DNA of 44,971 nucleotides, from positions 1-44,971 of the IMG/VR virus record IMGVR_UViG_3300018067_000117; one strand, given 5' to 3'. This stretch comes from a virus. Taxonomy: Duplodnaviria > Caudoviricetes. This document shows positions 1 to 44,971 of this stretch, piece by piece. The position numbers were made by a program, and so were the translations under genes. Within the stretch, counting starts at the first letter, position 1, and each line of letters begins with the position of its first letter. Under the pieces are notes generated by a model. It did not search any database. It saw only the letters and a list, made by a program, of their open reading frames with translations, and was not told the origin of the DNA.

Positions 1-231
1 GCAGTCTTCATGCTCCTCCAGCATGCGATCCCGGCCCCGGCCCACTTCCACCAGATCGAGCCGCTGCATGTCTTGGAGCATGTTATCCTTCACCTTGAAC
101 AGCCACTGGAAGTACCGCCGGTTGCAGCCACGAATCGACGTGAACGCCACCTGATCCAGCATCTGGTACAACTCGTCCGCCGAAATCTTCTCGGCCTGCA
201 ACACGCGCAGGACTTTGGTACTGATCTGCAT
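1..231 (-). CDS. Hypothetical phage protein (partial, runs off the left edge)
   Basis: Manual translation MQISTKVLRVLQAEKISADELYQMLDQVAFTSIRGCNRRYFQWLF...; ATG overlaps the TAA of the upstream gene (TAATG). Confidence 0.75.
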   Translation of the reverse strand, partial: MQISTKVLRVLQAEKISADELYQMLDQVAFTSIRGCNRRYFQWLFKVKDNMLQDMQRLDLVEVGRGRDRMLEEHEDC

Positions 232-497
232 TACCCTTTCTCCTTCGATGCCGACTCACCCACTCGTGAGATGCGGATCGACTTCGCCGCATGGAACGCC
301 AGCCGGTTACCGCCGACGCCCGCCTGCACCTTCACCCCCGGCAGAATCTCCACCGACTGGCCTTCGCTGATGATGATGTCATCGCCCCGATCCACCGTGA
401 CGATGACCACATTCGGATGGGCCAACGCTTTGACTTGCAGCGTGTGACCCCCGACATCAATTTTACTGCCAACACTCACTCCGATTGATAATGCCAC
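231..497 (-). CDS. CsrA/RsmA-like translational regulator (divergent, 88 aa)
   Basis: GTG start after GGAGG; beta-rich; N-term ALSIGVSVGSKIDVGG and C-term NRLAFHAAKSIRISR resemble CsrA LILTRRVGETLMIG and VRIGVNAPKEVSVHR. Confidence 0.55.
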   Translation of the reverse strand: MALSIGVSVGSKIDVGGHTLQVKALAHPNVVIVTVDRGDDIIISEGQSVEILPGVKVQAGVGGNRLAFHAAKSIRISRVGESASKEKG

Positions 498-499
498 GT

Positions 500-2467
500 T
501 TACACCTCCCCTAACAGTTGCAGTGCTTGTGACACCGATATCATCGACTTCGCTTCCGGCACATACGCGCCGATAGACAGGATGGACAGGCCCTCCGCCG
601 CCTTCCACGCCAGCACCCGCTTGATAGCCGGGTCCGCCACGTCCACGCCGTTCAGGACAATTTCCTTGTCCGAGAGGACGATGGACCGTAGGTCCGAGCC
701 CGGAGCAATCCGGCGGAACGTCGTGGCGTACTCCGCCTTCGCAATGACCGTCAGCCGGTCGAACAGCACATGCGTCTGCGGCAACGCCGCATGCAGAAGC
801 TGAAGCACCTTGCCCGTGTGGTCATGCGCCTTCAGGATGTTCAAGAACCGGTTCTCCCCTTCGGACGGTACCAGATCCAGATACAGCTTGCTCACATGCG
901 CCAGCGTTTCCACCACCTTGGTTGCCGCCGCCTGCGGATTCAGAATCTGGTCCCCCAGATAGAGCAGGGCTTCATCCATCGGGTAGGTCGGCACGTCGAA
1001 GATGACCGGTGTCACGTCGAGAGCTTCGCAGGCCATCCGGTTGAAGTCACGAATCAGCCCGTTGGGCTCCGGCTTGATGACCGGGACCGTCTCCGTCCAG
1101 ATGCGGCCCGTCTGCCCGTCGAGACTCAGCGTCTCCACGTCCTTGAACGACTCCACCGAGACACCCACGCCGACGATGCAGGCCCGGTTCATCGCCCGTG
1201 CGACGACTGCGGCATGGCTCGTAAGCCCACCCTTCATCGTCACGATGCCGACTGCCGCCTTCATGCCCGCCACGTCATCCGGTGTCGTCTCGTCTCGCAC
1301 GAGAATGCAGGGTTCCTTGCACTTGATTGCATCTTCCTTGGTGAAGACGGGCTTACCCGTCACCACGCCGCTGCAGGCCGAGATACCAAGATACGCGGGC
1401 TCCTTTTCAAACTTCGGGTCCAGTTGAACCTGCTGGGCTTCATCCAATTGCTTGATGGATACCCGCTTGACCGCTTCCTTCGCATCGATCAGCCCCTGCT
1501 TCACGAAATCCGTGGCGATCTTGATGGCCGCTTGAGGCGTCCGCTTGCCGCTACGAACCTGCAGGAGATATAACTGGCCGTCCTGCACCGTGAATTCGAT
1601 ATCCAACATCTCCCGCTTTTTGTTCTCCAGTTCGATGACCTGTTTCAACAGGGCATAGTGGAGACTGGGGTTCCACTCCTTCATCGCGTCCAGCGGGCTG
1701 GGCGTCACCGCGCCGGAGACGATATCCTCACCCTGAGCATTGACCGCAAACTCCCCGGTCACCGTCATGCCGCCGGTATCAGGGTTGCGCGTGAAGAGCA
1801 CGCCCGTGCCGCTCTGGTCATTCAGGTTGCCGAAGACCATGGCCTGCACCGTCACTGCCGTGCCCCACGAGCGGTCGTACCCGTTATCCTTGCGGTAGAA
1901 TTCCGCCCGCTCGTTGTCCCAGCTTTTGAAGACCGCTTCAATGGCGTTCAGTAGCTGGGTCTTGGCATCCGGAAATTCCACCCCGGTCTGCTCACGATAC
2001 GCATCGAGCGCAAACTTCAGATCCCCGTGGAACGACTCCTTCCGAAGACCGTTCACGACGGACCCATACATCTCCACGAGCCGCTTGAAACTGTCAGCGA
2101 AGCACTTCGGGCCGAGCTTCTGTGCCCAGAGCATGGCGTTGGCCTCTTCGATCCCCACGTTGAGGATCGTATCCATCATGCCGGGGCATGAGACACGGGC
2201 TCCAGACCGCACCGACAGCAACGGCAGATAGCCGAAGTGCTGCTCCAGCTTCTTCAGATACTCCGGTAGTGCCTTGGCAATCGCCTTCATGGTCGTCACG
2301 GGCTTCTTGTCGTACTCGGCCCAGACGGACGTGGGAATGACGAAGCCCGGAGGTACCGGCACGCCTTCGTTGGCGAGCCAGAGGAGCCCTGCGCCCTTGC
2401 CGCCCAACAATTCAGTTGAGCCTGCGACCTCACCCTTTTCGAATCCAAACGGGAAGAACTGCTGCAT
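500..2467 (-). CDS. Pyruvate,phosphate dikinase-like protein (ATP-grasp + phospho-His swivel domain; PEP/pyruvate barrel replaced)
   Basis: Motifs LLGGKGAGL, LSVRSGA, PGMMDTILN, VQAMVFGN, FTRNPDTG, DIEFTV, LQVRSGKR, GGLTSHAAVVAR; about 655 aa. Start ATG 2467 or GTG 2482. Confidence 0.9.
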   Translation of the reverse strand: MQQFFPFGFEKGEVAGSTELLGGKGAGLLWLANEGVPVPPGFVIPTSVWAEYDKKPVTTMKAIAKALPEYLKKLEQHFGYLPLLSVRSGARVSCPGMMDTILNVGIEEANAMLWAQKLGPKCFADSFKRLVEMYGSVVNGLRKESFHGDLKFALDAYREQTGVEFPDAKTQLLNAIEAVFKSWDNERAEFYRKDNGYDRSWGTAVTVQAMVFGNLNDQSGTGVLFTRNPDTGGMTVTGEFAVNAQGEDIVSGAVTPSPLDAMKEWNPSLHYALLKQVIELENKKREMLDIEFTVQDGQLYLLQVRSGKRTPQAAIKIATDFVKQGLIDAKEAVKRVSIKQLDEAQQVQLDPKFEKEPAYLGISACSGVVTGKPVFTKEDAIKCKEPCILVRDETTPDDVAGMKAAVGIVTMKGGLTSHAAVVARAMNRACIVGVGVSVESFKDVETLSLDGQTGRIWTETVPVIKPEPNGLIRDFNRMACEALDVTPVIFDVPTYPMDEALLYLGDQILNPQAAATKVVETLAHVSKLYLDLVPSEGENRFLNILKAHDHTGKVLQLLHAALPQTHVLFDRLTVIAKAEYATTFRRIAPGSDLRSIVLSDKEIVLNGVDVADPAIKRVLAWKAAEGLSILSIGAYVPEAKSMISVSQALQLLGEV

Positions 2468-2506
2468 GATGATGTGCCCCACTCCTTGGGAATTTCTGAC
2501 TTACCC

Positions 2507-2536
2507 AGTGTAGCGCACAAGCCATGCGTTTGTCAA
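2507..2536 (-). promoter_or_regulatory. sigma70-type promoter of the PPDK-like gene
   Basis: TTGACA-N18-TACACT. Confidence 0.75.
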
Positions 2537-2582
2537 CTTCTACCCGCTTGCTGGCGCTTGTCGTTCGTATGCCGACTTCACC

Positions 2583-2611
2583 ACGGTAGCACAGCCGAAT
2601 CCGTTTGTCAA
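2583..2611 (-). promoter_or_regulatory. Second, tandem sigma70-type promoter
   Basis: TTGACA-N17-TACCGT with TG extension. Confidence 0.6.
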
Positions 2612-2751
2612 GGGGTGGTCTTTTTGCCCTTCAGGATGTTGGCGTACTCCGGTTGCTTCACCGGGACTTCCGTCCAGATGAACCGGTCCCCACCCTCCGG
2701 CAGCTTCGGCGGTTCCGGCTTCTCGTCTTTTGTGAGAATTTTCAAGGCCAT
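2608..2751 (-). CDS. Small hypothetical protein (47 aa, not in the ORF track)
   Basis: MALKILTKDEKPEPPKLPEGGDRFIWTEVPVKQPEYANILKGKKTTP; ATG directly follows the upstream TGA. Confidence 0.6.
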   Translation of the reverse strand: MALKILTKDEKPEPPKLPEGGDRFIWTEVPVKQPEYANILKGKKTTP

Positions 2752-4101
2752 TCAGTGTGTTCTCCGGGGATCGCTGCTTCCCCCACCAATATACTCCAAG
2801 TAGACTTCAACAATCGGCACGTCCTTGAGCGTGGGGTCACCTGTCCGATAGGGCTCGCCGCGCTCGACGCGGACCACTCGGAACTGAGCACCGCTGCCAA
2901 GCAGGACTTCGCTCTCCGTCCGTCGTCCTTCTTTTCCAGCTTCTAGATCCTTCGCATCTACCGTGGGGGCCTGCGTGTAGTCGGTGACTTGCCACAACTC
3001 CGGATTCTTCTGCCAGAACAGGTCCGCCAGTTCTTTCGGTCCCATCGGTTCCGGATTCGGGATGCGGGGAAACTCGTGGCGGAGCCGTCGCACGCTCTCC
3101 ACGGACGCCACCTTCGTGCCCGCTGGGAGCACGATGTGGAACCGCACGGCAGACCCGACTTCGTCCTGATGTTCCACCAACACGCCAGAGTGCGAGCCGA
3201 ATCGGTGACCGATGCTTTCCCACTTCCCCAGTGCCGGATAGCTCTTGGCGCGTCCCCCAGCGTCTCCGACCATCGTGGAGGTCAGGCCCTTCTCTTCCCA
3301 GACCGTGCCGTCTTCGGCCATCGCCTGTAAGTCTTCTATCGACACACCGGGCAGATAGGCCCCCCGTTCCACCGTAATCGCTTCAGGTAACTCGTACCCA
3401 TGCACGCCAATGGCTTCGTCCAGCTTGTCTGCTGCCGCTTGCACTCGCGCCAGACGCTCCAGATCTGGGCCTGCCCGCTGGATGCTGAACATCATCGTCG
3501 GTCCACCTTCGACCGGACGGTAGTAGGCGTTGATGACGATGCGTCCGTCCTCTACCCGGTGATATGGATCGTCCGGATCGTAATCTTTCGCACCATGTTT
3601 CCCCATCGGATGCCCAAAGCGGGCAATAGTTTCAGGTGTCACTTCATCGCGGGGATCGACCGGGTAGCCGGTTTTATACTCGCCCTCTTTCACTTTGATG
3701 CTGGGCACCCATTCGTTCTTCTCCGGATCCCAGCCCACCCGTCGCATTTCCTCTGGCGTGGCTGGCCGCACGAAATGATCGACAATCGGCACCTTATAGG
3801 TGCCCCGTCGCAGATCGTTGACGTCGTGGTAGCCGAAGCCTGCATAGTCATCCAGCGCCTTGGCGTGCTCGTGCGGGAGGTTCTTCGCCCACTCCGCCAC
3901 TGGGCCTTGCTCGTGCCACTGGTAACCCTCTTCACTGGTGAACGTGCGCCCGCTCGTCTTCACCCACTGCCCACCCGTCGATGAGCCCTTTGGGCCACGG
4001 GGCTGATTGGGATCGTACTTCTTCGCTCTGGAGACGATGAAGAAATCCCCCGGCTTCATTTCGAAGCGATCCGCGTTGGGGTCTTTTGCAATTGAGTGCA
4101 T
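2752..4101 (-). CDS. VIP2/Alt-like (R-S-E clade) ADP-ribosyltransferase with N-terminal PRG tag
   Basis: ALDDY...VNDLRRG helix, ITVERG, GLTSTM, TESEVLLGSGAQFRVV; N-term KYDPNQPRGPKGSSTGGQW. Confidence 0.8.
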   Translation of the reverse strand: MHSIAKDPNADRFEMKPGDFFIVSRAKKYDPNQPRGPKGSSTGGQWVKTSGRTFTSEEGYQWHEQGPVAEWAKNLPHEHAKALDDYAGFGYHDVNDLRRGTYKVPIVDHFVRPATPEEMRRVGWDPEKNEWVPSIKVKEGEYKTGYPVDPRDEVTPETIARFGHPMGKHGAKDYDPDDPYHRVEDGRIVINAYYRPVEGGPTMMFSIQRAGPDLERLARVQAAADKLDEAIGVHGYELPEAITVERGAYLPGVSIEDLQAMAEDGTVWEEKGLTSTMVGDAGGRAKSYPALGKWESIGHRFGSHSGVLVEHQDEVGSAVRFHIVLPAGTKVASVESVRRLRHEFPRIPNPEPMGPKELADLFWQKNPELWQVTDYTQAPTVDAKDLEAGKEGRRTESEVLLGSGAQFRVVRVERGEPYRTGDPTLKDVPIVEVYLEYIGGGSSDPRRTH

Positions 4102-4334
4102 CAGTAGAGCTTTCCCGGTGGGGCCTGCTCATCGGTCTTCATCCACTCGCCGCCCCACACTTCCAGCACGTACAGGGCCTTACGAGCGTTCTCCGTGGGG
4201 GCATAATAGCCGTTGTTCGGGGGCTGCATCTCTGGCGTGTTCAGCACTCGCTCCAGTTCCCGATTATCTGGGACGGCCCACACCCCATTGTTGACGGTCG
4301 CCAGTTCCCCGGACCCCAATCGAATCGTAATCAC
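4101..4334 (-). CDS. Hypothetical protein
   Basis: 77-aa ORF translationally coupled at both ends. Confidence 0.7.
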   Translation of the reverse strand: MITIRLGSGELATVNNGVWAVPDNRELERVLNTPEMQPPNNGYYAPTENARKALYVLEVWGGEWMKTDEQAPPGKLY

Positions 4335-7018
4335 CGGTATTTCCCCTGCATAATGTCGAAAATCAAATTGAAGTGCTCGGGCCGCTCGCGGGCAAACGTG
4401 ATGGGGTCCGCCAGATACGACTCCACGCCTGTGGACACCATCTCCGTGGAGATGTCATGCGGATAGAGCTTGGCCGAGTACGGGTCTGGAAACTTGCCCC
4501 GCAACGCTTCCTCATCGTCTTCCAGCGCAGGGCTCACCGTCTTCAGCTTGTAGACCTCACGCGGCTTGTTCGCCAGTTGCTCTCGCACGTTAATGGCCGC
4601 TTGCCGTGCCGCGCTACTGTTCAATTCAATGTGGTGCGCCACTTCGTGATGCACCGTACGCTCCAAGTCTCGTCCCTCACCAATCGCAATCCCCGCAATG
4701 GTGGCGTGGGCTCGACGGGTAGCTGATTTTTCCAACTTCAATATGGCCGGAATAGCATACGTCCCGTCCGGGTTTTTGACGAACGGTCCCTCCGTGCCTC
4801 CGAAAATCTCACGGAGCTTGCCCATCTGGTCTTCCGGTATGTTGGTCGGTACGAACGCCCCGGACCCGTCGAACCGCCGGAACTGCTCCAGTGCTCGTCT
4901 CGCACCCGCTGCTACCCCCGGATGCAACGGATTCTTCGGATCGTCCGTGAATTCCAGCTTCGACCGCTCCGCTGGTGCTACCTTCAACAGTTCTCTCGCC
5001 TGTTGATTCAGCGCATGCCGCTTCTTCGACGCCACTTCGAACCGCTCGTGGAACACCTTCTCCAGTGCGTTCGCTCGCTGGTAGGACTCCAGCTTCTTCG
5101 CAGCGGCTCCGTCCGCCTTCAACGGCTTCTTCCGGCCCTTACTCAGATCCTCAGACCACGTTTTCCATGCGTCCGCCAACTCCACCCGCATCCGGTCAAG
5201 AATCACGCCCTCACGGTCAGATCGCTTGACCAGCGCCATGAAATCCCGACGCTTCTGCTCGTGCGGGGACCGATCCCCCCGTGTCTCGGAGAACTTCCCT
5301 TCGGCGTCTCGCGGGTGAAGAACCTCGTCCCATCGTAGCACTTTGACAAATGTTACGTCAACCTTGCGGGCTGTTCCTGACTGGAGAACCTTCACGGTCA
5401 TCGTGTTACCCGGACCCTTGCTCACCACTTCGAACCGAGTACCACGGGGAAGAATCACTTCCTCTTGATGATCGTACCCGTGTGCGCCCAGTTCTTCGTT
5501 CACGTCGATGTGACCCAACCCCTTAGGAGCCAACACAGTCAAAATCGAATGATTTTCCGCTCTATACGCCCCGATATCCAGACGAATGTCATCAATTTTT
5601 GATGAATTCTTCGTAGTAGACACGTAACCATCATCTTGATACACGTCCCCAACATTTAGACCGTCCATCACGTAATTCGGCACAGTCCTAGTCAAAGACG
5701 TATCTTCAGATAAGGTGTTATTCCGCATGTGAGCATCAAGCAACGCTACTTTGTCGCCCAATAGACTCTCAAGCTCCACCCCTTGATCCCATGTTTCCCC
5801 TTGGGCTCGATGTCGCTGACCCGTCCTTCGAAGCGTGTCGTTGAGATAACTCGCACCACCCTGCACATAATCAAAGATGGCGAAGTTGATATCGTGCCCC
5901 CGCTGGAGTCGGTCGTACTCCGCTTTATCGAAATCCTTCGGCGCACCTTCGATGATCTTTGTCCACTGGCCTTCGGCATCACGGGGCTGAGCAGGACTAT
6001 ACTTCAGGGCCAACCGGGTCAGGGCTTCAATCGCCGCGATTTGCTTGCGGCCCTTGAACGTCCACCGTCCGGACGGCTCCTGCGTCATGTACTGGGTGAT
6101 GTAGGGATAGGCGGCAGCGTCCGCTTGGTAGAACGCCAGTTGCAGCGTGACGAAGTCTGATGGGTTCATCCCCACCTTCTTCGCCTTCGCCGTCAGCTTC
6201 GCCGCAACGGAGACATCTGTCTCGTCACTCCAGCCTCGGAACAACGGCCCGATCAGGTCGTGGTTCAGTAGCTCCGTGGCCAGTGTGATATCCTTCTCGC
6301 TGAACCCCTCCTCACGAAGCACTTTTTGAAGGATGGGAATGGTGTGCTCGTGTTGATGCTCCTTGCCTTCGCCTTCCTCAATCGCTTCTGCCTTCCCGAT
6401 ATCGTGCAGAGCAATGGCCGACGCCATCAGCGTCTCAACATCACTCCCGAAACGGTCGGAGATACTCGCTAGGTCTTCACGGGATAGCTGCGTTTCCCAC
6501 TCCCGGCCTACGTCCGTGGTGTGGGACTCGATGCTGCCCATCTCGGTGTGTGTCGAGCGGGGATAGTGCTTCGCCGTGACCGGGTACTTGGCCTTGAACG
6601 CTGCGATCTGCCCGCCCACTTTCGCCCACTTGCCAGACGCATCACGGGGCTGAGTCGGATCAAACTTGACAATCCATTCTGGACGCACACCTCCAGCAAA
6701 ACGAGCCGTGCGGGAACCTTTGGGACTCTTGCGGCCCGGTGTCAGGGGCTTCTCAAAAAAGAACGCCGACTTCGGTGCCCGAATTTCCACCACCGTGGCT
6801 CCGGGTGTCGGCTCCGGATAGTCCAGTCCCTCCGCGAACCGCTGAGCCTCTTCACGGGATTCCGTGGCCCAGACCAGTCCCTCCTTACCGGGCTTCAGTC
6901 CCTCTCGATGGATGGCCTCCACGTCTCGCTCACGGGTGCCGTGGTACAGCGTGACGAACTGTCCTTTGACATCCCGTGGGTGCTGGGAAGCATCCCACTT
7001 CAAGAGAGCCGCAAACAT
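4331..7018 (-). CDS. Polyvalent protein: Tpt1/KptA-like ART + HD domain + VIP2-like ART + zincin metallopeptidase
   Basis: LYHGT...GLKP; ALHDIGK...H...NHD...QAD; LTRT...YVSTT...QEEVILPRGTRFEVV; HHEVAHHIE...E. Four PRD-x2-G-x-W/F repeats precede the domains. Probable start ATG 7018. Confidence 0.8.
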   Translation of the reverse strand: MFAALLKWDASQHPRDVKGQFVTLYHGTRERDVEAIHREGLKPGKEGLVWATESREEAQRFAEGLDYPEPTPGATVVEIRAPKSAFFFEKPLTPGRKSPKGSRTARFAGGVRPEWIVKFDPTQPRDASGKWAKVGGQIAAFKAKYPVTAKHYPRSTHTEMGSIESHTTDVGREWETQLSREDLASISDRFGSDVETLMASAIALHDIGKAEAIEEGEGKEHQHEHTIPILQKVLREEGFSEKDITLATELLNHDLIGPLFRGWSDETDVSVAAKLTAKAKKVGMNPSDFVTLQLAFYQADAAAYPYITQYMTQEPSGRWTFKGRKQIAAIEALTRLALKYSPAQPRDAEGQWTKIIEGAPKDFDKAEYDRLQRGHDINFAIFDYVQGGASYLNDTLRRTGQRHRAQGETWDQGVELESLLGDKVALLDAHMRNNTLSEDTSLTRTVPNYVMDGLNVGDVYQDDGYVSTTKNSSKIDDIRLDIGAYRAENHSILTVLAPKGLGHIDVNEELGAHGYDHQEEVILPRGTRFEVVSKGPGNTMTVKVLQSGTARKVDVTFVKVLRWDEVLHPRDAEGKFSETRGDRSPHEQKRRDFMALVKRSDREGVILDRMRVELADAWKTWSEDLSKGRKKPLKADGAAAKKLESYQRANALEKVFHERFEVASKKRHALNQQARELLKVAPAERSKLEFTDDPKNPLHPGVAAGARRALEQFRRFDGSGAFVPTNIPEDQMGKLREIFGGTEGPFVKNPDGTYAIPAILKLEKSATRRAHATIAGIAIGEGRDLERTVHHEVAHHIELNSSAARQAAINVREQLANKPREVYKLKTVSPALEDDEEALRGKFPDPYSAKLYPHDISTEMVSTGVESYLADPITFARERPEHFNLIFDIMQGKYR

Positions 7019-7019
7019 C

Positions 7020-7499
7020 CTAAGACTCTTGAATCCGCAACCAGAGTGTCGCTTTCGCAATCGTGGTCACGGACGCGACGTTGAAGCCAATCGAATCCCA
7101 CTGGGCCACCGCTGTCGTCCACGTCGAGACGCCCGCCGCACTCACGCCCTTAGCTTGGGCCGACGCCAGCGCAATCGGGGCTGACGCACTGATCTTGTGC
7201 GTGGCTGGCACCGGGACGACTGGGAGGGCTTGCGTCCCCGCGTGCTTGGACACCTCAACTGAAATGGACCCTGACACGTCGGCTTCAATACTCCAGCCGA
7301 TAATGGTCCCGGCGAAATCGACCTGTATGGAGCCTTTGAACCCGGTCGTAATAGCCGATGCGCCTCCATCCAGCGATAGACCCACATTGCGAATACTCGG
7401 CAGGGGAACATACCGGGCATCGGCTTCGGCCTGCGTGATGCCGCCGCCACCTGTGCTCTCGCCCGCTGGGGGAGGCAGTGTCAAGATTTGTCCACTCAT
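7020..7499 (-). CDS. Putative virion/fibre-associated beta-rich protein
   Basis: SD GAGGAG; N-term ILTLPPP...GGGG then QAEADARYV linker; Ala/Ser/Thr/Gly-rich. Confidence 0.6.
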   Translation of the reverse strand: MSGQILTLPPPAGESTGGGGITQAEADARYVPLPSIRNVGLSLDGGASAITTGFKGSIQVDFAGTIIGWSIEADVSGSISVEVSKHAGTQALPVVPVPATHKISASAPIALASAQAKGVSAAGVSTWTTAVAQWDSIGFNVASVTTIAKATLWLRIQES

Positions 7500-7507
7500 G
7501 GCACTCC

Positions 7508-7870
7508 TCAGAAAAAGCGAGCGGTGACGTTGACGGCATTCGTCAGGGTGACCATTCGCAGACGGGCGAACTTCGCCACCACGTTCGTCGCTTCGATGCG
7601 TCCCGCGAACGTGGGGTTCAGCCCCGTGTTCAACGTGGCCTTAGTCACGTAGTACCTGTCTTCGTTGGTGTCGGCCATTTGCAAATCCACGGCGAACGCA
7701 CCGGGGTTGGCGGCGAAAAGAATTTCTACCGATAGGCAATTCGGAAAATTCTCATGTCGTTGCAATCCCACGGCAAGACTGCTGGAGGATGCTGCCACGG
7801 ACTCATTGTTCCAGACCGCCGCTGGACGGCCAGCTTCCAAGGTTTGGGCGGTAGTACCGTAAGCAGGCAT
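7508..7870 (-). CDS. Putative virion adaptor protein, paralog A
   Basis: SD AAGGAG; clear paralog of 8819..9190 (SSSLAVGLQR.EN..NCLSVE.LFAANPGA). Confidence 0.75.
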   Translation of the reverse strand: MPAYGTTAQTLEAGRPAAVWNNESVAASSSSLAVGLQRHENFPNCLSVEILFAANPGAFAVDLQMADTNEDRYYVTKATLNTGLNPTFAGRIEATNVVAKFARLRMVTLTNAVNVTARFF

Positions 7871-7880
7871 AGCTACTCCT

Positions 7881-8084
7881 TCAAATCAAATGCGGCTTCT
7901 GCGTCATTTCAAACGACGCATTGATCTTGTCGATACCCATCGGCACAGTCTGTGCGCCCCGTAACCGGTGCTTCGGAAACCGTGCCCGCAGGATGTCCGC
8001 GTATCGTTTCTTCTTTTTCTGCTTCGGGGTCAGGCCAATCTCCGGAGCCGTGTCCGTCGCCGTGCGAATGAAGTGAGACATCAC
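7881..8084 (-). CDS. Small basic hypothetical protein
   Basis: 67 aa, KQKKKKRYADILRARF; fills the operon gap. Confidence 0.6.
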   Translation of the reverse strand: MMSHFIRTATDTAPEIGLTPKQKKKKRYADILRARFPKHRLRGAQTVPMGIDKINASFEMTQKPHLI

Positions 8085-8094
8085 CCTGCTCCCA

Positions 8095-8811
8095 TTACGA
8101 CTTCAGAAAAACCGCTGCGGTGACGCCGACGCTGTTATGCGGCCCGCCCGTCCACGTCCACGTCGGATTAATCGTCGCGGCGACGGACTGAACCTGCCAC
8201 CCGAATGACGACTGCATCGCAAGGCCGGGAACCCATGTCAACTGCGTGAACGTAAATCCGGGGGGTGCGACACTATCCGTGGCCTCGTTGTGCGCTGCGA
8301 GTCCCGTAACGATCAGCGCCCCATCGACGGGTGGCGTGACCGGGCCACAGGCGAGGCCAGAGGTCGTGCCGTTATTGCCGCTCTGACTGTGGTAGCTGCC
8401 AACACCCGAATAGGCATAGACATGAAACGCTGGGTAGATGGCACTGGCGGCGACCGTAAAGGTATGCCCGATCCCGACAACCGGGTTGAAACAGTAGTAG
8501 AACTGTTGCCGCGAGTTGGAGAGGTACGAGGCAGCGGTCAACGGAATCCAGACGTTGCCTTTGCTATCGCTGATTGCGGGAAGCGTGGTGCTGTAACACG
8601 ACACACTCATGAGGAGCAGACTCGCTCCGGTCGTATTGATCGGGGCGCTCGTGCCGCCGTTGATCGTGGGGCCTGACGTCGTAACAGAGGACACAAGGGC
8701 AATCGACGTGGCACCTCCGCCACCTTCGCTCACACATTTCCCCGGCACGGACAACACCGGTCCCGTCTGTTCAAAGGCGGTACAGGGGGGCGGAATGGTT
8801 AAGACAGTCAT
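8095..8811 (-). CDS. Putative virion/fibre beta-sandwich protein
   Basis: Ser/Thr/Gly-rich, ISDSKGNVW motif common in phage structural and receptor-binding proteins. Confidence 0.65.
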   Translation of the reverse strand: MTVLTIPPPCTAFEQTGPVLSVPGKCVSEGGGGATSIALVSSVTTSGPTINGGTSAPINTTGASLLLMSVSCYSTTLPAISDSKGNVWIPLTAASYLSNSRQQFYYCFNPVVGIGHTFTVAASAIYPAFHVYAYSGVGSYHSQSGNNGTTSGLACGPVTPPVDGALIVTGLAAHNEATDSVAPPGFTFTQLTWVPGLAMQSSFGWQVQSVAATINPTWTWTGGPHNSVGVTAAVFLKS

Positions 8812-8818
8812 AGCGGCC

Positions 8819-9190
8819 TCAGAAAATTCTGGCCGTGACCTTCACCGCATTGGTCAGCGTCACCATCTTGAGGCGGACGAACTTGGCCACGATGTTTGTG
8901 GCTTCGATGCGCCCAACGAACTGGGCGCTCAGACCCGTTTCGTAGGACGCTTTGGTCACAAAACACTTTTCTTCGTTCGTGTCAGCCGTCTGCAAATCAA
9001 CTTTGATCGCGCCGGGGTTGGCGGCGAACAACAACTCCACCGACAGGCAATTCGAAAGATTTTCATTGCGCTGGAGTCCCACCGCCAGACTACTACTGCC
9101 TGCCGTGACGTTCTCATCATTCCACACCGCTTGCGGAATCCCACCTTCCGCTGTTTTGGGCGGGGCCGATCCATACACAGGCATAATCAC
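8819..9190 (-). CDS. Putative virion adaptor protein, paralog B
   Basis: Paralog of 7508..7870. Confidence 0.75.
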   Translation of the reverse strand: MIMPVYGSAPPKTAEGGIPQAVWNDENVTAGSSSLAVGLQRNENLSNCLSVELLFAANPGAIKVDLQTADTNEEKCFVTKASYETGLSAQFVGRIEATNIVAKFVRLKMVTLTNAVKVTARIF

Positions 9191-9507
9191 ACCTCTCCGT
9201 CGATGACCGATACCACATGTACCGTGCGATAGTTCAGATCGGCCTGCACGGCTTTAATTTCCAATGAATACTCCACGTTCTTCGGAAGCATCATCGTGTC
9301 GGCTTCGATGGGCCACTCATACGCTCCGTCACTACCGGGGACGTAGCGCATCGGGACATTACTGAAGGCCGGAATCGGCTGTTCTTTGCTGTCTCGGAGC
9401 GTGGCTTTGACCGTGGCGGAATTCAGATACTGCCCGGTGTCCGTCGTGCGGAGCCCCACCAGTGTCACCACTTGATCATTGCCACGCCGGATGATGACTC
9501 TAGCCAT
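9187..9507 (-). CDS. Ig/BppU-like structural protein
   Basis: MARVIIRRGNDQVVTLVGL...ATVKATLRD...GAYE...YSLEIKA; SD GGAGG before ATG 9507. Confidence 0.55.
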   Translation of the reverse strand: MARVIIRRGNDQVVTLVGLRTTDTGQYLNSATVKATLRDSKEQPIPAFSNVPMRYVPGSDGAYEWPIEADTMMLPKNVEYSLEIKAVQADLNYRTVHVVSVIDGEV

Positions 9508-9790
9508 GTTTCTTCCTCCACCCTTCCACGACACTGCTAGTCACCAACGCCCGGACACCGGGTCTGATTCTCCGGTGCGAGTGCGGAGTAGGTGTCGGAA
9601 GCGACTCAGCGGTGGTCAATTCCACGAACAGACTCGTCACCAAACTCCTGCACTCAATTGCAGTCATTGTGGCCTGTAGCCGCACGGTCACCCCAGTGCT
9701 GGTGACTTCTTCCCCTTCAATAACCGGTGGCTCAATGACACCCGCGCCGGTCGTCAGGCCATAGAGCCCCGGATAGAGCCCGCCGAGCAT
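9500..9790 (-). CDS. Hypothetical structural-module protein
   Basis: 96 aa, coupled to the collagen gene (TGATG). Confidence 0.6.
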   Translation of the reverse strand: MLGGLYPGLYGLTTGAGVIEPPVIEGEEVTSTGVTVRLQATMTAIECRSLVTSLFVELTTAESLPTPTPHSHRRIRPGVRALVTSSVVEGWRKKHG

Positions 9791-12720
9791 CAGAAATACC
9801 AGCCCCAGCTACCGGCTTGCACCACCACATCGGTGTTGGCCAATTCGTTGGCGAAGCGGACGGCGAACGTCCCATTCGCCGTGCAGACATAGCGGCCTTG
9901 GATGATGTGAATCAAATCCACGGCTGGCGTCACCGTGCTGGTCAAGAGCGTCATGTCATCCCGCACCGTGTTGTGCCGCTCCGTCCACGTCGCCACGCCT
10001 GCGGCCCCACTGGCAATCACCTGATTCAGATGGTGAAAGCTCAGGGCTCCTGCGGGACAGTTCACCCCGCACTTGTGGCCCGTGTTTGCCTGTGCCGACT
10101 GGAACACCACGTAGAAATAGAAGGCATACACCTGACCACTGACAACGGGGAACGTGAGGTTCGTCACATCCGCGAACACCCCGGCTCCGGCGTTGATCGT
10201 CTGGTTCGCTGTCTTCTTCAACAGGTTGAACAGCACCGGGCCGGGGATGCCTTGGATGCCCTGAATCCCCTGTGGCCCCACCTCTCCGGTGTCACCCTTC
10301 GGACCCTGAGCCCCGGTATTCCCCTGCGGACCCTGAGCGCCTTGGGCTCCGGTGTCGCCCTTGATGCCTTGCGGTCCCTGTGGACCGGTCACCGGGGTTC
10401 CGGGTACGCCCTGTGGTCCTGCTGGTCCTTCCGGCCCTGCTGTCCCAGTGTCACCCTTGATACCCTGCGGCCCTTCTACCCCCTGTGCGCCTTGAGCACC
10501 CGTAGCACCGGTTGGGCCTTGTGGCCCTGCTGGACCCTGAGGACCGGCAGGACCGGCTGGGCCTTGTGGAAACGCCCCTGCGTCGGCCCATTCACCCGTG
10601 TCTGTGTCCCAGACCCACAGATGCCCGGTGTCGGCCACAATCCATGCGTCACCGGGTTCTCCGGTTGGTGGTAAATCGGCAACGGTCGCTGCCGTGCCCT
10701 GCAGATCGATGCCTGCGCCCTCGGGGCCTTCTGGACCTTCGGGGCCTTCGGCACCGGGCACACCCTGTACGCCTTGTGGACCAGCAGGGCCTTCTGGTCC
10801 CGTGGGACCGGCAGGACCGGCCTGTCCTTCGGCTCCCGGTATACCCGGTACACCCTGTGCGCCTTGTGGACCGACGGCTCCCTCGGTTCCTTCCAGTCCA
10901 GAGGGACCGGCCACACCCTGTGGACCTTGGGGGCCTTCTGGACCCGTGGCTCCGACCGGGCCTGCTGGCCCCATCACCCCCGGTGACCCTTGGGCTCCCG
11001 CAGGGCCTTCAGGACCGTCCGCGCCCGCTGGTCCGACTGGTCCTACTGGACCTTGTGGCCCCGGATCACCATCGGTGCCACGGAAGCCTCGTGGGCCTTG
11101 GTCACCCTGTGCGCCCGGATCACCTTGGGGACCGATGTCTCCCTGATCGCCCTTTGGTCCTGCGGGGCCTTCTGGACCCGTCGCACCGGCTGGTCCCTCC
11201 GGTCCCGTCCATCCCTGTTCTCCTTGCGGTCCTGCTGGTCCAGCCGCTCCCGGAGCCCCTTGAGCACCTTGTGGACCCGTTGCACCGTCTGCTCCAGCCG
11301 GTCCAATTGGTCCCGCAGCACCTGTCGGGCCTGCTGGACCTTGATCACCTTGTACACCAGCTACTCCTTCGGGGCCTTGGGGTCCAACAGCGCCAGTATC
11401 GCCTTGAGTTCCTTGCGGACCTTCGGGACCAACTGGTCCCTGAATTCCTTGGGGGCCTTCTGGACCAGCTTCCCCAGTTTCTCCAACCGGACCAGCGGGT
11501 CCGATGGGTCCACTTTCACCTTGCGGGCCGACGTCACCGGTATCTCCTTTCGGGCCTGCGGGTCCGGGCGGGCCTTGCGGACCTTCTGGTCCGGGCGGTC
11601 CTTGGCTCCCCGGAGGACCGGGCACACCACCCGGACCCTGTGGACCGGGCTCTCCCTGATCACCCTTTGGACCCTGTGGACCAATAGGACCGGGAATCGT
11701 ATCCGCGCCTTCCGACAAGAGCACCACCGCGAGTCGGCTGTTGTGCCCAAACTCCGCCACGCCTCCCGGTCCACTCTGCGACACCAACGACACCGCTACC
11801 GAGAACCAGTCCGTGGAGGGTATGACTTGCTCGATCTGCCAGACTTGATGCTTCACGGCCACGTCAGCATCCTGAATCAGAATGCGAGCCGTGGGCGGCG
11901 TCATCTCAAAAAACACATGCGCGTCGAAGCCTTCATCCGTCAACCAGTCCACGGCGATCAGAGTTGCTTCGGTCTGATTGGCCGCATTCCACCGGATCTT
12001 CCCGGCTCCGGGGTCTTGCATCTGTTGGTTATTCGCATCAGCCTTGTAGAAAAACACCGATGAGGATGGGGCGATGGGCAGATCACTGATATCACTCGCC
12101 GGGATCTTGTCCAGCGTCGAGATAACGCCCGTGCCCTCCATACTCCGCATGTAGCCAGTCGGCAGTTCTGACAGGGCCTGAGCGTTCGGCAGGTACTCTT
12201 CTCCGCTCGCACGTCCAATGGCGTTCCGGCTTTGCACAATGAACGGGGTGGCTCCTGCTCCGGCCACATCCAACCGTCCATCCGTGATCGTCAGATAATC
12301 GCCCAGTGCAATTTCTTCGGACGGTCCCGGTCCAGTCTCCCGGCCTCTGAGTAGCTGACCGGTGGTAAAGGGCTTGCCCTCTTGGGCCAACGTCTGTAAA
12401 TCCAGCAGCGTCTTATCGGTGATCGTGGCGGCGATCAGGTCGCCTGCGACGATGCTCCGGGCTGTCGTGCCTTCTTGAGCCCGTTGCAACGTGAACGTGT
12501 CGCCGTCTCTCGCCGTGACACGAGCAATTTCAGCATTGGTGGGATCGGGGAGCACGTCTTTGGGCCAGACGGTGGCGTTGAAGGGCGGGTCAGGAAAGCG
12601 ATCCCCGTGCCCGGTGGGGACCATCAACTCTGCGCCGGATACAGCGGGCCACGGAGCTTCGGCTACCGCCGATACCGCAAAATTCTTGTAGTCATCCACG
12701 GCAAGAAGCTCCCTGTGCAA
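9790..12720 (-). CDS. Collagen-like tail/head fibre protein
   Basis: Two long Gly-X-Y tracts, internal GDAWIV...GHLWVWD module, N-term [19 protein letters not shown]-terminal beta domain; TTG start. Confidence 0.9.
10240..11695 (-). repeat. Collagen (Gly-X-Y)n coding repeats
   Basis: 9-nt periodicity (GPQ/GPA/GPE triplets), interrupted at about 10575-10715. Confidence 0.95.
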
Positions 12721-12957
12721 TCAATTGCCAACTTGCGGGATCACGTCACGCATCACCGTGTGCAGAGCGGTCGCTAGTTCTTCAGACGGCTCTCCGAAGA
12801 CGCGAATGACAACTTCACCCGACATTTCTTGAACGATCACCGCGAGTGCTTGCAGACCGGTCGCTTCCCAGTCTTGGTCATCCTCTTCTTCGTCATCATC
12901 AATGGGCACAAGATTGCCGTGCTCATCGATCACATAGTCATCGGCTAGGCCGTCCAT
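12721..12957 (-). CDS. Acidic hypothetical protein
   Basis: GGAGG before ATG 12957; DDDEEEDD tract. Confidence 0.6.
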   Translation of the reverse strand: MDGLADDYVIDEHGNLVPIDDDEEEDDQDWEATGLQALAVIVQEMSGEVVIRVFGEPSEELATALHTVMRDVIPQVGN

Positions 12958-13058
12958 GATGGACCTCCAGCGTGCCCCACATAATACCATCGGGACTGAA
13001 GACACAAACAGATATTCAGATGAGTCACCCTCCATGGCCACAGGCAGGCGAAATTACG

Positions 13059-13220
13059 CTATTCCGTCCACCACCGCTCGCCTCTCGTGCCTGATTGGTA
13101 AATGTGATCCCTCATCCACGATGAGGACATGAAACGATCTGTCGGCTCCACGGTGATCGACCACCGTCGCCAGCCCCACCACAACACGCTCCCGACCACC
13201 ACCAGCCAGATACCCTCCAT
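13059..13220 (-). CDS. Small membrane-anchored protein (53 aa, not in the ORF track)
   Basis: SD GGAGGA; MEGIWLVVVGSVLWWGWRRW... Confidence 0.55.
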   Translation of the reverse strand: MEGIWLVVVGSVLWWGWRRWSITVEPTDRFMSSSWMRDHIYQSGTRGERWWTE

Positions 13221-13232
13221 GGCCTTTCCTCC

Positions 13233-14684
13233 TTACCGCTTACCCTGTTTACCCTTGGGCGCAACGCCTTGTCGCTGTTGCTCGCGCCACGCATCGCGTT
13301 CCTGTTCCTTCTTGAGTTCCTCTCGGAAGTAATCGTCGCGCTGTTGCTGCTCCGCCTCCGGCGCAGACTGTCCCTTCGGGGCCGGGATCGCGTTCATGTC
13401 CTTGTGAATCTCCACGACGTGCTCCCTTCCATCACCCAACTGCCGCCCATACACGCGCAACATGGTGGGATCGTACTGCGGACTGTCCGGGTCCACCTTC
13501 TCGTCATGACGACGGTAATGGCCGTCCTGAAACTCCAGCGGCACCGAGCGTGCGCCGTCCACCCATGCCCGCGCTACTTGCTCTTCTTCGGCGTTCAGGC
13601 GGCGACAGAGCTTGGCATCCACCGAATGGTAGTCGCTGCCTGCAATCAGCAAGGCGGCTCCAGCCGCTGACTCGTAGGCCAGTCGCTTCTGTTCATCGAG
13701 CGGACTGCCGATCCACATGCCCACTTGCGGATAGCGACTCACTTCGTTCGTAATCACCGGCACATGGCTGGGAGGCCAATCCTGCGTGCCCTCGGACAGT
13801 TCCATCGCGTTGTGACCAACTTTTCTTTGTTCTTCGGGGGCGGCGTTCGTGTGGAACGCCTCCCAATCCCACCACGGGCGAGGTGGGCACGTCTGACTCC
13901 CATTGCTGCCATGTGAAGCCAGCACGCCACTCGGGCGCGGGAAGATGGACGTGTCGAGGTGGCCGCTGGCGTCATTCTCGTTCACCAACTCGATCAGGAC
14001 GTTGGAGAACGGACGCAGCACCTCAATGCACCGGTTGAAGTGGTCCAATTGCTCGTTCTGCGGCGGTTGCCAGCCCGCGAACAGGCAGGCCATGTAGTAC
14101 AGTCCGTGGTCGGCACACCGCTGGGCCGTCTCACCCAGATGCTGGTAGTAGTCCCGATGGGTGGTGGGCAAGACGTCATAGGCGGGATCGCCCCATTCCT
14201 GCGCGACGAAATCGCGCACCATGTTGAAGCCCATGTCCCTGACCTGTGACAGCCACGGCTCCGTGTCGGTGCCCTCACAGACGAACTTCTGCAGGACAAA
14301 GCTGGTGATGCAGATGGCCGTGAACCGTGAGCCATCCTCCTGCATGAAGTAGTGCCCCTGCGCCCGGAGCCGACTGACATTCCCCGTGTTGCCTCCGCCG
14401 CCGCCCTCTCCGCTGCCCCCGCTGCTGGCCAACGGCCACGCTTCCTGCCATGCCCGACGCGCCGTGTGCCACGTCGGATACTCGTCAATCATCCGGTAGT
14501 AGCCGTGGTGTTCGTCGGTGCGGGCCGCTTCGCCGGGTTCACCCTTGTCGGTGCGGTGCTGCGCGTACCACTCTCTGCAGAGGCGATGAATCTCATCGGC
14601 TTCGTCCACGAACGTACGGTAGCGGGTGTTGTAGTCCCGCAGATCGTTATCGAGCAGACCCTTGGGATCATCGGGTGGCGGCAT
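13233..14684 (-). CDS. Glycoside hydrolase clan A (GH5-like TIM barrel) protein
   Basis: GFNMVRDF, LIELVNE (acid/base NE), VITNE (nucleophile); N-terminal domain plus Gly linker; SD GAAGGAG. Confidence 0.7.
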   Translation of the reverse strand: MPPPDDPKGLLDNDLRDYNTRYRTFVDEADEIHRLCREWYAQHRTDKGEPGEAARTDEHHGYYRMIDEYPTWHTARRAWQEAWPLASSGGSGEGGGGGNTGNVSRLRAQGHYFMQEDGSRFTAICITSFVLQKFVCEGTDTEPWLSQVRDMGFNMVRDFVAQEWGDPAYDVLPTTHRDYYQHLGETAQRCADHGLYYMACLFAGWQPPQNEQLDHFNRCIEVLRPFSNVLIELVNENDASGHLDTSIFPRPSGVLASHGSNGSQTCPPRPWWDWEAFHTNAAPEEQRKVGHNAMELSEGTQDWPPSHVPVITNEVSRYPQVGMWIGSPLDEQKRLAYESAAGAALLIAGSDYHSVDAKLCRRLNAEEEQVARAWVDGARSVPLEFQDGHYRRHDEKVDPDSPQYDPTMLRVYGRQLGDGREHVVEIHKDMNAIPAPKGQSAPEAEQQQRDDYFREELKKEQERDAWREQQRQGVAPKGKQGKR

Positions 14685-14726
14685 GCATGTGGCTCCTTCC
14701 GCCCGGAGTCTGTCACACTCGCGTGT

Positions 14727-14760
14727 ACAAAGCAAGAGCCGGATTGCTCCGGCTCCTTGC
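14727..14760 (-). terminator. Intrinsic terminator between accessory and virion blocks
   Basis: GAGCCGGA-GCAA-TCCGGCTC followed by TTGCTTTGT. Confidence 0.7.
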
Positions 14761-14777
14761 ACTTGATTGCAGCGTTT

Positions 14778-15869
14778 TCACTTCAGTTGTGCCACACAGG
14801 TAGGGCAGACCACGAAGCCGTGGAGGCTGGCGTACTGGAGCGTCTGCTGCTCGCAGAAGAAGCACGTCACCCCTACCACTGCCGCCTCGTGTGCTACGAC
14901 CAGCGGATTCGCATACTCCGGTCCCAGTTCAGCCTGCAGGGCCTCGTGGTTGGCCGCTGCCTCCGACGAGCCCGTCAGGGGGCCGTCCGTGACCGTCACG
15001 CTCACCGCGCCCGTGGCCTTGGCCAACGAGTCGGCCAGCGTGTCGATGGCCTCCTGAGCCGCCGGAGTGACCGTCAGCGTGGGCTCTCCAGTCGTGGACT
15101 CCGAGCCGATCCACGGGCCTTCCAGCTTCAGGGGGGCGACGGAGGACGCCGGGACCGCCAACGTGGGCGTGTAGTAGGTCGTCTTGTTGCCCACCGTCAC
15201 CGACGCGGGAGCCGAGACGGAGGCTTTCGCCTCCGCCTTGTCCGCCGCCGCCAGCCACTCGGCCTTGAGGCCGTAGTTCTCGGCGCAATCCGGGCCGAAG
15301 CCCACGAGGACCGACCGCTGCTCCTTGCCGAGCCCCAGCACCTTGTTGCAGAAGCAGCAATTGCCGGTGAGCTTGCCGTGGTCCTTGGCCACGCGAGCGG
15401 GGTTGCTGGCCAGAGCCGTCAGAAGCTCCGTGAGCCCCGGCAGGCCCGACTTGAAGGGCGTGAACACGCCCTCCGGGGACACCTTGCCGTAGAACGCACG
15501 GTTCGGGTAGACGCCTTCGCCCGAGATGCTGACGTGGCCGGGGAACTTCGACTTCGGGCCGTTCAGCGAGAGGACGAGCGCCGTGCCGTTGAGGCTCAAG
15601 CGGACCTTCGGGAATTTCAGGCCCGACTCCTTGGCCTTGTTGAAGAGCGCCACGACACCCGCGAAGCCGCCGACGTTGACCGCCACCGGAGCCGCCGCGA
15701 CGGGAGCCGCCGCACGGGCGATCAGGCGCTCAATCCACGGTTCCTGCTTGGGAGTGAGCCCGCCGTACTTCTTGAACGACGCGATCAGGTCCGACGCGAA
15801 TTTGGCGTCCGACGCCTTGAGGACCGGAACGAGGGTGGCGAGCTTGGCAACCGATTCTGAAAGAGTCAT
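14778..15869 (-). CDS. DUF6011-like Zn-ribbon phage protein
   Basis: GNCCFCNKVL...RSVLVGFGPDCAENYG; second CxxC...CxxC at the C-term; biased codon usage. Confidence 0.7.
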   Translation of the reverse strand: MTLSESVAKLATLVPVLKASDAKFASDLIASFKKYGGLTPKQEPWIERLIARAAAPVAAAPVAVNVGGFAGVVALFNKAKESGLKFPKVRLSLNGTALVLSLNGPKSKFPGHVSISGEGVYPNRAFYGKVSPEGVFTPFKSGLPGLTELLTALASNPARVAKDHGKLTGNCCFCNKVLGLGKEQRSVLVGFGPDCAENYGLKAEWLAAADKAEAKASVSAPASVTVGNKTTYYTPTLAVPASSVAPLKLEGPWIGSESTTGEPTLTVTPAAQEAIDTLADSLAKATGAVSVTVTDGPLTGSSEAAANHEALQAELGPEYANPLVVAHEAAVVGVTCFFCEQQTLQYASLHGFVVCPTCVAQLK

Positions 15870-15911
15870 GGTGGTTGGCCCCTCCTTGGGCACTTCCGAC
15901 TGACAAGAACA

Positions 15912-15940
15912 AGTATAGCACCTTCGGAGGGGCTTGTCAA
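15912..15940 (-). promoter_or_regulatory. sigma70 promoter
   Basis: TTGACA-N17-TATACT with TGn extension. Confidence 0.85.
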
Positions 15941-15956
15941 ATTTTTACTTTGAGGG

Positions 15957-16169
15957 CTATTTGCTGTTGCTGTACTCCAAAAACTCCAAATGCCGCTGCG
16001 CTTCCTCCCGAATCTCCTCCATCGTCGGACGGGGTTTTTCCAACACGTATTTGCAAAACTCCTTCAGCCGACTCCGACACCGGGTCAACTTGGTTCTGGC
16101 GCTCCGCCTATCCGACATCGGAACGACCTTCTTGCTCTTCTGTTGCGGTACGAACACTGTCATGCTCAT
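15957..16169 (-). CDS. Hypothetical basic protein
   Basis: SD GGAGG; 70 aa. Confidence 0.6.
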   Translation of the reverse strand: MSMTVFVPQQKSKKVVPMSDRRSARTKLTRCRSRLKEFCKYVLEKPRPTMEEIREEAQRHLEFLEYSNSK

Positions 16170-16184
16170 GCGGCCCTCCGTGGC

Positions 16185-16529
16185 TTATTTTTCGATATCT
16201 CGATGCTCGACGGAGACGCCTAGCTCCTGTGCCAGCCGCTCCGCCAGATAGACACTTCGGTGATGCCCACCCGTGCAGCCAATGTAGGCGACTTCCGTAC
16301 CCGGAGACGTCACCTGTTGCTGCACGTAGCGGTACTTCGCATTGAATTCTGGGGTCTTCTGAATCTCCGCCTGCACCGCTGGATCGGTGCCTAGCTTGGA
16401 GCGTAGGCGACGATCCCGATACGGGTTGCGAAACAGGCTCCGCACATCCACCACGACCACTCCGGGGGCCGTCTGGTCCGGAGGCTCAGGATGCTTAAAG
16501 CCAAAGCTGACAATCTTCTTCAACGTCAT
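16185..16529 (-). CDS. Stand-alone RapZ C-terminal domain protein
   Basis: IVSFGFKH, VDVRSLFRNPY, IGCTGGHHRSVYLAERL; no N-terminal P-loop. Confidence 0.85.
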   Translation of the reverse strand: MTLKKIVSFGFKHPEPPDQTAPGVVVVDVRSLFRNPYRDRRLRSKLGTDPAVQAEIQKTPEFNAKYRYVQQQVTSPGTEVAYIGCTGGHHRSVYLAERLAQELGVSVEHRDIEK

Positions 16530-16556
16530 CGCTGCCCTCCGTGGCAATCACTTGCA

Positions 16557-16772
16557 CTACTCGTTGAACACGATCAGCCACTCACCATTGCCGTCCGAGT
16601 ACTCGCCGCACTGCACCTCCCCGATCTTCTGAGCCACCGTCAGGTGGTCCTTCCGCCACGTCTTGCCGTGTCGTTCGAACGTCTCCGGCCACTCCGCTTC
16701 CGGCAGCGGGACTTTCCAGCCCAGCACCGTCGCCGCCACCGTCATCTTCTCCAACGATTCTTCACTGGGCAT
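16557..16772 (-). CDS. Hypothetical protein
   Basis: SD AAGGAG before ATG 16772. Confidence 0.6.
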   Translation of the reverse strand: MPSEESLEKMTVAATVLGWKVPLPEAEWPETFERHGKTWRKDHLTVAQKIGEVQCGEYSDGNGEWLIVFNE

Positions 16773-16783
16773 TGCCCACTCCT

Positions 16784-17239
16784 TTACCACACCACTTTCG
16801 CCGTCACACCTTTCGCCGTGTGCGACACAGAGGGGGCCACCGACACCGTCTTGGACCGGAGCCCCAGCCACGTCATCAACACGCCCGATCCGATCATCGC
16901 CAGTCCCACCTTGGTTTCCATCGCACTACCGCACGATCCGGCGTCCACGCTGTAGCTGCCGACACAGTACGTGTCACCCAGTACCCGGACATCGTCAAAG
17001 CCCCAGTGCAACACCAGCGACGTGCCGACCACCGTGGTCAGGACACCCACGATCCCCAACGCCCGAGACACCGGCTCGCTCTCCGGCGGGAGATACGCCG
17101 CACACGCCCCTCCTCTCATCCCCGGTGCATCTTTGTACCGCTCACAAATTTCCTGCATCGTCGGCACCCGCGACTCTTGCGCCCACGCCGTGCCCTGCAG
17201 TACCACACTCACCATCACCCACCGCGCTATCGCTCTCAT
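16784..17239 (-). CDS. Exported/membrane protein
   Basis: Signal peptide (TAWA-QE) and two hydrophobic segments. Confidence 0.6.
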   Translation of the reverse strand: MRAIARWVMVSVVLQGTAWAQESRVPTMQEICERYKDAPGMRGGACAAYLPPESEPVSRALGIVGVLTTVVGTSLVLHWGFDDVRVLGDTYCVGSYSVDAGSCGSAMETKVGLAMIGSGVLMTWLGLRSKTVSVAPSVSHTAKGVTAKVVW

Positions 17240-17240
17240 C

Positions 17241-18140
17241 TCAGGCTCCCATATCCGCAGCATCACGAAAGCCTAACGCCTGCGGAAAGCGGGGCTTGTC
17301 CTTGCCACCACTGGCGAAGAATTTGAATTTGAGAATCTTCCCGATGTACTCGTCGCCGTCATTCCAGATGGCCTGCCGCTCTGCGAGCGTGCCCGTGGGG
17401 CTGACCTTGTGGACCACGCCTGTCTCCAGATTCTTCACCACGTAGGCTCCCAGCGTGCCCTTGGCCACCTTCCCGGCTTGGTGACTGCTCCGCTTAGTAT
17501 GCCCCAGTTCATCCACGAACGCCGTGTTCGTGTTGGCCGACTGCTCGATCAGGTCGATGATCGTGCCCTCGCCGTCTGTGAACCGTTTCAGCTTCAGGAG
17601 CCAGCCTTCCCGCGCCGTCGAACGGCCCTGCTTATACAGGCCCGAAGGGCTCCGGAGCATCAGCCCCTCATACCCGCAGTCCACCGAGATGGCCTCCAGC
17701 TTGAGCAGCGTGCTCTGGTCTTCGATCAGGTTGTGGGGCACCATCTGGACGTAGGGCTGGTCGAAGGCTTCGACTACCACCGTCGCCGCCTTCAGGCGCA
17801 ATGAAAACGCCTTACCGGGCGCGAACAGGTCGAAGACATGGAATACGAAGGTGGGCTTGCCGTCCTGCGACATCACCGCACTGGTAGACACCCGGAAGGC
17901 GTCAGCGGATGCTGGGTTGCCGACGATCAGTTCCCCGTCGAGCCCTTCAAGCTCCGGCTTGCCCAGCAGGGCCTGCACATGCGCGTTCGGGATAGGCTTG
18001 AGGCTCCGGCTCAGGACGACACCACCCTGCACCGTGGCGCGGATGCCATCGAGCTTCGGGCTGACCAGCACCGGGAAGCGGTGGGGCTCCAGCACGAACG
18101 GGGCGTCAAGTTTTCCGGCCAACATCGGTTTCCAAGACAC
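17241..18140 (-). CDS. lig: ATP-dependent DNA ligase
   Basis: KPMLA, PKLDGIR, LDGEL, FHVFD, YEGLMLR, LLKLK, KPRFP. Confidence 0.95.
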   Translation of the reverse strand: MSWKPMLAGKLDAPFVLEPHRFPVLVSPKLDGIRATVQGGVVLSRSLKPIPNAHVQALLGKPELEGLDGELIVGNPASADAFRVSTSAVMSQDGKPTFVFHVFDLFAPGKAFSLRLKAATVVVEAFDQPYVQMVPHNLIEDQSTLLKLEAISVDCGYEGLMLRSPSGLYKQGRSTAREGWLLKLKRFTDGEGTIIDLIEQSANTNTAFVDELGHTKRSSHQAGKVAKGTLGAYVVKNLETGVVHKVSPTGTLAERQAIWNDGDEYIGKILKFKFFASGGKDKPRFPQALGFRDAADMGA

Positions 18141-18242
18141 GGGGCCACTCCATTGACTGGGAGGATATCAAGCTGCCTCCCGTCAGCCGTCGCTCTGCTA
18201 ATCTACCCCCGGTATTGGCGACCGTCACCGGATGTAAGAACC

Positions 18243-18271
18243 AGTCTACGCCCTTTTCGGGCGTTTGTCAA
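18243..18271 (-). promoter_or_regulatory. sigma70 promoter of the ligase operon
   Basis: TTGACA-N17-TAGACT. Confidence 0.75.
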
Positions 18272-18272
18272 A

Positions 18273-18716
18273 TCACCGGGCGAAGATTCCACCCGTACCG
18301 CCTGATGCGGCCCAACATTCCGCACAAACCGGACGCTTGGCCAGCCCCGCAGGACCGTCAGCCACTTCCCCGCAGGCCGCACAAGACGTCTTGGGCTTGC
18401 CCAGCGTCCCCAGCGACGTGTGCAGCCCAGTCACCCGCGTGAACACCTCACGAAGCTGGTCGTTGTACACGTCGCTCACCGTGGCCACGTTCTTGAGCTT
18501 CCCAGCCCGCAGATAGCTGGCCACCACCGTGTAGGTGTCCGAAGGGTCCAGCGTGATGTGGACCACGTTCACCCGCTTGCCGTCGTAGTTCACCGAGTTG
18601 ATCCGCAGCGACAGACCGTTAGGACTGCCGACGAGATTTTTGGCTCCAGTCATCACCAGAAAATGTCCGCCACCGAGTTGTTCCAGAATCGTTTTTGCGA
18701 TATCAAGATTTGCCAT
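18273..18716 (-). CDS. Conserved phage early protein with C-terminal Zn finger (probably leaderless)
   Basis: IAKTILEQLGGGHFLVMTGAKN...ITLDPSDTYTV...DVYNDQL..VF...TGL.TSL; ATG 7 nt below the -10 box. Confidence 0.75.
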   Translation of the reverse strand: MANLDIAKTILEQLGGGHFLVMTGAKNLVGSPNGLSLRINSVNYDGKRVNVVHITLDPSDTYTVVASYLRAGKLKNVATVSDVYNDQLREVFTRVTGLHTSLGTLGKPKTSCAACGEVADGPAGLAKRPVCAECWAASGGTGGIFAR

Positions 18717-18722
18717 ACCAAG

Positions 18723-18752
18723 AGTATCGCACAATTCAGGTGGATTTGTCAA
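18723..18752 (-). promoter_or_regulatory. sigma70 promoter
   Basis: TTGACA-N18-GATACT with TG extension. Confidence 0.7.
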
Positions 18753-19237
18753 GCTGCACTTGATTGCACGGCCTTCCACACCGGCCCGCCCGTCAACAGG
18801 GCATGGGCCTGCTGGATGTTGGCAGGCAGGACGCCCTTCCGGGGGTTCGTCTTCACGAACCACTCGCGGACGACGTCCATGTTGAACCGGCCTTCGTGGT
18901 TGTCGTCCAGAATGGCCAGTCTGACCGGCTGGCCGTGCCCCTGCAGCCACTGCTCGATTTCCCGGCCCCTGACCCCCATCCCCTGCCACTGGGGCACCAC
19001 CGTGGTCCCCAGCACGCGCCGGGAGGCAATCCCGAAGTGGTTCAGGATGGCCTGCAGTTCTGGCAGGGTGTAGTGGTGTCGCCAGTCGGAACTGACCACT
19101 ACCTGAGCATCGAGCTTGGTCACCAACCGCGCCACTCGTGCCGCCAGCCGTGGCTCAATCGCCACGTCTTCGTAGTACCGGTGATCCCGATTCAGTACGC
19201 CGTCGATATCAAGAAAAACCACACGCTGCACCATCAT
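18749..19237 (-). CDS. HAD-superfamily phosphatase (HAD_SAK_2-like)
   Basis: VFLDIDGVLN, VVSSDWR, RGREIEQWL, AILDD. Confidence 0.85.
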   Translation of the reverse strand: MMVQRVVFLDIDGVLNRDHRYYEDVAIEPRLAARVARLVTKLDAQVVVSSDWRHHYTLPELQAILNHFGIASRRVLGTTVVPQWQGMGVRGREIEQWLQGHGQPVRLAILDDNHEGRFNMDVVREWFVKTNPRKGVLPANIQQAHALLTGGPVWKAVQSSAA

Positions 19238-19398
19238 CACGCCTTCACCTTTTTCTGCGGGGGCGGATGACCGTGACAGGTACCACACACCGCGATTTCT
19301 TGCTGCTGAACGATGAGAAACGTCCAGCCATAATCCTTCTCCAGATCCCCTTTGGATTTCCGACTCTCCCGGTCGCACTTCTCGCAGCGGTGTATCAC
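19237..19398 (-). CDS. Small Zn-finger protein
   Basis: CEKC...CGTC; GTGA coupling. Confidence 0.6.
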   Translation of the reverse strand: MIHRCEKCDRESRKSKGDLEKDYGWTFLIVQQQEIAVCGTCHGHPPPQKKVKA

Positions 19399-19604
19399 TC
19401 GACGTCGCGGGCCTTCCACACATCCCCGTCAGGGAACGTGAACGCACCCTCTTCCAACAGACCCTTGCTGTCGAGCAGATCCACCAGTTGCTGCACCTTG
19501 GCCGTCAGTTCCTTGATGACGAACTTCTGGGCCTCCGCCACGAGCGTGGGATCTTCCGGCGGCAGTTCCGGCGGGAGTTGATAGTTGACGTGTCGGTCAG
19601 TCAT
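19395..19604 (-). CDS. Hypothetical protein
   Basis: 69 aa, coupled. Confidence 0.65.
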   Translation of the reverse strand: MTDRHVNYQLPPELPPEDPTLVAEAQKFVIKELTAKVQQLVDLLDSKGLLEEGAFTFPDGDVWKARDVE

Positions 19605-19711
19605 GACTTGCTCTCCAGATGCGCCGTGTTGAACCCGAGCCGCTTGGCTTCCGCGATCATCTTCTCGCGGGGCGTCTACTTCTTCTCACTCGTCTGCTTT
19701 TTCTCACTCAT
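19601..19711 (-). pseudogene. 37-codon ORF interrupted by an in-frame TAG (19676-19678)
   Basis: MSEKKQTSEKK*TPREKMIAEAKRLGFNTAHLESKS; ATGA overlaps at both ends; TAG sits at the CAG position of a tandem repeat. Confidence 0.5.
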
Positions 19712-20028
19712 GATTTGAAAATCTCCTTCAACGGGCGTGACCGTGACGGATGCCGCAACAGTCGCAGGGCCTTCAAGCGAAGCTGGCCCACTCGACCTGT
19801 CGTGATCCCAAACTCCGGGGCCACGTCCTTCAGTCTCACCCCGTCCAACAGACACCGTCGTGCGATTGCTCGATTCCGCTCACCGCGCAGAGTCTGGTAC
19901 GGCCCCCGGAAAATCGTCTCCATCTGCACTTCCAGCGTCTCTTCAAGCTGGGACTGCTGCTCACCCGTCAACGGTGGCAACGGCTCTCCAAAAATCTCTT
20001 CGACCGTGTGGAGTGCCCGTGTCAGCAC
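19708..20028 (-). CDS. Stand-alone sigma70 region-4 HTH protein
   Basis: LKDVAPEFGITTGRVGQLRLKALRLLRHPSRSRPL resembles RpoD [30 protein letters not shown]. Confidence 0.8.
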   Translation of the reverse strand: MLTRALHTVEEIFGEPLPPLTGEQQSQLEETLEVQMETIFRGPYQTLRGERNRAIARRCLLDGVRLKDVAPEFGITTGRVGQLRLKALRLLRHPSRSRPLKEIFKS

Positions 20029-20151
20029 TCAATTACCCTTCGCCGCTTCCAGAGCGGCATACGTACAAGCCCCACTCTCACATCTATGCGCCACTAACAC
20101 GGGCGGTTCCTTCTCGTAAACGCGCTTGCACTTCGGGCACCGGAACTTCAC
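20029..20151 (-). CDS. Small Zn-ribbon protein
   Basis: GTG start; CPKC...HRC; ends AAKGN. Confidence 0.5.
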   Translation of the reverse strand: MKFRCPKCKRVYEKEPPVLVAHRCESGACTYAALEAAKGN

Positions 20152-20152
20152 T

Positions 20153-20362
20153 TCAATTTCCCTTCGCGGCGTCATACGCCAGATCGCCTTCCAGATCACA
20201 CTGCCTACAGTCAGGTGGGATGTTCCCGTGCTTGCAGGGCTTCTTCTGGCAGTCTTCGCATAGGGCATACGGCCACACGCCATCCCACAACGACGTGCCA
20301 CACGTTTGACAAAAATGCGTCGGCGGCATCGGTGGACGTCGTCGGTGTGTCAGGTCTTTCAT
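20153..20362 (-). CDS. Cys-rich small protein
   Basis: CQTC, CEDC, CKH, CRQC; SD AAGGAG; ends AAKGN. Confidence 0.65.
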   Translation of the reverse strand: MKDLTHRRRPPMPPTHFCQTCGTSLWDGVWPYALCEDCQKKPCKHGNIPPDCRQCDLEGDLAYDAAKGN

Positions 20363-20384
20363 CGCTCCTCCTTGAGCCTCACCC

Positions 20385-20414
20385 AGTCTAGCATCGCTCG
20401 TGGACGTTTGTCAA
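20385..20414 (-). promoter_or_regulatory. sigma70 promoter
   Basis: TTGACA-N18-TAGACT with TG extension. Confidence 0.75.
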
Positions 20415-20638
20415 TTCAGAATAGGCTTCTTCTCGCGCATCGCCAACGTCTGGCCGATCTGGTGAGCCGCCTCTATCGCATGCTGCAGGGCGATATGAAA
20501 ATCAATCGCCTGAGGGATGTCGAACGTCAGGTGGCCCCACCCATCTTTACCCGTGGGCAGATGCTGGATGTTGATCGACACCTTCCCCTCCGGGGTCACC
20601 GCGATTTCAATCGCCATCGGATCTTCATCAGTCGCCAT
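20411..20638 (-). CDS. Hypothetical protein
   Basis: MATDEDPMAIEIAV...; fits the operon. Confidence 0.6.
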   Translation of the reverse strand: MATDEDPMAIEIAVTPEGKVSINIQHLPTGKDGWGHLTFDIPQAIDFHIALQHAIEAAHQIGQTLAMREKKPILN

Positions 20639-20843
20639 GCACCCTCTTCTCATTCGTCTGGGCAATGTAGGCCAGCACCTCTGGCATCGTCTTCCACGAG
20701 GATCGGGTGCGGGGCGTCCAGATGTTGTTCACCAGCCACTGCTCCGTGAGCACGTAGGTCTTCGTCTGTCCACTGTACATCAACGTCCAGCGATTCAGAT
20801 CCGGAAGACTCTGCTGCTCCACCAACTCTGACCAGTCAGGCAT
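20628..20843 (-). CDS. Hypothetical protein
   Basis: MPDWSELVEQ...; purine-rich SD. Confidence 0.55.
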   Translation of the reverse strand: MPDWSELVEQQSLPDLNRWTLMYSGQTKTYVLTEQWLVNNIWTPRTRSSWKTMPEVLAYIAQTNEKRVHGD

Positions 20844-21048
20844 TCGATGGTGTCCCCTTCGTTTCAATGTCTTCCCACAGTGATCCCCACCATTCACGAT
20901 CCCGCCATGTCTCCTCAATGCCGACACCGACTGTCCCCATGACGAAGAGCTTTTCTTCATGGTGACAGATTGAACAACGACGATACAAGTTCGTGACGTA
21001 AACCCAGCGGTGAATGCCTATCTTATGAAGCATGAATTTGAGTTTCAT
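20836..21048 (-). CDS. Hypothetical Zn-binding protein
   Basis: GIHRW...RRCSIC; ATGA coupling. Confidence 0.55.
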   Translation of the reverse strand: MKLKFMLHKIGIHRWVYVTNLYRRCSICHHEEKLFVMGTVGVGIEETWRDREWWGSLWEDIETKGTPSNA

Positions 21049-21137
21049 GATTTTCCTCTGGGCTGACTCAAGACCAGCCACGCCACACCAAAGGCCACCG
21101 CTAACGTAGCAATGACAACCACGTCGAAGAGGTTCAT
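21045..21137 (-). CDS. 30-aa membrane peptide (not in the ORF track)
   Basis: MNLFDVVVIATLAVAFGVAWLVLSQPRGKS; ATGA overlaps at both ends. Confidence 0.6.
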   Translation of the reverse strand: MNLFDVVVIATLAVAFGVAWLVLSQPRGKS

Positions 21138-21511
21138 TCCTTGCTGCCCCGCTTCGCCTGTGCGGCCTCATGCACCGCTTGCGTCAGGTTCCCGTAGACG
21201 TAGAAGAAGGGCGTCACCAGTTCCCGGCACCCGTCGCAGACCAGATGCGTGGTCTTGCCGTCCGTCATCTCCGTCACAACGCCGATTCCACCCTGACACA
21301 CGAAACAGATGCCCTTCATTGTCTCTCCAATAGCTTTATGGCACGAACACTCACACTGAGAGGGACGTAGACAGGTATCGTGATGGCCCACGAAACATTG
21401 ACGGGTGACGAGCGGGTCAGCCGCGCCAGTGGTGCAATCGGCGTCACCGTTCGCCGCTTCGTCGCGTGCCGCCGCTTCGATGAATTGCCGTTCGCGTTGT
21501 TCGTCGGTCAT
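21134..21511 (-). CDS. Cys/His-rich protein
   Basis: C..GHH..C....CECSCH, then CFVC...CDGC. Confidence 0.6.
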   Translation of the reverse strand: MTDEQRERQFIEAAARDEAANGDADCTTGAADPLVTRQCFVGHHDTCLRPSQCECSCHKAIGETMKGICFVCQGGIGVVTEMTDGKTTHLVCDGCRELVTPFFYVYGNLTQAVHEAAQAKRGSKE

Positions 21512-21645
21512 GGAGCCCCCGTGGTCAGCCCGCCGCGTTTCGGACAGGCCCAATTGAGGTGTTGCCACAAGGCCAGCGACAACGTGGCCGAGGCGACCTG
21601 CTTGACGGTCACGCCGCACAACGGGCAATCGATTTCGTCAGTCAT
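21508..21645 (-). CDS. Small C2HC Zn-finger protein (45 aa, not in the ORF track)
   Basis: MTDEIDCPLCG...LWQHLNWAC; ATGA coupling. Confidence 0.55.
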   Translation of the reverse strand: MTDEIDCPLCGVTVKQVASATLSLALWQHLNWACPKRGGLTTGAP

Positions 21646-21662
21646 GGTGCCGCCCCCTGTCA

Positions 21663-21851
21663 TCACCATCTCCCTGCACTTGATTGCACTTCCCGCAGAA
21701 CCGCATTCGGCACCATCGACCGATCCCCGTTCTCGTACTCGATGCGGTAGAACACCGTCAGGCCCAGCGGGAGGACTTCAATCACCTGCACCTGTTCCCC
21801 CGTGTCCACCCGTTTCGCCACCTGATTGACTTTGAACACTCTCGTGACCAC
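21663..21851 (-). CDS. Small SH3/KOW-like protein
   Basis: FKVNQVAKRVDTGEQVQVIEV...YRIEYENG. Confidence 0.55.
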   Translation of the reverse strand: MVTRVFKVNQVAKRVDTGEQVQVIEVLPLGLTVFYRIEYENGDRSMVPNAVLREVQSSAGRW

Positions 21852-22164
21852 GTTTGTTCCTCTGCTTCCATGCTGCTGCCACCGCTCGACTGATCCGAGT
21901 GGGCGTATTGTCCTGCACCAGCACCACGAGCCCAATCCGCTGAGCAATCTGGCCCAGTGCAAAATCATCCTTGTGCCGTGCCCAGAACCCCGCACAACAC
22001 GCCGTGTGCGAACTGTGGCAGACGCGGTAGCCCTCAAAGTCACCGCGTTTCGACCGCACTCGGTCTTCCAGCATCTCCGGGTCCAGCGGAGACTTCGGCT
22101 GATAGACACAGGTCGCACACATCTGGGTTTGCACCCGCAGTCCCGCCGCCTTATTTTTTGGCAT
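21778..22164 (-). CDS. Cys-rich phage protein
   Basis: MCATCVY...CHS...CCAGFW. Confidence 0.6.
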   Translation of the reverse strand: MPKNKAAGLRVQTQMCATCVYQPKSPLDPEMLEDRVRSKRGDFEGYRVCHSSHTACCAGFWARHKDDFALGQIAQRIGLVVLVQDNTPTRISRAVAAAWKQRNKRGHESVQSQSGGETGGHGGTGAGD

Positions 22165-22399
22165 TCACCCACGCCTCTGCTGCCGCCTTGTCCCGGTGCG
22201 TCTCCACCGTCACGGCCTTACCGTTGACCCGCTGCTTCAGGGCCCAGACCTCCACCGCATCGAACCGGTGGTCACCAAGGGACCGCTTGACGTTCCGGCC
22301 CGTGGCCCAGCGGGAGCCGTCCGGGCTCTCCAACCGCTGGGGGTGGGCCTCAATCTGGTTGGGGCCACGGCTGATGCCCTTGCGCCAGTTGTACATCAT
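22151..22399 (-). CDS. Hypothetical protein
   Basis: SD GAAGGAG; ATGA coupling. Confidence 0.6.
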   Translation of the reverse strand: MMYNWRKGISRGPNQIEAHPQRLESPDGSRWATGRNVKRSLGDHRFDAVEVWALKQRVNGKAVTVETHRDKAAAEAWVNAKK

Positions 22400-22593
22400 C
22401 GCTGCTCCTTCACCCACGTCACCGTGCCGGTGCCCTGTGCTCGCAGGTACTGCTCGACATACACCGAATGCCGCTTGCAGAAGTGCTTCGTGCCCTTGTC
22501 GGTCGTGAGGGTCACCACCACCTTCCCCTTGCAGGGACGGGTCTGCGTAAACCGGCCCACACCGTGCTCCGCGACTGGCGTTGAACATTCCAT
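22396..22593 (-). CDS. Small Cys/His protein (probably leaderless)
   Basis: MEC...PCKG...FCKRH; ATG 8 nt below the -10 box. Confidence 0.6.
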   Translation of the reverse strand: MECSTPVAEHGVGRFTQTRPCKGKVVVTLTTDKGTKHFCKRHSVYVEQYLRAQGTGTVTWVKEQR

Positions 22594-22600
22594 ACCTACG

Positions 22601-22629
22601 ATTATCGCACCAATGGAATAATTTGTCAA
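22601..22629 (-). promoter_or_regulatory. sigma70 promoter
   Basis: TTGACA-N17-GATAAT with TG extension. Confidence 0.75.
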
Positions 22630-22637
22630 GATGACGC

Positions 22638-23054
22638 TCACAGTGTTCCTGCGTCCTGAGCCGCCTGCCTGCGCGCCTCCCGCTCCTCCAGCACTGCTGC
22701 CGTGCCCTTGAGGGTCCGGATTACCTTCTGCTCGTACTCGCCCGTCAAAGCCGCCCCGTAGGCCGCTTCGAAGGCGGCAATCTTCTCGCTGTCCGCGTAG
22801 GTGATCCCGGCGTTCTCGACGTAGCCCGTGCTGTCGTCAATGAAGAGCACCCGGAGGTTCGTGTAGGTGGACGCCTTGGGCTTGTTCCAGACGATCCCCG
22901 GACGCTTGGGGTTCGTGGTCTGGCTGACCACCCGCTGGCCGTGCTTGGTGGTTTCGATCCAGTAGCGAATCTGGCACCGCAGGCGGAAGCCGTAGGGATA
23001 ATCCGCGACGACGTAGGCGGTTTCGGGTGAGGTGTGGCCAGTCAGAACGGTCAT
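22638..23054 (-). CDS. Conserved phage early protein
   Basis: DYPYGFRLRCQIRYWIET...QTTNPK...WNKPKASTY. Confidence 0.8.
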   Translation of the reverse strand: MTVLTGHTSPETAYVVADYPYGFRLRCQIRYWIETTKHGQRVVSQTTNPKRPGIVWNKPKASTYTNLRVLFIDDSTGYVENAGITYADSEKIAAFEAAYGAALTGEYEQKVIRTLKGTAAVLEEREARRQAAQDAGTL

Positions 23055-23081
23055 GTGTCACTCCTTTGACGTGAGGAAACC

Positions 23082-23111
23082 AGTATAGCAAACAGGCGGA
23101 GAGTTTGTCAA
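23082..23111 (-). promoter_or_regulatory. sigma70 promoter
   Basis: TTGACA-N18-TATACT with TG extension. Confidence 0.85.
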
Positions 23112-23126
23112 ACTCCCCGTCTTATC

Positions 23127-23654
23127 TCAGCCTTTCACAATTTTGATGATGGCGAGTGCCTGTGCTTCCGTGAGCCCACTCAGTTCGAACCCAAATACCG
23201 GAATACCCTGATTTTCGTAGACGTTCATCTTCTTCAGGTGAGCCCACCGTGGCTGAGTATTGGGCCACTCGACTTGACCCAGATCCGCAATTGCCGCCGT
23301 GACCGTGGCACTGCTAACTGCCATCCGGGCGTCATACTCCGCCTGCTGGGCGAGATACTTCTGCACACAGGCATCGTTCTCGGCCTTCTCCGCCACCATC
23401 TTGCGGATTTGCTTGACGATATGCGCCTTGTCCTGCACCTTCCGAAAGCGGTTCTTGCTCGCATGTCGGCTGTAGCCAGACCGCACGATCACCGCTGTGA
23501 TGACCCGGTCACCGCCCGTGTAAGGGCATTCAGCGTAGACTTCCAAGCCCCCCACCAACACTCCCGCGCCTTGCCTCACCGCCCCAAGGTCCGACAGGAG
23601 GGCCACCAGTTCATCGCTGTAGGCGTCCTGCACGCTCGTATCCGGCTTCCACAT
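23127..23654 (-). CDS. Hypothetical early protein
   Basis: SD AAGGAG before ATG 23654. Confidence 0.7.
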   Translation of the reverse strand: MWKPDTSVQDAYSDELVALLSDLGAVRQGAGVLVGGLEVYAECPYTGGDRVITAVIVRSGYSRHASKNRFRKVQDKAHIVKQIRKMVAEKAENDACVQKYLAQQAEYDARMAVSSATVTAAIADLGQVEWPNTQPRWAHLKKMNVYENQGIPVFGFELSGLTEAQALAIIKIVKG

Positions 23655-23690
23655 GCTGCCCTCCTTGGCAATTGATTGCCGACTCCACCC

Positions 23691-23720
23691 AGTGTAGCAA
23701 GGGGCCGGAGGATTTGTCAA
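23691..23720 (-). promoter_or_regulatory. sigma70 promoter
   Basis: TTGACA-N18-TACACT with TG extension. Confidence 0.8.
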
Positions 23721-23739
23721 ACCCCCCGCCCCTGTCGTC

Positions 23740-24597
23740 TTACGCTGCCGCCTTGACCACGCCCACCAGCGACGGGCGCGAACCGAAGCCGAAGCTCTTG
23801 TCGTCCTTCGACGCTTCGAAGGTGGCCGTCACCGTGATGCTGTCCCCACGGTCAGCGTCAGCCTTGCTGGGCACCGTCAACCAGACTCTGGAGTTGTTCT
23901 CCAGCTTCAGGAGCATCTTGCGGACGTAGCCACCGGGCGCGAAGTCTGACGGCTGGTCCTTCAGGCTCAGGATGACCCCGGTCACCGTCTGACGGCCCAC
24001 CGGGGCCTCACCCTTGACCTCTGCCGCCTCCACCACCGCCTGCTGGGCCTTCTGGGCGTCCCGTGCAATCGCGGAGAGGACTGCCGCCACCTGACGCTCG
24101 CTCAGGCTCCCGTAGAGCCCCAGCTTGGCTACGACGTCCTTCACGAAGGGGTTGGAGCCCGTGTAGGGCAGCACCGCTGCGAACGCGGGGGTGGCCTTCA
24201 GGAAGGCTTCGCGGGCGTTCCACACCTTGATGCGGACCTTGTTCGCCGCATCCTTCGCCTGCAACTGGGCCAGCTTGAAGGTCTTCTGGTCCACGAATTC
24301 CAGCCGCTTGGTGCAGTCCGCGCCGAAGACCACCACCGCGCCCGTGGGGAGGTACTTCACGACCGTCAGCCAGCGGAGGGGGTTGTGCCCGCAGTGGACG
24401 CACTTGCGGACGTTCTTCGTCTTCCAGTCCGCGCCGAAGGCTCGCACCATGTCGGCTTCCCAGAACTTCACGTCTTCCGCGAACGCTTCGACGCCCTGTC
24501 CGAAGTAGACCGGACGCTTGCCGTCGAGGTAATCGAGCACCTCGTACTGGGCCGGATCGAAGTGCGTGGGGTTGTGGACGGTGGGAACGTGTGCCAT
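23740..24597 (-). CDS. Zn-ribbon + OB-fold-like phage protein
   Basis: CVHCG...FGADC; GSLSERQ helix; C-term GRQTVTGVIL...GDSITVTATF...FGFGSRP. Confidence 0.7.
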   Translation of the reverse strand: MAHVPTVHNPTHFDPAQYEVLDYLDGKRPVYFGQGVEAFAEDVKFWEADMVRAFGADWKTKNVRKCVHCGHNPLRWLTVVKYLPTGAVVVFGADCTKRLEFVDQKTFKLAQLQAKDAANKVRIKVWNAREAFLKATPAFAAVLPYTGSNPFVKDVVAKLGLYGSLSERQVAAVLSAIARDAQKAQQAVVEAAEVKGEAPVGRQTVTGVILSLKDQPSDFAPGGYVRKMLLKLENNSRVWLTVPSKADADRGDSITVTATFEASKDDKSFGFGSRPSLVGVVKAAA

Positions 24598-24663
24598 GTT
24601 TTGCGTCTCCTGAAGCGCCCCACTCCTTGGGGCTGGGTTGCCGTAGCGCCGACTGACAAGACC

Positions 24664-24692
24664 AGTATGACACAGGCCGGGGGATTTGTCAA
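24664..24692 (-). promoter_or_regulatory. sigma70 promoter
   Basis: TTGACA-N17-CATACT with TG extension. Confidence 0.75.
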
Positions 24693-24982
24693 ATCGCCTG
24701 TGGTGCATCCGATTGCACCGACTCGACCAGTTGCCACTGCGACGAGTAGACCACCCCGTTGATGCCCCAGCCGTTCTTGTAGAGCCACGACTGCGACTGT
24801 GAGCCGGGAACGAGCTTCAGGAGGCCCTTCTTCATCAGGCTGACCGCCGCATTGTGACGGCGGACGCCGAAGTGCCGCTTGCGCCCGCTGGGGCCTTGGC
24901 ACCCGTGGTCGATGCCCACGTAGTGCCACGGGTTGCGGGTCACTTCGTCCAGCAGTTCCTGTTCTGACTTGTTCAACTTCAT
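24689..24982 (-). CDS. Hypothetical protein (possible winged helix)
   Basis: MKLNKSEQELL...AAVSLMKKGLLKL; SD AAGGAG. Confidence 0.65.
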   Translation of the reverse strand: MKLNKSEQELLDEVTRNPWHYVGIDHGCQGPSGRKRHFGVRRHNAAVSLMKKGLLKLVPGSQSQSWLYKNGWGINGVVYSSQWQLVESVQSDAPQAI

Positions 24983-25192
24983 CGCCGCCCCTCCTTGGGC
25001 CTAAATTACGGGAATTTCATTCCGGGGTGACCCTGCCCGCCACAGGAGTCCGCCACCCCGAAGGTCCGCGCTCGTTTGCCGATTCAGATGGGGCCACGGT
25101 ACCTGTCGCCCTGTCGGTTTGGTTGCCCTCCCCGCTCGCTCACCCTACTCCCGGCTCTTGTTATCGCCTCACTCGTGCCTCCCTTCAACCGA
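24983..25192 (-). ncRNA. Candidate structured leader / small RNA
   Basis: About 210 nt between promoter and ATG, no long ORF, long stem TTCGGGGTGGC...GTCACCCCGGAA. Confidence 0.35.
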
Positions 25193-25197
25193 GAACC

Positions 25198-25226
25198 AGT
25201 ATGACACTATCCAAAGGATTTGTCAA
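25198..25226 (-). promoter_or_regulatory. sigma70 promoter
   Basis: TTGACA-N17-CATACT with TG extension. Confidence 0.75.
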
Positions 25227-25689
25227 ATCGGGGGACCAGACTCTCCATCTTCTGGCCTCGCTGGCTCCGCTTCGTCGGTACCCGCATCAGGGTATGCAGC
25301 GCCCGCTCATATCGTCGCCGCATGCTCACCGGGAGCCTGTCCAGCGTCTCGTCTCGGAGATGGTCCTGTAGGTCCGCGATCTTCACCACCAGCGCCAGCA
25401 GGTTCCGCTTGGCCCGAAGAGTTTCGATGTACTCCGCGTAGGTTTCGCTGCCTCTGGTCAGGAGCAGGACGGCATCGGCAATCGCCGGGGCAATCCCGGC
25501 CTTCTCCAGATCACGATGGGTCAGGTCGCTGTCTTCCAGCACGTCATGGAGCCACGCCACCTCTTTGGCCTCTGGGCTGTCCACCAGCGCCACCACTCGC
25601 TCTAAGTGCTGGACGTAGGGATGCCCGCCCCACTTCTCGACTTGACCCTCATGGGCCTTTCGCGCAATCTGTTCTGCAATTGAGTGCAT
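25207..25689 (-). CDS. Small alarmone hydrolase-like (RelA/SpoT/Mesh1 HD domain)
   Basis: AHEGQ..K...PYVQH...V, AWLHDVLED, LLTR, VKIADLQDHL. Confidence 0.85.
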   Translation of the reverse strand: MHSIAEQIARKAHEGQVEKWGGHPYVQHLERVVALVDSPEAKEVAWLHDVLEDSDLTHRDLEKAGIAPAIADAVLLLTRGSETYAEYIETLRAKRNLLALVVKIADLQDHLRDETLDRLPVSMRRRYERALHTLMRVPTKRSQRGQKMESLVPRFDKSFG

Positions 25690-25721
25690 CCTGTGCTCCG
25701 CTCTGATAAACTTCAAGGTTC

Positions 25722-25751
25722 AGTGTCTCACAATGCATTGGAATTTGTCAA
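25722..25751 (-). promoter_or_regulatory. sigma70-like promoter
   Basis: TTGACA-N18-GACACT. Confidence 0.55.
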
Positions 25752-25763
25752 CTGGAGGCTGTG

Positions 25764-26021
25764 ATGACTGACGCTCCCGACAAGCCCGAAGGTGATATCC
25801 CTGCCAAGCAGAATATCACCCGTGACAAGCTCTTGAGTTTCGTGCCGTCTTACCGGGCCGGATACACCTCTTCCGGGGGCCGGGACGTGGACATCACCGA
25901 TCAACAGATCGTCCAGAAGATGGAAGCCGCCAAGGTCTGGAACGAGTCCTTGGCCGAGCAGACCGGTCGTCAGGACGGCTTCGACGCCCGCGAAAACGCC
26001 AAGAAACAAGGCCATTGGTAA
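25764..26021 (+). CDS. Hypothetical protein (divergent orientation)
   Basis: SD GGAGG; followed by a hairpin. Confidence 0.7.
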   Translation: MTDAPDKPEGDIPAKQNITRDKLLSFVPSYRAGYTSSGGRDVDITDQQIVQKMEAAKVWNESLAEQTGRQDGFDARENAKKQGHW

Positions 26022-26030
26022 CCCCTGACG

Positions 26031-26050
26031 GGCGGGGCTTCGGTCCCGCT
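26031..26050. terminator. Hairpin between convergent genes
   Basis: GGCGGGGC-TTCG-GTCCCGCT. Confidence 0.6.
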
Positions 26051-26925
26051 CACCTTCTCCGCTTCCGGGGCAACGTGGCTGCGAATGTCCGCAGTTCATC
26101 CCGGTGGTTGTGCGCCCATTCGTGCTCCTGCATCTCCACCATGTAGTCTTCGAACAGAATCAGTTCCGCATCATCATCGAGCGTGAGGCTCTTGACTTCC
26201 TCCCACCCCTTCGTTGCCACAATTTTTTCGCCCAGCCGATACAGGGCCTCTTCATACACGCGCTTGCGGCCCGCGAGATAGGCATCAAACTCGTGCTCGT
26301 CTATCGCGTCTCCCGGTACCCATTCCCCGCGATACCAGACTTCAAACGCCTTGCAGTCCTGCAACGACACCGCTTGATCCGTGGCCAGCCAATCCGGTGG
26401 ATGGCCCCGTTGAGCCATGTACTCCCGTTGCACCGTGGGCGTGGTGTTCCGCTGCAGGTAATCGTTCCACCGGAGCTTCGCCACACTAGCAGGCGCACCG
26501 AAGCGGATCAGGCCCTGTCCCGCCAACTCCGTAATCGCCCGCCCGGTGGGAGGCAGCTTGCGAAAACCACGAGGCCGGGGATCCTTGATGCACGAATGCT
26601 CCCACTTCGGGTTCCACGAGAACCACAACAGCGGATTGGGCTCATTGATCGCTACGCTCAGCCGCTTGGAATTGCGGGGCCGGAGGACGTTCGTCGCCAG
26701 AATGTTGTCCAGATATTTCCCGATGGTGTAGTGATACACCAGCGGCATCTTGGGGCCTTCGGTGTGCCCGACGTGCCACGCCGCACACTGGGGACAGGGA
26801 TAGACGTTCAGGCCCTTCGACCGATGCGCCTCCCCGGCCAGATAGTTCTTGTAAACGAGCTTCTTCTGATGCTCCAGTGCCGCCTCACGGGTGGCGTGCG
26901 GCACCTTCCCCGTGGGACAGGCCAT
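26050..26925 (-). CDS. Zn-finger + putative ADP-ribosyltransferase-fold protein
   Basis: CPTGK...YPCPQCAAWHVGH, then VYHYT...ILATNVLRP...LLWFS. Confidence 0.55.
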   Translation of the reverse strand: MACPTGKVPHATREAALEHQKKLVYKNYLAGEAHRSKGLNVYPCPQCAAWHVGHTEGPKMPLVYHYTIGKYLDNILATNVLRPRNSKRLSVAINEPNPLLWFSWNPKWEHSCIKDPRPRGFRKLPPTGRAITELAGQGLIRFGAPASVAKLRWNDYLQRNTTPTVQREYMAQRGHPPDWLATDQAVSLQDCKAFEVWYRGEWVPGDAIDEHEFDAYLAGRKRVYEEALYRLGEKIVATKGWEEVKSLTLDDDAELILFEDYMVEMQEHEWAHNHRDELRTFAATLPRKRRR

Positions 26926-27083
26926 CAGCGCACCCCACAGTTCGGGTAGCCGCACTTGCGGTCCAGATACTGCCGATCCTTCGCCGCTTGTGCCGCTGCC
27001 GCGCCGGGGTGGAGCAACGCTCCACAACCTCGGCCCACTACGCAGATGAGAATCACCACGCCGATCAGTGTTGTGAACTTCAT
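26925..27083 (-). CDS. Small exported/lipoprotein-like protein
   Basis: MKFTTLIGVVILICVVGRGC; coupled at both ends. Confidence 0.6.
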   Translation of the reverse strand: MKFTTLIGVVILICVVGRGCGALLHPGAAAAQAAKDRQYLDRKCGYPNCGVR

Positions 27084-27289
27084 TAGTCGGCCCACCCGTT
27101 CGCTGAGGCACGAGCATAGGCCACGTCGAAGCTGTCCATCTGGCTCTCCTGCACGGCCTGCTCCCGGCAGTCGAAGCACAGAGCTTCAGTGAACTGGACG
27201 TTGCCTTCCGGGGTGTCGGACAGGACTTTGTCCTCCTGACAGGCGGGACACGTATCCACGACGATGATGCGAGTTTTCTTCTGCGGCAT
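27083..27289 (-). CDS. Zn-ribbon protein
   Basis: CPAC...CFDC. Confidence 0.65.
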   Translation of the reverse strand: MPQKKTRIIVVDTCPACQEDKVLSDTPEGNVQFTEALCFDCREQAVQESQMDSFDVAYARASANGWAD

Positions 27290-27337
27290 GCTCTTCCTCC
27301 GCCCACTCCTTGGGCACTGAATTCACCACCGAAGACC

Positions 27338-27367
27338 AGTCTAGCACAACTAAGGTGGGTTTGTCAA
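27338..27367 (-). promoter_or_regulatory. sigma70 promoter
   Basis: TTGACA-N18-TAGACT with TG extension. Confidence 0.8.
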
Positions 27368-27385
27368 ATGGCGGGATTCCTGACC

Positions 27386-27547
27386 TCAGGACAGCACGGG
27401 TTCTGCGTCCTCTTCGACGGGTTCGGTCTGGGGGTTCAGGAGATACCGCTTCGCCCGCTCGTAGGCGTCCCAATCTACCGTCTCGGCATGGCGCAGGATA
27501 TCCTGCAAGGCTCGCAGTTCCTGCTCAGGCATCCAGATCATCGGCAT
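27386..27547 (-). CDS. Hypothetical protein
   Basis: SD AAGGAG before ATG 27547. Confidence 0.6.
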   Translation of the reverse strand: MPMIWMPEQELRALQDILRHAETVDWDAYERAKRYLLNPQTEPVEEDAEPVLS

Positions 27548-27566
27548 TTGTTCACTCCTTGAAAAA

Positions 27567-27595
27567 AGTATGCCAAGACCGGGCGAATATGTCAA
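27567..27595 (-). promoter_or_regulatory. sigma70 promoter
   Basis: TTGACA-N17-CATACT. Confidence 0.6.
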
Positions 27596-27818
27596 TCGCC
27601 CTTAGCAGCACCGTGGCCACGACAGCCGCCCCCACCAGTACCCAGCATCCGATGAACAATACGCTTCCCCCAAGAAACCGCAACGGGCTTAACATTGGAT
27701 ATCCCTCCTTGGACAAGATGTCGGCGGAAGTGAAAGGTTCCGTTTCCGTAAGACCCGGACTTAGCAGGGGCGTTATCCCCCTGACCTCAGTAGTCTCCTG
27801 CTCCCCACCGACTCAACC

Positions 27819-27848
27819 AGTGTAGCACACAACTTTGGCGTTTGTCAA
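27819..27848 (-). promoter_or_regulatory. sigma70 promoter (leftward of a divergent pair)
   Basis: TTGACA-N18-TACACT with TG extension. Confidence 0.8.
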
Positions 27849-27870
27849 ATGCAATCAATTGCCTTGTGAT

Positions 27871-27899
27871 TTGACAAATCTTTTTCGTTGTGCTAAGAT
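27871..27899 (+). promoter_or_regulatory. sigma70 promoter (rightward of a divergent pair)
   Basis: TTGACA-N17-TAAGAT with TG extension. Confidence 0.8.
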
Positions 27900-27949
27900 C
27901 ATTGGAGCATCGAACCTCAGCACCGCTCATGGAGGAGCGAAAGGAGCCT

Positions 27950-28276
27950 ATGGCACTGAAGTTTTCGAAGACCCCGGTCAAGCGTCGGTTGGTGAAGCGG
28001 TCGGTCCTGATCGCAGACAAGCCGAAGCGCATCGTGCAGGACTACGCGGCTATCGACCAGTTCGGGGAACTGGCCAGCCGCAAGCGTGAAGCCGCTGCCA
28101 CCGCACGGAAGCTGGGACATGACCTGTTGCCGTGGCATGAACGCCCCAATGACCCGTCAGGCCGCTGGAACGCCTTCTGTAATACGTGTAACAAGGCCGC
28201 TGTGGTCTGCACGGAGGCTCCACAGGGTCTGCCGTGGATCTACGGCCACGCGCTGACGGACGAGTGTCCGTTGTAA
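27950..28276 (+). CDS. Basic Zn-binding hypothetical protein
   Basis: SD AAAGGAG; GHDL..W...AFCNTC...ECP. Confidence 0.7.
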   Translation: MALKFSKTPVKRRLVKRSVLIADKPKRIVQDYAAIDQFGELASRKREAAATARKLGHDLLPWHERPNDPSGRWNAFCNTCNKAAVVCTEAPQGLPWIYGHALTDECPL

Positions 28277-28460
28277 CAGGCTCCGGTGGCGGCACAGGTT
28301 GTCGCCACCGATCCGGCGCACACGTATACCCGCAGATCCCGCGCTGGCACTGTGGATCTTGCAAAATCTTAATCGGCCAGCCATCAGAACAGGTGCGGCG
28401 AAGGGGCAACGCACACCCGTACGCCGTGAGCAGCACGAGCAACAGCACCACGCCCCGCAT
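28050..28460 (-). CDS. Putative lipoprotein
   Basis: Lipobox-like MRGVVLLLVLLTAYG-C; Cys-rich; 3' part overlaps the + strand gene, so true length is uncertain. Confidence 0.45.
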   Translation of the reverse strand: MRGVVLLLVLLTAYGCALPLRRTCSDGWPIKILQDPQCQRGICGYTCAPDRWRQPVPPPEPVTTDTRPSARGRRSTADPVEPPCRPQRPCYTYYRRRSSGLTGHWGVHATATGHVPASVRWQRLHACGWPVPRTGR

Positions 28461-28472
28461 GCCCGCATTGTC

Positions 28473-30446
28473 TCATGCCGACAGGCTGTGCTCCGTCTGG
28501 TAATCGGGTTCGTTCTCGGGCTTCTTCAACTTGTCTACGCTCGCGTAGACGCTCTGCGGAATCATCAGGACCGGAATGCGATACAGGCCCCACAGTTCCC
28601 GCCGCATGGTCAGGCCGTACACAATACCTGCGAGGGCATCCGATAGATCCTTACTGGCTCCCGGTGGGTGGTCGATCTTCCCGGTCTTGACGTTCTTCTC
28701 CAGCATGAGCATTTCCTTCTGGAGCTTCGGATGCACCGGGATGTTCAGGCGTCCCTCATACGCCGCCGTTTTGCAGAAGTCATACGGACGGCAGGGGACA
28801 TCGTCCATGGACTGATGCCCGGTGATCAGGCCCTGCTGCCGCAAAATCTGCTGGCTGTCTGAGGACTGGAATTGGTCAAACGTCACCCAGATGATGTTCA
28901 GGCCCATCTTCTTCAGGACGATGAGGACTTCCCGAATCTTGCCCAGCAGAATCTCGCAGTTCTTCGGCGGGCGAACTTCCAGCACGCCATCCACCCAGAT
29001 TTCCGGCATGTAGGCCGGTTGCTCGGGGTCACTGCTCACGCTCCTGAAGCCTTGCACCGTGCCTATCGCTAATCCCGCGCTATCACCGGAGAGCGCCAAG
29101 TCACAATGGGCGAAGCGGGGGATATCCGGATTCCAGAAATTCCGCTTCAGGAGCGTCAATCGCTGCTCGACAAAATCCACCACCGGCTGGCTGAAGATGC
29201 TCTCTCGCGGCTTGAACGACGTATGCACCTTCTGGACTTCCAGAAAGAAGGGGTGTCTGGCGAGCGTGCTCACGCCCGCGATTTCTCGCAAGGCGTTGAT
29301 CACGTCCTTCTCAAACTCCAAGCGGAATTCTTCGGGGACGCTCACCACCAGCGCACGATCCTCATCGTCCACTTCATCATCCCGCTCCAGAATGCGGGGC
29401 TTGCGCGTTAGATCCCCGGCGAAGACCGGGAACCAGCCCTGATTCCCGAAGTCATCCGGTTTGATGTCCCATACCCGCTTGTCATAGACGAAGATGCTCG
29501 GGTCTTTCTCAGCCTCCGCCACTTTCTGGTCCGTGAACTGCCCCGGATACTTTTTAGACGATACCAAGCAGAGAATACCGGGGAGCTTGCCATTCTCCAT
29601 GAACCGCGACTTGCGCCGTCGAGCAATCGAGTTATAGAGCAGAATGGCTTGGTCATACGTCCCTTTGTCCACCGCGACTTTGGACTTCTCCACCACGCTC
29701 ATGTAGTTCAACTCATCGATCAGCCCGCCCATGACGTTCTGGCCGATGGCCGCTGTCTCCGATCCGCTGACCGGCACCACTTCTACCCGGTTGGGGAAGA
29801 CGAGCTTGCTGTGCAACTGCTTATCGAACGGATAGTGCTTGTAGAAGTAGGGACTGCCCTCAATCATGCTCCGGAAGCGTTGGTAATCCACGCCTTTAGC
29901 CAACTGCAACGTCATGCTCTGGAACACCAGCAGAATTTCCGACGACGGGTCCAGCCCAAACTGCTTGTGCGGCGAGCGCATGCACGAGAGGAGATACAAC
30001 TGGTAGGCATTCGTGTAGAGCGCCAGCGTGGTTTTGCCCGATCCGATGCCACCGGTCATGATGGCTTCGACATAGGTACCGTTGTTCAGTTCCTCTGCCG
30101 CCTCCAGTACACCGGGGTAAATCTCCTTATCTTTGTTCAGGTAATGCGGGGAGCAGATAAACTCCCGAATGCCCACCGGCTTCCAGCGGTACTGTGCCCA
30201 ATCCTGCAGCTTATGCGTCTGCGTGCCGCGCAACTGGTCTTCGACATGGACGACCGCTTGGGCATAGAACATGGCCCGCTCTTCCAGATCGATGATGCGC
30301 TGGCCTTGGTCCCAGATTTGGTTGGCGGGCTCGGCTCCCAGATACTGCTTCAGATAGACGTGGATACGGTCGTTGACCTTGTCCAGATGTTCGTGGCTGG
30401 TCTTCTGGGCTCGCTCGGCGGGATTGCCCTTCTTGAACGTCAGCAT
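28473..30446 (-). CDS. terL: Terminase large subunit
   Basis: Walker A GGIGSGKT, Walker B GGLIDE, nuclease HCDLALSGD, FDQFQS, KIDHP...KDLSDA. Confidence 0.9.
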   Translation of the reverse strand: MLTFKKGNPAERAQKTSHEHLDKVNDRIHVYLKQYLGAEPANQIWDQGQRIIDLEERAMFYAQAVVHVEDQLRGTQTHKLQDWAQYRWKPVGIREFICSPHYLNKDKEIYPGVLEAAEELNNGTYVEAIMTGGIGSGKTTLALYTNAYQLYLLSCMRSPHKQFGLDPSSEILLVFQSMTLQLAKGVDYQRFRSMIEGSPYFYKHYPFDKQLHSKLVFPNRVEVVPVSGSETAAIGQNVMGGLIDELNYMSVVEKSKVAVDKGTYDQAILLYNSIARRRKSRFMENGKLPGILCLVSSKKYPGQFTDQKVAEAEKDPSIFVYDKRVWDIKPDDFGNQGWFPVFAGDLTRKPRILERDDEVDDEDRALVVSVPEEFRLEFEKDVINALREIAGVSTLARHPFFLEVQKVHTSFKPRESIFSQPVVDFVEQRLTLLKRNFWNPDIPRFAHCDLALSGDSAGLAIGTVQGFRSVSSDPEQPAYMPEIWVDGVLEVRPPKNCEILLGKIREVLIVLKKMGLNIIWVTFDQFQSSDSQQILRQQGLITGHQSMDDVPCRPYDFCKTAAYEGRLNIPVHPKLQKEMLMLEKNVKTGKIDHPPGASKDLSDALAGIVYGLTMRRELWGLYRIPVLMIPQSVYASVDKLKKPENEPDYQTEHSLSA

Positions 30447-30449
30447 CGA

Positions 30450-30668
30450 TCAGGCTTCGTGGGCCAGTACGTGCTCTTCGTGGAACCGATGGCAGCACCC
30501 ACAGTACCGCTCTTCCACATCTTTGGGGTGAAATGATGTCAGGTTGCACGTATGGCAGCGAATGCCCAGATGCAGACGCGTACGATGGCCCTCTCCGGGG
30601 GCTCGGGAATCCACCGGACGCACGATTAGGTCATACCCCACGCCGTGTTTGAGAATTTTGTCAATCAT
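30450..30668 (-). CDS. Zn-finger protein
   Basis: IRCHTCNLTSFHPKDVEERYCGCCHRFH. Confidence 0.7.
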   Translation of the reverse strand: MIDKILKHGVGYDLIVRPVDSRAPGEGHRTRLHLGIRCHTCNLTSFHPKDVEERYCGCCHRFHEEHVLAHEA

Positions 30669-30747
30669 TTCCGTTTTATCCGAATGGGATTGCAGACGGC
30701 GCAATCACGCCAGTACTCAAACCCATGCGGACATTTCTTCTTGGGCA

Positions 30748-31362
30748 TCACTCTCGTGCAATCAAGTGCGGGATTTTGCGGGCGTTCAGGATCGACTCCA
30801 CCGTGGTCACGGCTTCGAAGATTTGTTTCTGCACGCTCATCCCATCCGGAAACGTCGTAGTCACCGATGCGCCCCGTGCCGTGGTAGTACTCACGGGGCC
30901 TTTGAATTCATCGAGTCCCAGATCGAACCGGAGCTTCTGGAGGTCCAGCAGGATCTGGCGATAATTGCCCACCGCTTCGTTCACACTGGTAAACGTCCGC
31001 TCTTCCTTCGTCGCCTTGGCTAAGAGGGTCATCACCAGTGTGCGCTGCGTCTCACTCAGTTCCTCCAAGCGGGCCAGCACCGGCACCGAGACGTGTTGCA
31101 GCCGGGTGATGTTCGGCTTCCCTACGGCGAGAATGCGCTTAGCCTCTTGGGCTCCGAAGATGCCCTCTGCCGCCGCTCGTCGCAGGCGATTCAACTGCTG
31201 GGTGAGGGTTAGTTCCGCCACGTCCTGAAACAGGCCCCACCCTGCTGGCGGAGCCTGCTGAATCGTGCGGGCCAGTGCCTGCGCCGGTTCGCCCCGGATC
31301 AGGGCATTCAGGATCTTCCGAAAGGGCTCTTCACCCAGTGCTTGGAGACGTTCAAAGGCCAT
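30748..31362 (-). CDS. Helical protein, candidate terminase small subunit
   Basis: Position near terL; HTH-like N-term plus coiled coil (inference only). Confidence 0.45.
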   Translation of the reverse strand: MAFERLQALGEEPFRKILNALIRGEPAQALARTIQQAPPAGWGLFQDVAELTLTQQLNRLRRAAAEGIFGAQEAKRILAVGKPNITRLQHVSVPVLARLEELSETQRTLVMTLLAKATKEERTFTSVNEAVGNYRQILLDLQKLRFDLGLDEFKGPVSTTTARGASVTTTFPDGMSVQKQIFEAVTTVESILNARKIPHLIARE

Positions 31363-31528
31363 GTTTCTCTCGGAGCCGGATTTCCAAATCCTTCCCTTCG
31401 ATGCGTGCCGCCATACTGCCAATCTGCCTGATTTCGGCACGAATCTTCTCAAACTTCTGTTCAAGGCGCAGTTGACTCCACAGCACCACCAGCAGAATCG
31501 CAATGTACAGGAATTCAATCCACATCAT
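31352..31528 (-). CDS. Small membrane protein with coiled coil
   Basis: N-terminal TM FLYIAILLVVLW. Confidence 0.6.
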   Translation of the reverse strand: MMWIEFLYIAILLVVLWSQLRLEQKFEKIRAEIRQIGSMAARIEGKDLEIRLREKHGL

Positions 31529-31538
31529 CGTCCACTCA

Positions 31539-31655
31539 TCACAATCTTTGCAGAATGAACGTGACGACATAGAGCACGATACAGGTCAGGATCAGGTTGA
31601 CCACCGACAGGATCAAGAGAGTGCGAATGCTGACATCAGTGTTCATCGGATTCAT
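31539..31655 (-). CDS. 38-aa membrane peptide (not in the ORF track)
   Basis: ...TLLILSVVNLILTCIVLYVVTFILQRL; ATGA coupling. Confidence 0.55.
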   Translation of the reverse strand: MNPMNTDVSIRTLLILSVVNLILTCIVLYVVTFILQRL

Positions 31656-31873
31656 CGTTGCAACACCGGATCCGTGGCCTCATCGTGATACACCAGCGTC
31701 CTGACGCCTGCGTCTTTGGCTTCTAAAAGTTTGCGAAGACAGACCGTCCGCTCGGGGTTCTGGGGAAACTTCTCCACTACCCACAGCGCGAGGGCGTGAA
31801 ACGGTTGACTGGCCTGTTGCAGCCCCTCCGGCAAGTGCTTGTATTCAAAGAACTGCAACATCCGGTCAGGCAT
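31652..31873 (-). CDS. Acb2/Tad1-like helical hairpin protein (putative nucleotide-signal sponge)
   Basis: LQFFEYKHLP..LQ..S.PF..LA...P.NPERTVCLRKLLEAKDA.VR. Confidence 0.5.
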   Translation of the reverse strand: MPDRMLQFFEYKHLPEGLQQASQPFHALALWVVEKFPQNPERTVCLRKLLEAKDAGVRTLVYHDEATDPVLQR

Positions 31874-33303
31874 TAGAGGCCCGCCCACGGCATCGTCTGT
31901 CGCATCTTCGCCATGTCACACCCGACCAACCGCCCATCGCTGCCCATCGGATACGGCCCCACAAGCTGACTGGTGTTGTAATCCCAATACCCATCGGAAG
32001 CAATACTTGGCTTGGGCGTGAACAACTGTCCCTCGGGATAGGGGATATTCGGCGGCTGTTCGATCACGTTGGTGTGGAAGATGTGGCCCGGTGCGTACTT
32101 GTTGAGCGCATCAAGGCCCAATCCAGCATCGTCGCCTGTGATGCCGCTCTCCGTGCTCCCTACGGCATTGTCCCGAAACGTGAACGTGCCGTCTGGGTAT
32201 TTAGACTCACCGCCAAACGCCAGATTGCGCCACATCGCCCACAGCCATGTGTTGTGATAAATGACCGTGGGTAGAAATGGCCGCGACGTCTGGATGCCAC
32301 TCTGGCAAGACCAAATCACGTTATCGTGAATCGTGAGGTTGGTGCCCTGTACCGAGGGGTGGGTATCGTCAATCCCCAGCAGGTTGAACGCGAACCCTTC
32401 GCAGTAGCCGATGCTGTTGTACCGGATGGTCACGTCGCTGACCGTGTTCTGCGGATTGTTTCCATCTTGATTCCGCACGGTCAGTTGAATCGCGTGCCCG
32501 TCCTGCCCGCCCACCCAGCAGTTCTCAAAGATGTTAAACTCGATGAGCGCCCGCTGGATGACCTTGAGTTCAAAGAGATTTTTACACAGATGGTTGGGCA
32601 GATGCTTCCAGTCGAGCGGCTTGAAGCACTTGTTCAACCGGAACGTCAGGTCGCTGGGAATCAGGCCGGGAATGTTCGCCGTGGCTCCACCGGTAATGAA
32701 GTTCTCCCCTGCGCCTTCCAGATAGTTGCCTTCAATCCAGAACGGCCCCGGTCCCGCCCATGAAGCAATGCACTGGGCTTCGTCGCCAAAGAAAAACTTC
32801 TCCATGTAGCAGCGGGTGATACGGCTGTCGCCGGTATGCAGTCCAATCCCTCTGCGCCCACCGACATTCGGATCGCCAGACAGATAGCAGCGGTCCATCG
32901 TGATGCGCTGAGGGACTTGCCACCACTCGGTTTGCTCCGCACGTCCTAACTCCACATGCGTCCGCTCGGGGTTGTTCACGTTAGGCGCGAAGGCAATCCC
33001 ATCCACGGTGTAATCATGGGCTCCGTCCTGACACGAAAGAACCGGATACTGCGTGTCCTGTGCCTTCAGTCTGGCATAAGGTTGCGCCTGTTCAGGCGTG
33101 ATCCACGGCACTCCACTAGGCTCCGGTAACTCTCCGGCGGTTCGGAGCGTGACCCGGCTCGTGCCCTCCCGATACGGCAGCACAAAATTGCCCGTAAATG
33201 TCGCTCCGCGCTCCAAGTGAATCTCGACCGCACTCCCACTGCTTTTGGCGTCATCGAGCGTTTTCTGCACATCGCCGCCTGCGTTGACCGTGACTGTCGT
33301 CAT
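31873..33303 (-). CDS. Right-handed beta-helix (pectin-lyase-like) protein, possible depolymerase
   Basis: Repeated Asn/Ile ladders (ITMDRCYL, IEGNYLEG, LIEFNIFEN, TIRYN, TIHDNVI). Confidence 0.8.
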   Translation of the reverse strand: MTTVTVNAGGDVQKTLDDAKSSGSAVEIHLERGATFTGNFVLPYREGTSRVTLRTAGELPEPSGVPWITPEQAQPYARLKAQDTQYPVLSCQDGAHDYTVDGIAFAPNVNNPERTHVELGRAEQTEWWQVPQRITMDRCYLSGDPNVGGRRGIGLHTGDSRITRCYMEKFFFGDEAQCIASWAGPGPFWIEGNYLEGAGENFITGGATANIPGLIPSDLTFRLNKCFKPLDWKHLPNHLCKNLFELKVIQRALIEFNIFENCWVGGQDGHAIQLTVRNQDGNNPQNTVSDVTIRYNSIGYCEGFAFNLLGIDDTHPSVQGTNLTIHDNVIWSCQSGIQTSRPFLPTVIYHNTWLWAMWRNLAFGGESKYPDGTFTFRDNAVGSTESGITGDDAGLGLDALNKYAPGHIFHTNVIEQPPNIPYPEGQLFTPKPSIASDGYWDYNTSQLVGPYPMGSDGRLVGCDMAKMRQTMPWAGL

Positions 33304-33938
33304 ACGTCTTCTCCTTCACTCGGAGGCTCTTTCATTCGTTCAAAAATCGACACGCCGCGTACGCGATGATTCGTACTCCGCCACAGGGCTATCGCCCCGC
33401 ACCAGTGCCACATATCTTTACGATACATCGGGAGAACCGTATCCATCCACACCAGAAAGCCTCCCGGTCGCACCACGCGATGGACTTCGTGCAGGACTTT
33501 CCGTCGATCTGGCAGGGACGTGCCGTAATACTCCGCGTCAGCAGTCGAATAGGGGGTGTCGGCATAGACGCCATCGAACGCCCCTTCCTGAAACGGCAAC
33601 GCCAACGCATTCGCCCGAATCCCCGGTCTGACTCGATCTGTCACTCTGATGTCCACGGTCACCCGTGCTCGGGTGGCTTCCTGCGGCAACGATCCGGAGA
33701 ACAGGTGCAGAATGTTGTCCAAATCCGGAAACAGCGCCTGCAGCCGCTTCAGATACCCCGGTGGATAACTCCCATAATACCCGGTGCCCTTGTAGTCGTT
33801 GCCCAGAATCCAGTTGCCGGAGAGCCAGCGATCACTGGCCATCAGGTGGCTGTCCGGAAACTGCGGGAACGCATGCTTATACAGGACCGCTCGGTCATAG
33901 AGCGTCAGGGCCTTCTTGTTCGGGAGCAGATGCAGCAT
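33300..33938 (-). CDS. Class I SAM-dependent (probable DNA amino-) methyltransferase
   Basis: ILHLFSG, VDI, ALPF...FDGVYADTPY, LHEVHRVVRPGG. Confidence 0.75.
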   Translation of the reverse strand: MLHLLPNKKALTLYDRAVLYKHAFPQFPDSHLMASDRWLSGNWILGNDYKGTGYYGSYPPGYLKRLQALFPDLDNILHLFSGSLPQEATRARVTVDIRVTDRVRPGIRANALALPFQEGAFDGVYADTPYSTADAEYYGTSLPDRRKVLHEVHRVVRPGGFLVWMDTVLPMYRKDMWHWCGAIALWRSTNHRVRGVSIFERMKEPPSEGEDV

Positions 33939-34189
33939 CAGGGTTTCCGATTCAACTGCTCCTGTTGCTCGATGGTGGCCGGGACCGTCCCGCTGCGGCC
34001 ATACCACTGTTCACGCCGGGTGATGCCATCGTTCCATGCCTCCAGACAGCGGAGCAGGTACTGGGCCAAGATGAAGTCTGGTGTGTTGGACCCATTTTCC
34101 TGACTGTAGCGATTGATCAGGCTCTCCAACTCGCGTTCAAACGTCGGCGGGCGTTGGTCGATACCGGGTTTGCTAGGATCGTAGTCCAC
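33938..34189 (-). CDS. Conserved phage hypothetical protein
   Basis: FERELESLINRYSQENGSNTPDFILAQYL; GTG after AAGGAG and its own promoter (frame stays open up to 34396). Confidence 0.7.
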   Translation of the reverse strand: MDYDPSKPGIDQRPPTFERELESLINRYSQENGSNTPDFILAQYLLRCLEAWNDGITRREQWYGRSGTVPATIEQQEQLNRKP

Positions 34190-34223
34190 GGCACTCCTTG
34201 CTGCAATCAATTGCAAAGGGGCG

Positions 34224-34252
34224 ATTATACTCGGCGGGGACGTTGTTGTCAA
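34224..34252 (-). promoter_or_regulatory. Perfect-consensus sigma70 promoter
   Basis: TTGACA-N17-TATAAT. Confidence 0.9.
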
Positions 34253-34374
34253 ATTCCTGATGTTTTCCTCTCGGAGCACCAGTGCCCACACCATTTCCCG
34301 CTCCGAAATGGTCATCTGCTTCGGCGTCAGGGTGCCGTCCCGCCACGCCCGCAGGAGCCGCACGTCGTGCGGTC

Positions 34375-34536
34375 TTACTTCTCGATATTCGCCCACCGGG
34401 CCAGTGCCAGATCCTGCTTCGCTTCCGCCGCCTTCTGTACCGCGAGTTTGCGCGTGATGCTTGCGTCCTCTTCGGCGCGTCTGAGAATGCGGCGTTGTTC
34501 CGGGGGGCTGAGTTCACGCTTCTTGGTTTTGGGCAT
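34375..34536 (-). CDS. Small basic helical protein
   Basis: MPKTKKRELSPPEQRRILRR...; SD GGAG. Confidence 0.55.
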   Translation of the reverse strand: MPKTKKRELSPPEQRRILRRAEEDASITRKLAVQKAAEAKQDLALARWANIEK

Positions 34537-34855
34537 GTTGTTCTCCGGCCTTCTTTGCTCGCCAGTCATCCCATCGTTTTTTGGCCATTTTACGAGCGTT
34601 TTCTTGCTTTTCTGCCTTTGACATTACCGCATACTTCGCCTTGCCGCCTTTTGCCCCGAATTGCTTGGCTTCTGCAGCCGTCCACCTCGTGGACGTTTTA
34701 TGCTTAGCGGCTACTTGGTCTTGTGGCTTTGGTAGTGGGGTTCCCAGCGGACGTGGATTCCATCCATCTTCATCATGCCATCCAGCTTCTGCACAAGAAT
34801 ATACGTTCCAATGCACTAACTTACACAGCCCGCACTTCACAATTTGGGGAGGCAT
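34514..34855 (-). CDS. Basic KGG-motif protein, probable nucleic-acid binder (leaderless)
   Basis: FGAKGGKA...MSKAEKQENARKMAKKRW; ATG 6 nt below the -10 box. Confidence 0.65.
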   Translation of the reverse strand: MPPQIVKCGLCKLVHWNVYSCAEAGWHDEDGWNPRPLGTPLPKPQDQVAAKHKTSTRWTAAEAKQFGAKGGKAKYAVMSKAEKQENARKMAKKRWDDWRAKKAGEQHAQNQEA

Positions 34856-34860
34856 GCTGG

Positions 34861-34912
34861 AGTCTACCGCTAAGCATAGATTCTTGTCAACCGCTAAGCA
34901 TAGCCCTGTCAA
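34861..34912 (-). promoter_or_regulatory. sigma70 promoter with tandem operator-like repeat
   Basis: TTGACA-N18-TAGACT; CCGCTAAGCATAG...TGTCAA twice (34867-34890, 34891-34912). Confidence 0.75.
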
Positions 34913-35007
34913 TAGGGTGGTGACTCGACCTTCCCGGCCAACCAACGATAGCCCCAGACACAGGCTCCGCCGACGAGCAATACGATCACAGCAGCAATCT
35001 TTTTCAT
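34909..35007 (-). CDS. Small membrane peptide
   Basis: MKKIAAVIVLLVGGACVWGYRW... Confidence 0.5.
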   Translation of the reverse strand: MKKIAAVIVLLVGGACVWGYRWLAGKVESPPY

Positions 35008-35008
35008 G

Positions 35009-35575
35009 TTATCCCCAGCCCATTGGGCCATGATGCGGTGGGACTTTCCAACTGAATACTCTCGGGGGACTGAATCGCTGACCGGGCGCAAAGCGCACGA
35101 TCATGGAGTCGAACAGGGCTCCCGTGGGTTTGGCAGTTTTTGGATCGAGCTTCGGAGCACCATCCTTCCAGAACGCAATCCGCTTGTCACAGAACCAGAT
35201 TTCTGCCGCTCCACACAGGACATGGGTATGGAAGGCTTTGGTGATGCGGACGGGGAGCAGGAGGGTGGTGGCGAAGCCATAGATGGCCTCGTGCTTGGCC
35301 TTCTTGAGCATCTTGGCCACGAAAGGACCATAGGGAGGGTTGGAGTAGCCGGTCTTGCCATAGAACTTCCATGTGGTCTGCAGGGCGTCCTCTGCGAGAT
35401 GAGAACCCGGACCAAACCACATGGAACACAGGGCATTGGAGAGGTGGGCGGTCAGGTCCACGTCGAACAGGCCGAAATCCTGTTGGAGCTTGTGAAACAC
35501 CTGTGGAGGGGTCTGGAGGGTTTGGTTCTCCGGGGTGGTCAGGGCGGCGAACTTATCACGGGTGGTACGGTGCAT
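35009..35575 (-). CDS. Phage Dam-family N6-adenine DNA methyltransferase
   Basis: QTPPQVF, FDVD, EDAL...W, SNPPYG, LLLPVR, RIAF. Confidence 0.9.
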   Translation of the reverse strand: MHRTTRDKFAALTTPENQTLQTPPQVFHKLQQDFGLFDVDLTAHLSNALCSMWFGPGSHLAEDALQTTWKFYGKTGYSNPPYGPFVAKMLKKAKHEAIYGFATTLLLPVRITKAFHTHVLCGAAEIWFCDKRIAFWKDGAPKLDPKTAKPTGALFDSMIVRFAPGQRFSPPRVFSWKVPPHHGPMGWG

Positions 35576-35674
35576 AAAGCAAGTGACAGCCTCCCCGGCT
35601 GGCCTTTAGGATGTGGAATAGGCTAGTCTAGCATGGGTGTGAGAAGGGAAATTGAACGAATACGGAGCATCGAG

Positions 35675-35869
35675 CTACGACGTTTTCTCCGTGTAGATCC
35701 TGTCTAAGATTTCAAGCTGTCTGTCACTGAGGGTACCACGGGTCTGGTACTGCTCACTGATAGACTCTAAGAAATTTTCTTCCCACTTGGTCAGTGCCTT
35801 CGACGGTGACTCTAACGCTTGGAGCATGCTGTCGATCAGTTTCTGGGTGTCCGTCTTGGACGGGGGCAT
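35675..35869 (-). CDS. Hypothetical protein
   Basis: LTKWEENFLESI...GTLSDRQLEILDRIY. Confidence 0.7.
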   Translation of the reverse strand: MPPSKTDTQKLIDSMLQALESPSKALTKWEENFLESISEQYQTRGTLSDRQLEILDRIYTEKTS

Positions 35870-36065
35870 GGAAGACCTCTGGGGGTTCGACTTTACGGGT
35901 GTGGAGATGACAGGCGATAGCCGTCCCATACATGGGGAGGGGACCATCCTCATAGGCTCTGGCGGCGAGGCAGTACCCTTTGTGGGTATGCTCTCTCGTC
36001 CAGCGATTATGAGCCCAGATGCCCCAATCCTTCTTCCAGTGGTGACAGGAGTGACAGGTCAGCAT
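35754..36065 (-). CDS. Cys/His-rich protein
   Basis: LTCHSCHHW...GYC...AC. Confidence 0.55.
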   Translation of the reverse strand: MLTCHSCHHWKKDWGIWAHNRWTREHTHKGYCLAARAYEDGPLPMYGTAIACHLHTRKVEPPEVFHAPVQDGHPETDRQHAPSVRVTVEGTDQVGRKFLRVYQ

Positions 36066-36076
36066 AGAAGCTGGGT

Positions 36077-36105
36077 AGTGTACTCCCGGTCCCGCCGCCC
36101 GTCAA
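36077..36105 (-). promoter_or_regulatory. sigma70 promoter
   Basis: TTGACG-N17-TACACT. Confidence 0.65.
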
Positions 36106-36148
36106 TACCGCTATTGATGTAGGTCCCCCCTGTTACTTGGAACAGGGG

Positions 36149-36364
36149 TCAGTCTACGAAATCGACTTGTTCGGCTCTCGGACCCTTCGGCGCTTGTTGG
36201 GAGAGGAAGGTCACTTTCTGACCAATCACAATCGCATCGGGGTTCTCCACCGCACTGCGATGGAAGAAGTACTCGTAACCTTCGGCACTGATGAAGCCGA
36301 AGCCCTTCTCGGGCATCCACTTGATGATGGTGCCGGTGAGTCTGTCGTTGGTAGGTTTAGCCAT
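36149..36364 (-). CDS. Cold-shock domain protein
   Basis: GTIIKW..EKGFGFI (RNP1), YFFHRS (RNP2), GQKVTF, KGPRAEQV. Confidence 0.92.
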   Translation of the reverse strand: MAKPTNDRLTGTIIKWMPEKGFGFISAEGYEYFFHRSAVENPDAIVIGQKVTFLSQQAPKGPRAEQVDFVD

Positions 36365-36366
36365 AG

Positions 36367-36774
36367 CTACGCGAAATCGCCAATTTTCTTGTCGGACGTA
36401 ATCTGTCGGAAATAACACTGGTGCGGGTACATGTGATCCACCAGTGCTCGATGCTCATCACAGAGGCTGATGGCTCCGGTCGGATTGTCTTCATCCGGGT
36501 TGCGTTTCTGGAAGGCGATGACCGTGGGTTCCTGATCACACCGCACAAGGGGCTTGGGACCGAAGGTCACCTCTCCTGAGGTATCGCGCCACTCACATTG
36601 ACAGCGGGTCAGATCGGGAGGAGCCGTCAAGATGACGGCGGGTTCGCTCGATACCACCTGCTCATCGAGATAGCGCACCAGTTCCCGTTCGTCTTCGATG
36701 GGAATCAAGCCCTGTGCGTCCTCAATCTCGGGCTCGTCCTCTTCGTACTCCGGGTCTTTCTTCTTTTTTCCCAC
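36367..36774 (-). CDS. Acidic Cys-containing hypothetical protein
   Basis: GTG after GGAGG; RCQCE...RC...SLCDEH. Confidence 0.65.
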   Translation of the reverse strand: MGKKKKDPEYEEDEPEIEDAQGLIPIEDERELVRYLDEQVVSSEPAVILTAPPDLTRCQCEWRDTSGEVTFGPKPLVRCDQEPTVIAFQKRNPDEDNPTGAISLCDEHRALVDHMYPHQCYFRQITSDKKIGDFA

Positions 36775-36787
36775 CGCCGCCTCCAAC

Positions 36788-36814
36788 GAAAGAGAGGGCG
36801 GCTCGATGCCGCCC
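36788..36814 (-). terminator. Intrinsic terminator
   Basis: GGGCGGC-ATCGA-GCCGCCC followed by TCTCTTT. Confidence 0.65.
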
Positions 36815-36828
36815 CCCGTCACCACGTC

Positions 36829-37104
36829 TTACCGGCTACCCGGACGGTTCGGACCTGACGGCCCCGGCCCGGTGGAGGGTCTGGTCTGTCCCGGCCTGTC
36901 ATCGGGTCTGGACTCTCCCGGCTTGGTTCCCGGCAGATCCTGATTCGGACGATCCGGACGATCCGGACGTTCCACACCCGGCTTCGTCGGAGGCTGTGTG
37001 GGTTGCTGTGTGGGCTCTGTCGGTGTCGTGGTGGTGGTCGTAGTCGTAGGTTGCGACGGTGTCGAAGACGGAGGATTCGAAGAAGGGTTGTTGGCTGCAG
37101 TCAT
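36829..37104 (-). CDS. Pro/Thr-rich intrinsically disordered protein
   Basis: SD AAGGAG; own promoter and terminator; poly-T and RPD repeats. Confidence 0.7.
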   Translation of the reverse strand: MTAANNPSSNPPSSTPSQPTTTTTTTTPTEPTQQPTQPPTKPGVERPDRPDRPNQDLPGTKPGESRPDDRPGQTRPSTGPGPSGPNRPGSR

Positions 37105-37135
37105 GAAGACTCCTTGAGAACGAAGGACGTCGCCC

Positions 37136-37164
37136 AGTGTAACCATGATGGTCCGTAGTGTCAA
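37136..37164 (-). promoter_or_regulatory. sigma70 promoter
   Basis: TTGACA-N17-TACACT. Confidence 0.8.
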
Positions 37165-37184
37165 TTGCAATCAGTTGCACGAAC

Positions 37185-37460
37185 TTAGCAGTTGAACGTG
37201 AGCAGCAGATTCGTAATCATGGCCAGCGTGGCAAGGATGGCAAACAACTCAGGCATCGCAATCGCTGCGACACCCGCGAAGTACCCATACCCGATGATCA
37301 TCGACTGGAACGCGATCACGTCAGCCCGGAGCGCATTGCACGTCGCGGACATATCCGGACCCTGCGCGAAGATCACATTGGGTATGGTCAACACCGCAAT
37401 GAACAGGGCCACCCACATCATCGTGAACCGAGCCTGAAACAATCGCTTCAGTTTCATCAC
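37185..37460 (-). CDS. Hydrophobic exported/membrane protein
   Basis: SD GGAGGT; signal-like N-term (VIFA-QG) and hydrophobic C-terminal half. Confidence 0.6.
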   Translation of the reverse strand: MMKLKRLFQARFTMMWVALFIAVLTIPNVIFAQGPDMSATCNALRADVIAFQSMIIGYGYFAGVAAIAMPELFAILATLAMITNLLLTFNC

Positions 37461-37597
37461 TCACCTCCGGATAATCCCTGTGCATTGAGTTGGCGTGGGT
37501 TCCGTCATTTTATGTGTTTATCGCCACCCACAAGCATTCACACAACCTTCGAAGATGCGGCTGGGCACGTACCTTCGACCGGAGACTGGGGGGTCAC

Positions 37598-37753
37598 TTA
37601 CTTCGTCGGCACCGTCCGCTGACCGGGCACACCGGGTGTACCACTGGTGCCCTTGTCACCCTTGTCCGTGGGCTTGTGGAATTCATCGGGCAAGTTGGTG
37701 GGCTTGTCGCTCGGGCGATTCGGATCGGGTTTGCCGCCTTTGTCTCCGGGCAT
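37598..37753 (-). CDS. Pro/Lys/Gly-rich disordered peptide (51 aa, not in the ORF track)
   Basis: SD AAGGAG; MPGDKGGKPDPNRPSDKPT... Confidence 0.65.
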   Translation of the reverse strand: MPGDKGGKPDPNRPSDKPTNLPDEFHKPTDKGDKGTSGTPGVPGQRTVPTK

Positions 37754-37764
37754 GCTGTTCTCCT

Positions 37765-38175
37765 TTATTGCGGAAATACCACATCACGGGAGCCTTGCCG
37801 CAATTCCCGAAAATCAAGCAAGGCTTGGGCCGCTTTGTTCTCGGACAGACCTACTTTGGTGGTGAGAAATCGGTAGAGCAGGGTATCCGACACAGCCGCT
37901 TCAATGGCTTGTGACAACATGCCATGGACTTCGCGGGCCTTGTCCAGATCCATCTGGGTCTTTTCCCGGTTCAGCGTGAATTCCACCATGCCTTGCTTGG
38001 TACGCTGACTCAGGATGGTGGCGATTTCGATATGACACAGCCCATCATCCATGGGCTGCATCAACCGCTTCAGTTCATTCCGGGCCGATGCCACGGCAGC
38101 GGCTTGGAAATCGTGATGCCCGTCACGCAAAGTGCGTTGGGCATCACTCAGCATGTCATCGAGTGATTGGGGCAT
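37765..38175 (-). CDS. Hypothetical protein
   Basis: ILSQRTKQGMVEF...AREVHGML.QAIEAAVSD. Confidence 0.65.
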   Translation of the reverse strand: MPQSLDDMLSDAQRTLRDGHHDFQAAAVASARNELKRLMQPMDDGLCHIEIATILSQRTKQGMVEFTLNREKTQMDLDKAREVHGMLSQAIEAAVSDTLLYRFLTTKVGLSENKAAQALLDFRELRQGSRDVVFPQ

Positions 38176-38335
38176 CAGTTTCTGACTCGGGCGTCCGGAG
38201 CGCCACACGAGCCGGATGAGAGCAATTCAAGATCGTGCCGGTATGGCCCTCATTGACCAGTGGCGTCACACGCCACACGTTCGGCACGAGACTGTCTCGC
38301 GTATGCTCGTACCGATAGTGTGGCGTGTTCTCCAC
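38156..38335 (-). CDS. Small hypothetical protein (59 aa)
   Basis: GTG immediately after the upstream TAA; fills the gap. Confidence 0.4.
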   Translation of the reverse strand: MENTPHYRYEHTRDSLVPNVWRVTPLVNEGHTGTILNCSHPARVALRTPESETDAPITR

Positions 38336-38336
38336 C

Positions 38337-39128
38337 TTAGCCCTCGACCGGGGCCACCGTAATGTCGTACATCGGGAACTTCTCCGCGATGCGCTTCAGG
38401 AGCGGTTCGAAGCCCGTGGTGTCAATGACCTCGTCCAGCGAGAACGGCTTCTGGACGGTGTTCGTGCCACCCACGTACCCGGCGCAGATGTTCTCCAGCG
38501 CCACGGTGTCGTACTCCGTGTGCAGTTCGCCCTTGGCCTTGGCCAGCGCCTGCGTGACCGCTTCGGCCTGATCGGGCTTCAGCTTGAACGTCATCTTGAC
38601 GACTTCGTCCGTGGTCTTGGCGGTCTTCTCGTCGCCCTCCGTGGGCTTGAGCGCCTTGATCGCCGCCTGCAGTTCCACGACCGTCAGCTTCTCGGCCTTG
38701 GCCACCCAGTCGTCCACGTTCTCCGGCGTGATGATCGGAGCCAGATCCTTGAGCTTGGTCCAGCCCAGATGGCTGACCTTGTCCCACGGGATCATCTTGG
38801 TGACGAGGTTGTCGTAGATGCTGACGAGATAGCGGGCCTTGCGGCCCTGAAAGCCGTACTTCTCGTACACGAAGTCATCGAAGTAATCGAAGCCTTCGAA
38901 CCACGAGTTGTCGTTGATGAGCTTGAGCACCCCACCGAGCTTGAAGTAGTTGACTTCAATGTTCTCGGCCAGATTCTCCGCCATGTTGAGCGCCTTCGTC
39001 TTGCTCAGGCTCTCCACTTCATGGGCGATGTCGAGAATCAGGTTGCCCGTCTTCTCGGTCTTCTTCTTCCCGATGGTCGTGGTGTCGGGCTTTTCCTCGA
39101 CTACCGCGCCTGCCGCTGCTTCTGCCAT
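38337..39128 (-). CDS. Probable DNA-binding protein (DUF3102-like helical domain)
   Basis: YFKLGGVLKLI...FDDFV...GFQGRKARYL...LGWTKL; strong codon bias. Confidence 0.6.
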   Translation of the reverse strand: MAEAAAGAVVEEKPDTTTIGKKKTEKTGNLILDIAHEVESLSKTKALNMAENLAENIEVNYFKLGGVLKLINDNSWFEGFDYFDDFVYEKYGFQGRKARYLVSIYDNLVTKMIPWDKVSHLGWTKLKDLAPIITPENVDDWVAKAEKLTVVELQAAIKALKPTEGDEKTAKTTDEVVKMTFKLKPDQAEAVTQALAKAKGELHTEYDTVALENICAGYVGGTNTVQKPFSLDEVIDTTGFEPLLKRIAEKFPMYDITVAPVEG

Positions 39129-39165
39129 GTGAATTCCTCCGAATTCCAAAAATTGAACCTGACAT

Positions 39166-39195
39166 ATGATGCCATGAGGGGCATCAGTTTGTCAA
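39166..39195 (-). promoter_or_regulatory. sigma70-like promoter
   Basis: TTGACA-N18-CATCAT. Confidence 0.5.
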
Positions 39196-39219
39196 CTGTT
39201 CAAAATCGTTAGGAAATCC

Positions 39220-39978
39220 CTACGCGGGGACTGCCTCCGGCTGGGCCTTCTTGCCCTTCTTGCCCTTGGCCACTGCCTTGGGCGCGGGGGGCGCGGCCTT
39301 CGTCGCCTTGGCCTTCTTCTCCCCGGAATCGAAGGTGATGCCCGGAAAATCCTTCTTCATGCGGGCAAACTTGGCATCCATCACCGTGACCGGGGGCTCA
39401 CCGGTCAGATCGAAGCACAGCCGCCAGTACACGTCGATGGCTCCGGACAGGAACGAGCGGATCTGGTTCTGCCGCTCCATCTCTGCGGCCTGCTCAGCGG
39501 CCACGTCCACGACCTCCACGTTCCGCTCTTCCTTGGCCCCGCCCTTCTGGGGCATGGGGACCATCTTCTTGACCGTGGTCATCGTGGGGCTCACGAACAG
39601 GCTCTGCTCCGCCTGCCGAAGGATATCCGTCGCCAGACTGTCCAACTGCAGGATGGCGGATCCGCGAGTGCCTACGAGCTTGGCCTTCTTGGTGCTCGAT
39701 GGCAGCTTGACCTTCAGCACGCGAGCAATCGCCGTCAGGTCGTAGCCGATATCGCCCAGTGTCGCCGTGGCGTGATCCTTCATCTCCTGTGTCTGCGGCA
39801 GACCCAGCAGATACTGTCCCATGATCTGCAGCAACTGCCCCGTGTGGCCTTTGAGCCCCACGGCACCCCGCACCACCTGTGTCCGCACCGTGTTCTTCGA
39901 CACCATCCGCAGAGCGGTCTTGGTGGCCTTCACCGGCAGCGTCTTCGCCACATTCCGTCGAAATGTCCCGATTTGCAT
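39220..39978 (-). CDS. Hypothetical protein with Lys/Ala-rich tail
   Basis: SD AAGGAG; ATG coupled to the RuvC stop. Confidence 0.7.
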   Translation of the reverse strand: MQIGTFRRNVAKTLPVKATKTALRMVSKNTVRTQVVRGAVGLKGHTGQLLQIMGQYLLGLPQTQEMKDHATATLGDIGYDLTAIARVLKVKLPSSTKKAKLVGTRGSAILQLDSLATDILRQAEQSLFVSPTMTTVKKMVPMPQKGGAKEERNVEVVDVAAEQAAEMERQNQIRSFLSGAIDVYWRLCFDLTGEPPVTVMDAKFARMKKDFPGITFDSGEKKAKATKAAPPAPKAVAKGKKGKKAQPEAVPA

Positions 39979-40508
39979 CACATCAACTCCTTTCCACTCC
40001 TTGGAGGGTCTAACATCGTTCCAAGACTGGCCCACCCAATAGTTACGCCTTGCACATTCCGAATCGCATCCCACCCGAGTTGTGCCATCTGGGCGAGTGC
40101 GTACGCATCGACAATATCGTGTGAATGACTCTGATACGCCCAGCGTTGCTTGACGGACAGGGCCATCATGTCCTTGGTCGCATTGCCCTTGCCCGTGGTC
40201 CACTTCTTCAGGACCGTGGGCGGGACTTCCACCCATGGAATCCCCAGCGTATAGAGCACGCTACGCACCATGGTGCCGACTTCGACCAGCTTTACGAACG
40301 CACCGACGTTCCTGACGTAGGCATAGCCCTCAATGGCCACGAACGCTGGTTGCCAGATTTGCAACGTCTCTGCCACCTCGTTGGCAATCAGTTGCAATCT
40401 GAGGTAGCCCCGCTCGTTGGGCACCTGAACCGTCTTGCCCCGATCCTCCTCATCCCCAACCAGCGCCATGCCCGTGCAGGTCGCACAATCAAGCCCTACG
40501 GTCTTCAT
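39978..40508 (-). CDS. ruvC: RuvC-like Holliday junction resolvase
   Basis: VGLDCA..TG, VAIEG, VPPTVLKKW.TGKGNATKD, DIVDAYALA. Confidence 0.9.
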   Translation of the reverse strand: MKTVGLDCATCTGMALVGDEEDRGKTVQVPNERGYLRLQLIANEVAETLQIWQPAFVAIEGYAYVRNVGAFVKLVEVGTMVRSVLYTLGIPWVEVPPTVLKKWTTGKGNATKDMMALSVKQRWAYQSHSHDIVDAYALAQMAQLGWDAIRNVQGVTIGWASLGTMLDPPRSGKELM

Positions 40509-40685
40509 TCACTCTTTCAGAGTGATCGTCAAGGTCCGAAACAACTGCGTGATGGGCACCCCGCACGAGCAGTGCCAGTGCTCCTGTCCCGATTGACGTA
40601 AGAACACCTCCCACGCGACTCGGGCTTGTTCCAGCGTCTCGGCTCGCTCATACAACGAACGCCACATGACTTCCATGTCCAGCAT
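40509..40685 (-). CDS. Hypothetical protein
   Basis: GQEHWHCSC; start uncertain. Confidence 0.5.
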   Translation of the reverse strand: MLDMEVMWRSLYERAETLEQARVAWEVFLRQSGQEHWHCSCGVPITQLFRTLTITLKE

Positions 40686-40762
40686 TCGCAGGCGGCGATG
40701 CCTCCAGAGCGACCACCGTGAACAAGGCGTAGACCCGGCAATCCTCACGCACGTCTCTCGCT

Positions 40763-41827
40763 TTACTTCAGAAACAAATTAGAATGTCCGACCTCGACGC
40801 TGACACCATCGTCAATCTGCGTGATAATCAGCCCCATGTTGATCCGACGGCTGGTGTCATCCGTCCAACTCCCCAGCCCAGTCGGATTCGTGGCACTGGT
40901 CTTATAGAAGGTCGTGCCGAGTTCTATCATGTTCAAGACCGCTGGGTTGTCAAAGATACGCTCCCGCACGGTCAGCGCCGTCGCGCCGGGTTTCACCACG
41001 AGACGATAGGTCACCCCGGCACTCAAAACAATGGGCGTGGTAATCAGGTACTGCGCGGGACCGGCAGTGGCCAGCGATTTGTCGGCGTCTATGGCCGTAG
41101 TTGAGAGCGGCGTCACGCCGTCAGGCCCATACACCACAAAATCGAAATCGCCGCCTGCCACCCAGTTGGTCTGCACCCAGAAGCCACCGAGCGTCATCCG
41201 AGCGGCGGGAGTAAAGCTGTTCCCCACCTGATTGGGAGATAAAGCACTGGAAACACTCAGCGTATTCACGGATTCTTCGATGAACGCATCCGATCCACAC
41301 CACTCGTAACTGCCATCACTGTATTTGACGCCAATCGCGCACAAGGCAGCGTTCTTGACCCATGCCCCCGTGTTGAAGACGTCGCTGTAGGGGAAAAAGA
41401 ATGATGGAATAGATCCCCACCGCGAAATGTTGCCGACAAAGGGTGTCGCCCAGACAATCACGGCGGCAAGGTAATCGCCCCGCGTGACGACCGCGTCAGC
41501 GGTAAAGTCAGCCGACTCCTTGAAGATCAGGTCGTCGGCGGAACCAAGGACGAGATTTGCGTTGGTGTTAGTCCCAAAGAGCGTGCCTGACGGGTCACCC
41601 GTCGCATTCACCGTTTCAAGACGGGCGTCAAGCGTAGCGCCGGTCGTAATATTAGCGGTCACGCAGACGATCCGGCGGATCAGACCGGTTTTCGGGGCTT
41701 GGAAAATTTGCGCGGCCTTCTCACCCACCGCATCAATCAGGACTCCTGAATAACCGGGTGTCGTCCCAGTCGTGGTGTTCGGGCCACGACCGGGGAGCAC
41801 GATGGGGCCAACATTCACAAGAGTCAT
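40763..41827 (-). CDS. Beta-rich probable virion protein
   Basis: Thr/Gly/Ala-rich, two similar beta-sandwich-like halves. Confidence 0.6.
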   Translation of the reverse strand: MTLVNVGPIVLPGRGPNTTTGTTPGYSGVLIDAVGEKAAQIFQAPKTGLIRRIVCVTANITTGATLDARLETVNATGDPSGTLFGTNTNANLVLGSADDLIFKESADFTADAVVTRGDYLAAVIVWATPFVGNISRWGSIPSFFFPYSDVFNTGAWVKNAALCAIGVKYSDGSYEWCGSDAFIEESVNTLSVSSALSPNQVGNSFTPAARMTLGGFWVQTNWVAGGDFDFVVYGPDGVTPLSTTAIDADKSLATAGPAQYLITTPIVLSAGVTYRLVVKPGATALTVRERIFDNPAVLNMIELGTTFYKTSATNPTGLGSWTDDTSRRINMGLIITQIDDGVSVEVGHSNLFLK

Positions 41828-41835
41828 TGCAATAG

Positions 41836-42741
41836 CTACTCTTCAGGAGAGGGCGGATATTTCCCTGCCACATACTGGCCTGAAAAACAGGGCTGACAGA
41901 CGCTGCACTGCTTGGCGATCTTGTCCAGCGCCGTCGCGCAAATGCCCGCAGGTAACATGCCGGTCTGCCGAAAGTTTTTCAACGCGGAGGCTCGCTTCAG
42001 GAATTCGGCCAGATCAGCGTCGTTGCGCTTGACGACAAATTCCTTGAAGGGCAGAATCTCATTCCACTCCGCATTGAGCTTTCCATAGCCACGACTAATA
42101 TACAGCACTCTCGCTTCCGTCGTGCAAATTTTTTCTTTGTGGGGATGGTGGGATTCGTCCAGTATCTTCAGGTAGAGGTTAGTTCGGAGCCGATGTTCGG
42201 GGAAGGGCACGACAATGGTGTCAAACTCCGCCGGGTTCAAGGTCTTCAACTCGGTCACAATCAGTTGCGGTGCTCCGATATTGAACAGGGCATCAATGCC
42301 CCCCTGAAGGCCATACTCCGGGGCTTCGACCACGGTCTGCAGATGCTGCCACCAATGCTTCTTGCCGGTCGTACAGCACCCCGTGGGCTTGGGCACCATG
42401 GACCGCTGCTCCCCGCACAACCGGCACCGCCAGTTACCCACCACCGCTTGGCCTGCCCACTCCTCAATCAACGTCTGCTCGACCAGCAGGCCCATCTGGT
42501 AGGTCACGTCCATGGCGGTCGCAATCCTATCCATGGGTGGCTCTTTCTCAAACAGGTCGAACAGTGCCCACCGCTTAGGGCAGAAATCCACCTTGGTCAC
42601 ATCAGAGGCATGGAGCACGGCCATCGAGCGGCCCCGCTGGGGACCGCCCAGTTGCTGCTTCAGCACGCTGATGATGCTCTGCTTCGGGCGTGTGGCCTTA
42701 TGCAGAGCGTTGTGCAGCCACGACACCGGAGCCATGGTCAT
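41836..42741 (-). CDS. Cas4-like PD-(D/E)XK exonuclease
   Basis: LHASD...CPKR, GGIDAL, ELKT, C-terminal C...CSVC..C (Fe-S-type Cys layout). Confidence 0.8.
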   Translation of the reverse strand: MTMAPVSWLHNALHKATRPKQSIISVLKQQLGGPQRGRSMAVLHASDVTKVDFCPKRWALFDLFEKEPPMDRIATAMDVTYQMGLLVEQTLIEEWAGQAVVGNWRCRLCGEQRSMVPKPTGCCTTGKKHWWQHLQTVVEAPEYGLQGGIDALFNIGAPQLIVTELKTLNPAEFDTIVVPFPEHRLRTNLYLKILDESHHPHKEKICTTEARVLYISRGYGKLNAEWNEILPFKEFVVKRNDADLAEFLKRASALKNFRQTGMLPAGICATALDKIAKQCSVCQPCFSGQYVAGKYPPSPEE

Positions 42742-42962
42742 CGAGCGGGCGGAAAGGGTTGCGCGGACGGGGGCTCTGACGCAATCCGAATCTCCACGCG
42801 CTTCCCACCGTGCTCATCAGCATGCCAACGTGGGAGCATCGAATGCTCCGACAGGACTTCCACGCCCGGACCCTCTGCTCCGACCACCATCCCGATGATG
42901 TGATCGTTGTGCCACAGTTCGATCACACCCGGTGCCAGTCCTTGTCTCAACTCAGTCTTCAC
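42738..42962 (-). CDS. Hypothetical protein
   Basis: 74 aa, coupled. Confidence 0.6.
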   Translation of the reverse strand: MKTELRQGLAPGVIELWHNDHIIGMVVGAEGPGVEVLSEHSMLPRWHADEHGGKRVEIRIASEPPSAQPFPPAR

Positions 42963-43320
42963 TCGTCAACTCCTGAAATACCGCCATGGGCAGCACTACC
43001 CACTCCGCATAGTGCTTCATCCGGGCCATGCCTGCATTGTCCACAAACGACACCGTGACGGCAGGCGTCTGTCCATGGTCCAAGGCTTCGTGGGCAATCT
43101 TCACCAGCCACGCCATGTCTAACAGCAGGCAGTGGGTGACGGTGCTCTTCATCTCCATGCGAAAGTTCCGCAAACTCGCATCCGACTTGGTCGCTCGGGT
43201 GGCTCCGGAATTCGGGTGCAGACGTGCGCCGATCTTCTTGGCCACTCGCTTTTCGGATTTCTTGCCATGGGGGTTCTTCCCCGCATTGGCCAGTCGATCC
43301 AGATACGGGTTGCTAGCCAT
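42952..43320 (-). CDS. Small PD-(D/E)XK nuclease (Hjc-like resolvase)
   Basis: KSEKRVAK, PNSGA...KSD, MEMKST. Confidence 0.75.
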   Translation of the reverse strand: MASNPYLDRLANAGKNPHGKKSEKRVAKKIGARLHPNSGATRATKSDASLRNFRMEMKSTVTHCLLLDMAWLVKIAHEALDHGQTPAVTVSFVDNAGMARMKHYAEWVVLPMAVFQELTSED

Positions 43321-43561
43321 CGGGCTTCTTCTCGATCTTCAACTTCTTTGCTGCTTTTGCAGCCTCTTCGCGGGTCTTCGCCGCTGGCTTTTCCACCACA
43401 GCCTCCAACGGAGCCGGATTCTCTGAGGCTTTGGACCGGGACTCGGTCGTGGCGTCCACGTTGGTCTTGGTCACATCCGGATCGGGCTTGATCGCGTCCA
43501 CATCGACGTTGGTCGTGGTGACACTCACGTTCGACTTAGACGTTGGGGTCTTCTGATCCAT
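43313..43561 (-). CDS. Low-complexity hypothetical protein
   Basis: SD GAGGT; MDQKTPTSK...; coupled. Confidence 0.55.
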   Translation of the reverse strand: MDQKTPTSKSNVSVTTTNVDVDAIKPDPDVTKTNVDATTESRSKASENPAPLEAVVEKPAAKTREEAAKAAKKLKIEKKPDG

Positions 43562-44729
43562 CTTCCACCTCAACTTCTACAACCGTGCCCGGTGCTACGT
43601 CCTTGGGCGAGTAATCAGTTTCTTCAACCAGCACCATCTTGTCCTTGTAGGACTCGATCACCATCCCCTGCAGCACCCGCTTGAACTTCTCGTCCTTCAT
43701 GTACCGCTCTTGCATGGCGGTCAGCGTCGGAAACTCCGTCTTCTGAATGACATAGCCCTTGGGCGTCTTTGCCAGCAAATTCAGGGCCTGCAGATGCGAC
43801 TTCACCATGTTGAAGCTGTCGGTGTCCCCGATCTGCAAATCATCATGGGCATGCACACACAGGCTGAAGTCAAAGGCCGCTGCGCGGACGGGAATCTTCG
43901 CCTTCTTCACCGTGACCTTGGTGTCCTTGAACATCACCGTGTTGGTGGCTTTGTTGAGGACGTTCTTGGCGCTCAGACGCACTCGGAGACTGGACAGGAA
44001 CTTCTGGGCTTCGCCTCCGGGCATGGTTTCCGGATCCCCAAACATCACGCCGGGTTTGAACCGGGTCTGGTTGATCAGCAACACACAGGGATCATGGTCC
44101 CGCTTCTGCTCTTCACAGAAGGCGATCATCAGCTTGTTCACCATGCGCTTGATCAAGAGAGCAGACGATCCAATGTCGTATTGCTCGACGCTGTTGGCGA
44201 TTTCCTTCGACGCGATGAGTCCTGCCATTGAATCAACCACGACAATAGCGACATCCTCAGCGCGTACCAAAGCATCAACAAGGTCGATGGCTTCTTCACC
44301 ATAGCCCGCCTGCACGACATGCAGGGCCTTGGTGTCCACGCCCATCTTCTCGGCCCAGATGGGATCGAAGGACTGCTCCACGTTGACCCAGATGGCCTTG
44401 TTGCACGGGGGTGTTTGCCGTTGCGCGGCAGCGACAGCCTTGAGGCAGAGATTGGTCTTGTTGCTCGATTCTGGTCCATAGACGATGCTGTATCGCCCAC
44501 AGGGAAATCCTCCGCCGGAGTAGAAATCGAATTCGAAGATGCCCGTAGGCAAACGGCGGACCACAGGGATCTTGTTGCCCCGGACCACCACCTTATCGCC
44601 TTTGTCTTTGCGAATGCCTGCAAGGACGTCGTTCAACGTGCCGGATGGCGGCTTGCCCCTCACGTCTTTCTTCTTGACAGGCGAGTCGGGCACAGGCTGA
44701 CCCGTCGAAGGTTTCACCACAAGCGCCAC
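43536..44729 (-). CDS. recA: RecA/UvsX-like recombinase
   Basis: PTGI..FD...GGGFPCGR, YGPESSNKT, VVVDSMAGL, INQTR, ETMPGGEAQKF. Confidence 0.92.
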   Translation of the reverse strand: MALVVKPSTGQPVPDSPVKKKDVRGKPPSGTLNDVLAGIRKDKGDKVVVRGNKIPVVRRLPTGIFEFDFYSGGGFPCGRYSIVYGPESSNKTNLCLKAVAAAQRQTPPCNKAIWVNVEQSFDPIWAEKMGVDTKALHVVQAGYGEEAIDLVDALVRAEDVAIVVVDSMAGLIASKEIANSVEQYDIGSSALLIKRMVNKLMIAFCEEQKRDHDPCVLLINQTRFKPGVMFGDPETMPGGEAQKFLSSLRVRLSAKNVLNKATNTVMFKDTKVTVKKAKIPVRAAAFDFSLCVHAHDDLQIGDTDSFNMVKSHLQALNLLAKTPKGYVIQKTEFPTLTAMQERYMKDEKFKRVLQGMVIESYKDKMVLVEETDYSPKDVAPGTVVEVEVEDGSEDPNV

Positions 44730-44779
44730 ATGCACTCCTTGCGAACGGGTAGACTGACAGATACAGAAGGGCTTGTCAA

Positions 44780-44971
44780 CTACTCTTTGGCTTGGGCCAC
44801 GGCTTCGTTGATCTTGTTCGACACCCATTCCGTCGCGTAGGTGTAGGCTTCTTCCAGCGTATCTTTACTGCACGGCACCGTGATGGTCACGCCCACCCGT
44901 GCCGTCTCGTAGTTGCCGAGATTCATCACTCGGCCCCCTTCGACACGGATGGACATGCCATCGGAGAAGAC
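44780..44971 (-). CDS. Conserved phage protein (partial)
   Basis: GRVMNLGNYETARVGVTI...; runs off the right edge. Confidence 0.7.
   Translation of the reverse strand, partial: VFSDGMSIRVEGGRVMNLGNYETARVGVTITVPCSKDTLEEAYTYATEWVSNKINEAVAQAKE

Follow-up and report, generated by a model that had tools for sequence, protein, structure and literature searches.

Many operon-leading genes of this phage carry, on or just upstream of their ribosome-binding sites, sequences predicted to fold into short hairpins that expose A(N)GGAG in the loop. The occurrence of these hairpins at ribosome sites is real and beyond chance, and it is accompanied by conservation in related phages, a link to promoter-proximal positions, and the presence of a gene for a CsrA-like protein. 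On balance, our analysis leans toward a Csr-type translational regulon run by the phage itself, in which its own CsrA-like protein acts on hairpins in its own leaders.

The window, by which we mean the whole stretch of 44,971 nt analyzed here, contains all of the 16 hairpin strings (18 sites) that a preliminary description of this DNA had listed, 17 on the minus (coding) strand and 1 on the plus strand. They are given below with the genes and promoter-like sites that accompany them.

231-497, minus: CsrA-related protein of 88 aa, candidate hairpin-binding regulator, predicted all-beta
500-2467, minus: PPDK-like gene, head of the operon containing the CsrA-like gene
2477-2491, minus: AGGAG-loop hairpin in the leader of the PPDK-like gene; stem differs among kept copies
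2507-2536, minus: predicted sigma70-like promoter of the PPDK operon, TTGACA-18-TACACT
15878-15891, minus: AAGGAG hairpin over the SD of 14778-15869; promoter-like site 15912-15940
16173-16184, minus: ACGGAG hairpin over the SD of 15957-16169
16185-16529, minus: stand-alone RapZ C-terminal-domain (RapZ-C) protein, PF22740 (E 6e-21; 75.3 versus a cut-off of 27 bits), also a hairpin target
16532-16547, minus: ACGGAG hairpin over the SD of the RapZ-C gene
18144-18157, minus: weak ATGGAG hairpin (2 Watson-Crick pairs plus G-U) before DNA ligase; promoter-like site 18243-18271
20364-20377, minus: AAGGAG hairpin over the SD of 20153-20362; promoter-like site 20385-20414
23057-23070, minus: AAGGAG hairpin over the SD of 22638-23054; promoter-like site 23082-23111
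23656-23671, minus: AAGGAG hairpin over the SD of 23127-23654; promoter-like site 23691-23720
24617-24633, minus: AGGAG hairpin (6 bp) upstream of the separate SD of 23740-24597; promoter-like site 24664-24692
24987-25000, minus: AAGGAG hairpin over the SD of 24689-24982
27300-27316, minus: AGGAG hairpin upstream of the separate SD of 27083-27289; promoter-like site 27338-27367
27551-27563, minus: AGGAG hairpin over the SD of 27386-27547; promoter-like site 27567-27595
27700-27715, minus: AAGGAG hairpin over the SD of 27552-27695; promoter-like site 27819-27848
27924-27939, plus: ATGGAG hairpin upstream of the separate SD of the plus-strand gene 27950-28276; promoter-like site 27871-27899
34191-34201, minus: weak AGGAG hairpin over the SD of 33938-34189; promoter-like site 34224-34252
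39131-39146, minus: GGAG tetraloop hairpin (6 bp) over the SD of 38337-39128
39993-40005, minus: AGGAG hairpin upstream of the separate SD of 39220-39978
44732-44742, minus: weak AGGAG hairpin over the SD of the RecA/UvsX-like gene 43536-44729

As had also been described, a separate second SD follows the hairpins at 24617, 27301, 27924 and 39993, while no stem accompanies the SDs of the virion genes at 7499, 7870 and 9184/9190. Within ORFs of the window, similar hairpins occur twice, at 27229-27241 and 5102-5117.

The proposed enrichment held up against dinucleotide shuffling: the window minus strand has 17 A(N)GGAG hairpins with at least 3 Watson-Crick pairs, whereas 100 shuffled versions averaged 2.2 and never exceeded 6; the plus strand has 1. 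When ribosome sites were defined as A(N)GGAG located 4 to 16 nt upstream of a called start, a stem was present at 14/32 such sites in the window versus 2/65 sites within genes (Fisher 1e-6). Exchanging the 5′ arms among SD sites gave a mean of 2.3, and 0/2000 swaps reached 14.

Five uncultured relatives and three cultured phages (RcZahn, RHph_TM16 and RHph_Y1_11) show the same enrichment, and in none of the 9 genomes did any of 1000 arm swaps reach the observed count. Stems at ribosome sites versus sites inside genes numbered 15/57 versus 7/189 in G001, 16/69 versus 5/207 in G004, 24/76 versus 4/171 in G005, 16/59 versus 1/205 in G006, 14/41 versus 2/54 in G007, 26/76 versus 3/174 in RcZahn, 25/52 versus 3/120 in RHph_TM16, and 18/56 versus 8/160 in RHph_Y1_11. 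Orthologous genes keep the hairpin with altered stem sequences, the kind of variation that the preliminary description had proposed to look for. A hairpin with differing stems is present in the PPDK leader of 6/6 clade genomes and of RcZahn; the 39993 hairpin also occurs in 6/6 clade genomes, in 5 of them accompanied by the second SD, and the arrangement at 27924 (plus strand) is the same in G004 and G005. The tetraloop at 39131 has orthologues with ANGGAG loops in G004, RcZahn, TM16 and Y1_11, and the 44732 hairpin shows an identical 3-bp stem across 5 genomes.

RsmE is described in the cited text as binding A(N)GGAX loop classes, with RsmZ loops of 5 and 6 nt closed by C-G (PMC4005645). The phage hairpins place an A(N)GGAX loop directly on the stem, as is the criterion for Csr/Rsm sites, and resemble RsmZ and the RsmE-bound ribosome-binding site of hcnA in their 5- or 6-nt loops with a free N, their short stems, and their location at or near the SD, as far as the part of that source used here goes (PMC4005645). 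The loops comprise AGGAG (46), AAGGAG (32), ACGGAG (19), ATGGAG (15) and AGGGAG (4). The loop class fits the ANGGAN sites invoked earlier. The closing pair, proposed there to be C-G, is more often A-U (66/116 hairpins, versus 44/116 for C-G); under A-U closure, C-G is often the second pair. The phage loops further differ from the Rsm sites in that X is nearly always G (in 72/76 leader hairpins, and in 13/16 hairpins distinct from the SD). Many of the hairpins are weak in prediction, with a closing-pair probability of ≥0.5 in 8/16 and <0.15 in 6/16 window hairpins, so that a ligand would be required for their stabilization. A search of the window, about 39% of the genome, found no Rfam match to a Csr/Rsm sRNA.

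The candidate ligand, encoded at 231-497, belongs to a conserved family (57 matches, itself included, at 53-100% identity). Its designation as CsrA-like is borne out in part. Arguing for it, R65, A70, I76 and R78 align with R31, A36, V42 and R44 of E. coli CsrA (E. coli residues 29-46), so that the family retains the R44 equivalent and the R31/A36/P37/V42 segment; among 114 sequences, R65 is conserved at 96%, A70 at 100%, P71 at 91% (the window protein has Ala here), R78 at 92%, and I76 within 92-100%. PF02599 was matched at E ≤ 0.1 by 57/114 family members (best 2.7e-6), compared to at most 2 members for any other family, and the PG28 member, alone among five cultured members scanned, exceeds its cut-off (27.7 versus 27 bits). 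The best named BFVD match of the structure model is "Carbon storage regulator" (E 1e-4, TM 0.64). Against it, Pfam searches with the window protein and its halves gave no match, the curated PF02599 cut-off not being reached, and hhalign of the family profile to E. coli CsrA was weak (probability 7-16%, E 0.002-0.005). The R6/R7 equivalents are not kept, the family alignment showing V7 (85%) and a variable residue at these positions. In the cited portion of PMC7366521, the CsrA core consists of five strands and then a helix; the model of the window protein (pLDDT 88) has 9 strands and lacks any helix. Its C-terminal half, modeled alone, gave 3 strands and a 3-residue turn, and the halves could not be aligned with one another (E 0.1). 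Chains of RsmN/RsmF (PDB 4kji, 4k59) superimpose with Z 3.6-3.8 and rmsd 2.1-2.3 over 46-47 aligned residues spanning residues 1-82, although unrelated folds rank higher. RsmN/RsmF of Pseudomonas aeruginosa is likewise a rearranged CsrA relative, but its insertion is helical where that of the phage protein is predicted as beta strands, and it is a chromosomal global regulator rather than a phage gene (PMC3791407, in the part consulted). The phage family looks like a lopsided tandem (double) CsrA, not a canonical one.

Gene and hairpins tend to go together. The CsrA-like gene is present in 9/9 hairpin-positive genomes, while 0/8 informative phages without it are enriched: stems were found at 2/30 sites in RcDurkin, 0/37 in JP1, 3/55 in HJ05, 2/30 in P1312, 1/13 in Tarzan, 1/26 in BFK20 and, over 100 kb of about 109 kb, 1/60 in L338C and 1/58 in RHph_I4. 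These controls include phages sharing a host or host genus with hairpin-positive phages. Because the genomes are related, the pattern represents about two to three independent changes. Five relatives carry the gene and are unenriched (DLP5 3/61, DLP3 3/53, PG28 1/59, VH2 0/53, J26 0/15), all of them Stenotrophomonas and Vibrio phages; the DLP5 protein has a fully conserved C-terminal motif despite the lack of hairpin enrichment, and a search of DLP5, J26 and PG28 for a different loop motif yielded none.

A second candidate RNA-binding gene, RapZ-C, had been overlooked in the preliminary description. It alone among the gene families occurs in 7/7 complete hairpin-positive and 0/10 hairpin-negative genomes (9/9 versus 0/10 by HMM), follows the hairpins better within the group than the CsrA-like gene does, is absent from both hairpin-lacking lineages, DLP and Vibrio, and carries a hairpin in its own leader in 4/9 genomes by script (the TM16 leader has one with a G-U pair). 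Its product might therefore be the ligand, alone or with the CsrA-like protein, repressing translation or routing mRNA to RNase E. We regard this as unlikely, as three informative phages that have RapZ-C but lack the CsrA-like gene are unenriched (2/30, 1/13, 1/26) and the loops follow the pattern of CsrA sites, a GGA-loop preference of RapZ not having been found in the literature passages at hand. Moreover, RNA binding by RapZ, whose known targets are the sRNAs GlmY/GlmZ, requires lysines/arginine of a basic tail, according to the excerpted source (PMC5737377), whereas the phage proteins lack the N-terminal domain, and no K/R cluster was seen at the C-termini of 9 members. Host CsrA/RsmA could also read the hairpins, coupling phage expression to the host Csr state while the phage protein acts otherwise: the loops are textbook RsmE sites, 62/301 sampled alphaproteobacterial genomes have CsrA, and the phage gene is retained in hairpin-free phages. 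However, CsrA exceeded the cut-off in 0/201 genomes of the order of Methylobacterium, to which Rhizobium also belongs, although the enrichment is strong in TM16 and Y1_11, making host CsrA, named earlier as a possible regulator, an improbable one for Rhizobium phages. The cultured hairpin-positive phages all have alphaproteobacterial hosts, and it is the hairpin-free ones whose gammaproteobacterial hosts would have CsrA; Stenotrophomonas is expected to possess it. Vibrio is listed among CsrA-bearing hosts in the cited part of PMC7366521. Overall, we consider a host-read regulon quite unlikely.

Nor does a reading without any regulator seem probable, in which short 5′-proximal stems tune initiation or shield the ends of operon-first mRNAs, the loop being no more than the SD. 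Consistent with it, hairpins concentrate at the starts of operons (with a median upstream gap of 37-82 nt versus -1 to 17 nt), GGAG is inevitable in any SD-loop hairpin, and second GGA motifs are no commoner in hairpin leaders (110/177 versus 206/338). Yet enrichment is confined to the A(N)GGAG class, leader hairpins with any loop being at background (45/82 versus 37±4 shuffled in the window; 61 versus 60 in G004), and same-GC phages of the same hosts lack the hairpins. The loop is also retained where it is distinct from the SD: 16 hairpins lie upstream of a separate SD in 1239 leaders of hairpin-positive phages versus 0 in 1330 leaders of ten hairpin-free phages, and in being kept there they behave like binding sites. 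Finally, the loops might mark, or shield against, a GGAG-specific endoribonuclease such as T4 RegB, which cleaves GGAG in early-gene SDs (PMC3014915, as excerpted); the near-invariant final G would agree. We judge this very unlikely, given that structure protects against RegB, by the same partial account, and the sites here are structured, that PHROG scans of 80 window ORFs and 78/149 called G004 genes revealed no RegB-like family, that no nuclease family followed the hairpin distribution, and that shielding leaves hairpins upstream of an exposed SD unexplained.

Hairpin targets are mostly operon-first genes behind predicted sigma70-like promoters. The virion module is depleted of hairpins but not empty, and relatives also have them at a lysis gene and at head/tail-module genes; the earlier notion of an early-gene shut-off timing switch is thus too narrow. 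Autoregulation through the 2478 hairpin was another suggestion. This hairpin does head the PPDK operon, but in every hairpin-positive genome listed, an unstructured SD of its own precedes the CsrA-like gene, so self-limitation would operate only by polarity or coupling from the PPDK leader.

In the phage-run regulon that we favor, the hairpins would form in the mRNA, many with the help of a stabilizing ligand. By analogy to CsrA/RsmE, the 231-497 protein likely binds the loops, perhaps through a surface made of its N-terminal strand and the C-terminal R65/A70/I76/R78 segment, and would then block ribosome loading and repress translation. As it builds up from the PPDK operon, host RNA polymerase transcripts would be turned down, among them those for recombination, the PPDK operon, small accessory genes, and some assembly-chaperone and lysis genes.

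Phage csrA-like genes have been published, among them that of Vibrio phage J26, where the gene is syntenic, follows PPDK and is annotated as CsrA; the sections cited suggest that such genes manipulate the host or counter CRISPR, and they describe homologues highly similar to bacterial CsrA that correlate with CsrA-bearing hosts, unlike the divergent protein here, and they report no operators in the phage's own leaders (PMC8450108, PMC7366521, PMC12038007). A self-directed phage Csr regulon was not found in the literature searched, and the system differs from known CsrA/RsmA/RsmE repression in that the targets are the phage's own genes. T4 RegA, in the portion of PMC3014915 used, is similar as one small phage protein that represses initiation on about 30 phage mRNAs; it acts, however, on A+U-rich sites that lack structure and take in the AUG, in contrast with the structured GGAG loops here, and it belongs to another protein family.

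Such a regulon would damp the phage's own protein synthesis. A more specific version, which we put forward tentatively, is that a single-chain, one-site CsrA, arisen by tandem duplication with one RNA-binding surface kept, runs a private Csr regulon over the phage's own operon leaders in CsrA-free hosts, possibly with a RapZ-C partner, and that operators and RapZ-C were lost on two occasions, when lineages moved into gammaproteobacteria whose own CsrA would have silenced a phage that kept them. In that case, the regulator content of the host would constrain phage leader design and host range.

All 18 A(N)GGAG-loop hairpins that the preliminary description had reported at ribosome-binding sites of the window are present, the one at 18144 with a G-U pair in its stem and the one at 39131 with a tetraloop. 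When an AGGAG or ANGGAG loop and at least three Watson-Crick pairs are required, the coding strand holds 17 hairpins versus a mean of 2.2 and a maximum of 6 in 100 shuffles, the kind of control that the description had proposed. Stems were found at 14/32 motifs at Shine-Dalgarno (SD) distance versus 2/65 within genes. Exchanging 5′ arms between SD sites leaves SD composition intact and predicts 2.3; 0 of 2000 such swaps reached 14, ruling out chance or SD composition as the source. Since leader hairpins with arbitrary loops showed no enrichment, the signal is specific to the A(N)GGAG loop. A DNA-level hairpin promoter is likewise excluded, since the signal keeps to one strand, sits 3′ of −10 boxes and follows SD spacing. 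Predicted closing-pair probability is <0.15 in 6 of 16 stems and ≥0.5 in 8.

The window, a 45-kb fragment of a tailed phage with a completeness of about 39%, has 79 of 82 called genes, and with them almost all transcription, on the minus strand; it encodes terminase, a RecA/UvsX-like recombinase, resolvases, ligase, methylases and a PPDK-like enzyme. Judged by PPDK and terminase, its closest cultured relatives are the Stenotrophomonas phages DLP3/DLP5, SIO-2-type Vibrio phages, RcZahn, and RHph_TM16 (TM16) and RHph_Y1_11 (Y1_11). Close uncultured relatives are G001, G004, G005 and G006 (112 to 120 kb) and the 63-kb fragment G007; G002, G003, G008 and G009 were left out of the analysis. A viral scan using PPDK gave no match, and no RNA dataset was listed as containing window 200-5200, a result that bears neither way on expression. 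Gene starts may be wrong because a simple purpose-made caller was used. Genomes were taken as 20-kb tiles, and counts omit the last 0.3 to 1.7 kb of RcZahn, TM16, Y1_11, VH2 and P1312 and the last 8 to 10 kb of L338C and RHph_I4.

Hairpin enrichment recurs in all five uncultured relatives and in the three cultured phages RcZahn (stems at 26/76 SD sites versus 3/174 comparison sites), TM16 (25/52 versus 3/120) and Y1_11 (18/56 versus 8/160). Four control phages of Alphaproteobacteria were negative, which excludes a general trait of such phages. In 16 gene families a hairpin recurs in at least three genomes. The hairpin in the PPDK leader, present in 7/10 members from hairpin-positive genomes and 0/6 from others, differs in stem and loop between genomes. 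More than one pair type occurs at 32/48 stem positions, a descriptive count that is conditional on hairpin presence and carries no significance test. Among 116 hairpins with at least four pairs, the loops are AGGAG (46), AAGGAG (32), ACGGAG (19), ATGGAG (15) and AGGGAG (4), closed by A-U (66), C-G (44) or other pairs (6). The same 5- and 6-nt A(N)GGAX loop classes occur in RsmZ and the hcnA site, whereas RsmZ loops have a C-G closing pair and the phage hairpins mostly A-U (PMC4005645). The best evidence that selection acts on the loop as a binding site, beyond its role as an SD, comes from hairpins lying 5′ of a separate SD: 16 in 1239 leaders of hairpin-positive phages versus 0 in 1330 leaders of ten others. 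This layout is retained in relatives for the window hairpins at 39993 and 27924.

Hairpin genes also stand out by their promoters. A TTGACA-type promoter-like site lies within 150 nt of 11/16 hairpin genes in the window versus 5/66 other genes, a link present in all five relatives (P from 1e-2 to 4e-9). Thirteen of the 18 hairpins lie 4 to 104 nt 3′ of a promoter-like −10 box, and at 13/19 promoter-like sites a hairpin comes next. For RcZahn and TM16 the linkage rests on intergenic gaps, because a sigma70 scan of the main strand returned only 2 and 8 sites, respectively. Across seven near-complete genomes, the portal-to-lysis module contains 13 hairpin genes among 90 SD-bearing genes versus 135/342 elsewhere, a summed tally whose two counts were taken over windows that are not quite the same, and whose 13 include some genes at the boundary. 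Exceptions within virion and lysis functions are RcZahn gene 20, between capsid and head-tail adaptor, RcZahn gene 45, a lytic transglycosylase, and one tail-module gene in both G004 and G005. The proposed restriction to early genes thus holds only as a relative paucity in this module, and the targets are better described as operon-first than as strictly early.

Several further features were noted in these genomes:

Starts at 12717, 16544, 23668, 27851, 34203, 37167 and 40384: GCAA-N4-TTGC, core of a palindromic DNA box
2752-4101, minus strand: large ORF, weak ADP-ribosyltransferase match (E 1e-3)
4331-7018, minus strand: large ORF, weak ADP-ribosyltransferase match (E 3e-5), weak HD and ART-PolyVal matches
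9790-12699, minus strand: collagen-like tail-fibre protein of 969 aa with several repeats

The box, TGCAAT(C/T)(A/G)ATTGCA, has 7 copies in the window and 7 to 45 in 17/18 related phages, hairpin-free ones included (J26 has only 1), and is likely a transcription-factor site common to the wider group. At 16544, 23668 and 34203 the box touches or runs into the 5′ arm of a hairpin. Another copy lies between the divergent promoters 27819-27848 (−) and 27871-27899 (+), within 27787-27950; the latter drives a 108-aa plus-strand gene, which has the same reversed orientation in G004 and G005. At two further promoter-like sites (18723-18752 and 34861-34890, −) the −10 box ends 5 to 6 nt before an ATG that has no SD, and leaderless mRNAs are probable. 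The two large ORFs probably encode polyvalent host-takeover proteins, judging from their domain matches. The PPDK operon of G004 (L034:4661-5194, L034:7168-8136) goes on with tyrosine-phosphatase-like genes and a gene whose product weakly matches the C-terminal part of ribosomal L7/L12 (E 2e-4); hairpins are frequent in the leaders of both kinds of gene.

The protein encoded at 231-497 (−), which the preliminary description took to be CsrA-like, has 57 matches, itself included, at 53 to 100% identity and 261 representatives at E≤0.001. Its Pfam search gave no match and it is not assigned to PF02599, but weak CsrA matches appear in 12/57 close and 57/114 wider members, with no competing family; the top ESM Atlas match is a viral cluster in which 12% of members are labelled CsrA (0.90). 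Profile searches place the gene directly after PPDK in TM16, RcZahn and PG28 and second after it in DLP5, and the gene at the post-PPDK position of Vibrio phage J26 is annotated CsrA. A search of genome contigs found no relatives of the gene, hence no prophage or host match. The proposed structural check gave a divided answer. The AlphaFold model (pLDDT 88) has nine strands and no helix, and the family keeps no equivalents of CsrA R6/R7, but R65, A70, P71, I76 and R78, corresponding to CsrA R31, A36, P37, V42 and R44, are 91 to 100% conserved. Among named viral structures the best match, at TM 0.64, is a carbon storage regulator. RsmN/RsmF reach Z 3.6 to 3.8 amid unrelated rows, and the entries that lead the VIA ranking, class II fusion proteins and FHA domains (Z 5 to 7), were set aside as generic beta matches. 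Foldseek against the PDB returned nothing at E≤0.001 and no CsrA chain among the matches listed, and profile searches of PDB sequences with two family alignments found no CsrA. Residues 2-37 align weakly to E. coli CsrA 1-36 and residues 63-80 to 29-46; between the two halves there is no alignment. We infer a CsrA-related, lopsided tandem protein with one binding surface, although an RsmN-like insertion would fit equally well.

On balance, we lean towards a mechanism in which this phage protein would bind the A(N)GGAG loops, stabilise weak stems and block 30S loading, at the SD itself or from 10 to 25 nt upstream; as it accumulates, transcripts from host-type promoters would be damped. The binding, like the direction and timing of the effect, is what we infer. 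The gene is present in 9/9 hairpin-positive genomes, and hairpin enrichment is absent from all 8 informative phages without it, including RcDurkin, which shares the host strain of RcZahn, and two Rhizobium phages. Searches for the gene in KarBoss and RP13 found none. Conversely, DLP5, DLP3, PG28, VH2 and J26 carry the gene without hairpins. TerL and RecA trees place such carriers among hairpin-positive lineages with two to three changes, and one hairpin origin followed by two losses in gammaproteobacterial phages would fit. As for the suggested autoregulation through the PPDK-leader hairpin, the SD of the CsrA-like gene is hairpin-free in all hairpin-positive genomes listed, so feedback from the hairpin at 2477-2491 would need polarity or coupling. 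From PPDK stop to csrA-like start there are 2 nt in the window, and the two overlap in G001 and G004. In PG28 (20620; L054:3549) and VH2 (20751), where A(N)GGAG hairpins are absent genome-wide, the leader of the CsrA-like gene has a 4-bp stem around TAGGA, possibly autoregulation with a shifted motif.

Host CsrA, the other reader suggested at the outset, is unlikely to be the ligand in the Rhizobium phages: in a survey that does not take in R. capsulatus, 62/301 genomes across the class scored above the CsrA cut-off but 0/201 in the order containing Rhizobium. The main rival, or else a partner, is the protein at 16185-16529, a stand-alone RapZ C-terminal domain (RapZ-C). In a presence profile of all gene families it alone tracks the hairpins exactly (7/7 versus 0/10), its own leader has a hairpin in 4/9 genomes, and the RapZ C-terminal domain is RNA-binding (PMC5737377). 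Against it, the phage versions have no basic tail, and hairpins show no enrichment in three unrelated phages that carry RapZ-C. The CX5R motif is present in the RapZ-C proteins. Streptomyces phage TP1604 (57,168 nt; L133-L135) was dropped from the RapZ-C controls because its genome has no GGAG at all (0 on both strands versus 1318 GGAC and 305 GAGG); such complete avoidance suggests a host restriction or nuclease target. In T4, RegB cuts GGAG in early SDs and structure blocks the cutting (PMC3014915).

Phage csrA genes are on record in 30/2517 phages (PMC7366521). Many examples have been put forward as factors that manipulate the host or counter CRISPR (PMC8450108). A further phage csrA gene is ORF99 of Vibrio phage J26 (PMC12038007). 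The main text of the RcZahn paper mentions no CsrA, hairpin, motif or RapZ (PMC8601537), and the literature searched, with few subscription papers, listed none that describes operators of a phage CsrA within the leaders of that same phage. Beyond the preliminary description, the analysis adds the pattern of presence and absence, the relatives that carry the gene but no operators, and RapZ-C as a rival. Cultured phages of non-pathogenic laboratory hosts, Rhodobacter capsulatus (RcZahn) and Rhizobium (RHph_TM16, RHph_Y1_11), show the signal strongly, which makes it directly testable, and DLP5 or PG28, with the gene but without the operators, offer ready-made contrasts. A CsrA-like repressor that is small, perhaps monomeric, and served by a short operator would also make a useful translational switch in CsrA-less bacteria. 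The hairpins are real and conserved, and the system would be a new variant of Csr-type control: whereas published phage CsrA genes are seen as anti-host tools, the putative operators here lie in the phage's own leaders. If true, this would be a second phage-wide architecture of translational control, built from Csr parts, beside T4 RegA, to which it would be analogous in role.

Follow-up and report, generated by a model that had tools for sequence, protein, structure and literature searches.

A 14-bp near-palindrome is maintained by selection approximately every 2-3.5 kb over the whole of this phage genome. The window, meaning the whole stretch of 44,971 nt that was analysed, is a portion of a ~117-kb phage, and all 16 copies of the motif listed in an earlier note on this DNA are present there at the coordinates and with the letters recorded (Table 1). 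Fifteen of them match KGCAMTYRAKTGCM with at most one mismatch, where 0.48 are expected, and none of 100 dinucleotide shuffles of the window reached 15 sites; the copy at 24704 is a weaker sixteenth site of 15.9 bits. Scores of a symmetric PWM are bimodal, with 13 sequence windows at 20 bits or more versus none in order-4 Markov simulations. The consensus is TGCAAT-YR-ATTGCA, with a symmetric profile and a central pair of bases that is mostly CA/TG and occurs in both orientations on one strand. The earlier note had described a 14-bp palindrome every ~2-3 kb with unusually even spacing. Its list of successive gaps is correct and the evenness stands, since the gap CV is 0.41 versus 0.91 for random placement (p=0.00035) and the shortest gap is 971 (p=0.0016); the description needs amending in that the site is only a near-palindrome, the longest gap reaches 5.6 kb (4087-9649) and the final 4.6 kb of the window is site-free.

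Genes were called with our own script, which recovered 142 of the 147 annotated stops of DLP5. By these calls, six sites lie in genes, three on gene edges and seven between genes, and two of the gene-edge sites cover an ATG and read MHSIA. Among individual copies, 1318 and 40383 are inside the PPDK-like and RuvC-like genes, 18755, 27850 and 37166 adjoin -35 boxes, 16543, 23667 and 34202 are leader sites, and 4087 and 25675 lie over start codons. An internal site is found in the RuvC-like gene of 5 out of 10 genomes.

Table 1. Sites of the near-palindrome and associated features in the window
Feature	Coordinates	Strand
Site inside PPDK-like gene, reads DAIKCK; DLP5 site at equivalent codon (AAIDCK)	1318..1331	
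Site over start codon of gene 2752-4101 (MHSIA)	4087..4100	
Site between collagen-repeat tail fibre gene and gene 9187-9507; in short ORF dropped by caller	9649..9662	
Site over stop codon, 16 bp upstream of tail fibre gene start	12716..12729	
Intergenic site, 73 bp upstream of gene 13233-14684	14758..14771	
Leader site, 13 bp upstream of RapZ-C-domain gene	16543..16556	
Site in last codons of HAD gene, 2 bp upstream of TTGACA -35 box (18752)	18755..18768	
Site in 3' end of small gene, 11 bp upstream of next start	21675..21688	
Leader site, 10 bp downstream of -10 box of promoter-like sequence 23720-23691	23667..23680	
Weakest site, in gene 3' end, 11 bp upstream of TTGACA (24692)	24704..24717	
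Site over start codon of HD-phosphohydrolase gene (MHSIA), downstream of promoter-like sequence	25675..25688	
Site between two divergent promoter-like sequences: 1 bp from minus-strand -35 (27848), 7 bp from plus-strand -35 (27871)	27850..27863	
Site in 3' end of gene 30748-31362 (DLP5 gp113 homologue), upstream of large terminase gene	30757..30770	
Leader site, 8 bp downstream of perfect TTGACA-17-TATAAT promoter-like sequence (34252-34224)	34202..34215	
Site 1 bp upstream of TTGACA (37164)	37166..37179	
Site inside RuvC-like gene (LQLIA)	40383..40396	
Likely reader, 263 aa, PHROG 17202, DLP5 gp66 homologue	38337..39128	-
TTGACA hexamer 61 bp upstream of reader gene; no adjoining site in window	39190..39195	-

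Synonymous resampling of codons left 0.16 in-gene sites in the window, where 6 are observed, and 1.39 in DLP5, where 26 are observed; the direction was the same in 8 of the 8 genomes tested, and the in-gene sites use rare codons. Together, the shuffles, the Markov simulation and this resampling exclude a chance origin of the sites. With the non-coding sites held fixed, the in-gene sites lowered the CV below random in every one of the 11 genomes (p ≤0.0046), which rules out even spacing as a by-product of gene boundaries. Under the same fixed-intergenic null the maximum gap was below random in 10 of 11 genomes, and the test in L338C was not significant (p 0.61). Selection on site spacing that is strong enough to dictate codons would imply a chromosome-wide process not described for these phages in the papers searched. 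Within the main texts that it covered, that search returned no description of the lattice (literal 14-mers gave one unrelated yeast paper), and neither PMC8601537 nor PMC7326821 uses "palindrom" in its main text.

The lattice is conserved in relatives. Sites of the form TGCAA-N4-TTGCA are evenly spaced in all 11 related genomes (CV 0.40-0.66, p ≤0.0012) and the lattice is absent from both outgroups, Monty and EP_H11. Complete genomes of the clade hold 27-55 sites, gaps range from 0.7 to 8 kb, and the hosts include Stenotrophomonas, Vibrio, Rhodobacter, Rhizobium and Pseudomonas. An Acidobacteriaceae MAG has all 19 of its exact sites within a 48-kb prophage that carries the candidate reader gene described below, and zero in the remaining ~4.65 Mb; the sites are private to the phage and end at the prophage edge, and a full lattice is retained in an apparently integrated prophage. 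Two of four genomes with a variant motif, G008 and G010, are not evenly spaced (CV 0.82, p 0.40 and 0.23), and G109 holds five sites in a 21-kb low-GC island from which the reader is absent. The PPDK query returned no viral locus.

The product of 38337-39128 is probably the reader of these sites. It was one of three candidate binders in the earlier note and the only one that tracks the motif: its profile matches all 11 lattice genomes and neither of the two outgroups, whereas 19708-20028 occurs in the window only and 34514-34855 in the window and G001 only, distributions too narrow for a reader. The ParB-domain gene beside the terminase was also rejected, as it is missing in G001, G002 and VHS1, where the lattice is present. 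All of the clade's core genes are found together with the lattice, and therefore the 11/11 match alone cannot single out the reader gene. The conserved, evenly spaced lattice and the gene that tracks it support the suggestion that these are sites for a likely dimeric protein that would coat the genome.

In the structural model of this protein, residues ~56-165 form a predicted ParB/KorB-type helix-turn-helix DNA-binding domain. Its top fold match is a ParB DNA-binding domain on parS (Z 7.1, rmsd 4.5, 102 aligned), followed by KorB (Z 6.7 and 6.1), Spo0J (6.0), SopB and VirB, all with Z <8, and the Rubisco chaperone Raf1 ties at Z 7.0. Foldseek hits of the model against the PDB had E 0.8-2.8, none significant, and sequence searches of the PDB gave no significant match; the ESM Atlas returned unnamed viral clusters, with DUF1016/ParB-HTH and DUF3102 clusters as leads only (<0.9). 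Residues ~175-220, with a conserved strand-helix-helix pattern, may be a ribbon-helix-helix dimerisation part, the C-terminal model weakly matching CopG, ArtA, AtaR and MazE (E above 2.7). Ahead of the helix-turn-helix the model has helices only; the Pfam matches listed for 86 aligned reader members (25 of 53 weak families) contain no ParB CTPase domain, and the GxxR(xR) CTP-binding motif is absent in 11 of 11 readers. Six of 11 genomes have a site ahead of the reader gene, as do 26 of 75 loci, versus 2.8 under a uniform null, and there is none before it in the window, G001, G002 or VHS1. Sites also precede 27% (140/522) of genes with an upstream gap of at least 60 bp, against which the figure for the reader is only marginal (p 0.047 and 0.083), and autoregulation was not accepted as proof of the reader.

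Among 61 Reyranellales genomes, the reader occurs in three, which hold 19, 31 and 19 exact sites; the other 58 hold 0-3, and 50 of these hold none. In the order of G004, 37 of 40 genomes are likewise siteless. In Reyranella G042 and G044 the reader gene lies amid host genes, without phage neighbours, and the sites still accompany it; on the tree, the Reyranella cases amount to just one or two events. We then compared residues with motif in the 54 readers that have a significant local motif. All three readers with GWTKLR have TGCACTT, which is found with none of the 51 others; this Lys-to-Arg change tracks the TGCACT variant and arose at least twice on the tree. L163, a fourth reader whose residue there is also Arg, has no motif in 13.6 kb. 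The reader would recognise TGCAATCAATTGCA, and its Lys127Arg form would prefer TGCACTTAAGTGCA; in the relevant passages of PMC3597684, specificity is determined by SopB R219 and KorB R240, residues of a helix that lies outside the helix-turn-helix.

Given this identity of the reader, we lean slightly towards a mainly transcriptional purpose. Of 17 promoter-like sequences in the window, 7 have a site within 40 bp versus 0.56 expected, and in VH2_2019 10 of 15 have one, 8-13 bp upstream of the -35. Site-to--35 offsets are 1-13 bp in the window, G001, G002, VH2_2019 and L338C, fixed at 1-2 or 8-10 bp, and 8 of 10 genomes carry a site ahead of the prohead protease gene. Most sites, 9 of the 16 in the window, lie away from recognisable promoters. 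Operators just upstream of -35 boxes plus distal sites make up a KorB-style layout: PMC11790492 places the proximal operators of KorB 4-10 bp upstream of promoters, and KorB mutants unable to close the clamp are reported to repress from proximal sites only. An undirected look at DLP5, G001 and G002 for a second dyad, of the KorA-operator type, found none standing out.

A KorB-like genome-wide regulator, built of predicted reader dimers and likely non-sliding, is the reading that we prefer, although we place it just short of probable. Binding, dimer formation and an effect on transcription are inferred. One helix-turn-helix with its following helix would read each 7-bp half-site; sites 1-13 bp upstream of the -35 or just past the -10 would damp host-polymerase promoters locally, and in-gene sites would extend the cover as roadblocks or loop anchors, leaving no long stretch free. 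Because the reader likely cannot slide, a site would be needed every few kb. Such a system may hold a plasmid-like prophage silent or switch off early transcription. For a pure repressor there is no obvious need of even spacing, a point that counts against the regulator reading.

The same reader could be architectural, its dimers or tetramers bridging neighbouring sites into few-kb loops for recombination-driven replication, copy segregation or packaging hand-over, with promoter effects secondary. The filling of gaps by in-gene sites in 11/11 genomes suits a spacing need better than a regulon, the reader gene directly follows RecA, resolvase, exonuclease and RuvC in the window and DLP5, the C-terminal strand-helix-helix has its weak matches to CopG and the others, and Reyranella G044 has 10 of its 19 sites gathered at 2.44-2.69 Mb, around the reader gene. 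That cluster, however, lies ~0.5 Mb from the point opposite dnaA/hemE and is therefore not a matS-like, terminus-centred set; the G042 and G044 proteins are without the C-terminal part, gaps of 0.7-8 kb are loose for a ruler, and the fixed -35 offsets and the site before the prohead protease gene point to transcription. In the portion of PMC7326821 concerned, DLP3 gp62 is not among 21 ghost-particle proteins, though DNA was released there. We regard the architectural role as possible but doubtful. Bound protein every few kb might otherwise be protective, stopping processive host nucleases or translocases (RecBCD/AddAB, SMC-type Wadjet) or marking phage DNA as self during host DNA degradation. 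A block on processive enzymes predicts the maximum-gap constraint seen in 10/11 genomes, and the sites are phage-private; yet promoter phasing and the chromosomal Reyranella sites are left unexplained, and the DNA of DLP3 and DLP5 reportedly withstands most restriction enzymes via apparent modification, another protection route. We consider a protective purpose improbable.

A host protein (a regulator of LacI or AphA type, for instance) or a different core protein of the phage might also be the reader. The 14-bp TGCAATCGATTGCA form may resemble LacI-family operators, and an AphA-type resemblance may likewise exist; G109 has sites without the reader, and other core genes co-occur with the lattice. 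The motif is nevertheless constant across hosts of several bacterial groups, the reader-less Reyranellales and the order of G004 are mostly siteless, and in G042 and G044 the sites follow the reader gene among host genes; another reader is very unlikely. The partition role raised in the earlier note was not supported: parS-like sites that partition the plasmid prophage, with this protein or the ParB-domain protein beside the terminase as their reader, are highly improbable. In their favour, the passages concerned report DLP5 as a phagemid (PMC5834331) and VHS1 as extrachromosomal (PMC3148565), the reader model has a ParB-type fold, and a ParB-domain gene is found in DLP5, RcZahn, TM16, VH2_2019, RcMenchie, L338C and SM1. 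But a ParA-type ATPase (PF13614) was found in none of five genomes (control positive 14/14), G001, G002 and VHS1 have full lattices without the ParB N-terminal CTPase domain, the readers have no GxxR motif, an apparently integrated prophage keeps a full lattice, and the sites are under-dispersed genome-wide, not clustered in a centromere.

A more tentative reading is a self-encoded chromatin ruler, in which a clamp-less ParB-type protein of a large clade of 80-120-kb tailed phages would bridge sites every 2-3 kb, for which even genes would have been recoded, folding and silencing the whole chromosome; the Lys127-to-Arg change would pair with TGCAAT-to-TGCACT as a code, and Reyranella would have taken the protein over for its own use and spread the sites through its chromosome. 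Both motif and candidate gene occur in the cultured phages RcZahn and RcMenchie (Rhodobacter capsulatus), VH2_2019 (Vibrio natriegens) and L338C (Rhizobium), which makes these proposals directly testable, and the natural variants give predicted specificity switches. The motif is also a sequence marker for this phage group. A KorB-like regulator could explain quiet plasmid-like prophages without ParA or integrase, neither of which was found in those examined.

ParB/parS, Noc/NBS, MatP/matS and the dispersed centromere of phage N15 likewise use palindromes of 14-16-bp scale, through which a bound dimer influences how the chromosome behaves, but their sites are few in number or limited to a single chromosome region and CTP is required by ParB and Noc, whereas here the whole replicon is evenly covered and no CTPase or ParA was found. 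RK2 operators presumably make up about a dozen sites, in contrast to the phages' 27-55 even sites, many inside genes, and the phage protein has no clamp domain or motif by the Pfam and motif searches above. In the parts of PMC11790492 and PMC3597684 that describe it, the KorB/OB system of IncP plasmid RK2 shares dispersed palindromic operators, some 4-10 bp upstream of promoters and some far, a ParB-type DNA-binding domain and specificity partly outside the helix-turn-helix; unlike the predicted reader, KorB has an N-terminal CTPase clamp that slides to distant promoters, and it works with KorA and IncC. The stoperators of Cluster A mycobacteriophages, to which the earlier note had likened the motif, are also many repressor sites through a temperate phage genome that are proposed to silence by transcription block; as passages of PMC4351075 have them asymmetric and oriented with transcription, and the sites here are near-palindromic with a ParB-type candidate reader, that likeness is loose. 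The 17-bp dyad repeats of Cluster O, in the same passages, are alike in exceeding 30 sites, about one third of them coding, and in being a predicted dimer target with no function assigned there; they differ in sequence (TGTTCGG-N3-CCGAACA), become denser to the right end and lie mostly away from promoters, and those passages name no reader. If the preferred reading is true, dense fixed sites instead of a sliding clamp would be an alternative answer to KorB's problem, and would offer a lead for the unexplained Cluster O repeats.

All 16 sites that the earlier note had placed along the window are present, and 15 of them differ from KGCAMTYRAKTGCM at no more than one base; the expectation is 0.48, and none of 100 shuffles reached 15. 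Scoring with a PWM gave a bimodal distribution and 13 hits of at least 20 bits, with none in order-4 Markov simulations. The motif, described there as a palindrome, is indeed a dyad, TGCAAT-YR-ATTGCA, but only a near-palindrome, in which G is tolerated at position 1 and C at position 5. The even spacing also stood, with a gap CV of 0.41 versus 0.91 at random (p = 0.00035). By our own gene calls, from a caller that recovered 142 of the 147 annotated stops of the cultured relative DLP5, six sites lie in genes, three on gene edges and seven between genes; two unrelated genes (sites 4087 and 25675) both start with MHSIA, as the site lies over their start codons.

The window genes lie nearly all on the minus strand and encode a PPDK-like protein, a collagen-repeat tail fibre, DNA ligase, large terminase, two methyltransferases, RuvC, an exonuclease, a resolvase and RecA. 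The record spans 45 kb; its terminase relatives (81-84% identity) are found on contigs of up to 119 kb, two of them (G001 and G002) complete, and among cultured phages DLP3/DLP5 (55%), the Vibrio VHS1 group, RcZahn and RHph_TM16 come closest. A prophage in an Acidobacteriaceae MAG carries a homologue 69% identical to the window's candidate reader, the putative binder of the sites, which gives no more than a hint as to the host. Five of the eight clade genomes having the PPDK-like gene carry a site inside it.

Coordinates of window features discussed in the text
Feature	Position	Strand	Length	Description
Candidate reader	38337-39128	minus	263 aa	profile match in all lattice genomes
Second candidate binder	19708-20028			
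Third candidate binder	34514-34855			
PPDK-like gene	500-2467			without C-terminal catalytic domain match; kept in 8 clade genomes
Two large genes	2752-4101 and 4331-7018			weak ADP-ribosyltransferase and HD-domain matches; head-maturation-protease similarity; polyvalent-protein type
Gene directly upstream of reader	39220-39978			limited to window, G001, G002 and DLP group
Promoter-like sequence	23119-23097			
Promoter-like sequence	27838-27876			

The lattice formed by these sites is conserved in relatives. With the motif refined separately for each genome, we counted 16 sites in the window, 43 in G001, 37 in G002, 36 in DLP5, 30 in VHS1, 27 in TM16, 34 in VH2_2019, 52 in RcMenchie, 55 in L338C, 33 in SM1 and 28 in the first 100 of the 101.6 kb of RcZahn; spacing is even in all 11 (CV 0.40-0.66, p ≤ 0.0012), with mean gaps of 1.8-3.6 kb. 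No such dyad was found in the terminase outgroups Monty and EP_H11, and a pattern search for the motif in Molly_3 gave no match. Variant motifs occur in G007 (TGCACT, 12 sites, CV 0.39), G009 (TGCAGA, 28 sites, CV 0.43) and, as TGCACTT, in G008 (13 sites) and G010 (25 sites), where the spacing is not even (CV 0.82); of the 15 genomes that have a motif, 13 are thus evenly spaced. Further variants (TGACAT, TGAAAT and TGAAAC-like) lie near the reader homologues L123, L141, L162 and L145, several of them directly upstream of the reader gene. In an Azospirillum prophage (G005:C21:1-46500, L233-L235) an internal stop interrupts the reader match; its lattice is sparse, with 6 sites along 45 kb, and a different dyad, TGGATCG-N4-CGATCCA, is present in 13 copies.

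Both the DNA sequence of the sites and their spacing are under selection. Synonymous-codon resampling left 0.16 in-gene sites in the window against 6 observed and 1.39 in DLP5 against 26, and all eight genomes tested (of the 11) showed an excess; the PPDK and RuvC sites of the window have counterparts at the matching codons of DLP5, where protein identity is 43-46%. When non-coding sites were kept fixed and in-gene sites were scattered over coding DNA, the CV rose above the observed value in 11/11 genomes (p ≤ 0.0046) and the maximum gap in 10/11; in-gene sites fill the holes in the lattice.

The motif is private to the phage. All 19 exact sites of the MAG G004 fall on one contig, within its first 48.1 kb, with none in the remaining ~4.65 Mb; the run stops at 48,113, shortly before a gene for a large serine recombinase, and GC climbs there from about 0.55 to 0.62-0.68. 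This region (G004:C20:1-50040; L164, L172, L173) appears to be an integrated clade member with the recombinase at its edge. Among 40 other genomes of the same order, 37 have no site, two (including G080) have one, and G109 has four, in a 21-kb low-GC island that holds one phage-like gene and is read as a relic.

Three candidate binders had been proposed. The first is the likely reader; an 86-homologue profile matches 11/11 lattice genomes and neither of the two outgroups; the other two are narrowly distributed. A ParB-domain protein was rejected as reader, its N-terminal domain being missing from G001, G002 and VHS1. The reader has 396 homologues, none with an assigned function among the 120 listed. 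In its AlphaFold model (pLDDT 78.9), residues 56-165 align with middling scores to parS-bound ParB (Z 7.1), Raf1 (7.0), KorB (6.7 and 6.1) and Spo0J (6.0), and also to StbA, SopB and VirB, while Foldseek returned no significant match; in the C-terminal part a strand-helix-helix pattern is conserved, and its ribbon-helix-helix matches are no better than weak. A site precedes the reader gene in 6/11 genomes and at 26/75 loci, against 27% of comparable genes, and none does so in this window, so that autoregulation is only suggestive. The likely DLP3 counterpart of the gene directly upstream is gp61, detected in ghost particles.

Gene and motif are tied together by two natural experiments. Among 61 genomes of Reyranella's order, the three with the reader gene (G006, G042 and G044; loci L166, L175-L191 and L211-L228) have 19, 31 and 19 exact chromosomal sites, scattered and mostly as GTGCAATYRATTGCAC, against 0-3 in the other 58. 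In G042 and G044 the gene lies among host genes, with a shortened C-terminus and a site upstream, and 10 of the 19 sites of G044 are within about 170 kb of it; G006 has it behind phage tail genes, and the 20 kb examined there hold no site. These cases represent one or two events on the tree, and domestication of a phage regulator is possible. For the second, 74 readers were compared, with 15 near-duplicate or Reyranella rows dropped and the scan limited to the first 60 kb of a genome. Of the 54 with a significant local half-site, TGCACTT accompanies all three with the segment GWTKLR (Arg at residue 127) and none of the 51 others; L117 and the pair L127 and L130 belong to separate supported clades, and a fourth Arg reader, L163, has no detectable motif. 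According to PMC3597684, SopB and KorB owe their specificity to an arginine on a helix that is not part of the HTH, and we infer that the GWTKLK helix may be its equivalent.

Some sites lie close to promoter-like sequences. Of the window's 17 such sequences, seven are within 40 bp of a site (0.56 expected), four sites lying 1, 1, 2 and 11 bp upstream of the -35 and three 8, 10 and 33 bp downstream of the -10. The proportion is 6/21 in G001 (main strand), 3/15 in G002 and 10/15 in VH2_2019 (at 8-13 bp), and 9 of the 55 L338C sites lie 7-12 bp before TTGACA; the comparison leaves out DLP5, RcZahn, RcMenchie, SM1 and TM16, in each of which the strict pattern yields two promoters or fewer. In 8/10 genomes the prohead protease gene has a site ahead of it. 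The -35 box of the window's promoter-like sequences is often inside another dyad, TTTG-N-CAAA (10 copies, 0.31 expected), sometimes part of a longer hairpin.

Tentatively, we regard the candidate reader as a genome-wide regulator that would damp host-polymerase promoters and block or confine transcription between them. According to PMC11790492, KorB acts as a repressor both from operators 4-10 bp upstream of promoters and, as a sliding CTP clamp, from more than 1 kb away, clamp mutants retaining proximal repression alone. Lacking the clamp, a KorB-like binding domain would have an effect only in the vicinity of its sites, and coverage of a genome would therefore need many sites and few long gaps; we favour the regulator because this is the pattern observed. 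DLP5 reportedly persists as a phagemid (PMC5834331), a state in which silencing would serve a purpose.

The main rival, DNA looping for replication, recombination or packaging, seems somewhat less likely to us. PMC7326821 does not place the DLP3 reader homologue gp62 among the 21 ghost-particle proteins, which says little since the DNA was released first. That sites and reader serve protection is improbable, and that another protein reads the motif slightly more so; the G109 island, with sites and no reader, counts against a strict gene-motif link. Least probable of all is partition: the reader lacks the CTP motif, and ParA was not found in the five clade genomes searched. Those five also gave no serine recombinase and no tyrosine integrase, unlike the apparently integrated member in G004.

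The literature searched, with supplements and subscription papers outside its scope, held no description of the lattice, and term counts in PMC8601537 and PMC7326821 showed none. KorB/OB resembles the lattice in site geometry, whereas on the CTPase and ParA tests the phage system does not belong with it; together with the unexplained dyad repeats of Cluster O (PMC4351075), KorB/OB provides the closest description to the lattice.

Follow-up and report, generated by a model that had tools for sequence, protein, structure and literature searches.

Two adjacent minus-strand genes in a DNA stretch of 44,971 nucleotides from an uncultured phage, here called the window, raise the question of why one short peptide should stand directly ahead of each of five enzyme modules. 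The original prediction read this peptide as a head-loading signal and/or a prohead-protease site, with several injected enzymes released from one precursor. The larger gene encodes P0001, a four-module polyprotein of 895 residues (4331–7018, ATG at 7018, stop at 4331), whose start is placed at this ATG rather than at TTG 7060 because the homologues P0003 and P0015 open with the same MFAALLK. Along P0001, each predicted cut residue and tag, located by pattern match, is followed by its module: Lys and WDASQHPRDVKGQF (6956–7000) by module 1, a small ART-fold domain weakly resembling ART-PolyVal or Tpt1 (6665–6955); Lys and FDPTQPRDASGKW (6626–6667) by module 2, an HD-domain protein with a weak Pfam match (6005–6625); Lys and YSPAQPRDAEGQW (5963–6004) by module 3, an Alt/VIP2-type ADP-ribosyltransferase assigned by Pfam (5336–5962); and Arg and WDEVLHPRDAEGKF (5291–5335) by module 4, a helical region with an HExxH...E zincin-like domain recognized from its motif and aligned homologues (4334–5290). 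The neighboring gene encodes the ART-like protein P0002 (2752–4101, 449 residues), in which a propiece of about 27 residues precedes Lys and YDPNQPRGPKGSSTGGQW (3964–4020), the long-loop form of the tag. All five copies predicted earlier are thus present in frame, four in the 895-residue frame and the fifth in the 449-residue frame (4101–2752). A 77-residue open reading frame (4101–4334) is a candidate immunity gene solely from its position.

The five copies follow the pattern [KR]-[FYW]-x3/4-[HQ]PR-x3(8)-G-x-[WF], and a scan of all six frames of the window with PR[DG]-x2-7-G-x-[WF] returns these five matches and no others. This loose pattern also arises after residue shuffling (mean 2.0, maximum 8), so that the bare count is weak evidence, while a stricter pattern requiring Lys or Arg and an aromatic residue gives seven matches, two of them outside the two tagged genes, against a shuffled mean of 0.54 and a maximum of 5. 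The element is considered real because all five copies fall at module starts in two adjacent genes and because the same peptide recurs in homologues and in hundreds of other phage loci.

The modules themselves are recognized with differing strength. Module 3 matches Pfam ADPrib_exo_Tox at 30 bits, above the cut-off of 23.4, and has a GC content of 0.50 against 0.59 for the window. Matches below the curated Pfam cut-offs were obtained for module 1 (ART-PolyVal, E 0.009; Tpt1/KptA, E 0.07), module 2 (HD, E 0.001) and P0002 (ADPrib_exo_Tox, E 0.0007). Module 4 has no Pfam match; its HExxH motif and downstream Glu are invariant in five of five aligned homologues. Modules 2 and 3 had no PDB sequence match under E 0.09, and an AlphaFold model of P0001 built from three sequences was unusable (pLDDT 39). 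Homologues of these modules are shuffled among proteins at the tag. Specifically, all three module 1 homologues and 15 of 18 module 2 homologues start behind a tag, whereas those of module 3 and module 4 divide equally between the same tag and a different leader (two and two, and four and four, respectively). At one further locus, L156, module 1 and a MuF-like domain precede a P0002-type ART in a single fusion, and the homologous modules adjoin the portal.

Across phages, the element consists of two parts, a constant core of about 14 residues, found in at least 3,940 protein clusters, and a variable preceding residue that may be Lys, Arg, Asp, Asn, Glu or Leu. The initial assignment of Lys or Arg to the conserved tag is therefore rejected, since other phages carry Asp, Asn, Glu, Leu or, at a protein start, nothing at this position. 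The conserved peptide measures 14–19 residues overall, the 8-residue loop seen in tag 5 occurs in 126 of 749 tags, and 560 of 568 tags are followed by at least 60 residues. Structure prediction gives the tag as a small ordered turn-and-bridge unit, with pLDDT values of 78 and 87 for residues 1–20. Among phages in culture, it is carried by mycobacteriophage Konstantine and by Streptomyces phage Gilgamesh (gp48), which also has a protease. Table 1 of PMC4324244 lists Patience gp18 among the virion proteins found by mass spectrometry. This protein is a homologue of Konstantine gp15, which is tagged, but has no tag itself, so that the tag appears replaceable or dispensable there.

Known resources offer little precedent for the peptide. 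A Pfam search of 70 tagged proteins placed no profile on the tag, PHROG matches covered it only as portions of larger families (phrog_30637, phrog_15528 and phrog_12708), and a fold search with a 32-residue tag model gave no match at E ≤ 0.001. The ESM Atlas gave no match by features, and its top two structure rows, a portal–PBECR1 cluster and a viral ART cluster, fell below that tool's threshold. A partial match to a chain of PDB 9RKU (E 0.18), a baseplate component of phage 7-7-1, is missing the first half of the tag and was taken as chance. No description of the tag was found in the literature searched.

The surroundings of the tag point to the phage head. Fusions to portal, MuF or protease account for 95 of 454 tagged proteins, and at least one of these three is present in the fetched DNA of 187 of 291 tag-bearing groups. 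In portal fusions the portal domain comes first in 69 cases and the tag in two. MuF is carried by 29 tagged proteins and is rejected as an obligatory partner, as MuF was present in only one of the 22 S78 groups whose fetched DNA included a portal, and many tagged HK97-portal loci lack it. Tags at the protein N-terminus make up 18 of 25 cases in which an SPP1-type portal was found without a protease, compared with 11 of 251 with a protease. Tags were expected on portal or scaffold proteins; in relatives and other phages, they sit on fusions to portal, MuF or protease. The present record does not include a head module, and the window contains no protease, portal or capsid gene. The P0001 and P0002 genes lie outside the head module, after a phrog_10330 virion structural gene and collagen-like fiber genes, with tail-like genes on one side and a pyruvate phosphate dikinase gene on the other.

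The residue ahead of the tag varies together with the head protease of the same phage. Since Pfam protease family searches of 48 contigs were insensitive (6, 1, 12 and 1 matches), local profiles were built; within each family alignment obtained beside the tag, His and Ser are invariant. Over 103 contig groups, the pre-tag residue matches the predicted junction residue of the phage's own protease at a rate of 0.73–0.79, against 0.27–0.33 after shuffling, in a test made with the tags already known and two own-sites set by hand. These groups remain from 125 after removal of 16 as unresolved and six with only N-terminal tags; one of the 16, L013, carries a Lys-type protease family beside Asp-preceded tags. 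The covariation holds at 35, 45 and 60% protease clustering (p ≤ 5e-5) and is null in a control window at −10 to −8. By protease lineage, matching tags number 110 of 126 for Lys, 21 of 22 for Asn, 19 of 24 for Asp, 7 of 8 for Glu, 2 of 4 for Leu and, a poor match, 11 of 27 for Arg. In hold-out contigs, 17 of 22 tags match against 8.3 expected (p = 1e-5), compared with 2 of 22 in the control window; five tags miss. Moreover, a phage with Glu-preceded tags turned out to carry a protease with a predicted Glu junction, and the window's modules 2, 3 and 4 and its second ART stand behind Leu sites in a phage with a Mu-like protease. Alternative leaders in the same slots behave likewise in some lineages, with matching residues for GGPGSG (Glu 8/8, Leu 2/2) and for GHPF..GNQ (Leu 4/4, Lys 4/4), but miss in the Arg (2 of 9 match) and Asp (0 of 2) groups.

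For the present phage, the Lys specificity is taken from close relatives, as the window has no protease gene of its own: G003, G015 and G039 encode an XkdF-type prohead protease with predicted Lys junctions, while G029 gave no protease match. HK97 gp4 cuts its capsid protein after a lysine, and HK97 gp4-type (S78) and XkdF (S78_2) proteases have Lys or Arg at their predicted junctions, as here. Unlike in the HK97/XkdF role, the protease is here predicted to free effector enzymes from accessory polyproteins, in addition to scaffold parts.

A predicted cut just before the tag is thus well supported by sequence covariation reaching well beyond this genome, which lends support to the proposed prohead-protease cut after Lys or Arg. 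The original prediction stands in part: the protease-matched residue is found, while signal and site prove to be separate parts of the element. As the pre-tag residue shifts with each phage's head protease, cleavage in the virus head likely separates the modules from one another, and the conserved part, lying after the predicted cut, would stay on the enzyme. P0001 and P0002 are probably head-cargo precursors built of such cassettes, each with a predicted prohead-protease cut residue (Lys or Arg here), a retained peptide of 14–19 residues and an enzyme, in which the peptide would bind the head and the enzyme would be ejected with the DNA. In the proposed sequence of events, the prohead would take up the precursors, the protease would cut just ahead of every tag, and the enzymes set free would each retain the peptide as the new N-terminus. 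There the peptide probably binds some part of the head, with the inner capsid wall or the core as the best candidates, and would hold the enzyme through maturation until its ejection together with the DNA; hypothetically, it could serve as a portable loading tag. A capsid-protein partner is awkward, since the tag does not change between phages whose capsids and portals differ greatly. Tentatively, and with rather less confidence, the system may amount to a lineage-independent cargo code, in which a re-tuned cut residue is combined with interchangeable retained leaders that bind something common to tailed phages or their hosts, so that any domain behind a leader would be loaded and injected.

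The cut could also be real with the tag coming into play only once maturation is complete, as a leader for ejection or delivery that binds DNA, the portal channel or some host factor, loading being provided by a fused portal, MuF or protease or by another sequence. Such a role is favored by the tag's place after the predicted cut, by its constancy across unrelated head proteins and host phyla, and by its retention on cargo to which a portal, MuF or protease is already fused and for which a loading signal would be superfluous. Against it, proteins that stand alone and begin with the tag would still need a route into the prohead, and many tags are net acidic, unusual for DNA binding; on balance this is unlikely. 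It is improbable that the peptide has no address role and is, as a whole, just an extended recognition site for the protease (a prime-side exosite) or a cap for folding of the new N-terminus. Although the tag always abuts the predicted cut residue and the accompanying proteases belong to one fold class, it is also conserved at protein starts and in cases that yielded no protease, it stays constant while protease families differ widely, and the proteases' own predicted junctions mostly lack it.

Module exchange exactly at the tag, and the sharing of labels among kin, would fit a recombination handle or inherited linker on unprocessed proteins, with the covariation reflecting only shared ancestry within phage lineages. 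This is very improbable, as the same modules change from Lys to Leu along with the protease, Lys may give way to Arg, or Asp to Asn, inside a single protease family, and the signal persists at 35% clustering and is gone seven residues upstream.

The cargo-precursor reading is best compared with the capsid-targeting sequence (CTS) of phage T4, an N-terminal peptide on the head cargo proteins IPI–III and Alt that is linked to a gp21 (L/I-x-E) site (PMC9026906). Both are short peptides with an adjacent prohead-protease site, matched to the phage's own protease (here predicted at the sequence level and, for this phage, through relatives), and both serve cargo that includes an ART. However, the CTS precedes the cut and is removed, whereas the tag follows the predicted cut and would stay; the tag is also repeated inside polyproteins, is unrelated in sequence, and occurs beside at least five protease families, the CTS being confined to one phage clade. 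P0001 further resembles phage polyvalent proteins, multi-domain late proteins with ART, zincin-like and other effectors (Iyer et al. 2017, PMC5512222; 2022, PMC9503650), in combining at least two unrelated effector domains, although three of its four domain calls are sub-cut-off or motif-based, and both P0001 and P0002 are encoded among late or virion genes. For polyvalent and head-packaged NAD+/ADPr enzymes, the available portions of these papers report MuF, portal and head-peptidase fusions and predict packaging and injection; the same portions describe no recurring leader peptide or protease-matched junction. In MuF polymorphic toxins, variable effector domains follow a head protein (Jamet et al. 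2017, PMC5576092), and the words "motif", "linker" and "cleav" do not occur in the main text of that study. P0001 and P0002 have no Phage_Mu_F or Phage_min_cap2 match and so fall outside this class.

As a leader of 14 residues shared by thousands of protein clusters, the tag points to candidate injected effectors and to module boundaries, and it would predict the residue after which each uncharacterized head protease cuts. If the cargo code holds, the tags would reveal unstudied protease specificities (Asp or Asn for DUF2213, Lys for XkdF, Leu for Mu-like proteases). To our knowledge, the loading and ejection of accessory enzymes in tailed phages have been worked out in detail in only a few models, T4 among them, and a tag sufficient for packaging would extend T4-style protein loading to other phages. 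As a separate observation, the scaffold C-terminus of the relatives, K-x-D-D-P-R-T-G-x-F, resembles the tag.

The window, which covers the entire record, is a 45-kb tailed-phage fragment in which terminase, RecA and ligase genes are present, and no match to a portal, protease or capsid protein is found among the ORFs scanned. Translation of its two tagged genes, the 895-aa four-module polyprotein (4331..7018, minus strand) and the 449-aa ART-like protein (2752..4101, minus strand), places all five peptides of the original prediction in frame as claimed, and the five-peptide observation is real. A looser tag pattern occurs 5 times in the window against a shuffle mean of 2.0 (maximum 8) and a second pattern 7 times against 0.54 (maximum 5); these counts alone are modest, and the case is carried by position and conservation. 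Among the enzyme domains predicted, module 3 is borne out as an Alt/VIP2-type ART that exceeds the Pfam cut-off, while the Pfam matches of module 1 and the 449-aa protein (ART) and of module 2 (HD) are weaker, and module 4 is zincin-like by an HExxH...E motif invariant in 5/5 homologues. A 77-aa ORF without a family match (4101-4334, minus strand) separates the two tagged genes; its homologue in the related contig G029 (68%) follows the module-4 homologue, and it is possibly a partner or immunity-like gene.

Near relatives of the window are G039 (complete at 112 kb, with terminase at 82% and RecA at 74%), G029, G015 and G003, in all of which the tail-like genes, the tagged genes and the dikinase gene follow one another as they do in the window. 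The pyruvate phosphate dikinase-like gene (500-2482, minus strand; PPDK_N and PEP-utilising domains) lies directly after the tagged genes in the window; four relatives have it in this position too, with 67-70% identity. The relatives carry 16 (G039), 11 (G029), 11 (G015) and 7 (G003) tags, with G015 and G029 covered to 60 of 62 kb; most lie in a second cluster located between portal and protease, and nearly all are preceded by Lys. An XkdF protease is present in G003, G015 and G039, and Lys junctions can be seen on the protease, the scaffold and the capsid protein; the window's own residues K, K, K, R and K fit this pattern. Additionally, scaffold-like proteins of relatives (L143:2081-3154, L144:2085-3203, L145:122-1246) end in K-x-D-D-P-R-T-G-x-F-D-T-A-[FY]-L-R-R-R, loosely resembling the tag, and shorter tag variants, K-[YF]N-x-NH[GD]P-x-x-GRF, occur upstream of the protease gene of G039 (L626:16479-18272).

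Beyond these relatives, five degenerate DNA scans with follow-up fetches across IMG/VR and genomes of many phyla yield at least 625 tagged loci, and a 32-position tag profile at E<=0.001 matches at least 3,940 cluster representatives (clusters at 50% identity), with 21 matching stretches in one of them. The 454 distinct tagged ORFs include 46 portal, 24 MuF, 5 portal+MuF and 20 protease fusions, and this survey of ORFs and groups excludes MuF as an obligatory partner of the tag. Further cargo includes ART, Nudix, 2H, PI3/4-kinase-like, zeta-toxin and RelA/SpoT domains (70/114 tagged proteins scanned). At least 60 residues follow the tag in 560/568 cases, usually through a Gly-rich link. Of 749 tags, 591 have a loop of 3 residues and 126 a loop of 8, proportions that partly reflect the search patterns. 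AlphaFold modelling based on 52 aligned tags gives a short helical turn with an Arg-to-aromatic bridge (pLDDT 78-87). In cultured phages the tag is found in Gilgamesh gp48, in gp15 homologues of cluster H mycobacteriophage, and on the portals of Orimi01, PhiXhv-5 and phiE131. A related protein with an N-terminal tag occurs in 17 groups, mostly Melainabacteria (Gastranaerophilales) genome bins, including loci L164, L176, L179, L182, L196, L204, L218, L220 and L221.

Loci of at least 2 kb form 294 groups, 291 tagged and 125 with a prohead protease by local profiles. The junction residue of each protease, K, R, D, N, E or L, lies at a fixed place after the catalytic motif or, in XkdF, before the domain. 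In 103 usable groups this residue occupies positions -3..-1 of internal tags at a mean of 0.73-0.79, compared with 0.27-0.33 when labels are shuffled across 26-58 protease clusters (p<=5e-5), in a test that was not blind and included two junctions assigned by hand; the control window -10..-8 carries no such signal. Left out were 6 groups with only N-terminal tags and 16 with an unresolved junction, one of which, L013, looks like a mismatch. The predicted cut after K/R is supported in that the upstream residue tracks the phage's own protease, but the residue is not confined to K/R. DUF2213 (PF09979; L279-L346, L424-L622), in which His and Ser are invariant and the junction is Asp, Asn or Arg-x by subfamily, is consistent with being a prohead protease.

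For the hold-out, the rule was fixed first and 50 previously unused contigs were searched with five protease profiles; removing 1 duplicate and 8 unresolved contigs from 31 with a protease match left 22. Matches occur in 17/22 against 8.3 expected (p=1e-5), with junctions called by eye while tags were already visible, and in 2/22 for the control window; four of the 17 have Met within five residues, a possible start, and without them 13/18 match. Kinship alone is insufficient to explain the match between residue and protease, because the window's own modules stand behind Leu in G005/G009/G035 (one phage), which has a Mu-like protease, and because K/R or D/N alternate inside protease families. 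In 15 groups with an SPP1-type portal, where local profiles find no protease within the fetched DNA, 18/25 tags lie at the protein start, compared with 11/251 in groups with a protease.

In the most likely mechanism, which we regard as reasonably probable as a whole, the precursor would be taken into the prohead, the prohead protease would cut before each tag, and the enzymes, retaining the tag, would stay inside the head and then be ejected. The cut itself is predicted with high confidence; given the cut, it is rather likely that the tag loads or retains cargo. The tag would work like the T4 targeting sequence with gp21 (PMC9026906), yet falls outside that class because its conserved part would stay on the protein. 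The tagged proteins fit the polyvalent class (PMC5512222, PMC9503650). The sole experimental link is indirect, by homology: Patience gp18 is listed among virion proteins (Table 1 of PMC4324244), and its homologue Konstantine gp15 starts with the tag, whereas Patience gp18 starts with another motif, common to gp17. The annotation of Konstantine gp15 (L642:6998-7771), a very basic protein with the tag at its start, as 'head maturation protease' looks doubtful. The examined text of PMC5576092 and PMC12796354 does not mention the tag, and literature searches, confined to portions of papers, return no description of it; the supplements could list the motif.

Judged from sequence, the tag is a point where modules are shuffled. 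Specifically, of the 47 homologue matches whose start lies close to that of a module, the tag immediately precedes 34, a different leader motif precedes 7, and by pattern neither is present in 6. The portal gene of locus L156 is followed by a module-4 homologue; in the same locus a MuF-like region is joined to module 1 and the second ART (449-aa protein) behind it, and each of the two joints carries a tag. Alternative leaders, GGPGSG[NR].. and GD.EGHPF[RH]GNQ[WY] (L011, L016, L022, L028, L051), occupy the same slots, and in E, L and K lineages the residue before them likewise matches the protease. Elsewhere, the window encodes a 976-aa collagen-like (Gly-X-Y) fibre protein (9790-12720, minus strand) and two paralogous 120-aa genes (7508-7870 and 8819-9190).
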